DNA of 64,000 bases from Ostrea edulis (lineage: Eukaryota), in assembly GCF_947568905.1 (NCBI RefSeq), contig NC_079164.1, positions 81,716,001 through 81,780,000 on the forward strand, given 5' to 3'. Shown piece after piece: positions 1 to 64,000 of this stretch. The notes beneath the pieces are model-generated. The model was given only the letters and a program-made list of their open reading frames with translations, had not been told where the DNA came from and did no database searches. Both the position numbers and the translations under genes were made by a program. Each line of letters starts with the position of its first letter. Positions within the stretch are counted from its first letter, which is position 1.

Positions 1-116
1 GTACTCGAGTTAATTTTGATTGATGTTAAAATGTTTCAACTATTCCACTGACTTGACAAGATGTGGAAGAATGTTTTGTATTTAAAGGCAGATTACATAT
101 TCATTCGATATCTTAC

Positions 117-1223
117 CTGGAACTCCAAAGCAAAAATCTTTCTTTTCACACTCATTGAAATAATATTGGGTCCATTTCATATCTGGAATGGCAAGTACAG
201 AAATTATGGTGGTTTTTTTTAACAATTCAACTATATTATGATACTTTTAAAACATTCTCTCAAGATATTTTGAATGATTTTATTGTGGGATTAACGAAAT
301 TCATCGCTGTTGTCTTCACTTTTGATTGATTCATTGAATATTCACTTACACTGAAAACTTGTAGGTGACATACACAAAATATTTCCATGTAAGTCTATAT
401 AATTTGACGAGAGTGAATGCTGGAACCATAAATTTGTGCAGGTACACTCCCAGTCGATGTACGTCATGTTAATGGAGGTGAGGGACGTCAAACCATTGAA
501 AAGATCGAAGGAGACCTTGGTGAATTTATTCCGGGACAAGTTGATGGTTTGTACAGCAGTATTTGAAGAAAACATTCCGGTGGTCAAATTGACGAGATTT
601 GCATTGTCCACGGTGATTGATACCACACTAGTGATAGGAGAAAAGAAATTGGTGGCCAGCTCTCCGGCGGTCAGTTGGGCATTCTTTATCGTGAAGCCTC
701 CGATAGGGTTGGGAACGCTGGCAAGTCTCTGAATGGTCAAGCCAGCAAGACTTGATGCATCCGTTGAGGCGATGATCCCCCTGTCGATTTCTAGGTAATC
801 TAACTGCATCCCATTGAATGTGTTGGCTGGGATCCCGTTGTTAAGATTGCAACCCACGAGTCGTAATTCCTGGATATAGGTCATGTCGGAAAAGGAGGTT
901 GTAGCAAGCCCAAGTGTACCCGAAGTGGCGCAGGAAATTTCAAGCGAGGCTTTGTAGTTTGTATCAAACGTGGAGACATCGTAGGCATTGAATCCCGAGA
1001 AGACGCTGGCACTTACCAAGTTACCCGTGAAAAATGTGATTTTCAGTCGTTGTGGGTTTGGACTCGAAAATGATCCAAGCGCGACGGGAAATGTTGCATT
1101 TGTAAAGTCACAAGAATAAACACCTATTGCTTTTGTATATTCCTCGTAGGTACAACCACTAGGGAATGTTGCTCCGTGACACAGAGACTGAAATGCCAGG
1201 ATGACTATTATTTTCAGAATCAT
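117..1223 (-). CDS. LRR transmembrane-family paralog 1, partial; exons 1223-350 and 182-117; TM/tail exon expected beyond the window start
   Basis: ATG at 1223 starts a signal-peptide-like MILKIIVILAFQSLCHGA, followed by PSGC..YSCDF, LxxLxL repeats and WECTCTNLWF (LRRCT). Donor CAGT|GTAAGT at 350/349; acceptor TTCCAG| at 183; 66-nt exon YMKWTQYYFNECEKKDFCFGVPG; donor CCAG|GTAAGA at 117/116. Confidence 0.85.
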
Positions 1224-2492
1224 TTTCGTTTCAGTTTGACGAAGCGCTCTAGCAAACTTTGGTGAGGAACATGCCTTTCCAAAGCGGTTTAAATTTCGCT
1301 GTCTATTTGAAGGAAGAATAAACACCTCCCTTATTACTGTGTATTGTCAGAGGACTAAATCGATCTTTGACATTCTTTAATGAATGTTTCAGATCAGTAT
1401 TTACTTTTGGACTTCATTTATGAATTCGCAATAATAGTTGTTGATACAAAAGATAGCGGACATGACAGAAGACTTACACTGCACGTGACTTTAAGGTGAC
1501 GAGTTGTTCGACTTCGTATGTACAATCGGAAATGGGTTAATACTGTATGTGTAAATGGCCCTGGATATCATATGAAATTAATTCAATTAATGATCATTAA
1601 AGAAAAAAAATCAAATTAACGTTGTCATAAGTAATTCTACGCATATTGAATTGAAACCTACAATTTTATGCCATACTGTAAAATACAAACCTTACCATAT
1701 TTTCATTCGTTGTTAATTTTGTATTTACATTTAAAGAGGCATTAGCTGTGAAAGTAATGACAACCATTTCTTTCTCAAAATTTCTCAATGGTATAGGAAT
1801 ATATCTTAATGACTAAAAAAGTCATTTATTTGTACAAAAACTACGTTTGATAACCACTTCTAGTGTAAAGAAATATATAAGGAAGAATTATTATCTTGCA
1901 AGACAATAATTATTTAATCGTCAAAATCGCACATTTGTGTGCCTGTTTTGAGGTTAAAAAGTGTTTGAAATAATTAAATACTGGTGTTATTACTGAAATA
2001 TATGATAAAGAGCAATTTTCATTGAATTCAATTTTTGGTGACAAAATTACAGATAATGCCCCATTCAGATTTGCAATAGGGCATGGATTTGCATAATTAG
2101 ATTGTATCAACATTTTGATGATTTTAGGTACCTGCCCTTTGATGGCAGTACTACAATGTAGTTACAAATACTGAGGTGGGTTTTTTTTTTAAGTAAACAA
2201 AAATGAATGTTTTCAATGTTCACAGGGATACATTAATCGTAAGATTAAATGCAACCTTTATAAACCCAAAACTAACTTTTTATTGTATCTAATATATTTT
2301 CTTAGCATACCTTGATCTAATTCCTTAAGAAAACATTCAGCACACGGACTATATCTCATTGACAAATAGAGATTATTTATACACCTGAAATGTAAGTATT
2401 AAATTAAATGGTTATTCAAAAGACCACCAAATTATGTGAGTTGGACGTTTAACTATAAGGAATCTATTCACGATAAACTGACTGCCATCAAA

Positions 2493-3961
2493 ATGTCTTC
2501 CTTGATAAGTTTTTTGCTTGGACTTTTGATCGGAATAGTATCGTCTACCACTGCCCCTAGCGGATGTACTTATGATACCTCTACATCTTCAATGGGGCTC
2601 TACATCTGTGATTTTGCTTCAATTACGCTTCCACTTGAGTACAACAATTTCAGCGACCCCGAACCTCAGCGTTTGGTTATTCATGACGTCACTGGGGATA
2701 TTTCAGCATCACAGCTATTCCTTGGTTTCAGTGTCTTCAACTATTCAGCAGTGAATGCAGACTATACAAATTATTTAGAAATTGGGTGTAAATCAGGAGG
2801 CTCCGTACAAATCTCCAACACTACGTTTACAGATCTAAATTTCATCAATGAAGTCAAAATGACTGGCTGCAATTTCACGAGTGGTATACCAAGTAATGCC
2901 TTTTCTACATTCGAAAATCTGGATTCCTTGACAATCGAGGGCGGTATAATATCATCAACACAATCGGATACTTTTTCTGGATTGAACATCACAAAGCTTT
3001 CTAGTGTTCCCAGTCCACAAGGAAAACTTACGATTAAGAACGTCAAAGTAGGGTCCAATTTCTCTTCTGGGTTCTTCGACCCGCTTTCCATGGTTTCCGC
3101 CATTGACATTAGTGGGTGTGGGATCACCACTGTCGATTCTAATACGTTTTTGTACAACAACAAAGTCACTTTACTCAATTTGGCGAACAACAATTTCACA
3201 ACCCTTCCAAGGACATTTCTACAAAACATGACTTCATTGACAGAAGTTGATGTCTCCGGAATTGCCTGGGATTGCTCGTGTGACAATCTCTGGTTTCTGG
3301 ACCACTTTTCTGCGTACTCCATGCGCATCAAAGGTGGCATTCTCTGTAGCGGCGGACAAAGAGCTGCGCAATACTTCGGTGAACAGTGCAGAAGCACCGA
3401 CAATTGCTACAGCATACCAGGTAAGACCCCATCCAGGAGAATAAAGAAAAAGTGACACTATAGAAGAGGGTGTGTCCCCACTAAGTCTTTATTACATGGC
3501 TTAATCAGGCTGATACGATGTCAGAGAAGTTGATATAAAGAATGCAACATCGTCACGAACACACAATCACTGGTAAACAATTGATTTAAAATGGTGCATT
3601 TGGCTCTTTGTCTTTTATTGTATTTCACTTGAATTATATGGTTTTTACTGTTTTATTTTGTTTTTATCTAGGCATCGCCATCGGAATAGACTGTTTTGAG
3701 TGGTACCAAATAATTTCTTACACTTTCACCGCCGTGTCATTTGTCCTGGCCTGGATCGCTTTTGTAGTAGTCGTTGCGTACCGCAGCGCTATGTACAAGA
3801 ACGAGAAGGAAATCGAAATCAGGAAGAGAGAAAAGGCAATACGAGTCTTAGAGGCCCTGAAACGAGGTGGTGGGGGAGGCCAAAAGGCACCTCCTAAGGC
3901 CAATCTCTCATGGGCAATCACAGATCAAGCGGAGAGCACGGAGGTCAAAAAGGCACTTTGA
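2493..3961 (+). CDS. LRR transmembrane-family paralog 2, 405 aa; exons 2493-3420 and 3672-3961 (two exons only)
   Basis: Signal peptide MSSLISFLLGLLIGIVSS, LRRs, WDCSCDNLWF. The stalk (QRAAQYFGEQCRSTDNCYSIPG) is contiguous with exon 1. Donor CCAG|GTAAGA, acceptor TATCTAG|; TM IISYTFTAVSFVLAWIAFVVVVAY; basic tail; spliced length 1218 nt, in frame. Confidence 0.88.
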
Positions 3962-4148
3962 GTCTTTATGTTTTGCAAATGACTTCAAATGTACATATTA
4001 TATTTTTGGAATTGAATAAAGCGTTGTTATACAATAGAATATTTGTAAAATGTAAAGGAATAGTTTCACGTGAGGCTGCACATCAAAATGAATTATCTGA
4101 TCAAAGAAATTAGTACATGTAATCGTAAATGACCTTTAATTAAATTTT

Positions 4149-4449
4149 AACCGCCGCGGTGGTCTATAGGTTAGAGCGTTCGCCCCGCATGTGGAAGGCC
4201 GGGGTTCAAATACCTGACCTAAGTCGTTAAAACAGGTAAAAAAAACGTGTGACACGGGACATCCGTTTTTAAGGTCATCTCCGAGGACCCGTGACATTCA
4301 CACCTGTTACCGAGCGTTTGGCACTGGAGCTGTCACTACCTGTTTTAATGACGTAGGTCTGTCGCGGCCAGGATTCGAACCCCGGCCTTCCGCATGCGGG
4401 GCGAATGCCCACCACGGCGGTTCCGTAAGTGCCGAATATAGGCCTAAAT

Positions 4450-4487
<38 letters not shown>

Positions 4488-4535
4488 CAGTGAAAGAATT
4501 TCGAGATGGACGTTAAACGATATATAATCAATCAA
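4149..4535. mobile_element. Rearranged tRNA-derived SINE: forward head, inverted 5' half, forward 3' tail
   Basis: A-box/B-box-like head at 4149-4238; reverse-complement copy of the head and body at about 4247-4422; 3' part ending in (ATCA)n at 4423-4535. Confidence 0.75.
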
Positions 4536-4544
4536 TTCAATAAT

Positions 4545-5197
4545 CGTTTGGAACTTCCATGGGTATTGATTGTTCTCCTTTGATGGTTGACTTGTTTTTA
4601 TCTTTTTACGAGGTAGAATTTATTCAAAGGCTTCTACATGAGAAGGAAAAATCTCCTGCTGTGGCCTTCAACTCGACATTTAGATGTATCGACGATGTTT
4701 TATTTATTAACAATAATAATTTTCTCTCATATGTCGATTCGATATATCCCAGTGAACTCGAAATAAAAGACACCACAGTCTTCTACATCTGCTTCGTAAT
4801 ATTTGTTCTGCGTGTAGTCACTTTTTGAATTGACAGGCTACTGCAAAAAAAAGTTGTTGTTACAGTAGTTTCAACAGTCTCGATCGAAGTCAGCATTTCG
4901 CAAATTCTATGGTCGTTATAACGATCTAGTTCGTCAATACAACCTGTCATTGGGTCAAATGCTGTCTGACGTGTTTCATACAAATTGTTAGGCCGTTCTT
5001 TAAACGATGATTTTGACTACTGATTACTTCCGTTTACACAGCGGGTGTGACCGGTCGACAGGGGATGCTTACTCCTCCTAGGCCCTGATCCAGCCTCTGG
5101 TATATCCAGGGGTCCGTGATTCCCCAATTCATAATTATATATTCCTCATAGGAGTTATGAGATTGATCACTGTTCGTTATCTTCACTTTTTCATTGA
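4545..5197 (+). mobile_element. Penelope-like retroelement fragment (RT piece plus 3' region), degenerate
   Basis: ORF 4559-4828 MGIDCSPLMVDLFLSFYEVEFIQ..FRCIDDVLFINN resembles the PLE RT GIPMG/RYIDD region. The 3' block GGGTGTGACCGGTCGACAGGGGATGCTTACTCCTCCTAGG..GAGATTGATCACTGTTCGTTATCTTCAC recurs several times in the window. Confidence 0.7.
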
Positions 5198-6070
5198 ACA
5201 AAGAAGTTCTCCATTTGGAAATTAACATAAAAAAGTTAATTGAAAATTACGACGCTTCGTCATATCATTATTTTCAAACTTGTGTGTGTAAAGTCTTTCC
5301 CTGAGGAGATGTCTTGTCATTATTTGAAATTGTTTTCTTTGAAAAAAATATCAATAACTGTAGTTTTGAAATGACACATTTTTGTCTCTTGAAGAATATT
5401 ACTATCAAACATCCGCTTTATTATTCAAAACCAATCCCAGTGCGTGGGAGGACATTTATGGTATGCTGATTTCATGACGTTGTCTGAAGCACAGTTTTAT
5501 TATGACATTCCAATATATAACTCATGGGAAAACTTAAAAATCATGTGATTTATGTACTGAATAAACATTATATAGTGTCATTACATAATAACGTTCACTG
5601 CAGTCAGTTATGTTGAAGAAAACAACAACGTCAATTTGATTAGCAAGCATGGAGAGTTAATCGTGCTCTGCGTATTGACAGATTCCTTATTTCTCTCTTA
5701 AAATTAACAAAAATCAAAAGTAAGTTCCATGGCACAAAATTTAGATACAAAATCCCGTAGCATACTTGTTCACAATTATGTTACGTTCTTGTTACACCTG
5801 AAGGTCTTGGAGTTGGTTCTTTGTAATGATTAAAATCTGAAACACTTTGTATATAGATTTTAAAGCAATCTTAACTTCTCTATCAATAGTATTGAGTTGT
5901 CTCTCTTTTAGTAATAAAGCCGTAGGAGGTCATTGCAAGAAATAATTCTAATCATCGTACATTCAAAATACCAAAGATTTCAACATCACGTTAGCGATGA
6001 ATCACATCACTATCTTAAATCCTAAGACCTTTGATAACATTGATGGAGGAGCACCTTGGAGTCAAGTTAG

Positions 6071-7086
6071 GTTGGAGTATGAATATTTATACAAATAAGA
6101 CTGGAGTATGAATGTGTGATGTGTCTACATCAATAAGACCGGAATATGAATGTGTGGTGTGTCTATATAAATGAGACTGAAGTATGAATGTGTGATGTGT
6201 CTATATAAATAAGACTGGAGTATGAATGTGTGGTGTGTTTATATAAATAAGACTGGAATATGAATATGTGATGTGTTTATATAAATAAGACTGGAGTATG
6301 AATATGTGATGTGTCTATATAAATAAGACTGGAGTATGAATGTGAGATTTGTCTATGAATAAGACTGGAGTATGAATGTGTGATGTGTCTATATAAATAA
6401 GACTGGAGTATGAATGTGTAATGTGTCTATCAATAAGACTGGAGTATGAATATGTGATGTGTTTATATAAATAAGACTGGAGTATGAATATGTGATGTGT
6501 CTATATAAATACAACTGGAGTATGAATGTGAGATTTGTCTATGAATAAGACTGGAGTATGAATGTGTGATGTGTCTATATAAATAAGACTGGAGTATGAA
6601 TGTGTAATGTGTCTATCAATAAGACTGGAGTATGAATATGTGATGTGTCTATATGAATAAGACTGGAGTATGAATGTGTAATGTGTCTATCAATAAGACT
6701 GGAGTATGAATGTGTAATGTGTCTATCAATAAGACTGGAGTATGAATGTGTGATGTGTCTATATAAATAAGACTGGAGTATGAATGTGTAATGTGTCTAT
6801 CAATAAGACTGGAGTATGAATATGTGATGTGTCTATATGAATAAGACTGGAGTATGAATGTGTAATGTGTCTATCAATAAGACTGGAGTATGAATGTGTG
6901 ATGTGTCTATATAAATAAGACTGGAGTATGAATGTGTAATGTGTCTATCAATAAGACTGGAGTATGAATATGTGATGTGTCTATATGAATAAGACTGGAG
7001 TATGAATGTGTGGTGTGTATATAAATAAGACTGGGGTATGAATGTGTGATATGTCTATAAATAAGACTGGAGTATGAATATGTGAT
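6071..7086. repeat. Minisatellite, 36-38 bp unit, about 27 copies
   Basis: Tandem AATAAGACTGGAGTATGAATGTGTGATGTGTCTATATA with 36-bp variants. Confidence 0.95.
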
Positions 7087-7216
7087 GCGGAATATTAATT
7101 TAGTGTTCAAATACTGTATATCACATGTATTGTTTTGATTTATACCCTAATACAATTAAAATCAAATGCATATTTTCAATTACATGATTTCTAAAGTTGT
7201 TTTTCACCCTCCCCCT

Positions 7217-7218
<2 letters not shown>

Positions 7219-7268
<50 letters not shown>
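7219..7268. repeat. (CT)n microsatellite
   Basis: Directly visible. Confidence 0.95.
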
Positions 7269-7270
<2 letters not shown>

Positions 7271-7791
7271 AAGGGAAGGGGTCCTTACTTCCGTAACAAA
7301 ATGTACAAGAGCTTGATACTTACCCATTTTCTATATGCATTCATTGGTGTTTAGAGTACAAACTTTATCTAGTTAGTTATTTTGAATTTAGTAGTTTAGA
7401 AAATGCCACACACACCAAATATTGATCTGAAACCTTTTGTTTTGGTGTTTTTAAACACTGTGTTAAAACAAGATTTTCAAAGGTCCAAAACACCTTTAAT
7501 ATCACAAAATATCTATTAATTTAATTAATACAATTCGTGTATGTAGTTCAGGAGAAATTTAATGATCTATGATTAACCTTAATGTTGAATTAAAAGTTCT
7601 CTGGCATATAAACACTCTGAATATTAAATCGTTAATCTGGTCTCTGGTTAGAAGAGGATTACTTGATAGACGAATAAATAATTTGCCATTGTTATTTCTG
7701 TTGGACCTTAAAGTATAACAAATGAAACTGGAGCGATCGCAATTGCAGGTTGAAAACCATGTGAGTATCTGAGGACAACTTACCATCAAAC

Positions 7792-9948
7792 ATGAGGGGT
7801 TTGATGTGCTTTATGTTGTGTCTGACATTTTATTCATGGCGGATCAAAGCTGCACAGCCGACAGGATGTAGTTACAGCACAGAAACTGGGTCACGTGGTC
7901 TGTATACCTGTGACTTCGCGGTTATGTCCCTTCCCGTTACCTACAGTGCCTTCACCAACCCAATACCCCAGCGTATTAAGATCAGGAATATCAACGGTAA
8001 CTTTCCAGTGTCATCTCCGACGAAGTCTTTTAACGGATTCGGAAGCTATTCAACAGCCAGCCATGACTCAGACTTCACCTCCTATGTGCAGCTTGAATGC
8101 TCAACCGGAAATCCTGGGGGACAGGTCATAATTTCATCAGGAACGTTTTGGCAGATGACTTACCTTGAAGAACTGCATATTAAAAACTGTAGGTTAACAA
8201 ATGGTCTGCCTGAATATGTATTTGCTGACATCAAAAGTTTGCACATATTAACAATTGAGGGAGGTTCTATCGCAGCAACGTCCGGAAACAGTATGGCCGA
8301 CTTCAACATCACCGTATCTTCGGCGTTAATCAATTCCAGAGGCGTTTTAAACTTCACAAATGTGGCCTTAACTGGAGGAGCGATAACCAGTGGCTTTTTC
8401 TACCCCTTGACCACTGTGGACACCATCATCCTGGACAATAACGGTCTCACCACCGTAGACACCTCCATGTTCTCTCAGAACACTCGGCTTCGACAACTCT
8501 TTATCAGAAACAACCCTATCACCTCTATCCCAAACAATATGTTTTCGGGTTTGGACGCCTTGACGTTCGTGGAACTGAGTGGAATGAGTCTAACATGTTC
8601 CTGTGAAAATGTCTGGTTCATCAAGCACTTCAACGACAACAACATCACTCTTGGAGACGGAGCTCTGTGTTCAATGAGTACAAATGGTAATCTTTAGAAC
8701 CTTGAACAGAGTAGATGAGGATATTGACTGTTCATTATTTTCTAGAATACAAGTACACTTTTCATCTTTCTTCATTGAATAAGAAATTATATATGAGCTT
8801 CATCGTAGACTCAAGAGGGTTAGCTAGCTGCGGAACTGTAATTCTCTGGGGAATTGGGTTAGCTGCGGAACTGTAATTCTCTAGGGAATTGGGTTAGCTG
8901 TGGAACTAGTTCTCTGGGGAACTGAGTGAGCTGTGGAACTGTAGTTCTCTGGGGGAAATGTAATATATACCAGAGAGCTACAGACCCTTCCGCTACAAAA
9001 ACCTTCCGATTTACAGCGCAACTTTTTCTGCGTACGATTGAGGTGGGATATCGCTGTATCCTTCAATCGTAGCCTCATTTGTTTTGATATCAAAACATAT
9101 TTCCCCCACTACAGTTTAGTCAAGTCAAACCATCAAACATTCATTAAATCCCAGGGGTTAACATAGTTACAAGCAAAATTCATTGAAGCTTCGAGTTTTC
9201 GGTCAGCATATCTAAATTCAGCGATAAAAGACTTAGATCGTGGGCAGAAAAGGGTCCGTTGCAAATGTAAGGTTTTGATAAAGCTTGTATATGTAGCTCA
9301 GAGAGTTGCAACTACAACAAAGATAGATCGAAGATTTTGATTATCATAACTGCAATGAAGCTCATCAATTGTTTTTTTTGATTTTTTTTAAAGAAAGAAA
9401 TCCAAATATCAGGTAATCTAAAGATTTTTTCCCTTTTCCATTCTAGTGAAAAATGCCGAGAAATATTATTATGAAAACTGTGTGACATATGATATCTGCG
9501 ATGGAATACCAGGTAAATGAGTCGAATGATCAAGAATACTCATTACAGATGTACATCAACATTACACGTCATAATTACAAAATGTAAAACTTTTAATGTA
9601 TATGTAAAGGGGATCACAACACCCAAACGTCTTCCGTGCTACTACAATGTATCATTATTACAGTATGTGCATTTTGTTCTGTTACTTCTAGGTCTCATCG
9701 TTGGAGACACCTGCTACCACTGGTTTAGGATTATCTTTGTCCTCTTACTTATCCTTGCTATAATCCTCGTTATCTTGGTATTCGTTCTCCTTTGTCATAC
9801 CCGGAAGAAACTGATGTCGCAGCACGATAAACTCAGAGCCAAACAGACAGAAAAGTGGTCTAAAATCCAACAGGTCCTTAACTCTCAGACTGTCAGCAAA
9901 CAGAAACCGCCTGCCGCCACTTTACCACCGAAGGCTGCCAATTGGTGA
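7792..9948 (+). CDS. LRR transmembrane-family paralog 3, 405 aa; exons 7792-8686, 9447-9512, 9692-9948
   Basis: Signal peptide, PTGC..YTCDF, LRRs, LTCSCENVWF. Donors G|GTAATC and CCAG|GTAAAT; acceptors TTCTAG|; 66-nt exon VKNAEKYYYENCVTYDICDGIPG; TM IIFVLLLILAIILVILVFVLLC; tail ends KQKPP..ANW*; 1218 nt in frame. Confidence 0.9.
8826..8955. repeat. About 35-bp tandem repeat (about 3.5 copies) in intron 1 of paralog 3
   Basis: AGCTGCGGAACTGTAATTCTCTGGGGAATTGGGTT repeated with decay. Confidence 0.8.
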
Positions 9949-10149
9949 TCACCACAGATTACTTTACAATCGCCGATCACGTGACATGAAACGTTTAGCA
10001 CCGCTTTACACATTCTATGCTGCTGGTGAACACATGAGGTTAATTTGCGTAGTGTGTATATGTTTATATGTCAATGAATCTTTTACTTTCTATAAAATAA
10101 AAGAACACGAAATCGATCTGATTATCTTATGAAAATAAATCGGTTGGTG

Positions 10150-10958
10150 GTAAAGGGGCATTCTGTTAGTATTGCCATGGGCATGAACTGTGTTCCTGTA
10201 TTAGCTGACATGTTTGTTTTTTCTTATGAAACAGAATTTAGTCCAAACATCTAAATGAGAAGAAAAAATCTCTTGCTGTTGCCTTCAATTTGACACTTAG
10301 ATACATCCACGACGTTTTATCTACAACACTCACCTTCATTCATTCGTCGATTCGGTATATCCCATTAAACTCGAAATAAAAGATACCACAGAGTCTTCCA
10401 TATCTGCTTCATATTTGGATATTTTGAACATGGGCGTTAACGGCAAACTCTACTTTATGACAATCGAGATGAGTTCAGCTTCCCATTCGTCAGCTTTCTA
10501 TATTCAAGTCGCTACATCACCTGCATATGGTTTTAATGTATCTCAACTGATTCGATACGCAAGAGCATGTTTTGCGTACGATCAATTTTCAATCGCGACA
10601 GACTGCTGACGAATAAGTTGATGTTAAATGGGTTCAACTGTCTCGTTTAAAGTCAAAATTTCGCGAATTCTTTGGTCATTATAATGATCTAATTTGCAAA
10701 TACAACTTTCATTAGGTCGAATGATGTCTGGTGTGTTTCATACCGATTGTTAGCTGATTTTGAAAACATGACTCCGTTTACCTGATCAAGATATAGAACT
10801 CACGGTGAGTGTGACCGGTCAACATGGCGTGGTTAATCCTCATACGTACCTGATCCCACCTCTGATGTTTCCTGGGGTCCTTGTTTGCCTTACCCTCAAT
10901 TTTGTATTCTTTATGGGAATTATGAGATTGATTACTGTTCGTTCTTCTCACTTTTTCA
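10150..10958 (+). mobile_element. Penelope-like retroelement fragment, degenerate
   Basis: ATTGCCATGGGCATGAACTGTGTTCCT (IxMGxNC), AGATACATCCACGACGTTTTATCT (RYI.DVLS) and the same 3' block as 4545-5197. Confidence 0.7.
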
Positions 10959-12224
10959 AGACTGATTGAGTCCCAATGAGGTAATATTCAGGAGTGATAT
11001 TCTGTTTTTCATTCTTAACGATACACGTACATGCTAAAGAGAGAGTAGGTAGGGAAAGGAAGATGCCTTCATCTTTAGGTTAAGATCTTAGTGTACCCAT
11101 TATTTGCTAGGGTAAGTTCCACATTACAAAAACCCTTTCTTCATATGTGGCCCCAAAGAGTAAGAATCGATGTTTTATATATTCCATCTATTTCACTGTC
11201 AAGGAAACTAAAAAGATGGACTTGACTTCTAACTTAAAAGCTGTTAAACATATTGTACCGATTACTGCAATTTATGTTAAAGCTTTTCTACGTTTCTTCT
11301 TTTAAAAATGGAACATACTAGACGTGGTTTGTGTCTACATCGTTTACGCAGAAAACGTGATCTCGTTCAAACTCCGTGCAGTGTCGATTATACGGGACTA
11401 CTTTATTGGAGTTGTAGCGTATTAGAATAATCCTGAGCTTTTAAGAGCTTGGATCTCATTGAACGTATTAGATATCAAAATATTGGATAATAATCATATA
11501 CAACCGCAAACCATGGGACATTCTTTTTATTACATATTTTATCCTATTTAATTTGCATTTCAATATATTCCCTTTACATGTAGTTCACTTTAACCCGAAG
11601 TACATCAATTCGAAACATTACGCCGCAAGAAATAGTTCGTTGGAATATATAAATAAAAATAAATATTGATCATCACAATATCTATTTCATAAAAGATCAT
11701 TTTTAATTGAGAAAGTTTTTTACCTTTTAAGTCGTTTTACATTAAAATTGTGGGATTAATCATGAAAAATGTCAGTTTTCGAATTCTCTGTTATAGATGA
11801 TGCGCGGTTTTTTGTTTTGTTGTTGTTGTTGTTTTTTTGTTTTTGTTGAGTTGTTGTTGTTGCATGTGTGAAATGTTGACGATGAATTTTCCACCATGTA
11901 CACCGTCATTAAGGAAATTTTGTATGCCTCCTGTGGAACATCCAGTGTTAGAATTGTTTTAAGATGCCAGTTGAACGTGGCGTATCTCAAGTAAAGTAGG
12001 AAAGTTGACATCAGTTAGATAAAGGGGTAAATATGTGATAAAAGACCTGAGTTTGTTTGGTTTATAATGTGAACTATCAGGTTTTCTAGCACTAAGAAAA
12101 GAAATTTCACAGTACGTTATTCAGTTGTGACCGAGGGTGGGGGGTGGGGGGTGGGGGGAGTAATAGGACGGTTTTCATTTTGAGTTTCAAGAAACGATTT
12201 CTGTCATTTCATGTCGACATGAAA

Positions 12225-12505
12225 CATGTCGGACAGCATTTGACTCGATGGAAGGCTGTATTGGCAAACTAGATCGTTATAACGACCATAGAATTTGCGA
12301 ACTAACGATCTAGTTTGCCAATACAACCTATTATTGGGTCAACTGCTGTCTGACGTGTTTCATGCAAATTGTTAGGCCGTTCTTGACACACTGATTTTTA
12401 CTACGGATAACTCCGTTTACCTGAACAGGATATAGGGCTCACTTTATTTTGTATTGCTTATAGGAGTTATGAGATTGATCACTATTCGTTATTTTCACCT
12501 TTCAC
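12225..12505 (+). mobile_element. Penelope-like 3' fragment, preceded by a short inverted piece
   Basis: Matches the 3' block of the other copies (CTGTCTGACGTGTTTCAT..GAGATTGATCACTATTCGTTATTTTCACCTTTCA). Confidence 0.65.
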
Positions 12506-12768
12506 CTTTTTCAAATAAATAGTAAAATGGATTGCCATGGGTCAGTGAACCTTAAAGATCACATCAATGAGGAGGCAGATTTTATTCATATGTGACAACT
12601 CTTACAGGGGCCTGGGATGTTCGCCCAATACCATTTTTATTAGGTCGATTATATACATTCTGTTTTGTTTCGTTATGTTTACTTATATTTCGTGTCGGTA
12701 GGTTTCTTTTTGTTTCATTTATCTTCTTTTTCGTTTCGCATTTTACAGATACGCCGTTGTAATACCAG

Positions 12769-13004
12769 GCCGGCGTTCAAGATCGTAGTGGCTAGCCTAG
12801 GGGCTAGGTATGGTGGACGATTTGTGCATTTTTGTTTGTTTGTTATTTTGAGTCGAAAAGACAAAACGATAACGAATAGACAAGAAAACTATAACATTAG
12901 CTACTTTTCGTCTTAAAATAACGAAAATACGACAAATTGCAAAATGGCACAAATCAGCCACCATGCTTAGCCCCAGACTAGCCGCTACGATCTTGAACGC
13001 AGCC
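12769..13004. mobile_element. MITE, PIF/Harbinger-like (CAG TSD)
   Basis: About 60-bp imperfect TIRs (GCGTTCAAGATCGTAGYGGCTAG..); CAG at 12766-68 and 13005-07. Confidence 0.75.
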
Positions 13005-13016
13005 CAGGTATGTATA

Positions 13017-14370
13017 CGAGGGCTGTTCGATATGTAATGTGTATTGTACGATATCTCAAAAGCATTCGAATAGTGAAATGAATATTACATGCCTTTAAAG
13101 TATTCTCCACGGTTTGAAATACATAATTTCAATCTCTGAATCCATTTCTGAAATGCTTCAATGTACGCTGATTTAGGCAGACCTCTGAGTCACTGACTGA
13201 TGGCTGAGCCAAGGGCTTGTCGGGATATATAACGACGACCAGATATGAACGTTTTAAGTTTTGGAAAAAGGAAAAAGTCACATGGGGCTAGATCTGGAGA
13301 GTATGGTAGGTGTGGCAAGACGGTAATCTCCGACTTCAAAAATTGCTTCACAAGCTCAGATGTATGTGATGGAGAATTATCATGAAGTAGACGAACATGC
13401 CTAAATCCTGACACAGGACGTCGTTTATGATAATATTTCTTGGGCTTTTTAGTATAACATCTCGGTAATACCGACCTGTAACACTTTGGCCCTTCAGCAC
13501 CGGAATTTGTACGGCTATACCATCACATGAGAAGAATATGCAATAAAGAACCTTCTTTGTGCTTATGGTTCTTTGGCAACTACAGGTCTTCTACCGTGTT
13601 TAGTTAGCCATATTTTGTTTCCAATTTTTCTTACTGGTTCGAAATAGTAAACCCATGTTTCGTAACGTTTGCAAATTGTCTTTGATTCAATTTGGGAAAC
13701 ATTTTGAGCTATTGCTTAGCGGTTTGTACTCGTACCCGTTTTTGTATTGCTTAGCGGTTTGTACTCGTACCCGTTTTTGGTCATCTGTCAATATATGCGG
13801 TATCCATCTGGCAGAAATCTTTCGTACTTTCAAAATACGCTTCAAAATGAAATGCATCCGCGATAGCGATATGCCAACAGCTTTGGCAATATCACGAATC
13901 GTGTATCTGTCATCACTTTAAATTATTTCCCTAACTTTTGAGACATTTGCCTTGCCTGTTTATAGTCACAGGTCGGCCAGATTTTACTGCATCTTTGACG
14001 GACTCTGTGCCAGTCAGAAATGTCTATATCCACCTACGAACTGTCTCATAAGATACCTTATCAGACCCATAAACTTCCCCCAATTCAGTAAAAATTTGCA
14101 TTACCGAATGACCGAGGTTTGTGCGAACTTTTATATAAGCTCCAATTTCTTCAATATTATCATCCCGTTTCCCAACCATTTTTACAACAGTGGTCAACGA
14201 CTGGCTCTATTGAAATGACTATAAGTTTAAAATTATATGGAGCCGAAGACTAGTATTTATACCGTTGGAAAATTATTGAATAGAGCTATCCAAGAGTATC
14301 ATCATCCAGGAAATCGTGCAAAGCGTTATCACGATGTGGTACAATACACATTACATATCGAACAACCCTC
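13017..14370 (-). mobile_element. Full-length but inactivated mariner (Tc1/mariner) transposon
   Basis: TIR GAGGGYTGTTCGATATGTAATGTGTATTGTAC at both ends, TA flanks. Transposase remnant HDNSPSH..HLPYSPDLAPCDFFLFPKLK (33 residues between the last two Asp in this copy). In-frame stops and a 35-nt tandem duplication at 13711/13746. Confidence 0.9.
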
Positions 14371-14824
14371 TATGTTACTATGGTGGTCCTAGTAACGTGT
14401 ACATATAAAACGTAGAACTTGAACGATGCAACGATGGTCTGCTGACGAATTCCATAGAGGCGGAGGAGGCAGTTTCCTCCTCAAAGAAACCAAAAATAAA
14501 AAAAAATACCGTTACATTTTCATTAAAATTGGACCCAGGACATTATGATAGCTCAAACACTTTTTGAATCCTCTTACAGATCTAGATTCATCTAAAACAC
14601 TGTAACTCTTACAGATCTAGATTCATCTAAAACTCTGTAAACACTTAGAAAACCATGTGTTTGCAATGCCCTGGAATCAAGGACCTGCTCAGCGTCTGGA
14701 GACCCCACGCTTCTGATTTATTGCCTACCCCAGATTAAGGGTCATTTTACGGTCTTGGACGTCAAGAGGGTTTTGGATATTTATTACAAGCGGGTTTTAG
14801 TAGGAATTTCGACAATCTTACTTT

Positions 14825-14975
14825 AGTATCTCGTAATAACGAGTAAGTTAGCTCGTTATAACGAGTTAGTATCTCTTAGTAACGACATCACTGAATGTTA
14901 TAACGAGTTGACTCATTCATTATAACGAGATAATTATCTCGTTAGAATGAGCTAACTCAGTTTAACGAGATATCT
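14825..14975. repeat. Cluster of short palindromic CTCGTTATAACGAG-like motifs, probably a MITE remnant
   Basis: Several degenerate copies of TCTCGTTATAACGAG in about 150 bp. Confidence 0.5.
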
Positions 14976-15767
14976 TAAGGAAACGGAAATTTTCAGGGCC
15001 TTCTTTTTCTCCGAAATCTAGATACAGCAAATCAAGATTAGTTAACAAGTTGTAGCTATATGTACAATTGCGGGTACTTATAATGAACAAATCAAAAAAT
15101 CATCAGCAAAAGAAATTGATCACTTTTTCTAGATCTTCTCTCGTCTCTTGTAACAGGTGGACTCTAATTATGTAACTGTAGACAATGATAATCCTTCACA
15201 AAAACTAGTACATACTGTTCTTTGATTAACAATTGTATGGTCTTACACTGAATTCGAAATATTTAAACATACATAAAGGAAATGCAATGTATCAATATTG
15301 CTTTTACGATTTACGTTTAGACACAATGTAGATAAGTTGTAAGCATAGAAAAATAGGAAGGCATTTAAAGTAATATGAAAAGACGTGTACCATTTTCTCA
15401 CTTTTAATAATATTTTTCATCTTGCCCATTCTTTTTAAATTTAGGATTTTTGTGAGCAGTAAAGTTGGACAGCTCTCAAAGGATTAGAAATCATACGTTC
15501 ATATGTTACGGTGTAAGTGTTGGCCCAAATTTAAACCAGATTATAGAAAAATCCGTGCCTCATTTTCCTGCACCTATTGTGTTTTATGTGAAGTAATACG
15601 ATTATTGCAAAAGCTGGATTTGAGAGAGGAACGATCGAGGTCAGTCACGAGCATACACTGTGGAGCAGTCATATTTATATATATGACAAAACTTTACAGA
15701 TAATATGTAATAGAAAGTAAAATTGAAAGTTAAAAGATAAGATCAGTGAAGAGTGAGATTTTTCAGA

Positions 15768-17329
15768 ATGGCTTTTGGAAATTGCGCTCTGTTTTTCTTT
15801 TTGTCTCTGCTGAGTTTTGTGAATGGCGCTAACTTTCCTAGCGGGTGTTCATACTACGATGAAATGGATTCCACTCATCTATATAAATGCACATTTGGTA
15901 CAGTTTCTTTACCTCTGACATACAGTACTTTCAGTGATCCTCTACCACAGTGGATTCAAATCGCAAAAATCAACGGTAACATCAATGCGGGTTCCTTCAC
16001 CGGATTCGATTCTTATGACACGACCAAACTGAGCCACGACAAAAACCCTACTCTTCAGCTTTTCTGTACGACCGGGGGATCCTTAAATTTACAGGCTACA
16101 TCGTTCAACACTCTTGGATACATACAAGAAGTCGAAATTTCAAACTGTAACGTCAATTTACCTGCCAACGTCTTTTCACCGTTTGGGACATTAAACAAGC
16201 TGACGATCAGGGGAGGTACCCTGACCTTAAATTCTGCCACATTTGAGGGACTGACGATCGAACCAATAGATCAATACACCGACCCAGCAGGGGCACTAAT
16301 AATAAAAGATCTTACCATTAGTGGAGGGTTCCCGACCGATGTTTTGAAGCCCCTAAACAAAACCAAGACCATCCGTATAGAAAACGTTGGACTGACATCA
16401 ATCAATGACACTGTGTTTTCAGCCAACTCCGGACTTCACACGCTCTCTTTGAAGGACAATCTGATTCTAGACACCATCCCCACTACCTTCTTTACTGGAC
16501 TTGATGGCTTGGCGAATTTCGATCAGACATCATTCCAATGGACCTGTACGTGTGATAACGTCTGGTGGTGGCCTAAATCCATCGTGAAAAATATCACGAT
16601 TCAAGGACCGGCTATCTGCAGTGGCCCTGCCGACGTTGCGGGTAAGAGTCTTTTTTCAATGAAATAGTCCTTTCTTTCATTTCTTTTCTGTTATTTCTTT
16701 GTCTTTGTAACTGCTATGTTTTGCAGCAAAATTGTTGTGTGCTTGTTTCAGGAATGGTTGTAGGAAAGTACTATGACACGAACTGCGTAACAACCAGTGT
16801 ATGTGGCGATAATATAGGTAAGATTTCTTGATAGGAACTCGAAATGAATCATGTTTCATTGTTATTAGTTAAGAACCAGAATTTGTACAATTCAAATGGT
16901 AAATAAGTTAGAATAAAACCCAGGAGTTTCACTTGGTCTTTTTCAGATACCAAGGGTATAACAGTCAATCAAATTTATACTCTATCAATTATCAATACCA
17001 ACAAAAATTGAATTGACAATCGTCTTTAACAATACTCATTACATTTTGCGCAATTTTTCCATTTTTAACATATGTGAGTTGTTTTTGCAGGTGTTGCTAT
17101 CAGTTCCACATGTCTTCCGATGGGATATTTGGTCGGGTTTGGTCTTATATTTGTAATGCTCATCATATGTATCGTAGCACTTGCCTGCATCTGTCACTTG
17201 AGAAAGAATGCTCTGGCTGGTCCAGTCAAAAAGACACGAAGAGGGCCTCCTCCGCCCGGTGCCAAAAAAGGTAAAGGCGGCAGTGGCGGCGGTGGCGAAA
17301 AGAAACGAAGAGGAAGCGGATGGGTGTAA
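15768..17329 (+). CDS. LRR transmembrane-family paralog 4, 392 aa; exons 15768-16641, 16752-16817, 17091-17329
   Basis: Signal peptide MAFGNCALFFFLSLLSFVNG, PSGC..YKC, LRRs, WTCTCDNVWW. Donors G|GTAAGA (twice); acceptors TTTCAG| and TTGCAG|; 66-nt exon; TM then a Gly/Lys/Pro-rich tail ending GWV*; 1179 nt in frame. Confidence 0.9.
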
Positions 17330-17624
17330 ATTTCCCATGTAACTTTCAACAATGAAAAATGAAGAATGATCGAATAAAGGTCCCTGCTATGCCAAATATG
17401 TCTGTGATCATCTTTTCTCCATTGGTGTTTTTGTTTTCAATAAACACGTGATTTAGATTGCTTTTGATTTTAACACTGTCGTCTAAAGTTCAATAAATTC
17501 TTAGACTTTTACACACTCTCTATTTACTCTTGTGATGAAATATCCAAGATATATAAACTTATTTCAGAAGAGAATTTCAGAATACAGGAAGACCACAGTT
17601 CACATAATGGAGCATTTTATTTAT

Positions 17625-18028
17625 CAGGGGCGGATCCAGGAATTGCGGTTACGGGAGGGGGTGTCAGTTTATGAGGCAGGGGGTCTGAGGACTGCCTTAA
17701 GGTCCCCAAGGGGCGAAGCCCCTGGATTTTATAGGTTTTAAAATATGCCTCCTATTTATTCATTTGTACTATTTTCTATCATTTTTAATGAAATTAATGA
17801 AATGACGCACATTTTAAGGGTTTTTGGGAAAAAAATAAGTCCTCCCAATAATTTAATTCAAGAAATCATAAGATTTTGTCATTTACTTCTCCGGGAGTGG
17901 AAGAAATTATTGCTTCTTTTGTTATTTAGTACATTTTTCTAAACAAGATACCACGATTTACCTTAAATTCGGAAATTTTACGGGAGGGGGGGGGGGCGGC
18001 GGCTTCGCCCCCCTTAATTCCGCCACTG
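17625..18028. mobile_element. MITE with CAG(G/T)GGCGGA TIRs and apparent 5-bp TSD (TTTAT)
   Basis: Starts CAGGGGCGGATCC, ends AATTCCGCCACTG; TTTAT on both flanks; internally similar to 24154-24532. Confidence 0.7.
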
Positions 18029-19179
18029 TTTATGCTTCTGGTTCAAATAAAATCTCCCAATGTCTATTCAGCGGCAGATCCAGAAAATTTTCGGGGGGGG
18101 GGGGGGGGGGGGTTGCGACCCAAATGTGTTAAGTTTTCCGCACCAAAAGGTGGGAGGGTGTGTGTGAAGTCCCCAGTATGGCAAAAAATTGCATATTTTT
18201 CTGTTAAAAATCTTCATCCAAAGGGGGAGTTGCAATCCTCATAACCCACCCCCATTTGGATCCACCTTTGTCTACCCCATTTTAGAAAAATAAATCTCTG
18301 CAAGATGCTTGACAATGAGATCTTTATCGCCAACAATGTAAAAACGTTTGAGTATTGCGGTGTTAGACATAATGTACCTAATATTCCAGTATTCGAATCT
18401 GGAATTGCACAGTAAGAAAAAGTGTAGGGGTGTGGAACATACATAATCAAGTATTAGGTGGGGGGCATTATAAGTACACATGATGGTACTTCTTCATTAA
18501 CGAACTCACTGACAGAAAATGAAAAAGCTAATGGTGTAATTTTCAATGCGTAGGCAACTGGTTAGCTAGTCTTGTTTTAAATTCTAGTCGGGTGCACGCC
18601 AGAGGGTGACAAGAAGGTGAAACCTTCCAACAGAAAATGATAAAGCAGATCAATTTGACTGTATTTCTTTAAGGTAACATATGGTCATTTCTTTCCCAAA
18701 GGTCCATAAACTTATTTCACAATAGAATAATGTTTCATTAAAGAGCTCTTAACAGAACTTTCAAATTAGTTCGCGTATTGGTTCTTCAGTCGGATATATA
18801 AGCTTATTTACCGTAAAAAAAATTGAATGTGTATCCTTTTTATGACACTGGTTCTTAATAGTCGACCAAACCATTTACATCGCCCTCTCGTGTTCTTCTA
18901 CACTCCCACATCGACATGTAATTATTTATATATCTTATATTTGAAAAAAGCAAGCTCTAATAAGACGCTTTGAAAAAAAATTCAGAGCGAGTTGAAATTT
19001 ATAATTATGATAAGCTCAACGCACTTAGAAAATCAAATAAGGCTTTGATGATAGGCATAAAAAAATCATTTGATTTTGTAAATATCATTTTTATTTGTGA
19101 AATAGTAATGGACACCGACCAACAGAAGGTATCTTTCATCTATTGACCATTTAAAGCGTAGATAAGTTTTACTTTACCT

Positions 19180-19560
19180 TCATGAAAGGTGAAGATAACG
19201 AACAGTGATCAATCTCATAACTCCTATAAGCAATACAAAATAGAGAGTTGGCCAAACACGGACCCCTGGATATACCAGAGGTGGGATCGTGTGCTTAGGG
19301 GGAGTAAGCGTCCCCTGTCGACCGGTCACACCCGCCGCGAGCCCAAAATCAGTGTGCCAAGAACGGCCTAACAATCTGCATGAAACACGTCAGACAGCAT
19401 TTGATCCAATGATAGGTTGTATTGGCAACCTAGATCGTTAAAACGACTATAAAATTTGCGAAATGCTGATTTTAAACGAGACTGTTGGAACCCCTGCACC
19501 ATCAACTTGTATCGCCTAATGATTTTGAAATACTGATCTACATATATTACTAATGAAGTC
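19180..19560 (-). mobile_element. Penelope-like 3' fragment
   Basis: Reverse complement of the shared 3' block (ATGAAAGGTGAAGATAACGAACAGTGATCAATCTC..ACCGGTCACACCCGCCG); translates to ..YKLMVQGFQQSRLKSAFRKFY. Confidence 0.7.
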
Positions 19561-19595
19561 ACCACCTCTTCTATAAGCCGGCTAGACAGAATACC

Positions 19596-19730
19596 AATAA
19601 ACTGTATCTTAGTTTAAAGTTTAATAAACTGCATCTTAGTTTAAAGTTCAATAAACTGCATCTTAGTTTAAAGTTCAATAAACTGCATCTTAGTTTAAAG
19701 TTCAATAAACTGTATCTTAGTTTAAAGTTT
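19596..19730. repeat. 27-bp tandem repeat, 5 copies
   Basis: AATAAACTGCATCTTAGTTTAAAGTTY x5. Confidence 0.95.
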
Positions 19731-19881
19731 AATTATGAGATGCTGTGCAATCCGACACCGAGAAGCTGAAGTTGCACATGCTTGTAGAATTTGAAATATC
19801 AACCTTCTAAGAAGAATATGGGATAGCCCTGATGGAATCTGTGTAATATGAATCTATAGCAATGTGACAATGTGATTTCAC

Positions 19882-20157
19882 CAGTCGCGGTAGGTGGTAG
19901 AGCGTTCGCTTCGTAACCGGAAGGTCGTGAGTTCGAGCCCCGCTCGTGCCATGGCCGCGTCAAAAACTAAGACGTTAGAATAAGGAGTGATTGCTCCTTC
20001 GCCAAACGCTCGGATTTAGAAGTGAGAATCACGGGTCTTTCGGATATGACCTTAAAAACGGAGGTCCCGTGTCGCGATAGGCGTTGGCACGATAAAGAAC
20101 CCTCACTGTTACGGCCCTGAGCGCTAAGCATAGGTCTAAATTTGTGGTACTTTACCT
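19882..20157 (+). mobile_element. tRNA-derived SINE (second subfamily), 3'-truncated
   Basis: Pol III-like head (GGTAGAGCGTTCGC..GAGTTCGAGCCC) followed by the central block GACCTTAAAAACGGAGGTCCCGTGTC, shared with the SINE at 4149. Confidence 0.8.
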
Positions 20158-21007
20158 ATAAATAAATAAAATTTATATTGCGCCTTATATAAAACAAATT
20201 ACTCTAAGGCGCTTTACAAGGGTAGCGGTGAGGAATGCAACAATAAAAAACACAATTAAATGAAATTAAAAGACAGTATGACATAAAATCTTACATCTAT
20301 AGAATTATCAAAATAAAACATTGTTATCAAGATCGATAGTTTATTTTTTGGGTAGAACACTATGCTTAGTATCTAAAAAGTACTCTAAAATGTTAAAGGC
20401 TAAAACACTATTGGCATAAACGTTGACATCGCAATGACAAATAAAATAATAACGTTAGCAATGTCAATCCATCTCATTATGTGAAAGAAAGCCGGTCATG
20501 ACTATTCCATAGCTGTTGCAATATCTTGTTTAACGAGCACAGAGAGTTCTAGGAACTTGGTAATGCAATATTATTGTCAATGAAGCACGCGTTTTATTCA
20601 GTTTATCTGCAAGTATGTTAATTATCAGCACAGCGGATGCCAAAAGACATACATTTGATTCATAAGGAAATCTGTCGAATTTCATCATCTGAAGTCCTAA
20701 TTTCAGTTTTGATTGACAAAACAACTTTAAATATGACAAATGTTTCAATACATCTCAATATTAGTACATATATAAATCGGTATTCAATACATGCCACCAT
20801 GTAAACTCTCGGGTTTAAATGCACTCCCAAATTTCTTATGAAAATATTGAGATCATTTTAATCGTTTGGTGTTGTGTTCGATCACGGGGATTATTGAACG
20901 ATTACCCTCATGTAAAGTGAAATATTGGCACTGGTTTGTGATCCCAGATTGAGGTTAAAGGAAACTTACACCGAGAAATAAAGTGTGGAGAGCGCAGACC
21001 AGCTAAA

Positions 21008-22553
21008 ATGGCGGCTGGTAAGTGGTTCTGCCTTTTTCTTGTGTCCTCAATATTTGATTCTACTTTTGGGAATCCCGCCGGCTGCTCGGAAAAGGCGGGG
21101 AACTATGACAGCGTCCGACCCGTGAGATGTACGAAGTCTGGAACTCTTTCGAACACATTTAGCACCTTCTCCTGGCAAAGGCTTGAGGTAACAGAGTACC
21201 AAACTGGGGTGTCAGCGGGTGATTTCTCTGGATTTTCATCGGCATCAACAACCAGTTTCGACTCTTCATATCCCCATTCCCTCACCATAGTCTGTAAGCC
21301 TGGTATTACGTCCTTCACCGTGGCTGCCAATGCGTTCTCCCAGTTTCCTAACGTCCAAGTATTAGAGTTTCTGAATTGTCCCATCACGTCGATTCCCGCC
21401 AACGCTTTCCCGGGGCACTACTTGGATCACTTAATTTTCACTGGTGGTAAAATAGGCTCAATTGACGCTAATGCATTCAGTGGTCTGAATATTAGCAAGC
21501 TCTCCATTCCAGGAGCTGTTGGTGGCATAACCATAAACAGCGAGCTAACCTCAGGTCTTCCAGAAAAAGTCTTCGATTCGCTGCAGTCCATGGAATATCT
21601 AGCTATAGATGAAGCGAAAGTCAGCACCATCACTGTGGGCATGGTTGGAAACCTCACTAATCTCCGATATTTGAATTTACGAAATAACCTCATCACTAAC
21701 ATCACAGACGGTATTTTCACCAATATGAAGAGTTTATCTTACCTTGACTTTGAGGGTAATAAGTTTACATGCACCTGTACCGATCTATGGTTCCTTAAAT
21801 ACACAGCTGAAAACCATATCCATTTGCTTGGAGGACCACTGTGTGAAACCCCAGCTTCTCACAACAGTAAGTTGTTTTTTAATTCACTTTACAATGAAGA
21901 TTTTAAGGAGTACGTTGATTGAAGAACTAGGATTTATCACATCTTTGTATGTTTCAGCCAAGAGGGTGACCGTGTACGACGACGAAGTCTGCGCTGTGGA
22001 CGATGTATGTGGTGGTACAGCTGGTACGTAAATTTTCAAATTGGTGTCCAATAAATTCAAAGATAGATCGCTCCATATTGATAACTTTTTAAAAAAGGTC
22101 AAATATTTTATTAAAAGTTATGTCCCCTTCTTCTTGAATCTCCTCCATCTCTAGCAAAGAAGCTGTGGACGTTTTATTGCAAGCAATATTAATCCCAATT
22201 TCATACTCTAATCCGTTAATTAGATAGATAGATTGAACCTAACTTGAACTGTACGAATGGAAAGAAAAATCAATGGTACGAAAATGTGTTATTCTGAGTA
22301 TTTTATAGGACTGGCCATGGGCGGCAGTTGTATGCCGCTGTACCAGTTAGCGAGTTACCTGCTGCTTCTCATCATCCTGATCCTCTCGTGTGTGGCACTG
22401 GGCTGTATCTGTAAGACCCGTAAAGAGCTCACAAGGGTACAGAGGAGGATGAAGAACAAACGGGCTAGTTCTTGGAATAGGGTACAGGAAGCCATGAAAC
22501 AGAGGAGCGGTGCGAAACAAAAACCACCAGTCGGAAAAAATGGATGGGTGTGA
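21008..22553 (+). CDS. LRR transmembrane-family paralog 5, 389 aa; exons 21008-21866, 21958-22023, 22309-22553
   Basis: Signal peptide, NPAGC..VRC, canonical LRRs (LTNLRYLNLRNNLIT), FTCTCTDLWF. Donors A|GTAAGT and G|GTACGT; 66-nt exon TKRVTVYDDEVCAVDDVCGGTAG; TM; tail SSWNRVQEAM..KQKPP..GWV*; 1170 nt in frame. Confidence 0.9.
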
Positions 22554-23867
22554 TCGTTGATCACGTCAATTTCAATTCAATATATTATTTTGAGACATTT
22601 CACGAATTGATTCTTATCGAATACCAATTGTTTCTCCTTGTTACTGCCTGTAAAGCATTGACATGATGTGAATTTCTTTGTTGATTGTCGGGCGACCACT
22701 AGCTTGGTCGTGCGTTTCCATGCTTTGCTTCATTTTAATAAATTGTTACAACTACATGTGTATGCCTTTGTCTACAGGGCAAAGCCAGGGGATTCTTGTT
22801 AACTTTGCTTAACATTGTCTTTACGGTATTCAATAAACTTCCCCAAGCTTGGATCGAGCTATCATTTTAGGTTATTCCCTGGAGGGTCGATGGTTTCCAT
22901 GCCATAGGACCATCACACGAACATTTTCTGACTGTATCTCTCGTTTTATTGTATGGAGATTTCGTGATTTTCTTGCGATCCTTTTATTCACTGCAGAGGT
23001 TTTGTCAATACATGGAAAAAGATCATTAATATATAACCGCTGTGATAATTTACTGCAAATAAAATGTATTCTCCTGCGAATAGATATGGTAATTTCGAAT
23101 CCGCCACCAATTACCTTGATTTAGGGCAGATGGATTTTTTTCCTTTCTTTGATTGCATGCAATACATAATTCAAATAATTGTCATGATACAATAGAAATA
23201 TTCTACGACCTGAAATCATGTTCTAAATGATTCACAGATAATTTTTTGTCGATAAGTATGCGATAGACTAGTAGTGTTTTTGACATTTCGTTTGACGACG
23301 AATTGTCCGTGACTTGTTACGTTTTGGTAGATATGGAGCCTTTACTAGTGGAACTTCCGATGAAGCTCAGTCATGGTGGCGCTCAATTTATCATTAATTG
23401 TTTTGAAGTTCTACAATATAGTTTTATTTTGTGGTATGACCGATTACATGAAGACAAAGATTAAACGTCTACCATTACAATCATGAAAACCTAGTATTTT
23501 CCCCCAGGAACTACATAGTTTATAATATTTGCCACCGATACATACCAGCCGACGCCATATCCTCACCACAGAATTAAAATTAGGCGCTCCCCCACATTTT
23601 TTTTTAAAAAGTTAAGTAAATCTCTGCGTATCAAAAAGAGGGTACACATTTGCAATATTTTATGAACTGGCGATAGAAGCACTGGGATTTCATCATGACA
23701 CCCTTTCAGTAGACTTGCACCCAGTTTCTAAAGACTTTATCAAGGGAGTTTTATTCGAAGTGAATGGCAAACACCTAACTCTTATACAGTGCGTGTGACT
23801 ACCTCACATCACTACATTGTCTGAATATTTACAATGGACCAGATTCGTGTATGGATATATGGATCAG

Positions 23868-24077
23868 GGGTGCGTTTTACAAAAGAACTTACGACCAACT
23901 TCACATACTGAAATTTTCTCGATTATTGTAAGATCATTCACTTCAATGTAAAATAGTGAAAAAAATAATGTTGAAAATTATCTCAGAATTGTTTTAATTC
24001 ATTCATTTACACTGATAACTGTGTAATACAATTTAAGTCTTGCGATTTTATCGTAAGTTGTTTCGTAAAACGGGCCC
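23868..24077. mobile_element. MITE, PIF/Harbinger-like (CAG TSD)
   Basis: TIR GGGYSCGTTTTACRAAASAACTTACGA; CAG at 23865-67 and 24078-80. Confidence 0.75.
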
Positions 24078-24153
24078 CAGGCATCTAGCATCGTTTTCAA
24101 CAGCTAGAGGAAGGACAGTCGGAGACAGTTGCTGAAGCTGTGCTAAGAGTAAC

Positions 24154-24532
24154 CAGGGGCAGATCCAGGAATTGAAGTTAGGGGCGCAACTTCATGATGC
24201 AGGGGGTCGGGGTGTGTGTGGGGGGGGGGGTCTTAAGCCACCAGTGGGTGTAGTGGGGGCCCAAAGAGTTTATAGGGCTTGAAATATGTCTTTTATGTTG
24301 TCGTTTTTACTGTTTTCTGTCATTTTTAATAAGGTGAAATTAATTAAATGACACAAATTAAGGGGTTTTTGGGGAAAAAACGTACGTTCTCCCAGTAAAA
24401 GTAACAATAAATCAAAATATCCTGCCATTTATTTCTTTGATAGTGGGAAAAAATTGCTTCTTTTATCGTTTATTCAAGAGACTATTTGGAAATTTTAAGT
24501 GGGGTGCGCCACCTCCCTTAAATCCGCCGCTG
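24154..24532. mobile_element. MITE of the same family as 17625-18028, 5-bp TSD GTAAC
   Basis: Starts CAGGGGCAGATCC, ends AAATCCGCCGCTG; GTAAC at 24149-53 and 24533-37. Confidence 0.75.
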
Positions 24533-25038
24533 GTAACTATGAAATAGCCTAGATATCGTTTTGAAGATATATATTAAGCTTGCTATAAAATCACTCGTTG
24601 TTTTCAATTAACTTACTGCAGATAACTATTTTGCGCATAGAATTCGATAATCAGTATACTGTGCAAGGTAGTAAATTCATATTTTTAAAAAATATTATTT
24701 ATATATCATCAACCTCCAAATAGAGATAATCTCATATAGTATTACTGGCATATTATATTGGTCTCGTATTTTGACCGACATTATCCGAGGATTTGTTATA
24801 ATCCTTTACACGATCACGATTGACCTACTGAGTACTCCAAATTATAATTTATATCAGTAATCTCTTCAAAAACTTAATCCTACATACACCTTAAGAAAAG
24901 TTCGTTTTACTTGTGTTTTAATAAGAACATAAATTAAGCTGGTTAAGAGTAAAGTTGGTCCATGTTTAAGATCAATGTGAAGGTCAACTTTCATACCATG
25001 TAAGAAACAGCCAGCACGAACAAGATATATCCGTCAAA

Positions 25039-26484
25039 ATGGCGGACACCCTGTTAATTGCTGTTTGTATATCGTTAGTTCCCTGGGTAAGTGCAAACCC
25101 TGCGGGCTGTGTGGCCAAGCCCGGGAATCTGGATTCCGTCATACCGACTCAGTGTACGTCTGGGTCATTCTCAACACCTCTGTCCCGCTCCTCTTTTACA
25201 ACCTTGTCTTGGCAGAGACTGGAATTTGTCGAGTATCAGAGTTCTTTCACATCCAGTCATTTCACCGGATTTTCAGGAGCTTCAACATCCACGTTTAGTC
25301 CAGATTTTCCTATTACGGTTACCATAAAATGCAAATCTGGAATTTCAACTTTTTCCTTTGCCGCCAATGCGTTTTCGCAGTTTACAAGCGCACAGGAAGT
25401 GACGATCATAAATTGTCCCATAACATCGTTTCCAGCCTCAGTATTCAACGGACTGACTTTAAGTAAGCTAACCATTCAGGGTGGGAAAATAACAACAATA
25501 GACGCGGGAACATTCACGGGACTGACCATAACAAAAATGAATATCACATCAGAGGAAAGCGGACTCATCATCAGGGATTGTCCAATCACAAATACGCTTC
25601 CAGTAGGTCTTTTTGAATCTCTGACGTCAGTGGAATTTCTCATCCTGGAGGGAACTAATCTGGACTACATTGCAACTACTACATTCACCAACTTGACAAG
25701 TCTCCACTACCTGAGCTTGGCCAATAACAGACTGACAAATATATCATGGGGGATCTTCGATGAACTACGAGCGCTTACTGAAGTCAACATGGAGGGTAAC
25801 AATTGGGCCTGTACTTGCGATGATCTCTGGTTTCTGGATTACAGCCTTCAGCAAGACCTCAGGCTTAGCGGTGGGCCTTTATGTGACACACCTACAGAAT
25901 ATAATTGTAAGAGGGTTTTTTTAAATCTTGAGAAAATATTACAATTAGATTTTATGAATATGTCTATGTCGTGTTTTATGTTTTTTCCCTCCTCATTCAT
26001 CCTTGAATTGTAGATAAGCGTGCAACAAAATATTGGGATGAAGTCTGTCCTAAGATGGATGCTTGCGAATACAGTCTAGGTAAGAAGGTCAAACGGGAGG
26101 GACACTTATAACGAACGATTTGATACAGCTTTATACTTTAATCTTACCACATAAACAGAGTAAAGGTACAATTAAAATCATATAGGACACACTATATCGT
26201 GATTATCCTTTTCCCTTCTAGGTTATGCTATGGGTCCAGGTACTTGTGTTGTAATGGCGGATTTGGTTAGTTATGGTATTGTGGTGATTACAATCATCAT
26301 TGCTACCATCGCCCTAATCATCATTTGTAAGGTACGTCGCGATCTGAGGGGTGTACAAGACAGATTGAAAAACAAGAGGGCCACTTCGTGGGGCCGTGTG
26401 CAGGAGATGATGAAGAAGAAAGAGGCAAATGGAGGGGCGTCACAGAAACCGCCATTTCCTCCCAAAGCAGGCTGGGAAAAATGA
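25039..26484 (+). CDS. LRR transmembrane-family paralog 6, 398 aa; exons 25039-25906, 26014-26079, 26222-26484
   Basis: Signal peptide, NPAGC..TQC, LRRs (LTSLHYLSLANNRLT), WACTCDDLWF. Donors T|GTAAGA and G|GTAAGA; 66-nt exon YKRATKYWDEVCPKMDACEYSLG; TM; tail TSWGRVQEMM..QKPPFPPKAGWEK*; 1197 nt in frame. Confidence 0.9.
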
Positions 26485-26531
26485 GTTATTGCTATTCTAT
26501 GTTTGAATTGATTTTAATGTTTTTCTATCAA

Positions 26532-26641
26532 AGAAGTGGACGTTATCCGGAATCGCTCACCCTTTTCCGAAGTAGACGTTATCCAGACTCACTCACCCCT
26601 TTCCGAAGTGGACGTTATCCGGACCTGTTTACCCTTTTCCG
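26532..26641. repeat. 36-bp tandem repeat x3 in the presumed 3' UTR of paralog 6
   Basis: GAAGTGGACGTTATCCGGAATCGCTCACCCTTTTCC with variants. Confidence 0.85.
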
Positions 26642-28164
26642 TTTTTGAGATGAGGATTTTCACTTTGATAAGATTTATTTTTAAAAATATATCTTATATA
26701 ATGATTGTGGAATTATATATCCGCCGTCAAGTATAAATCTTTTTTTTATATATATTCACACAGTGTATAACAATGATATATATGAGATCATTTAGTAAAT
26801 GGCATATGTTAATGTTTTCATCTTAATTTGCATGCCATGCTAAAATGATCTAACACAGAGGAACTATTTTTGTTTCATAATTATACATTAATAGCATTCC
26901 TCGTACACAGTGTTATATGTTACATCATTGCTCAATAAATCCATTGAAATACATTTCGGTCTTGTTAGTGTAATTTACACCTTGTAAATCTCTATCTATG
27001 CTTATTTGTTTTGTTGTTAACATGTTATCTCACTTGGCCGTTGACTTTCAGATTTCGCTGTCTCTTGAGGCCATAACCAGCTGTAGATTCTAAACCATTA
27101 ATTTAGTCTGAATAATGAATGGAAACTGATATCATTTATACAATGGTCTAATGTCCTTCTAGAGTACTTCATTCAAGAGCTTGGTTGCTGTTTGGTATAT
27201 TGTTTTCATTCTTATCCGATCAAACTTGCATCACAAAATGGCAAAATATTGTGCAAAAAAGTACATATCATATAATAACTGATGAATATATAATTAATAT
27301 ATAATAATTAATTAAGAAAAGTTAACTACGGACACGACACAGTCCAGGCGTATAGTAGTTATTTTTTAAATACATGCATAGGTACATGGTATTCAGAAAA
27401 ATCTATATAATCATATTCAGTAAAATGTATGTGATAGTATTGAGAAAAATGTATGTATTGGTATTCAGAAAAAAGGATGCATTGTGGTATTCAGAAAAAG
27501 GGACGTAGTGGTATTCAGAAGAAAAAAGCAGGTAGTGGTAGTGAGGAAAATGTCTGGAGTGGCATTAATAAAAATGAATGTATTTAGAGGGGGTCCGACT
27601 CCTTTTGTGACCAAAAATTTAAAACGTATAAGACTTGACATTTTACATAAAAACAAGTGCATAAAGATAAACAGTTGTTACTTGATTTTATTATGTATAA
27701 AGTATAGCTAGAATGACCCATAAAAGTAACATAAAAAGCTTCAAAACCCTGGAACCCCTACCCCCACCCTCGACCCTCAGCCGAGAGTCCCTGTCTCTTT
27801 TAATAAATTTTGGATCCACCACTGCTGAGACGCTTGACGGATTTACAGTCTAAGAAGTGCATTCACATTAAATTGATTTTGATTGGATAATACTTTATCT
27901 AATATGACTCTCTAATAAATGAAGGATATAAAGTTAAATTTTTACTGTATGTAATGTGTCTGTTGAACGATTCAATATTAATGGCACCACTTGGTAAATG
28001 AGATGAAGTTTGGTGATCAGCTTTAACGGTCCCCGTTACAATGAGAACTGACTGAAAATGTTTTAAGACGCTGTAAATTTCAAGACGTCTTGTTTTTGTC
28101 TCATACTTAATACAGAAAGAGAAATATTCTTATTTATTTCGGGGTGAAAATGTCACAGATCAGG

Positions 28165-28391
28165 GTCACATTCTTGGCACACTGATTTTTAACTGCGGAT
28201 TACTCTGTTTACTTGATCAATATATAGGGCTCACGACGGGTGTGACCGGTCGATAGGGAATGCTTACTCCTCCTAGAGGCACCTGATCCCACGTCTGGTA
28301 TATCCAGAAGTCCGTGTTTGCCCAACTCTCTATTTTGTATTGCTTATAGGAGTTATGAGATTGATCACTGTTCGTTATCTCCACCTTTCAT
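28165..28391 (+). mobile_element. Penelope-like 3' fragment
   Basis: Shared 3' block ending GTTATCTCCACCTTTCAT. Confidence 0.7.
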
Positions 28392-28804
28392 GTATAGATC
28401 AAAGGACATTTCAACCTTACGTTGATGTCAATTGAATGCCATGTTCTGATGGTATAAATGTGACGTCATATTCCGATATATCATAAATTTTAAAGAGAAA
28501 AAAAAAACCCAAGATGCCCAAGGGCCACATCGCTCGCCTGAGTAACCTTGGCTCTACCGTTGTTCAGCATGTCAGTCAAGTTTTGTTCCCATGAAAATTT
28601 TTGACACCATATTGTGGCCCCAACCTAGCCCCAAAGGATAACGACATAACTGAAAATGATTTCACAAAACACGAATGTGCCTCAACACAAATATGACCTT
28701 CCTGTTCTGGTTTACACAAAGATGACAAGGTCATAATGTGAAATGAATTATCTTGCCATAAGAAATCTATATACAAAATATGAAAGCTCCATCTTAAATA
28801 GTTC

Positions 28805-29187
28805 TGGTGCATCAAAATTGGTACCGTATAAGTTTTATATTATGACCCCTGGGTCGAGGCCTCTGCTGGTGGACTGTTAGTCCCCGAGGGTCTCTACAGC
28901 CCAGTAACTAAGTACTTCGTTACTAGCTTGAAAATACGGATGTATATTTAATTGCTGTTATAAAATTTAGAAATTCATTTCAAAATTAAGGATTATCTCC
29001 CTCACGCATAGCTCTTATCCTTCGACGAATTTGACTCCACGTTTTTGGCACACTGTTTTTCCCTATAATAGCTCTAAAACTTCATTGTTATTTCGGATTT
29101 CAAACATTTCGGTTGAGCATCACTGAAGAGACATAATTTGTCGAATGCGAATCTAGTGCATCAAAATTAGTACCGTATAAGTTTTAC
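28805..29187 (+). mobile_element. Penelope-type terminal repeat / retrozyme-like insertion: 349-nt monomer plus 34-nt terminal redundancy, TSD ATAGTTC
   Basis: TGGTGCATCAAAATTGGTACCGTATAAGTTTT at 28805 is repeated as TAGTGCATCAAAATTAGTACCGTATAAGTTTT at 29154; ATAGTTC at 28798-804 and 29188-194. Confidence 0.75.
29117..29159 (+). ncRNA. Minimal type-I hammerhead ribozyme motif, degenerate copy
   Basis: GCATCA-CTGAAGA-GACA(TAATT)TGTC-GAA-TGCGAA-TC|TAGTGC: CUGANGA core, 4-bp stem II, stem I GCATCA/T(A,G)GTGC. One A of GAAA is missing and the stem III palindrome has a mismatch. Confidence 0.7.
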
Positions 29188-30191
29188 ATAGTTCAGGAGA
29201 TATTGATTAGGTCAGATTTTTTTAAAAGTATGTCAAGGTCACAAGATCAAACATAATTGTATCACAAGGTCATGTCATAAAACATCTATATACAAAATAT
29301 AAAAGTCCTATCTTCAATAGTTCCAAATATTTTGATTGATTATATTTTCTAATTAGTAGGTTAAAGTATAAGGACAAAGTCAAATATCACGCAAGAAATA
29401 AAAGGTCTTCCCATGAGAAATCTCTATACACAATATGAAATATCTACATTAAATAGTTCAGGAGATATTGAAAAGATCAGTTATTTTTTAAAAGTAGGCC
29501 AACTCCAAGGTCAAGGTCACAAGTTCAAACTTCACGGAATAAAAAGATCTAGCCACAAGAAATTTATATACAAAATATGAAAACCCTGCCTTAGATAGTT
29601 CAGGAGCTATTGAATAGGTCAGAGTTTTTAAAAAGTAGGTCAAACTCCAAGGGCAAGGTCACAAGTTCTAACTTCAAGGAATATCAAGGTCTTGTCATAA
29701 TGAATCTATATACAAAATGTGAAAGCTCTACTTAAATAGTTCCAAATATATTAAATAGGTTAAGTTTTCCTAAAAGTAGGTCAAACTTAGAGTTCAAGGT
29801 CACAAAGTCAAAATACATAATGAAAAATGAAATGTTTTGCCATATGAAGTTTACATACAAAATATGAAAGATCTACCTTGAATACTTCAGAAAATATTGA
29901 ATAGGTTATCTTTTTTAAAGTAGGCCAAACTTCCAGATCAAGGTTACAAGAACACACAACATTGCAATACATGGAAGGTCCTTCTGTAAAGAATGTATAT
30001 ACAAGATATACACGCCATAGAATATATAGTACAAGAGATATTTCTAAAGATTTTTTCCTATCTAGCAGCATATGTAAAACTTTGATTCCCTATTGTGGCC
30101 CTACCCTACCCTCCGGGGGTATGATCTGAACAAACTTGAATCTACTTAAAACCAGAAAGCTTTCCGGTAAATCTCCACTCTTATGACTCAG

Positions 30192-30974
30192 TAGCTGCAA
30201 TAATGTAGCCCTATCCAAATTTTTTTTTTATTCTGACGTTTTCGGGATAGGGCTACAATTCCATAGGATCTCCGTAATGGTGCAAAATAATTTTATGAAT
30301 AACCGATAATAAACTCTCTGTATTAGTCCCAAATGTTGTTTACACCAAAAGGAGTACCAACTTTGTGCTCGGGCATGTCTAATAAAGGTGTTTTTCATTA
30401 AATATAATGTACAGCATGCAAAATTCTTCGTCTGCTCCGCCATGCTTGTTATCGCGAGATCTCGTAGGTGGATCTAATGAAAAGCCTAAACATTGACAAT
30501 CAGCGCGAAAATGTAGTTACTCGAGCCACTTCGACAAAGAAAGGAAAATCATATTGTTGCAGAAAGAATTTACACTCTGCTGTTCGGTTTTTAAATTGAT
30601 ATTAAATTCAAACCTTTTCAATACCGACGAAATAGCTTTCGCCTCCATACTTGTCCATTGATGTAAATACTACCTTATATGGCATATGCAAATGACTTGA
30701 CAACCGAAAGTTGAAACTTCAGTACATCAAACATGGCGCACAAATATGAATCGAGAAATTGGAATTTATCGAAATTGTTGAAAACGGTAGAATAGAGCCT
30801 CACAAATCTAAAGTTGCTGGTTGTAAATTTATATATTGACTAAGAAACATAGAATATCATTTTATTTACGTAAAGAAAGTCAGGAAATGTTTAGAATGAG
30901 CGCAAATGTTGCGGGAGTGAATCACTCCCGCATTTGCACCATTACGGAGATCCTAAGGAGTTGTAGCCCTCTCC

Positions 30975-31016
<42 letters not shown>

Positions 31017-31040
31017 GAGAGGGCTACATTATTGCAGCTA
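30192..31040. mobile_element. Non-autonomous DNA transposon with TAG..CTA termini and 9-bp TSD (AcademH-like)
   Basis: TSD ATGACTCAG at 30183-91 and 31041-49. About 100-bp TIRs TAGCTGCAATAATGTAGCCCT..polyT..AGGGCTACAAYTCCWTAGGATCTCCGTAATGGTGCAAA. Confidence 0.75.
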
Positions 31041-31299
31041 ATGACTCAGTGGTTCTTGAGAGGAAAATGTTTAAAGATTTTCCCTATATTATATTTGCAT
31101 GCAAAACTTTGATCCCCTATTGTGAACCCACCCTACCACTGGGGTAATGATTTTAACAAAGTTGAATCTGCCCTGTGTCAGGAAGCTTTCGTGTTAATTT
31201 CAGCTTTTCTGGCCCAGTAGTTCTTGAGAATATTTTTAAATGACTCCACTCGATTTTTGCATTTTCGTGATTATTCCCCCTTTAAATGAGACATGGCCG

Positions 31300-31334
<35 letters not shown>

Positions 31335-32074
31335 AGTGAATTGTACTAAGTTTGGTTGAAATTTGCTCATTGGTTTTGGAGCAGATGATTTTCCTATATA
31401 TATCAGCTGTAAAACTTTGACCCCCCATTGTAGCCCCACCCTCCCAAGGGGGTCATGATCTGAACAAACTTGAATCTATTTTATATCAGGAAGCTTTCGG
31501 GTAAATCTCCACTATTATGGTTCAGTGGTTCTTGAGAGGAATATTTTTTTTTTAAAATTCCCTATATATTTGCATGCAAAACTCCCTATTGTAGCCTACA
31601 CCCTATCCCGGGGGTCATGATTTTAACAAACTTAAATCTGCACTATGTCAGTAAGCTTTCATGTGAATTTAAGCTTTTCTGGCCCAGTGGTTCTTCAGAA
31701 GATTTTTAAATAACCTCACCCTATATTTGCATTTTTGTGATTATCTCCCCCTTTGAAAAGGGAATGGTAATTCATTGAACAAAATTGAATCCCCTTCACC
31801 CAAGAATGATTTGTACGAAGTTTGGTCGAAATTGGCCTAGTGCTTCTGGAGAAGACGTCGAAAATGTGAAAAGTTCACAAGCAGATGGACAGATCACGGA
31901 CAACAGGTGATTAGAAAAGTTCACCTGAGCTTTAAATTCAAGTGAGCTAAAACTGAACGTTTAATCTTGGATATAAATAAAAGTCTTAATATCTGTAGCA
32001 CAGATATTTTTTGTGTTGATAAATTTAAATAATCTGTACAAAATATATCAGAAAATATTAGGAAAATGTTTAAT

Positions 32075-32176
32075 CAATCTGATTAAAACCACATCCTGAG
32101 ATCCGCTCACTTAGATCGCTACACTAGTGTAGCGATCTAAGTGAGCGGATCTCATGATCTGGTTTTAATCAGATTG
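32075..32176. mobile_element. 102-bp spacerless palindromic MITE, CAA..TTG ends, 9-bp TSD ATGTTTAAT
   Basis: Arms pair over 51 bp with 2 mismatches around CTACACT|AGTGTAG; TSD at 32066-74 and 32177-85. Confidence 0.8.
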
Positions 32177-33218
32177 ATGTTTAATTTGTATGGTTGATTC
32201 TTTTTTTATGATGTAACTACTCTTTGTAAATGATAGAAAGTTCTAAAATAACACAGCAACATAAAAAGAACAAGAATAATGTAACTGTCTTTGGAATACA
32301 AGTAAACTTGTATAAATAGCATCATTTTGTTTTGTCTAGCCTTTGTCAGTTGTTTTGAGTTCCACACCGTGAGGTTACCCACGGTCCATAATCCATTATT
32401 AAAAGATATTCCCCGATTACGGATTAACCCTGTTTAAAGTTCGCAACATCGCAAAGAAACCTTAAGTCGCAATGTAGGTCAACTCATTAGGTCGGCGTTA
32501 GCTTATGTTTTCTTACTTTCATGGAGACTAATTCCGACGGAATGTCAAAGACCTCACACCCTAAATTTCCCCCATGAGGACGTAATTTACATATTTCGAT
32601 ACGAATAACTTGGGGCACGTGCAACAACACTCTATTGTTTGTTTAATAATAATTTTTTATGAACAAATATTTTTTTTCCCGTTTTTTTAACTTTGTCGTT
32701 TCCTCTTTTACGTAACTTTGGAAAAATATTTTAAAGACACTTTTCTCCATTTTTGCAGGGAGGCTGAATTAATTAAACAATCAAGCTAAATGTACACATT
32801 TTTATTCTAATTTAATGAGTATGTACAGTGTGCCATTAAGAAATTCCATGCATGTAATAATGGCTTCAGATTTTCGCGAATTTATACCTAGAATTGACAG
32901 TGTTTATGTGCCAACAATTGTCTTAATCATCGAAGAAAAGAGGTTAAATGTCTTTTTATTTTTCAATCGTCTTAGGCTTTATCCATAAAATTCGTGTTCA
33001 ATATTTAAGAACTTAAATCAATAAGAATTATAAACTTTTCAGTGTATTCTACAGTCGTGTTATTTAAGGATTTCACGGATCACTGGACATACGAGCATTT
33101 CATATTAATATTGAAATACCTCCTCTAAAATCCAAGACCATTTTCCTTCCACAGGGTGTTGAGGATAAAAATATCTCCGATGTAATTTTTGAGAAGTAGT
33201 GACATTAAAGCGGACAAC

Positions 33219-34899
33219 ATGTCTCTTCCTTTTGCGATCGTAGTCTTGGCTGTGTGTTCGACAGTGTACGGAAATCCCCAAGGGTGTACCTACGATTCTT
33301 CACAGCTCCTGCACACGTGCAATGCCAGAGCTTGGTCCCTTCCACTGGCCTTTGGTACATTCACACCTCAGCCTCAAAGGATCCTATTGAGGGAAGTGGA
33401 TGGAGAGCTTCCGAATGGCACTCCAAGCGGGCCTACGTTCTCTGGATTCTCCTCCATAAATACGGCAAGTTTTGATTCTAATTACGCCCCAGAACTCATC
33501 ATTAGATGCACTTCCAACGGACAACTTATCATCACCCAAGCTGCTTTTGCTGACATGGGATGGGTAGAGGAACTGACCATTGAAGACTGTGATATTCTCT
33601 CACTTCCTGTTCAAGTATTCAAAAACTTTGGGGACTTGAACCGATTTTCCATCATTGGTGGGTCTGTCGATGCCATGGTTGGAGACAGTTTCACAGGAAT
33701 GAATGTTGATAAAATGAGTACGGTCCCTGACCCTCGAGGAGAGTTTGTGGTCAAGAACAGCCGCCTGGTGTCCGGAGGATTTGCTTTTGGCGCTCTTTTC
33801 TCGCAGGCTAATGCTACGCGCATCATCATTGAAAACGCCAATCTAAAGTCGGTCCAGACTGATATGTTTTACGCTCTTCAGAAGATGACTTACTTGTCTT
33901 TGAGTAACAACCCATTTACATACCTTCCAACGGACCTATTCAAAGGAATCAACTCACTGACAACTGTGGAACTTTATGGCATATCCTGGGCATGTACTTG
34001 TACCAACATTTGGCCCCCAGAGTGGTTAGCAAGCAACAACATCACGATGAACGGAGATGCCGTCTGTGGGTCCCCAACTGCCTACGAAAGTAAGATTTCT
34101 GTGTTCATTCTTCGACAAATTCAACAAACATAGACCATAAACTGTCATATTTACATATTTGGTATATACCTATTTTCAGATGTAAAAATGTCCTATTATG
34201 AGAAGGAACAATGTCCGCAAGATGACGCCTGTGCGAAAGCTGGACAAACAGGTATCTTTAACATAGTTTACAACAAATACTGTGGAATCATTTTAATTCG
34301 TGGGGGCCAATGTTCGTGGTTAAGCAAACTTTTGCTGGTTCGTGGGGACGTAATTTCGTGGGTAAGCGATACGATGTCACTTGGAAAGATAACTTTACTT
34401 GGTTTAAAAAAAATGTTCGAGGACACGTAAATTCGTGGGTAAGAGTGACCCAAGAAACATCAATCCCCCAAGAACAATGATGATACCACAGTATTACAGC
34501 GATATGCACATATTGAGTCTTAATCTTCGAATATAATTCCTATTATGATTGATATAAAATTCACGATCGCATATAAGAATTTTTAAGAGAAGACACTGCT
34601 TGGTATTTAGTCGTTTCACTATTTTTCCTGTGTCCTGAAACCACCGTTGGCTGTTATTTACAGGATTTGTTGTTGGGAGCATTTGTATGACAATTTTGGA
34701 CATCGTTAACTACGCCCTGCTGCTAACCACGTTCATACTATCTCTAGTGGCCTTGGGACTGGTCATCCACACCAAGCGACAAGTAGGTAGCGCCAAGGAC
34801 TCCAAACAGAAAGGCAAACCGGCCGCCAAGGGATCGGCGCTCAGGCGTTCAAGTGCCAGCTGGAATAAAGTCGAAGATGCTCAAAGCGTTCAGTCTTAA
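33219..34899 (+). CDS. LRR transmembrane-family paralog 7, 392 aa; exons 33219-34089, 34180-34251, 34664-34899
   Basis: Signal peptide MSLPFAIVVLAVCSTVYG, NPQGC..HTC, LRRs, WACTCTNIW. Donors A|GTAAGA and G|GTATCT; 72-nt exon NVKMSYYEKEQCPQDDACAKAGQTG; TM; tail ASWNKVEDA; 1179 nt in frame. Confidence 0.9.
34280..34491. mobile_element. Tc1/mariner-type MITE (TA TSD) in intron 2 of paralog 7
   Basis: CTGTGGAATCATT..GATACCACAG flanked by TA; internal TTCGTGG repeats; sibling at 37217-37424. Confidence 0.8.
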
Positions 34900-37216
34900 A
34901 CATTAGAGCGTCTCTTTATGTTATGATTTAATTTTTATTTTTTGCCCAGAGTGCGGGTGGTTTGTAAGCCTGTTTGGCGTCTTTGGTCCGCAGTACTTCG
35001 TTTCTTTTCTTCCTTTATAAGAACCATGTGTAGTTGAATTGTCATGGTGGCACACAAAGTTTTTATTATTGTGTAAATATCTGCACTACTAGTATTTATC
35101 TTGGTTGATATTTTGTCAAGCAAAAACAAATATTCCACTAGTGCCAAAAATATGAGTAGTCAATCATTTATTAACTTTCACTTTTGATAATGTTATTTAC
35201 AAATACAGGGACGTGATTCTGTGATTAACGGCATATTCTTTTGAGATGTTTACTGATTTTTCCCAAAGGCATCATTGAATAAAGTAATACTTGTTTTTCT
35301 ATATTCTTGTACTTGATTCACTCACTGACAACACTGTAAATAAACGGGATTGAGGAACCCATGGGGACGACGTATTGATTTTACAAAAACGAAATGAAGA
35401 AAAAACCAAGTTTATCAGGTGAAAAAAAATCCATTTGTTTGCAAAGCGAAAACTTTCTTGTACATCACTGAAATTCTAACATTTGTTACGATATCTAATA
35501 ACGAGAAGACAAATAGAAGAAATCATACCAACACATTTTTAAATGAGTTATCTCTGAACAATGAACCCCTAATGATGTATAAGAATTGCACAGATTTGTG
35601 CGAAACACTATATCCTAATTTACATTTAGCCTGCGACCCTCCTATGGAAACCGTAATCTTTCCGAATCTACCTTCCCATGCAGCCTCCGTGCGATGACAG
35701 GCTCATGAAATTCATGTCCTCTACAATGTTTCGATTATCGTAATCCCGTAAACATATTGAAGACTATATATACATTTTTACGTAAGATATCTCTACAATT
35801 GTAACGGAAGTCATTTCCTCTTGAACGCGTTGTTGTTCTAAACAATGCGCCTATTAATTTTGATAAATACGTATGGTACTATCGTCTTTATTAGATGTAA
35901 ATTTACACAAGTTCCCCTGAGGGAGGCTCACCTCATATGATCCTCGTATGCACTATAAGTCTGTGATAATCCCAGTACTCCAATGATAGCGTCTGTCTCC
36001 TGCGCCTGCTGCAATCAAACTGTCCCATGCATCCAGGCCGTGTGCTAATCCCGCGCACGGCCTACGTTATCCCGGTGATTAGGCGACTCGTTCCCAGGAC
36101 CACTTGGCCCCTTCTACTACACTCGCTTTGTTTTCTCCGAAAGGACGGGGTCCACAGCCTACGTTGGCATGAACGTGGGAATGACATTTATAAATGGGCG
36201 CCTAACACCCACCCCGGATACACTGCTCGGGGTAAAACTAGGTAAGTAGGAACAAAGTCCGCCAGAAAAGGGTAACAGGGCGCAAGCCACCGTCTATATA
36301 AGATTGGGGAGACAGTTCAGTTAATATCTAGATGGGGAAAGAGTCCAGGGCAACACAGCAACATCTACCTACCACCAAGTACATCCCAAGGGATGCTTAG
36401 TATTCCACGAATCCGGCCCACTCCACCATGTAGTCTGTTGGGTGTCCTGTGGATTGGCCCTCTGCTGATAGAGTCTGGATCTCCCCATCAACGTCCTGCA
36501 GTGCCCAGACCCGTAAGGTTTCTCCTTGATCCCAGACATTCCCAGTTAAGGTATGCACTCGTTTATCAGCATCCTTCCTCTTGACGTTGTTAAGCCGCCG
36601 ATAATTCAGACACCACCTAACGTTCCCATCCTTCTTCCGTATCAGGACTGAATCCGATGCCCCTTCAGACACAGAGGGTTGAATCACTAAGACATCCGGC
36701 ATTTTCTTCAGGTGGTCCTACTCTTCATCGACAAATAATAGGGGGTCCTCCGCATCCTCTCCTTAATGGGGGCCACATCCACAGTGTCGACCTTGTGATC
36801 CAGCGTCGTAAAGTTACCAAAATCAAACTCGCTACGGGCGAACACATCCTGGAAATCATTCAACAAGTCAGCTAGTTGAGCTCTCTGTCCTAACTCAGCT
36901 CCCTTGGAGAGCGTTCCAGACAATCTTGTAAGTATTCTTGCACTTCCCGTGCCTCCCAATTCCCCTCCGGGCTCATCTGCCAGGTAACAAACATTCCTGT
37001 TCAGATAAGGCACAGGAACATGGAGTTCCACTGCCGCTTCCAGTACTCACCCTTCCTGCAACGTCACATCTCGATCCGAGAGGTTCACCAAGCAGATCTG
37101 GGAGGAATTCCCACTAGCACGGTAAATGTGAGGCATCAGTAGAACATCCGACAGCCTCTCGATGCTAGGTACCATTATATAGTCTGCCAACTCCCACTAT
37201 CAAGGTGGAAAGGGTA

Positions 37217-37424
37217 CTGTAGAATCATTTAAATTCGTGGGGGCCAATTTTCGTGAATTGCCGATTTTTTACAGGTTCGTGGGGACGCAATTTCGTGGAT
37301 TTATATATTTGTAAGATTCTTGTATACTAGTTGTTTTTATTCGTTGAGGATGTAAATTCGTGGGTGAGGGGTACTCACGAATTCCACGAAAATTGAGCCA
37401 CCACGAATTCTAATGATTCCACAG
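37217..37424. mobile_element. Tc1/mariner-type MITE (TA TSD) nested in the Gypsy remnant
   Basis: CTGTAGAATCATT..AATGATTCCACAG with TA at 37215-16 and 37425-26. Confidence 0.85.
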
Positions 37425-38757
37425 TATATGGCTACAGCACTGGCGAGGACACACACCTTCTGAGCCAACAACACCCTGACCTCTTCCTGGAGTTCCGCCG
37501 AAGGTCATCTGTATATCTCCCGCCATTGAGAGCGTACTATGCTTAGGTCCAATTGCGCCTTGCGTCCTTGCAAAATTCCAAGCAACATAGGGTCCTTCAA
37601 TGGTGCCACATATAGGTCCACCTTGTAAACATTCTCCCCCACGTGGATGGAGAATGGACCGGTAATGAATCATCTCAGTCAATCTGCGCCAGCTTGCATC
37701 AGAGTGTCATGTCGATTGATCGGGGCTTACATCCCAGTGAGTTGTACTGCTCCGTCTCCAGCACCTCTGCCCCAGTATCCGCCACGGCCTCCACAGGCAA
37801 GTCCTGAACCAACAGTTGCACTGCGCATCCCATTGGGCCAATGGTAATGCACCGATTGCCATCCCCTGGGATCTTTATCTCTGGGAGTGGAATCCCCGAG
37901 TCCATTCGTCTCCGGTTCCTCCGGGTTGCAACGACGATTCGTTTTCTCCTCCCTATAGTTCTAGGAATACAAGGTGAGTGATCTCTCTGGCACCCTAAAA
38001 TACACATGCCTGTATTTCTCTGGCGTCCTTGTTTCACATAGAAACATATCTTTTCATATCAGGGGCATCTGGTCCCTGGGACGTGTGACTACCCGTCTCT
38101 GTACCTCCTGGGAACAATACACGAATATACTTCATAGTTACATGTAGCGACCAGATGATTCTTGGCGATATGAAGGCTTCTCCTCACTAGTTGGCGCTCG
38201 GTAGCTGTCAGACCTATTAGCGGCTTTAGCCGATAGCTGAGGACCACCCTTCCCCCTAGGGGCTCCAGAGCGAAGCTGGCACCTGTTGTCGTTCCTAATA
38301 CTGACAATTTCTTGTGTACCTCATGACAACTGGTAAATAGTACCTGGGCACTCCCTACGAAAATGTCCGACTTTGTCGCACTTAAAACATGTCAGGGAAG
38401 CCCGTTCTGGGATTGCATCGCTAGGCCTGGAAGTGTTTGGTCGAGGTGCCGATGAAGGCCCATGAAACTGATTGCTTGTCATCAAAGCGTCTTCCATGCG
38501 CTGCATTCGGCTCAATAATTATCCGATAATGCTCCCTCAAAAAAGTGTACCTTGACCTTGCTTCCAGTTGACGTACTTTCGCTTCGGGGGTAACTATTGC
38601 GAGATTGCTGGAAATACTGCATTTGATCCACAACTTTCTCCACCGTTTTAGGTTGTCCATCTAAAGCGTAGAGATCTACATCACGGTTCTCTGCTCCATA
38701 GCATAGCTGCGTCACTGCTTGGGGATGAAATCAGCCAGAGTCGGGAACGCACGGGTT

Positions 38758-38876
38758 CAATCTCTACTCAGAGTTATCGTTCCCTACACTCACATACACC
38801 TTTATCTTGTAAAACCCTCGAGACGTTGACAGAGGTGTATGTGAGAGCAAAGAACGACAACTCTGGGTAGAGGTTG
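38758..38876. mobile_element. 119-bp MITE, CAA..TTG ends, 9-bp TSD GCACGGGTT, inserted in gag
   Basis: About 44-bp imperfect TIRs CAAYCTCTACYCAGAGTTRTCGTT..; TSD at 38749-57 and 38877-85. Removing it rejoins gag as ELATRA|FPTLA. Confidence 0.85.
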
Positions 38877-39460
38877 GCACGGGTTGCCAATTCGAGTATG
38901 CATTCCGCCTATTGTTTAAAAGTCTTGCCATTTGACTTGGTGGTGACTGGAAATCAGCTGGTAAGTGATGTCTGGTGCTGAAGACCCAAACCTCTTGTCA
39001 AACTTACACAGGATGTCTCTGAGACTGAAGTTGGGTGAGGTCTACTGCAGCAGAGTATGGTAGTCACTAGCTGCTCCCTCTAGAGAAAAGCAGAAGTGAT
39101 CGTGTTGTTCATTTTCCGCCCACTGTTGACTGCGAGCCAGCCTCACAAACTTCATCAAAAATGATTTCCAACTCACCTTGCCATCATAACACAGATCCTT
39201 GTATCTAGCCTTACTGCGGGTCTAAGGGACATAGGCGTTGGCTGATGACGCTGCCTGTGTGGAGTGAACTGGGGCTGGCGAGACATATTATTAAGGGACA
39301 GCAGCTGTCCAATGAATCTGTTCAAGCGCTGCTGACCTTTGGGCTTCAAGAAATCCCTGCATCGTGCTTTTCCATCCCTCCCGGGTTGGACTGGCTGGGC
39401 ATATTGAGGTAACAGGACCGCCGCTGGTAACATTTGGGGTCCACTGTACTGTTGGGGCAG

Positions 39461-39862
39461 CTGTTGACATCAATGGTCCACCATACCTCTGAGTTGGGGA
39501 TGCTGTTGACATCAATGGTCCACCATACCTCTGAGTTGGGGATGCTGTTGACATCAATGGTCCACTATACCTCTAAGTTGGGGGTGCTGTAACAACAATG
39601 GCCCACCATACCTCTGAGTTAGGGCAGCTGTTGACATCAATAGTCCATCATACCTCTGAGTTGGGGGTGTTGTTGATATCAATGGTCTACAATACCTCTG
39701 AGTTGGGGGTGTTGTTGACATCAATGGTCCACCATACCTCTGAGTTAGGGCAGCTGTTGACATCAATAGTCCACCATACCTCTGTGTTGGGGATGTTGTT
39801 GACATCAATGGTCCACCATACCTCTGAGTTGGGGGTTGCTGTAGACATCAATGGTCCACCAC
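39461..39862. repeat. 42-bp tandem repeat, about 10 copies, in the Gypsy gag region
   Basis: CTGTTGACATCAATGGTCCACCATACCTCTGAGTTGGGGATG; the - strand encodes MSTASPTQRYGGPL. Confidence 0.9.
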
Positions 39863-41730
39863 ACCTGAGGGGGGGGTAAGCCCCTAGAACCCAACACTAT
39901 GGGTGCGGCGTCCAAGGGTCCTGGCTGTGTATTGTTGCTTGACTGGTGAATAGATGCACGGTTGCTCTAGATAGCTACATCAAGAGTTGCGAGCCGTAGC
40001 GCTTGTGGCTGCAATACAGGGGATTTGTGACAGACCGGCGCAGCATTATGTGCATGGAGCGTCTCGAGTGGTGGGGATTGAATCGACTCCCTCATGAGAG
40101 TGGCCCAGTCAGGGTTGACAGGGGGCTGACCTTCAGCGCCCCTATGGATGGGTATCACGGCATCAAACGAATCCGTATGAAAATCGAGTTCTATTTCCTG
40201 AACTCTGAGAGGGGTCAGTGTATAAACCCGACCTAAACCATAGACAAGTGATGTCTCTCTATGGGAAACTGAGGATAAGAGGGTGGACATAGGGTGAAAC
40301 ATCTCGGCAGTGCCCCCTTTAGAGGCACTGGGCATGGGAGCATGTTCCAACCACACCCCTATTCAGGGTACCTAATATCTCCCACCTGGTAGGAGCGTTT
40401 GGGTCTCACTTGCCATGTGAATCCACGAAGAAACACAAGTAGACTGGTTATCGCCATCCCCTGAGGGTAGTGCATGGGTAACATCAGAGCCCTCCCGGTC
40501 ATGGACGGGACTTTGGGTATAGAAACATTCCAACCCCTAACTCAGTTTCAATCCTAGCTGGAGAAGCAGGCTCCCCAGTCCTAACAGGCCCCCCAAAGCC
40601 TCAGGCATACTATCCCCACCTTTCACAGAGGTGATAGAGGTATCTAGGTTAAGCCCCCTAGTAGGAACTTCAATATACTCCCCACGGTGGCACCACCTTC
40701 CCCGACTCAATAGGCAAACTACTCCAGCGTTACGAGTCCATTCCCCCGTGTCTCATTGAAAAGGATCTCACTACGAGACCTACAGCATATCCCTCCCGCC
40801 AGGGGCTTGGACGCATAGAAGTAGCGGGCGTTCTCAGACCAGCCTCAGTCCTAGACTCTGGCAGAGGGAAAAGGTAGGCTGTTCGCCGACATCACACTCC
40901 GGTCTGGAGCGGTAAACCCCCGCATAAGCTAGGCTTAATCTGTTATATTTCACTATTTTAACCATTTTGCAAAGTGAAATTTCACCGATTCATCAAATAA
41001 TTTTTCAAAGAATATTGCTTTTGGCATTTTATATTATGAAAAAACGAGGAACTATCTTTATGAAAATGGATGGGTTTTTTTATACTGGGAAACAGTTTTT
41101 GTTGTCGTTTTGTGACTGGGGGAGGTAAAGAACGGATGGAGTGTGGGATCTGCTACAGCGAAGTTTTACCGATAAATGTACAAGGTCATCTCAGTATCCC
41201 ATTACTCCACATCTCCAGCAGCAATATGTGAGGGGAAAGTAGCCGTGAGCAATGAAATGTGTGGATAATTGCTTTCAAGAAGAGAATCGATTGCACTCAT
41301 ATGATAGTTTACACCGGACAGCCATAATACACAAATGGATGTCAAACCTTGTTTATCTAATAAGTATTCACAATTAAGGAATTTTAAGTAAGTGTATTCT
41401 TAATTTCATAAATAGATTAAGATTCATAACTCGTGTGAAAGCTGTGAAAATGCAGGATTTTTCTCTATTTTTATGCAGTTTCAGTTGTAAACTAAATGTG
41501 GTATGGATAAAATGCCACCTCTTGATCCGCACTTGCATCATGAACAAAACTTTGACATATGAAAGCCACAGTTTACAGATCGTTAACGATAAACACGATT
41601 ATAGATATGTGACATTTGCATGCCTATAAACCTCGCTAGTCGAGAGCATAACGCATCTAATTGTTATTTAGCGACGGAACGGGGAAAAGTTTGGGACATG
41701 CTTGGTATGTCTCATTTTTCTCTAGAGACC

Positions 41731-42040
41731 TACAGTTCTGGGGCTACGGTTACTGAGCAAAGTCCCCATAGAGCTACATAATGTACAGTTCTGGGGCTAC
41801 GGTTACTGAGCAAAGTCCCCCAGAGAGCTACATAATGTACAGTTCTGGGGCTACGGTTACTGAGCAAAGTCCCCCAGAGAGCTACATAATGTACAGTTCT
41901 GGGGCTACGGTTACTGAGCAAAGTCCCCCAGAGAGCTATATAATGTACAGTTCTGGGGCTACGGTTACTGAGCAAAGTCCCCAGAGAGCTACATAATGTA
42001 CAGTTCTGGGGCTACTTGGTACACGTACTGAGCAAAGTCC
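41731..42040. repeat. 54-bp minisatellite, about 5.5 copies
   Basis: TACAGTTCTGGGGCTACGGTTACTGAGCAAAGTCCCCCAGAGAGCTACATAATG. Confidence 0.95.
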
Positions 42041-43195
42041 TTTTTTTGTGAATACATTATCAAATGGCATACAAAATATATTTAAATATACTTTATAGTA
42101 GTCATATTGTAGATCAATTTCCTTTGATAAAATGAAAATTGTTAGAGAGACAGGTGTAACATATTGATATACAGTAAATACTTTTACTCCATTTGTTTTT
42201 ATTAAGAACTTCTTTGTACAGGTGGAACTTCTGCAACTCGCGATCGATACAAACCCAGTTCTGCAGGAACCATTATTTCATCTTCTGGGAGGCTGACTGC
42301 ATACCCACATGAATGACTACACCACACACCATGTTCTATCCACCAGATTTTCATAGCATGCAATATCGCTAGAAGATCGAAATCAGCAATGGCAAAGTTG
42401 TTTGGGATTTTTCCTTGCAGAAAGCTGCAATATCCAGTTGTAACCAGTGAGAAGCAATTTGTGTCGATTGCAACATGTGCATTACACTGATATGAACAAT
42501 AGCTCAACATACATGTACCCACTCATCCTTCAAATTGTCATGAACCCAGGTTTGTGTGCGTAAGCACGCGTGCTTGTGTGTGTGTGTGTGTGTGTGTACG
42601 TGCGTGTTTGTGGGTTTCCATAAATGTTTTTGCCTTTGATCCTTTTACAAAATGTAGTGATAGGCATTTTCTCATCAATGCGCTGTAGTTGTGAATAGTG
42701 CACGCATGGATAAAACATATTGATTGTGTGTGCTGAACTTTAAACCGTGAATCCATGATAGCAATGTATTTTCCCTTCATTTCCCTGTTATTGAATATGA
42801 CAATGAACTGTACAACCTATTGAAGGATATTCAAGTTTTTGCATCAAGAATATTCACTGGAACAAGGAGAAATTATTCCATTTCAGTACTGTATGAATGA
42901 TAAATTGGGCTGGGTTAAATTCGATCAAATTAAAGAAAAGTGTACATACTTACTTTATTTTACAAAATATTGTGTTACATTCCTCCTCTGAATTCATATC
43001 CACTGAGAAAATATAATGGTTTTCATATTCCCCCACCAGTTAGGACTTCATGAGATATGAATGGCGTTTTCTACTTCGACAAATGAAATATGGAATGGAT
43101 CAATTACAACTGCTATTAAAACTATACCCTACATTATGATAAATATTACTGCATACCACCATGTAAATTCTTAAAGGGGGATTCTACCACGGTTT

Positions 43196-43231
<36 letters not shown>

Positions 43232-43700
43232 GCGATATACCTCCATACGTGATAACTGATTATATTTACATTCACTGAATCTTTTCTCTAATATTTCTTT
43301 TGAAATTGACATTGCTTCTGTCTGCGACAATGAATGCATGTTTGTTGCAAAACTAGTTCGATTCGGTTTTTAGTACCACCTGTCTGAATAATCATTACCA
43401 AAGATGTAGCGCCATCAAGGTCAAAGGGTGCATTGGCTATTCCGTTTAACATAGCGAATGGGTCAACCATATGATATTTTAGTACCTAATTGTAGTTTAT
43501 ATTCTAAAACAATGCATACAAATACAAAATGTCTTTCTTTGTCAATTTCAAAATCATAAAAATTAATCAATTATACTAATAACTCGCATCTCTACTCAAT
43601 TTGTACGATCTTGCATTACTCAGCACGCGTTGGTATGTTACCCCTCTCTGTTGTAAAGAAAAGGTAACTTCTATCACAAATTTCCGGTCGCGTAGCTTAA

Positions 43701-44225
43701 AGGGGCATGGACACGATTTGAGCTGAAAATTTTCAAATTTATTTTTCCATTTTTAATGCCTAATTAAAGTACATGTATTTCTAATGGCCAACCAAACTTT
43801 TATTATCAGTTGTTGAGTTACAAGTGAGATACAGCACTCACAATTCTTTGCTATGTAAACAAGGCTCATGCCATGTTTTTGTTTACATTAGATTGCTTAA
43901 TAGAAAATAGCATGTTTAAAACAAAGTAAGATGTGCCAAACACTAGAAAATATTTAATTGTGTTCAGAATTCACTTATGAATTGAAATAATCTGCTTTAA
44001 ACGAAACTTTTAATAATATATTTATATAACCTTTGTAAACAAAAACATGGCACAAGCCTTGTTTACATAACAAGGACTTGTGGCCTTTGTATCTCCCGTG
44101 TGCCTTGACTTCTGACATTCAAATTTTTGCTGATGATTAGTAATACCAGAGTTAAGCATTCTAAAGTAAACATTGAAAATATAAAAAAATTGAAAATTTT
44201 CAGCTCAAATCGTGTCCATATCCCT
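43701..44225. mobile_element. Kolobok-like non-autonomous element (TTAA TSD)
   Basis: TIR AGGGRYATGGACACGATTTGAGCTGAAAATTTTCAA; TTAA at 43697-700 and 44226-29. Confidence 0.8.
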
Positions 44226-44900
44226 TTAATCGTTTTGTAACCGGGAGTTAGTAATTTCGAGCCCTGTGCGTGCCATGATCGCGTCAAACACAGGAAGTCA
44301 ATTGAATTCAATTCATTCACTCAAACCATGTTAGATGGTACTTGAGGTTCAAGAAATGAATATGATAAATGCAAGAAAAATTGTCGGAGGTTCATATATG
44401 GAACAATGCATCATGCTTGGGTGACAGAAAGGTATAGGATTTATGTATAAATATGGTAGTAATGCATTTGAGAGGTGGCAGAAGAACAATTGCGAGGAAT
44501 AAACAATCTAAAAAAAAAAGTGAAATAAGTACACAAAGATTTCTTAATGTTTTCATCTGTGGGCTTGACAAAAGTTCAGAAAACTTCAGAACATTTCGTT
44601 TTTCATATCTTTTTTAAATCTAAGTATTTTTCCTTAATTGTAAAAAGGCTGAACACTGTACAATGAAGTGAAAATCATCACCCATTTCTCCTTTGATACA
44701 CTGTCTTTCATTCTAAGGAAGACTACATATGTATATAAGCCATCTTCTTGTCTCTATATGTAAGTGGTGATTTGAAGTGCGAAATTTCATTCAAAACAAC
44801 TCTTAATTTTACAGGCAAAGTAAAAACATATTTCTCCTAGCCAAAGCAATGCTTAAAAGGATTGTAAACCTGACCCTTGGAAGAGTCATTTTAATGAACA

Positions 44901-45505
44901 TGTAACGTGTTCTCTTCCGTTTACGGGATCCCTCAGTTACTAAACTGAGACCGAGACTCTATAATGATGTTTACTTATATATAAAACTAATAATCGCCTG
45001 CCAAAATATACAAATACGGCGAAACGAGTTCCTCTCGTGAAAATAAAATGATTACCCTTAATTACTTAACTAACTAATCACTAATAAAAATCACTATCAA
45101 AATAATCAACTAAAATCAACCAACTATATACAAAATGTTACTTAAAAAAAATATTACTCAACGGATGAGCAAAACCTCCTGCCTTAAAAGGTGAAATGAG
45201 TGCTCAACAAATGAGTACTCAGCTACTCAGCACTTTTATTTTATAACGATAAACACTATATATGTCCACTAAGGACTAGTCGAGCTATTCCCGCGAGAGT
45301 AAGGATACTTTATCCACGTTCTCTTATGGGAAACTGTCGGCTTACCTAAAATCTTCTCGCAGCAACTTTACACTTCGAAAGCCAAACTAACACTGAAAGT
45401 GCTGACGCTAGCGGGATGACGTTTATATACCCTTATAGCGGAAGTCAAGGTCACATGCCAACTAATGGCGCCAAATTCAAATTTAATAACACTATTTACA
45501 TTACA
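44901..45505 (-). mobile_element. Solo LTR (605 bp), 4-bp TSD AACA
   Basis: TGTAA..TTACA termini; AACA at 44897-900 and 45506-09; TATATAAA-like and AATAAA motifs on the - strand. Confidence 0.65.
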
Positions 45506-47004
45506 AACATAGATTTTTGCGCTTGTTCACATAAATTCAGCTTCAATTGCTCAATATGATATAGCACAGCTATTTCCTTTGCTAATAACATTTAACTAGA
45601 TCATCAATATATAATGAAAATAAAAATGGGGATAAATTTTCCCCTTCTCTAACACCGACATTACATTCGAAGTACTCCGAAATACTAGCTGGTGATGTCT
45701 AAATATGAATGGAAAATTCTCGAAGGAATGTAAAACAAAATCTATCACGTACTGGAGTAACAATAAAATATAGTACATGTAACAGCAGATGACTGATCAG
45801 ATCGTGTTAACTTTGTGAGTTCTACATGTTCTAGTAACCAGTTTCGATGTTTTTCTTTAATTGTCTAACAAAAACTTGAATGTTTGATCACTGTAGAGTT
45901 GGTCTGGGTTCTAGCTGTGTGCAAAGATAGCTGATCAGGTATCGTTTCGTAGATTCTAGTAGACAGTTTTGATGTTTTAAATTATTCATTCATATAATAA
46001 AACATTTATCAATATTCTATCGGTGAGAATGATGCCTTACTACCTGAGAAGTGCCACATTTCATTGTTGAAAAGGTTCAACAATTGTATAATATTCACCA
46101 TACGTATATACATTTCACATAATAATAATTCTATACATGTTGTAACAGATTAATTATATATATATACCAGACCCTATTAGCATCAACAAACTCCATTTTT
46201 CTAATTCTAATTTTACGCATGCGTATCAACACCTTCCTTTGCGATGGCAAAGGGACAAAGGGTTGTAGTACACAGGGGAAAACACAAAGTTTGAATTTTA
46301 GTATCGCTCCTTCGCCTTTGCGTTTTTGCTACTTCGACTTCGCACTTTCGCTTCATTTGCTCTCGCAGTTTCGCTCCTAGGCACATTCGTCCTAAACGCG
46401 AAAGAGCTAATGGTCTGGCCACGATATGGAATTAGAGTACCCCCAGGATGCGTAACCCGGTCGTAGTTTGTCTAGGCGTTGCGTGGTTGGCTAATATCAA
46501 GAGTGAAATTATTTGGAATTGAAAGAAATGTTATAGAAATTTAAATTAATTGTCAGGATGAAAATTTATTACGCAAAATTGAGAAATGACAGAGATTGAC
46601 ATGGTAGGGGTGTTTGAAATGAAGGGTGTAATTCACTGCAGATCGTTATGTGTTGTAAAAAATTACAAATATGACCTGTAAAAGCAACGCAAATTTTGTC
46701 GGTTTTTATTAGCACTTGGAATGAACTTTGAAGTGTTGAGGGTCATTTGTTTAAAATCAATATAGTTAATTGTGAGAGGGCCAAAGGTTGGTAATGAGGT
46801 CTATGGGAAATGAATTGTTACTCTGACCAGGGTGGAGAACAACGAGAGGGAGTATGGTGGCATGTTTCTGTCATTATTTGTCAGATGTTTATGTCGACTT
46901 GTCAGTTGTCACAAAATTTCCTCTTTCACCCCGTATTTTCTTATTATCTTTTAATTCTAATATATACTGAATATCATTTGCTGATATTTACTTCCCGTCT
47001 TCAT

Positions 47005-47200
47005 ATCTGACAAGTCGACATAATCATCTGACAAGTCGACATCACAATCTGACAAGTCAACATCTGACAAGTCAACATCATTATCTGACAAGTCGACATC
47101 ACAATCTGACAAGTCGACATAATTATCTGACAAGTCGACATCACAATCTGACAAGTCGACATAATTATCTGACAAGTCGACATCACAATCTGAAAAGTCG
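47005..47200. repeat. About 21-bp tandem repeat TCTGACAAGTCGACATAATYA, probably a MITE interior
   Basis: About 9 copies, with inverted copies on the flanks (about 46880-46910 and 47215-47270). Confidence 0.8.
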
Positions 47201-49204
47201 ACAAAAAGATCATTATGTTGACTTGTTAGAACATGTCATCGACTTGTCAGATCTTTATGTCGGCTTGTCATTTCCCTCTTTTTGCATAATGAATGATAAG
47301 AATTGAGGTGAAAGGGATTTAACAGTGCAGGATGTAACTTGTAATCAAATAAAACGTGGATAATGTTGAACCTCATGTCCTTTTTTATTTTCAGCTATAA
47401 CACATTTCACCCCAATATGGATGAGCCCTTGTCCCGTTATGACAGGTCTAGTTTTGTTAATTATATATAGTAAGTATAATTATACATGTATACATTATTT
47501 AAACGTTTCGTCATTGTACTTGGATATGTTACTATTTGGAATTACGGATGCGGCACCCGGTATATGTAATGTGTTGTAACCGACATCCTGGGGTCTTTGT
47601 ATGTATAGTAGTCAACCTGCTCTAACTTATGTGTGCAGGAGATTTATAGATAATAAAAAAAATCTTCTTTATCCTGACCACATGGATGGAGTGAATGCTT
47701 AGGAACAGTAAGTAGATCTTTCATAAATAAAGCGAGATAACTTGAAGAAAAATCATAATAGCAAAAAATATGCACAAACTGCAAAGATAAATAGAAAATG
47801 AATTATTGTGACAGTTCTTGTAAAACTTCCTATCTCAAGTTATATCTGAAAGTTTCCAGACTGATACGTTTTCATGTCACAGGGATTTTAATACTCTCTA
47901 ATAAAAAGACCTCCAGGATAGAAGATTAATGTACATCCGCCTGCAGTATATCAATAGCTCTTCACTGAGTATATACATGCAGTTGTACGTATTCCTCGTT
48001 GTTGTTTAGATAAAGATGCAGTCTCATTTTAGGTGTATTCTGTAAGCAATCATTTGATAGATACTGTGTCTATATGGGGGATTATCCTTTCCGTCATCTT
48101 CATAGTTTCCGTCTGTTTGTTGTTTGTTTAATGTTTGGACCGGGAGATTAAAATGCGCTTCTTCAATTAAATGTAGTAAATCAAAATCAGCTCGACCACA
48201 TGTATTTGTCATTGCCTGGTTCATTGCCACATCAGCGGGTGTCTCTATACTGTGGGCAACTTTCCACACCAATGGTCGCGTGAGAATCTTTTTTAGAAAA
48301 TGGCTTGTCCACTCTCCCTTAACCAAACTATACGTTTGAAATCATCAAACGAGGCACATAAAAACAACAAATACACATTATATACGGAAAGATAAATAAA
48401 CTCAATCACGATGTACTGATCGCGGAGACCTTTAGCTATTGCTGAACTGAAATGTTTCGTACTGCTGTCAAGTTTAAATTTAATACCACTAAAGGTCACC
48501 CACTGCATCAAATGTGAAATGATCGCTCTATACTCGGGACCAAATGAAAAGAAAGAAAACGAGCGATATATTAGTATACAGGTATCATGCTTTAGGGAAC
48601 GCACATGACCTGCTTAGGTGTGTGTTTGATGCAAGGGACAACACATTATATTGAGGTAGTCATTTAAATTGTTATATATAATACTGTTCGTATATCGTAG
48701 GTTCTGATATTGCACGTTACAGTACAGAACAAATTCTACACTATTTTTGATAATTTATTTTTTAAATCTAAATTTAATTTTGATTCATTAAAATTCTTTG
48801 CCTGTATTTTTAATATCAGCTAGTAAACCCTAATGAATAAGTATGATATTAAATCAATATTCAATTAAATACTTTTCTGTACAAATCCACTTCTACATTG
48901 AGTGCATATCAATCGATATCAGGTCAATCAATCCAATATATTAGGCAATATTTACGCATGTTATTCATTACAGTTAAATTCGTGATGACCTGGGCGTCGT
49001 GAGCACATGACGTGTATTTGATGTTGATACGGAGACAGTAGCGATGGGGTCTCATCGTATGTCCGATCAAGTAAAAACAATGATGGCTAATGTGACAAAC
49101 CTACAAATATGTGTAGTACATCTTTACCTAAACGGTTACTACCGGGGGAAAATCTACGTTGGTTTGGTTTTATACTGTACATACATTAGTATGAAATTTG
49201 TACG

Positions 49205-50420
49205 GCAAATTTGTAGACCAAACACAGACCTCTGGGCATACCAGAGGTAGGTAGGATCAGGTACCTAGGAGGAGTAAGCATCCTCTATTGACCGCAATCT
49301 CTCACCAGATGGCTACTGCGCTACGCTGCAACACCTCTGTCACCGTCTAAATGTCAAGATTCTTGGCAAAACTTACTTTTACTTATTGCATCATAAATAA
49401 TAATTTTACAAGTTTCCAGCTTTAAATCTTAAAATAGGTTCACAAAAACAACGAATTCCATGATTATTCTAGTATTATTGAAGGAATGGATATCTATATC
49501 AAACTTTTTAATTCGCTCAGGTGTCTCACATTTACCATCTTCTGCTTTTAAAAAATTCAGACAAGTGTTTGATTTGCTTAGATATCATCATTACAGTTTG
49601 ATATGATAAGTTAGTTTTAGTACATTTGATACTTTTTAGATGTATTAGTAGAGCGTAGCGGGGATGATAACTCTGGGTAGAGCTTGCATTGACGGTCACA
49701 CCCATCATGAGCCGTAGATCTTTACCAGGAAAGCGGAGTAATTCAGTCAAAATCAGTATGTAAAGAACGGCCTAACAATAAGTCAGGAAGCATTCGACCC
49801 AGGGAAAGCTTATATCTGCGAAATGCTGAGTTTAAACGAGACAGTTGGAACCCTTGTAACTAATATCAACTTATTTGTCGTAGAATTTATCATACTCAAA
49901 ATATGCTCTTGCGTATCGAATCAGTTAAAAGATATAAACACAATACAGGTGATAATGGGATATTGCTACACAAATACTGGAAGTTGACGATGGAGAAGAT
50001 GAAGTCATCTCGTTTGTCACAAAGTTGTGTTGTTACTTTGCCTTTAACATCTCTATGTAAAACTTATACGGTACCAATTTTGATGCACCAGATGCATATT
50101 TAATGAACTATCCAAATATGAAGCTGGTATGGAAGACTTTGGTGACTTTTATTTCGAGTTCAATTTGAATCGACATATGAATGAAAATGAGTATTGTTCA
50201 TGGACAAAACGTTGTCGATATATCTAAATGTCGAGTTGAAGGCCATAGCAAGAGATTTCCTCTTCTCATGTAGAAGTTTTTGAGTAAATTCTGCCTCGTA
50301 AAAATATATAAACAAGTCGGCTGATAAAGAAGCACCATTCGTGCCCATAGGAATTCCAACAGACTGCTGAAGGACCTGATCACCAAAAGACTTTGGTAAA
50401 TTTGTCAATGATGGACCCCA
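49205..50420 (-). mobile_element. Penelope-like retroelement remnant, interrupted
   Basis: ORF 50160-50546 QQSVGIPMGTNGASLSADLFIYFYEAEF..FRYIDNVLSMNN; 3' block at 49205-49290 and 49650-49870. Confidence 0.75.
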
Positions 50421-50799
50421 GCATCTTTTTAATATCGTCTTCAGAGTACTTGTACTTGTGCGTGGAATCAGAGTGGTGTTTAACAAAGTTTTTTGGATGA
50501 CTGAGCAAAAAATTAAACATGTATTGTTTAATTGCTTGAAAAACATACGTTTATCTTTTTTTTTTTTTTAAATTAATTAAAACGATTTTTGGACAGTAAA
50601 ACTCAGTTTGCCACCGTTAAATCAGCATTAATGGTTGCAAATAACAAATGAGAAGATACGTTGTAACACTAGTGCGATAAGATGTATAATGAAATTAGAT
50701 AAAATTGGTCGGATTAGATACAATCTAATTAAAATTAGATGTTTGATCCGCTCGCGTTATGTATGCGAGTACGCGAGCGGATCAAACATCTAATTTTAA

Positions 50800-53700
50800 A
50801 GATCGGTAAAGTTGGCTACTAGTAACCAGCTACTAGTAACTGGCTACTTAAAAAGAGAAAAGTTGGCTACTAGTAGCCAGCTACTTGAACCAGGAAAAGT
50901 TAGCTACTAGTAGCCAGTTACTAGTAGCCAGCTACTAAAAGTATGAAAAGTTAGCTACTCGTAGCCAGCTACTACAAAATATAAAAGTTATAATTACTGA
51001 GTGATAGCTCGCTACCAGATAAAAGTTAATGAGTTTGAAAATTATTATCTATCAGATTTATTTCTAAAGAGGACGAGGAGTCGTATGAAATTTCATGCTC
51101 AATTATCCCCAATTACATAACATTGCAATGCAAAATACGAATAAACTTTTTCAACTGAGTGTTTACTTTAAAAGTGATACGGATTGAATTCAGACATTCA
51201 ATCATTTGATATACCATCCATTTTGAGATATCTGCTACTTTTACAATTTGATTCGAGTTACCCTGAAATTTCAACATAAGTGTGAATACCGTAAGAAACT
51301 TTATGTTTGACTTTATGTTTGTATTAGATATCTGACGAATTTACGACTATACATATGGCAAGAAGTGATAGATGGTGTTTTGGTACTCCACGAATTTTCA
51401 GATATCGCTCTTTAGGAAATCAGTTACTTATACATTTTGATTATCGGTACAATGAAATTTCAAGATCCGTGTGAATACCTTAAGGAACTCCGTGTTTATA
51501 TCATAAATTTAACTAACTTACAACGATACGTATGGCAAGTAGTGATATTGGGTATCGTGATATGTCATCAATTTTCAGATATCACGCTTAAGGAAGTCAG
51601 CTACATGTACCTTTTGATGGCAGGTAAACTGAAATTTAAAGTTTTTCGCAAATATCTTGAGGAACTCTGAGTTTGTATTAGATATCTAACGAATTTACAA
51701 TTATCAAAGTGAAGAAGAGTGATATTAGGTATCTTGACATGCCATCAATTTTCAGATATCACGCTTAAGGAAGTCATCTACTTATACCTTTTGATTCCTG
51801 GTATCCTGAAATTTCACGTTTTTCATAAATATCTTAAAGAACCCTGTGCTTGTATTAGATATCTGACGAGTTTACAACTATCCATGTGAAGTGGAGTGGT
51901 ACTAGGTATCTTGATATGCCATTAATTTTGAGATACCACGCTTAAGGAAGTCAACTACTTATACCTTTTGATTGCAGGTAACCTGAAAATTAAACTTTTT
52001 AGAAAATATATTAAGGAACTCCGTCTTTGTTTGAAATATCTGATTAATTTACCAATGCACATATGACAAAATCTGATACTAGGTATCTTGATATGCCATC
52101 ATTTTTCAGATATCACTCTTAAGGAAGTCAGCTACATATACCTTTTGATGGCAGGTAAACTGAAATTTCAAGTTTTTCGCAAATATCTTAAGGAACTCTG
52201 TATTTGTATTAGATATCTGACTAATTTAAAACTACCCACGTGAAGTGGTGTGATATTAGATATCTTGATATGCCAACAATTTTCGGATATCATACTTAAC
52301 GAAGTCAGTTACTTACACCTTTTGATTCCAGGTAACCTGAAATTTCAAGTTTTCCGTAGATATCTTCAAGAACGCCTTGTTTGTATTAGATATCTGACTA
52401 ATTTATAACTATCCATGTGAAGTGGAATGGTATTAGGTATCTTGATATGCCATCAATTTTCAGATATCACCCTTAAGGAAGTCAGCTACTTATACCTTTT
52501 GATTCCTGGTATCCTGAAATTTCACGTTTTTCCTAAATATCTTAAAGAACCCTGTGCTTGTATTAGATATCTGACGAGTTTACAACTATCCATGTGAAGT
52601 GGAGTGGTACTAGGTATCTTGATATGCCATCAATTTTCAGATATCACCCTTAAGGAAGTCAGCTACTTATACCTTTTGATTGCAGGTAACCTGAAATTTC
52701 AAGTTTTTCATAAATTTCTCAAAGAACTCTGTGTTTGTACTAGAAATCTGACTAATTTACAATTAACCACGTGAAGAAGACTGATATTAGGTGTCTTGAT
52801 ATACCATCAATTTTTAGATATCACGCTTAAGGAAGTCAGCTACTTATACCTTTTGATTGCAGGTAAACTCAAATTTCAAGTTTTTCATAAATATCTTAAA
52901 GAACTCTGTATTTGTATTAGATATCTGACTAATTTACAACTATACACGTGAAGAGGTGTGATATTAGGTATATTCATATGCCAACAATTTTGAGATATCA
53001 CGCTTAAGGAAGTCGGCTACTTATACTTTTTGATTGCAGGTAACCTAAAATTTCAAGTTTTCCGTAGATATCTTAAGGAACTCTGCGTTTATATTCGATA
53101 TCTGACCAAGTTCCAACTATCCACGTGAAGAGGAGTGATATTAGGGATCTTGATATGCCATCAATTTTCAGATATCACCCTTAAGGAAGTCAGCTACTTA
53201 TACCTTTTGACTCCTCGACACCTAAAATTTCAACTTTTTCATAAATATCTTAAGTAACTCTGCTTTTGTATTAGATATCTGACTAACTTACAACTATGCA
53301 CATGAAGAGGAGTGATATTAGGTATCTTGATATACAATTAATTTTCAGATATCACCCTTAAGGAAGTCAGCTACTTGTACATTTTGATTGCAGGTAAACT
53401 GAAATTTCAAGTGTTTAGTAAATATTTTGAGGATTTCCGTTTTTGTTTTAGATATCTGATTAATTTACCAATGCACATATGACAGGGAGTTATATTAAGT
53501 ATCTTGATATGCCTTCAATTTTGAGATATCACGCTTAATGAAGTCAGCTACTTGTACATTTTGATTGCACGTAACCTGAAATTTCAAGTTTTTAGAAAAT
53601 ATTTTAAGGAGCTCCGTGTTTGTTTTAGATATTTGATTAATTTACCAATGCACACATGACAAGATGTGATATTAGGTATTTTGATATGCCATCAATTTTC

Positions 53701-56700
53701 TAATATCACGTTTAAGGAAGTCAGCTACTTATACCATTTGATTCTAGGTAGACTGAAATTTCAAGTTTTCCGTCATATCTTAAGGAACTCTGCGTTTATA
53801 TTAGATATATCACTAATTTACCATCTCACATATGACAAGGAGTGATATTAAGTATCTTATTATGATATCAATTTTCAGATATCACGCTTAAGGAAGTTAG
53901 CTACTTAGACCTTTTGATTCCTGGTTACCTGAAATTTCAAATGTTTTGTAGATATCTTTTAAGGAACTTTGTGTTTGTATTAGATATCAGACTAATTATC
54001 TACTTTCAACCTGAAGAGGAGTGGTATTAGGTATCTTGAAATGCAATCAATTGTCAGATAGATATGTTAGATACTTGACTAATTTATCTTTGCCGATATT
54101 ACAGAGCTTTATATGAATTGTAAACTACTATCCACGTGAAGAGGTATGATAATAGGTATCAAGATACCTAATATCACTCTTCTTCACGTGGGTGGTTGTA
54201 AGTTAGTCAGATATCTAATACAAACGCAGAGATCCTCAAGATATTTACGGAAAACTTCAAATTTCAGGTTACTTAGAATCAAAAAGTATAAGTAGCTAAC
54301 TTCCTCAAGGGTGATATTTGAAAATTGATGGCATATCAAGATACCTAATACCACTCCACTTCATATGGATAGTTGTAAATTAGTCAGATATCTAATACAA
54401 ACAAGGCGTTCTTTAAGATATTTATGAAAAACTTGAAATTTCAGGTTACCTGTAATCAAAAGGTATAAGTAGCTGACTTCCTTAAGGGTGATATCTCAAA
54501 ATTGATGGCATATCAAGATATCTAATACCATTCCACTTCACATGGATAGTTGTAAATTTGTCAGATATCTAATACAAACAAGGAGTTCTTTAAGATATTT
54601 ATGAAAAACTTGAAATTTCAGGTTACCAGGAATCAAAAGGTATAAGTAGCTGACTTCCTTAAGCGTGATATCTAGAAATTTATGGCATATCAAGATACCT
54701 AGTACCACTCCACTTCACATGGACAGTTGTAAACTAGTCAGATATCTAATACAAACACAGAGTTCTTTAAGATATTTATGAAAAACGTGAAATTTCAGGA
54801 TACCAGGAATCAAAAGGTATAAGTAGCTGACTTCCTTAAGCGTGATATCTGGAAATTTATGGCATATCAAGATACCTAGTACCACTCCGCTTCACATGGA
54901 CAGTTGTAAACTAGTCAGATATCTAATACAAGCAGATAGTTCTATAAGATATTGATGAAAAACGTGAAATTTCAGGATACCAGGAATCAAAAGGTATAAG
55001 TAGCTGACTTCCTTAAGCGTGATATCTGGAAATTGATGGCATGTCAAGATACCTAATATCACTCTTCTTCACTTTGATAATTGTAAATTAGTCAGATATC
55101 TAATACAAACTCAGAGTTCCTTAAAATATTGTTGAAAACTTGAAATTTCAGGTTACCTGTAATCAAAAGGTATAAGTAGCTGACTTCCTTAAGGGTGATA
55201 TCTCAAAATTGATGGCATATCAAGATATCTAATACCATTCCACTTCACATGGATAGTTGTAAATTTGTCAGATATCTAATACAAACAAGGAGTTCTTTAA
55301 GATATTTATGAAAAACTTGAAATTTCAGGTTACCAGGAATCAAAAGGTATAAGTAGCTGACTTCCTTAAGCGTGATATCTAGAAATTTATGGCATATCAA
55401 GATACCTAGTACCACTCCACTTCATATGGATAGTTGTAAACTAGTCAGATATCTAAAACAAACACAGAGTTCTTTAAGATATTTATGAAAAACGTGAAAT
55501 TTCAGGATACCAGGAATCAAAAGGTATAAGTAGCTGACTTCCTAAAGCGTGATATCTGGAAATTGATGGCATGTCAAGATACCTAATATCACTCTTCTTC
55601 ACTTTGATAATTGTAAATTCGTCAGATATCTAATACAAACCCAGAGTTCCTTAAAATATTGGTAGAAAACTTGAAATTTCATGTTACCTGCAATCAAAAG
55701 GTATAAGTAGCTGACTTCCTTAAGGGTGATATCTGAAAATTTATGGCATGTCAAGATACCTAATACCATTCCACTTCACATGGATAGTTATAAATTAGTC
55801 AGATATCTAATACAAACAAGGCGTTCTTTAAGATATCTACGGAAAACTTGAACTTTCAGGTTACCTGGAATCAAAAGGTATAAGTAGCTGACTTCGTTAA
55901 GTATGATATCCGAAAATTGTTGGCATATCAAGATATCTAATATCACACCACTTCACGTGGGTAGTTTTAAATTAGTCAGATATCTAATACAAATACAGAG
56001 TTCCTTAAGATATTTGCGAAAAACTTGAAATTTCAGTTTACCTGCCATCAAAAGGTATATGTAGCTGACTTCCTTAAGAGTGATATCTGAAAAATGATGG
56101 CATATCAAAATACCTAGTATCAGATTTTGTCATATGTGCATTGGTAAATTAATCAGATATTTCAAACAAAGACGGAGTTCCTTAATATATTTTCTAAAAA
56201 GTTTAATTTTCAGGTTACCTGCAATCAAAAGGTATAAGTAGTTGACTTCCTTAAGCGTGGTATCTCAAAATTAAAGGCATATCAAGATACCTAGTACCAC
56301 TCCACTTCACATGGATAGTTGTAAACTCGTCAGATATCTAATGCAAGCACAGAGTTCTTTAAGATATTTATGAAAAACTTGAAATTTCAGGATACCAGGA
56401 ATCAAAAGGTATAAGTATCTGACTTCCTTAAGCGTGATATCTGGAAATTGATGGCATGTCAAGATACCTAATATCACTCTTCTTCACTTTGATAATTGTA
56501 AATTCGTCAGATATCTAATACAAACTCAGAGTTCCTCAAGATATTTGCGAAAAACTTGAAATTTCAGTTTACCTGCCATCAAAAGGTATATGTAGCTGAC
56601 TTCCTTAAGCGTGATATCTGAAAATTGATGACATATCACGATACCCAATATCACTACTTGCCATACGTATCGTTGTAAGTTAGTTAAATTTATGATATAA

Positions 56701-57384
56701 ATACGGAGTTCCTTAAGGTATTCACACGGATCTTGAAATTTCATTGTACCGATAATCAAAATGTATAAGTAACTGATTTCCTAAAGAGCGATATCTGAAA
56801 ATTCGTGGAGTACCAAAACACCATCTATCACTTCTTGCCATATGTATAGTCGTAAATTCGTCAGATATCTAATACAAACATAAAGTTTCTTACGGTATTC
56901 ACACTTATGTTGAAATTTCAGGGTAACTCGAATCAAATTGTAAAAGTAGCAGATATCTCAAAATGGATGGTATATCAAATGATTGAATGTCTGAATTCAA
57001 TCCGTATCACTTTTAAAGTAAACACTCAGTTGAAAAAGTTTATTCGTATTTTGCATTGCAATGTTATGTAATTGGGGATAACTGAGCATGAAATTTCATA
57101 CGACTCCTCGTCCTCTTTAGAAATAAATCTGATAGATAATAATTTTCAAACTCATTAACTTTTATCTGGTAGCGAGCTATCACTCAGTAATTATAACTTT
57201 TATATTTTGTAGTAGCTGGCTACGAGTAGCTAACTTTTCATACTTTTAGTAGCTGGCTACTAGTAACTGGCTACTAGTAGCTAACTTTTCCTGGTTCAAG
57301 TAGCTGGCTACTAGTAGCCAACTTTTCTCTTTTTAAGTAGCCAGTTACTAGTAGCTGGTTACTAGTAGCCAACTTTACCGATCT
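50800..57384. mobile_element. 6.6-kb foldback element (giant palindrome of 177-bp satellite arms), 9-bp TSD TAATTTTAA
   Basis: Ends AGATCGGTAAAG..CTTTACCGATCT; TSD at 50791-99 and 57385-93. The about 0.63-kb unique termini are near-identical in opposite orientation; 177-bp units are forward to about 54160 and reversed after; centre TAGGTATC-AA-GATACCTA. Confidence 0.9.
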
Positions 57385-59703
57385 TAATTTTAATCAGATT
57401 GAGGACTAGGCTTATTACATATTACAGACACGAAAACTACAAGTACAGTGCATGCCAACATAACTAATCTGAGACACAAATTTATACAACACAAAATAAA
57501 GGAGATATGTAACGATAAGAAGTTCATGCTAACAAAATATATATAATCAGAAAACAGAAGGACTAATTAAAGCAATGTCAAATAAATATTACTTTTAGCT
57601 GCAAATTTAAAACATAATTAAAAGCTGCATAGATGTATAGAGTAACTTAAACTAGCATGCTCATCAAAAGTAAGAAAATATCATTAAAAACATTAAGAAA
57701 AAAATAGTAATATATAGGCCTATGTATTTGAAAGCTATAATTTTATAAAATAAATATGAAAAAAATCAAGCACTAAGAAGAAAAATAATAATCACAAAAC
57801 TGCATAGGGCACCAGGGGACAGCACTTAAGAATCTCTTAATATTGTATTTAACAGGATTTCCCCTGTAGATCTATCCAATAGCGTGCTTGAAGCTAAACG
57901 AGACAATATATTTATTAAATACAGGTAGATCCGCCACATGTGCCATCAAACGATCGGATTATCCATGGCGAAGCAGGATGAAATGAATTATTTCATCCCT
58001 GTCTATACCTCGATCGATTTTCATACAGTATATTCGTCGCAAGCTTATCGATTAATCTGCATTGCTTATTTCAGGTAGGCCCTAGTTTACTGACTGTCAT
58101 TCTTCTTCATTGGCCATTGGCGCTTTTTCGTGGGGTACACTTTATGTGAAATTGCCACCCGAATGATATGCCATTCGGAATCTCTTAGCAGACGTTTTGT
58201 GGAAAAAAATGGAGTCCTCGGCTTAGTTTACGTGTAAACCTTTAAATTCTTTGTCACTCAGACTTTGTTAGGATAACTTTGATAATGAAAACGAGATACT
58301 TATCAAGTCAGAGTATGGAATTAATAATTCGACACTAAAACTGTAAGGTAAGTTCATTTTTAAAATCATTCAGAAGGCTGCATGAAATATTGCTATGTTG
58401 TGGTCGTGGCCATGGATCTATGAAATTTAATTGATATTATTACAATTATCATTAGTGATATGTGAAATCCACATTCAACAAGCCTAATAGAAAATATGAC
58501 AATACTGTACTTGAACTGTTCTGCAGTCAGGGAAGGGGGGGGGGGGGGTGTTATTATAAAAGGGCCCCAGCTGTAAAGGTTTTAATGATCTTAAACTCCC
58601 CAAGGGCCATAACAAATTGAGCTAAACATTATGTACACTATCATGAACTTAAAAAATGAGAGAAGAAATATTAATAATTTGAAAAACACACAAAAAAGAT
58701 GCATGACACTTGTGAGATAATTGAATAACAGAGTGGTAGAGGTGCCCCAAACTCTGGATGGTGGCACTAAAGATAGATTAGAATGATTACAAGAAAGTCT
58801 ATTGATTTGATTTCTATAAATTGCCATCAATGCTGGTGTCACAGGAATTATAAAGCATCAGTGTCAGAATCATTATTAAGGAATGTGTTGCATGCTCTAG
58901 AGCTACGATGAGAAAGATAGCTAGTGCTATTACAGGATGAATAACATGTCATAATGGCTAGCTTTTTGGAAACACAATTGCATAAATATGACTGATATAT
59001 CATATGTCCTTTGTCAGAAGAGTTATAGCTCAGTAGGTTAACACATTGCTGTTGATCTGTACATCGAGTTTGAGTCTCACTGGGGTTTTAATATTTTCCC
59101 AGGTCTGTGATTTGATCAAAACTATAAACACATTTTCAATAGATAAGGCTGATTTTAAATTCTTCTATTTCGAAATATAACTCTGGATATCTTCCAATTT
59201 TCATCCAATATATACTTAAAGTTTTCTTTGGTGTGTTATACCATATGTGTTAGATCTTTCTTTTTTTCTTTTTTTTTTACCAAATATGTCAAAATGCACT
59301 ACATGTGATGATGTTGGTATTCATTGTGAATAATAGGGTTAAGGCACTTACCGTAGTTGGAACTCAAATAGGTATTCGCAGCTCATTTAATTTAGGCTTG
59401 AGGCATGAATTCTAGAGGGGTCACTAACATATATATGATTTTGTTTTCCAACAAATTTCTCCTTGTAAGGGAGAAAATGCATTACCAGTATTAGACAGGG
59501 ATTTGGTTGTCCTGAATCTCTTGTAAGATGCTGCACTACATGAGCTATTTGGCCACTAAATCAAACCTGGCTGCATGATTACAACCTAAACATTTATGAT
59601 CTTCCCTTTGCTGTAAAAGATTCACAACCCGGACTGGGATATAATTGGAACCCACCCCCAAATATCTGCCTACTGAGCTATCTTGGCATTGAGATGGAAC
59701 CAG

Positions 59704-59944
59704 GCCTGAAGGTTATAACATTTTTACCGTACTCATACTCAAACTCGGCCATGTTTGTTTTGGGTACAACGCTGAGTATATAAACTCCAAACATACTCGG
59801 AAAATCTTGAGCATTTGAGTGTAAGAATATGATTTTATGAAAGTTTTATAACCTTCACTTTTAATTATGAGTACGATTTAGAACACAGAGTTTTGAATTT
59901 GAGTATGAAAACCTACTGGTCAAGAAGTTTTATAACCTACAGGC
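59704..59944. mobile_element. MITE, PIF/Harbinger-like (CAG TSD)
   Basis: TIR GCCTGWAGGTTATAA; CAG at 59701-03 and 59945-47. Confidence 0.7.
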
Positions 59945-60659
59945 CAGGTCGACCTTAAGAATATGATATATATAGGATGATACACTCATATGTTAAGAAA
60001 TGGTATACTGGTATTAGGTGTTTATAGTTACTAGTAGATTTGATTTTAATTCTGATTACTGTGATGCTTGCACATTTACTTGATTATACTTGGGAACTCT
60101 GTACTGCAGTAGCCTATACAGATTTGTCAGACAGGACAAGATCACTAACGAGCATTACAATATAGTGTACATGTAGGGATTGACATTTTACAGTTACTGA
60201 ATATTGCCGAGTTTGATGTAAGGAATGATGAATGCAACATAAAATTGCAATTAAGATTCTCCCCTCTAATTTAACCAGTGCATGCTTATTGGGAAAAATC
60301 TGATTTAAGTACCAAATGACCTTTTAGGATATGGAAATGTATGTAGATAGAATTATTCACACAGAAACGTAGTGGTAATTAGCTTACTCTGCAGCTAAAT
60401 AATCTTATTATAGGGATTGGAAATATGGTGATCCAAAGTTCCAGAACTGATGTTATTGGAGCAGCATAGCTAATTATTATTAATTATAAGCATCAAAATC
60501 TGTCAAACCAGTAGGAATGGACGCAACATTTCTCAATAATGTATAATTTTTAACTTTGACATTTCGCATATAATTCACTTGCATTCTATCTCATTTATAC
60601 CTGTGTGGATCCGGGTTGGAATAAGTTCTCAATACCCCATACATGTGTACTTATCCTTT

Positions 60660-60836
60660 GGATGAGATCGCATGTGTGGCATGATAAAGAATTTAAGATC
60701 CCTCCCTGTTCAAAGGCCATTTAAGCACCGAGCATAGGCTTAAGTTTTGCAGGCCTTTTACTGACAATCGTGACGTCTCCATATGAATGAAAAAAATTCA
60801 AGGTGGATGTTAAACAATATACAATCAATCAATCAT
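60660..60836 (+). mobile_element. SINE 3' fragment
   Basis: GTGGCATGATAAAGAA..GTGACGTCTCCATATG..AAACAATATACAATCAATCAATC matches the tail at 4423-4535. Confidence 0.65.
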
Positions 60837-61260
60837 TTCTACAAAAAATCTCACCCAGTTTGTTTTAGAGATAGCATATTTTTGACAGTTCCTGGTTGTT
60901 GTAAGTAAAAATGTAAAGTCAGCACTTAGAAGTGGTCCTTGGACTTGGGTAAGAAAGTCAGCACTTAGAAGTGGTCCTTGGACTTGGGTAAGGCCATAAA
61001 AAATGTTCGTTTCCTGTTACCCGACCTACCTATATACTCTTGAACAGCTGCCGACCTGGATTTTCTAACCAAATTTCCAAAAATAAAAAATCATTTCCAG
61101 AGTCTGATCAGAATTTGTTTTAGATAAATCCGATCCAAGTATATAAAACAAAATGGTAGCTCCCAGTGGCATGGGAGCCAGCCTGGTATTCAAAGAATGC
61201 AGTTATCACAGTGAGATCATCGTGATTATATGATTTTGTAACTCGAGTACTCTCTTAGAT

Positions 61261-61368
61261 CACAGGGGCTAAGCCCGCTTGGGCCCGAACTCAGTGATAC
61301 CATAAATATATATTTATGGTATCACAGAGTATCACAGAGTTTGGGCCCAAACGGGCTTAGCCCCTTTG
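61261..61368. mobile_element. 108-bp palindromic MITE, possible 8-bp TSD (hAT-like)
   Basis: Arms GGGGCTAAGCCCG.TTGGGCCC.AACTC.GTGATACCATAAATAT; flanks TCTTAGAT / TCTTAGAG (7 of 8 match); 10-bp duplication in the right arm. Confidence 0.6.
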
Positions 61369-61389
61369 TCTTAGAGTTAGATACATGTA

Positions 61390-61600
61390 CTCATGGCCAA
61401 CAGCACAAAGCTGGACCTCCGTTTTTTAAGGTCATATATTCCAAAACACCCATGATTCTTACATCTAATGCCAAGCATTTCGAGAAGGTCGAGCGGTCAC
61501 TGCTTGTGTTTACATCTTGGGACTTGCGTGGCCGTGGCACAAGCAGGGCTCAAACGCACAACCTCCCAGTTAAGAAGCAAACCCTGCAGTCTATCAACTG
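61390..61600 (-). mobile_element. Degenerate tRNA-SINE of the 19882 subfamily
   Basis: GGACCTCCGTTTTTTAAGGTCATAT..GGCTCAAACGCACAACCTCCCAGTT is a decayed reverse complement of the SINE at 19882. Confidence 0.6.
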
Positions 61601-63178
61601 CAAGGATACTATACACCTGAGGTGCAGGGTCCGATTTCTTAAATTTAGGTATGACACTGCGACTTAATGCGTAATCAACTCTTGTAATTTAGTTCTTAGT
61701 GTATGTTAATTTCTTGAAGTTAGGTAAACTGCAACCCCCTGAAAATAATAAATTGAAAAAAACTTGCCTACCTGGATTTTTTGCCTTGGTAACAGGAAAC
61801 AAACATTTATTTATATATAGAATTTTTCTACTTTAATCCCTGCATCATTTTCCAGATATAAAGTAAACTAAGTACTTGGTGCTTTGTGGTATATTACATT
61901 TTTAGGTGGACTCCCCAAACTACCACCAGAGTTTGCTTGTAAAATCGGCTCTCATGTATTACAGAAGTTTGTATATATCATATAGACATTACAAAGTGTG
62001 TGTGCGGAAATGCAGAGAACTATGGGCAGCATATGGTTGACTATCAAAAGAACTATTCATTTTGATCATGTTTTTCCAACTGCTGAAGTAATACTCAAAT
62101 TGTTTTTGCTTTCAGATTTCGATCCTGTAAATTGTACAAAATAGTTTGAACAAGTATATAATTTATTTTATTGAAGTTCATTCCCTTTTAACAATTTTAA
62201 AGTATGTGCTGTAACAACATATTAGTTTATTACATCTGTATTAAATTAATAATTCATAAAGTAGAAAAATTGTCTGCACATTATGCATAATTATCAGATC
62301 ATACTCATTACTGACTAAAAAAGCTCAGGTGGAAACCATGCACATAACTGATAGCCAATAATTTTGGTTACAGGCAGTGCTGGACTCCCAAAACAACTAT
62401 ATAATCACTATTTTCTATGGATATATTATTCATATTATAAGTCTGTTTATGAAATTTAGGGTAAAATTCAGGATAGGGAAAAAGAAATGGTAGTGGACAG
62501 GATGTTGCTTAAAGTATTATATATAATACATGTATTTAATTGGAAAGTTTGCATTTTGGACAATTTTTCTAAGCATGGAAATGCTGAATGTGTTGGAAAG
62601 ATGAAGATTATAACATGGCTGTAATGCCTGAATATCAGCTTTGAATCAATGAATAGTACATCTGTTATTAAAAATTGATTGAGCGCTGTTAATTTAAAGA
62701 GATGTAACAGTATGTGCTTCCGATTGGATATTTACTTTATGGAGGATATATTCATGGCAAATGCTTCCTCATATATTTTTTATTGAGAGAATGTATCTTA
62801 TCTACAACGGGAGTGTGCATGTGAGGTTTAAAAATGACGTTGATTGTTCAGCAGCTGAATACTTTAATGCATTCAGTCTACATATGTACACAATGGAGTA
62901 ATTGTATTCAGTTTAACATTCAGCTAACATGATTAGTGCAAACCTATACAGCAACAATTACTTGCTCCGAGATTATAGTAATATCTCATCTGTGAATGTC
63001 ATCTGTATATGAACTAGTAGCAGGACCAATCCATTTTATTTGGTAATAATTAGACCTACAAGATACAGAAATTCATGAATACTGAATTGTCTCTTCATTG
63101 TTTTCTGGCAAATTCTCTCTGAATTTGTGACACATTGATTTCTTTGTGCAGTAGGATGACTCTGAGACTTCATGCATC

Positions 63179-63283
63179 ATGAGTGAGACAAAAGGATTGA
63201 ATGGAGTGGTAAGGGCTTATGATGGATATGGCAGTGTCAACAGGAATGAAGATAAAGTCCGCATCCTAGCAGAGGAGGAGGTG
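63179..63283 (+). CDS. Candidate first coding exon of an unidentified gene continuing beyond the window (MSETKGLNGVVRAYDGYGSVNRNEDKVRILAEEEV)
   Basis: Pyrimidine-rich acceptor TTTCTTTGTGCAGTAG at 63139-54, open frame, strong donor GTG|GTAAGT at 63283/84. Confidence 0.4.
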
Positions 63284-64000
63284 GTAAGTACTGGAGGATT
63301 AACACTCATCCGTAATCTTTGTGTATCTATAGTACTGGAGGATTAACACTCATCCGTAATCTTTGTGTATCTATAATCTAGTAGAGGAGGAGGTGGTAAG
63401 TACTGGAGGATTAACACTTATCCGTAATCTTTGTGTATCTAATATCCTAGGCTAAGAGTGTATTCTTGCAAGTTGGGCAGGAGATTAAGTGAACTAAGTT
63501 TTTATCCACTTAAAGTAGAAGAGTTTGCTATTATGATGCTGTGACTCTCTGTCAAAACCCCAACTTTCGAGATACAATATGCAAATAAAGAAGAGGCCTT
63601 TCGTTTTGATCTTGAGCTGAAGTATTGCTATTATGCAATATAAAGTTGATGTTAAATCCTTCCCTGGTGAAATTACCCAGTACCTAGTGTTATTAAGAGG
63701 ATGAGAGCCTCCAGTTTGAGTAGACTTATGACAATGTGAATACAGTACAATGTTCCAATGACACAACAACATGCAACATAAGTGACCACATAGGGATTCA
63801 AACTAGCTACATGTATCTCAATTGCCACATTAAGCTAATAGACCTGAGTTACATGCTTTTTACAATTGTTACATTAATTGTAATTACATGTAGTTGATAT
63901 TTTATATTATTATACTTTTATTTAAAATACTCAAATCTGATTGGTCGAGAAGCATTTGAAAAAACATTGTTACCCTCTGAGAACAGAAAGCACGCGCCCC

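What the first reader, a model, noticed from the sequence alone, without database searches (positions are those of the whole stretch)
117..34899. Seven-gene tandem cluster of TIR-less LRR type-I membrane receptors
Seen: seven paralogs share signal peptide - Cys cap - degenerate then canonical LRRs - LRRCT - Cys stalk - TM - short tail, with the same phase-1 intron positions. All six complete genes splice into intact frames despite dense TE insertion between them. They are strongly diverged (no obvious DNA similarity by eye), and paralogs 5 and 6 form a subgroup (NPAGC..K.GN.DSV.P..C, GGPLC.TP). Known: LRR ectodomains mediate ligand recognition in TLRs, VLRs, LRIM/APL1 and adhesion receptors, and bivalves expand immune receptor families. 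Inference: an old, maintained, diversified receptor array for pattern recognition, allorecognition or adhesion that signals without TIR. I do not recognise it as a named family.
Basis: partly seen in the sequence, partly recalled or inferred. Interest (0 to 1): 0.8.

Follow-up and report, generated by a model that had tools for sequence, protein, structure and literature searches.

The report
Seven-gene oyster LRR membrane-receptor cluster
A flat-oyster chromosome carries seven old, intact, side-by-side genes for small leucine-rich-repeat surface proteins of an unnamed mollusc family; they evolve slowly, which fits fixed binding partners better than fast-changing immune sensing.

Summary
Window 117-34899 of Ostrea edulis chromosome OX387704.1 holds seven paralogs, 27-35% identical (g5/g6 46%). 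Six are complete; g1 is cut by the window edge.

Each encodes a 389-405 aa type-I membrane protein:
- signal peptide and two-Cys N-cap;
- about 8 LRRs, the first four irregular;
- a four-Cys LRRCT and two juxtamembrane Cys;
- a transmembrane helix and a 44-62 aa tail.

All splice sites are GT-AG and all introns are phase 1; g2 lacks intron 1. The NCBI model for g5, misnamed "toll-like receptor 13", equals my model. An mRNA contig from another oyster skips exactly the predicted g2 intron.

There is no TIR or any other domain. Saccostrea cucullata has the same seven genes in the same order. Relatives occur in scallops (also in tandem), mussels, a clam and abalone (same intron phases), under mutually inconsistent automatic names.

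Ortholog dN/dS is about 0.06-0.08, with saturated dS. Concave-face positions show no excess change between orthologs (p=0.12). They are the most diverged class between paralogs (20% against 32% identity, p=0.002). A tail motif is shared by oysters and scallops.

"Old, maintained, diversified, TIR-less, unnamed" holds. An immune or allorecognition role has no support. No O. edulis RNA evidence was obtainable.

The parts
117..1223 (-). g1 (partial in window): exon 1 at 1223..350, exon 2 at 182..117; the TM/tail exon lies left of the window
   Evidence: ORF and alignment. Donor GT after 350, acceptor AG before 182, 66-nt exon 2 ending CCAG|GT. The Saccostrea ortholog has all three exons, including the TM exon.
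2493..3961 (+). g2, 405 aa: exons 2493-3420 and 3672-3961; intron 1 absent
   Evidence: The mRNA contig L004 of another oyster aligns to 2486-3421 and 3670-3961, skipping the predicted intron. The Saccostrea ortholog has the same two-exon structure.
7792..9948 (+). g3, 405 aa: exons 7792-8686, 9447-9512, 9692-9948
   Evidence: The Saccostrea protein P0002 (81% identical) has the same junction residues.
15768..17329 (+). g4, 392 aa: exons 15768-16641, 16752-16817, 17091-17329
   Evidence: An NCBI gene call of 392 aa spans the same 1562 bp.
21008..22553 (+). g5, 389 aa: exons 21008-21866, 21958-22023, 22309-22553
   Evidence: It is identical to the NCBI protein P0011, 'toll-like receptor 13 [Ostrea edulis]'. 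AlphaFold2 model: mean pLDDT 78.5, above 90 over most of residues 90-250.
25039..26484 (+). g6, 398 aa: exons 25039-25906, 26014-26079, 26222-26484
   Evidence: NCBI gene call of 398 aa. Sister to g5.
33219..34899 (+). g7, 392 aa: exons 33219-34089, 34180-34251 (72 nt), 34664-34899
   Evidence: Its clade includes mussel and scallop members (97/97 support).

Best explanation
This is a tandem array of seven anciently duplicated genes of an unnamed mollusc family of small type-I membrane LRR glycoproteins. Shown: each protein has a signal peptide, a capped LRR solenoid of the Nogo-receptor/GPIb-alpha/VLR size class, ten conserved ectodomain Cys, one TM helix and a short basic tail with no known domain. 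Each gene has a one-to-one ortholog in another oyster genus and is under strong purifying selection. Paralogs differ most on the concave beta-sheet face, while each ortholog pair keeps its own face. The tail is the most conserved part between orthologs and carries a motif, basic stretch - (S/T)SW-x-(K/R)-V-Q-(E/D)-A/M - Gly-rich - QKPP - GW(V/I) at the C-terminus, shared by several oyster paralogs and scallops, and in part by g3 and mussels. Inferred: each paralog binds its own evolutionarily stable ligand on the concave face, probably a host protein or another fixed structure. It passes the signal on without enzymatic activity of its own, either through the conserved tail helix docking a cytosolic partner or through lateral association with a co-receptor. 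This is the mode of adhesion or co-receptor LRR membrane proteins, not of arms-race immune sensors.
For: Architecture and splicing. Independent gene models and an mRNA contig. Only LRR Pfam families, no TIR. Fold: Z 18-20 to VLR-A, Nogo receptor, LINGO-1 and GPIb-alpha over model residues about 18-309, from a model with pLDDT above 90 over most of residues 90-250. Synteny of all seven genes in Saccostrea. dN/dS 0.059-0.081. By class, tail 0.039, concave face 0.076, other ectodomain 0.071. Paralog identity 19.8% on the concave face against 32.4% elsewhere (Mann-Whitney p=0.002). Tail motif in oysters, scallops and mussels. Family members in scallops, mussels, Mactra and Haliotis. Same phase-1 introns in Haliotis. 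Tandem pair in a scallop.
Against: No ligand, tissue or expression data exist for any of the seven genes. No RNA run of this species was available. dS is saturated (1.3-1.8), so site-specific positive selection cannot be excluded by a two-species comparison. Concave positions were assigned from sequence motifs and DSSP strands, not from coordinates. Many true pattern-recognition receptors are also under purifying selection. The stalk and juxtamembrane part of the model has low confidence (pLDDT below 50 at 281-317).
Confidence: 0.6

Rival explanations
1. The proteins are innate-immune pattern-recognition receptors of the 'LRR-only TLR-like' kind. The LRR ectodomain binds microbial patterns and signals by pairing in the membrane with a TIR-bearing partner, as described for Hydra LRR-only plus TIR-only proteins, or through another adaptor.
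For: The architecture is LRR ectodomain + TM without TIR. LRR-only TLR-like proteins are a recognised class, with a Hydra precedent (PMC8609888). Scallop LRR-only proteins are reported to bind LPS, PGN, glucan and poly I:C (PMC5877582). TLR3, TLR13 and Toll ectodomains are among the best sequence matches of the C-terminal LRRs plus LRRCT.
Against: The TLR matches cover only the generic last repeats and the LRRCT. There is strict one-to-one orthology and no copy-number change between oyster genera. dN/dS is about 0.07 with no excess on the concave face. No partner is encoded in the window. No expression or induction data are available.
Confidence: 0.25
2. The proteins are subunits of a disulfide-linked hetero-oligomeric surface complex or auxiliary subunits of another membrane protein, in the way of GPIb-IX-V or LRRC26-type channel gamma subunits. 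The clustered paralogs would work together rather than as separate receptors.
For: Two conserved Cys lie just outside the membrane, beyond the four of the LRRCT. GPIb-alpha is among the best structural matches (Z about 18.5-18.9). The seven genes have stayed together in the same order in two genera. That juxtamembrane Cys link the GPIb subunits is my own background knowledge.
Against: The ten conserved ectodomain Cys are an even number and can all pair within one chain. Structural scores are tied with many unrelated capped LRR proteins. Abalone has a single copy within 10 kb on either side. Nothing tests co-expression.
Confidence: 0.1
3. The array is decaying: some copies are unexpressed pseudogenes, and the intact frames are chance or recent.
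For: No O. edulis RNA evidence could be obtained. Repeats fill part of the spacers.
Against: All frames and all splice sites are intact in two genera, although dS is above 1. dN/dS is far below 1 for all five gene pairs tested. Spliced mRNA contigs exist for orthologs in other oysters. NCBI models agree.
Confidence: 0.03

Closest known systems
LRR-only TLR-like proteins (for example the Hydra LRR membrane proteins that pair with TIR-only proteins; PMC8609888)
   Same: LRR ectodomain, single TM, no TIR domain; an operational class that these proteins fit.
   Different: No shown sequence relation. No partner, immune role or induction is known here. The evolutionary mode is conservative.
Capped small LRR ectodomains: Nogo receptor, GPIb-alpha, hagfish VLR-A, LINGO-1 N-terminal part
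   Same: The whole ectodomain (N-cap, about 8-9 repeats, four-Cys LRRCT) superposes with Z 18-20 at 14-20% identity.
   Different: These are tied with dozens of other LRR proteins. NgR is GPI-anchored and VLRs are somatically assembled (background knowledge). The first four repeats here are irregular and carry a family-specific Cys pair (LRR2 to the Asn-position Cys of LRR3).
Synaptic and adhesion LRR membrane proteins (LRRTM2, NGL/LRRC4, SALM, FLRT, Slitrk)
   Same: Best PDB sequence matches are LRRTM (5a5c), LRRC15 and LRRC4B. They are type-I LRR proteins with short tails and conserved endogenous protein ligands.
   Different: Matches cover only the canonical C-terminal repeats and the LRRCT. 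There are no Ig or FN3 domains. The tail motif is unrelated. No family-level relative was found outside molluscs.
Scallop LRR-only proteins CfLRRop-1 to -6 (PMC5877582)
   Same: Bivalve proteins with LRRs as the only domain, proposed as pattern-recognition receptors.
   Different: They are described with 1-4 LRR domains. Their sequences were not at hand, so the relationship is untested.

Membership tests
Toll-like receptors | Cytoplasmic TIR domain | tested here: not met
   Pfam scans of all seven exon-1 products, of full-length P0011, P0002, P0174, P0007, P0155 and P0189, and of the isolated tails found only LRR families. The tails are 44-62 aa, too short for a TIR domain.
Toll-like receptors | LRR ectodomain plus a single TM helix | tested here: met
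   The RefSeq name 'toll-like receptor 13' for g5 rests on this part only.
LRR-only TLR-like proteins (operational class) | LRR domains present, TIR absent | tested here: met
   class definition in PMC8609888.
LRR-only TLR-like proteins (operational class) | Works with a TIR-bearing partner in immune signalling | not testable with these tools
   No interaction or expression data. No TIR gene lies in the window.
TPBG/5T4 or another single named vertebrate LRR family (one-to-one orthology) | The closest relatives outside the family belong consistently to one named family | tested here: not met
   Automatic names of members scatter over at least nine unrelated families. Outside molluscs only 17-21% of the query aligns, for example to LRRC4C. 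TPBG is not among the top 60 PDB sequence matches or the top 50 structure matches.
Unnamed mollusc LRR-TM family (defined here) | N-cap P-x-G-C...C; (P)QRL strand; Cys in LRR2 paired with an Asn-position Cys in LRR3; CxC...C...C LRRCT; two juxtamembrane Cys; TM | tested here: met
   Invariant columns in all seven paralogs, also present in scallop, mussel and abalone members.
Unnamed mollusc LRR-TM family (defined here) | Three exons with two phase-1 introns flanking a 66-72-nt exon | tested here: met
   Six of the seven O. edulis genes and their Saccostrea orthologs, and Haliotis rubra. g2 has lost intron 1.
Unnamed mollusc LRR-TM family (defined here) | Conserved tail motif (SSWxKVQ ... QKPP ... 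GW[VI]) | tested here: inconclusive
   Clear in g5, g6 and scallop P0066/P0070, partial in g3; degenerate in g2, g4 and g7; absent in the g7-clade mussel and scallop members and in Haliotis.

The most novel reading that the evidence does not exclude
The conserved cytoplasmic helix and C-terminal motif (SSWxKVQxA ... QKPP ... GW[V/I]-COOH) is a new docking module. It would define a mollusc-specific, TIR-independent LRR receptor pathway in which seven paralogs with distinct, individually conserved concave faces read seven different ligands into one shared intracellular route.
Probability: 0.15. Interest if true: 0.6.

Novelty: new member of a known kind. Interest (0 to 1): 0.33.

Why it matters
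Bivalve genome annotations scatter this family under misleading names such as TLR13, PLA2 inhibitor, GPV, Nogo-receptor-like, FLRT and slit. This can inflate counts of 'immune receptors' and hide a coherent family that has kept its gene structure across bivalves and abalone. Recognising it gives mollusc biologists a defined set of seven one-to-one orthologous surface proteins with a conserved tail motif to test for ligands and partners. It also corrects the expectation that every clustered bivalve LRR array is an arms-race immune expansion. It is not a new kind of system: TIR-less LRR membrane proteins are common in animals.

Tried and rejected
- RNA evidence: the look-up of sequencing runs listed six holders, none on record as RNA. 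The four laid were low-coverage contig runs that also cover the g5-g6 spacer and show no splice joints, so O. edulis expression is untested.
- The word-index protein search is swamped by generic LRR words and missed scallop and abalone members. The exhaustive profile search found them, but its top 150 is half filled by giant multi-LRR proteins, so weaker relatives outside molluscs may be unseen.
- Pfam on spacer ORF fragments that looked retroelement-like by eye gave nothing, so I do not call them transposons on that basis.
- Rfam found nothing in the window at gathering scores, and nothing at E<=1 in 28500-30100.
- A literature search for a Magallana gigas member (K1Q5U9) found no paper. Searches for TIR-less LRR membrane proteins in bivalves found only general reviews.
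- Foldseek TM-scores were low because the TM helix was included; the VIA second look gave usable Z-scores.
- Exon mapping of scallop P0173 failed in my script.
- Rejected: TLR membership (no TIR), pseudogene array (dN/dS), and a bivalve-specific origin (Haliotis member with the same introns).
Full report
**What is there.** The ORF list shows seven long ORFs of about 300 aa, one on the minus strand and six on the plus strand.
- They align over their whole length at 29-35% identity to g1, with 22 invariant columns including six Cys. The full pairwise matrix is 27-35%, with g5/g6 at 46%.
- Reading downstream of each ORF shows a 66-72-nt exon and a last exon with a hydrophobic helix.
- Every junction is GT-AG and phase 1, and the six complete genes give open frames of 389-405 aa.
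- g1 has exon 1 at 1223..350 and exon 2 at 182..117 on the minus strand; its last exon lies left of the window.
- g2 has no first intron.
- tblastn with the spliced proteins finds exactly these seven loci in the 64 kb.
- No DNA-level similarity between paralog exons is detectable.

**Independent support for the models.** The window is Ostrea edulis chromosome OX387704.1 (GCA_947568905.1).
- The NCBI protein 'toll-like receptor 13 [Ostrea edulis]' (P0011, 389 aa) is identical to my g5 model.
- NCBI gene calls of 392, 389 and 398 aa match g4, g5 and g6.
- A 1328-bp Logan contig (SRR24489168) from another oyster carries an uninterrupted 405-aa ORF. It aligns to window 2486-3421 and 3670-3961, skipping exactly the predicted g2 intron. 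It is therefore a spliced mRNA of the g2 ortholog. Several similar short contigs exist.
- For O. edulis itself no RNA run was available. The runs holding the DNA are genomic contigs without splice joints.

**Protein anatomy.**
- Pfam finds only LRR families, and only over the last two or three repeats. There is no TIR or other domain in full-length proteins or tails.
- AlphaFold2 on g5 gives a continuous solenoid, with pLDDT above 90 over most of residues 90-250 and strands from residue 58 on. It also gives a helix from the TM into the tail, and a low-confidence region at 281-317.
- The ectodomain superposes on capped LRR modules of the same size: VLR-A Z 20.2, Nogo receptor 19.2, LINGO-1 19.2, GPIb-alpha 18.9, with many others tied. 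Alignments reach residue about 300-309.
- So the first 'stalk' Cys is the fourth LRRCT Cys, and two further Cys lie next to the membrane.
- Ten ectodomain Cys are conserved. There are 3-8 N-glycosylation sequons, and tails are 44-62 aa.

**Age and family.** Saccostrea cucullata contig JAVVLV010012759.1 carries orthologs of all seven genes in the same order and orientation.
- A non-LRR gene lies left of g1 there.
- The g1 ortholog there has all three exons, although it is annotated as 292 aa.
- Exon structures are the same, including the missing intron 1 of g2.

An exhaustive profile search finds full-length, single-stretch matches of 300-560 aa.
- These come from scallops (Pecten, Ylistrum, Mizuhopecten, Argopecten), mussels, the clam Mactra, and the abalones Haliotis rubra and H. 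asinina.
- Source names are mutually inconsistent, and many members are 'uncharacterized'.
- In a tree, each O. edulis gene groups with its Saccostrea ortholog (g1 has no Saccostrea row) and a further oyster sequence at 100% support.
- g5 and g6 are sisters, and the g7 clade includes mussels and scallops (97/97). The deep backbone is unresolved.
- A scallop has two members in tandem.
- The abalone gene is single within 10 kb on either side, but has the same two phase-1 introns around a 72-nt exon.
- Outside molluscs only generic LRR matches were seen, covering 17-21% of the query.

**Mode of evolution.** dN/dS between Ostrea and Saccostrea orthologs is 0.059-0.081 for g2-g6, on saturated dS of 1.3-1.8. 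Pooled by class:

| Class | dN/dS |
|---|---|
| Concave-face x positions | 0.076 |
| Other ectodomain | 0.071 |
| Tail | 0.039 (lowest class after the L4/L6 core, 0.030) |
| Signal peptide | 0.26 |

- The amino-acid difference rate on the concave face is 21.7%, against 16.1% elsewhere. This is not significant (Fisher p=0.12).
- Between paralogs the concave positions are the most diverged ectodomain class: 19.8% identity, against 32.4% for other ectodomain columns and 46% for core positions (Mann-Whitney p=0.002).
- So binding faces diverged early and have since been kept.
- The tail carries a motif shared by g5, g6 and scallops, and in part by g3 and mussels: basic stretch, (S/T)SW-x-K/R-V-Q, Gly-rich, QKPP, then GW(V/I) at the C-terminus.
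- Four genomic runs from three studies all hold the g5-g6 stretch. They show only three coding differences, one of them non-synonymous.

**Interpretation.** What is shown is a conserved seven-gene array of TIR-less LRR type-I membrane proteins of an unnamed mollusc family.
- I infer that each paralog binds its own stable ligand on the concave face. It would signal through the conserved tail or a co-receptor, like adhesion or co-receptor LRR proteins (confidence 0.6).
- The immune 'LRR-only TLR-like' reading stays possible (0.25). Precedents are Hydra (PMC8609888) and scallop LRRop proteins (PMC5877582). It gains nothing from the evolutionary pattern.
- A hetero-oligomer or auxiliary-subunit reading is a minor rival (0.1).
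- Pseudogenes are excluded.

**Spacers.**
- Intra-window repeats cover 0-49% of the spacers, 8-49% for all but the g1-g2 spacer.
- One dispersed family has five copies.
- There are satellites at 6088-7087 and 29232-29950.
- One element at 23760-24495 sits at about 100-1000 times the flanking depth.
- Pfam gave no transposon domain in the ORF fragments.

**Limits.**
- The big search's visible list is truncated.
- Concave positions were assigned from motifs.
- There is no expression, ligand or population data.

**Verdict.** This is a new (uncharacterised, mis-annotated) member of a known kind, of moderate interest.

Noticed in passing
window 36000-40400: A G+C-rich block (49-50% against about 35-40% around it) holds many short broken ORFs on the minus strand that look retroelement-like by eye. 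Pfam found no family in three of them. No ORF of 130 aa or more lies anywhere in 34900-64000.
   Followed up: partly
window 39291-39879 and 41730-41996: Short tandem repeats read as repetitive peptides on both strands.
   Followed up: no
window 6088-7087: A 38/74-bp satellite of about 27 copies, 87-90% alike, lies in the g2-g3 spacer.
   Followed up: partly
window 28500-30100: A 142-bp tandem array of about 5 copies lies at 29232-29950. Rfam found no hammerhead or other family here at E<=1, nor anywhere in the window at gathering scores.
   Followed up: partly
window 23760-24495: This element reaches about 100-1000 times the flanking depth in genomic contig runs, with many variant joints. It is a high-copy repeat in the g5-g6 spacer.
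   Followed up: no
window 4548-5193, 10158-10958, 19185-19508, 28199-28392, 49818-50367: Copies of one dispersed repeat family, 67-90% alike, lie in four spacers and to the right of the array.
   Followed up: partly
L005 7438-9000 (Saccostrea cucullata): The g1 ortholog is annotated as a 292-aa product, but all three exons, including an intact TM/tail exon at 7737-7438, are present. The annotation looks truncated.
   Followed up: partly
P0126 (Mactra antiquata, 562 aa): This protein, named 'flrt1', contains one full unit with a TM followed by a second partial LRR-LRRCT-stalk unit. It is probably two tandem paralogs fused by annotation.
   Followed up: no
window 21251: A non-synonymous A>G difference (Thr82Ala in g5) is seen in three of the four genomic runs. 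Two other coding differences, at 21745 and 25047, are synonymous.
   Followed up: partly
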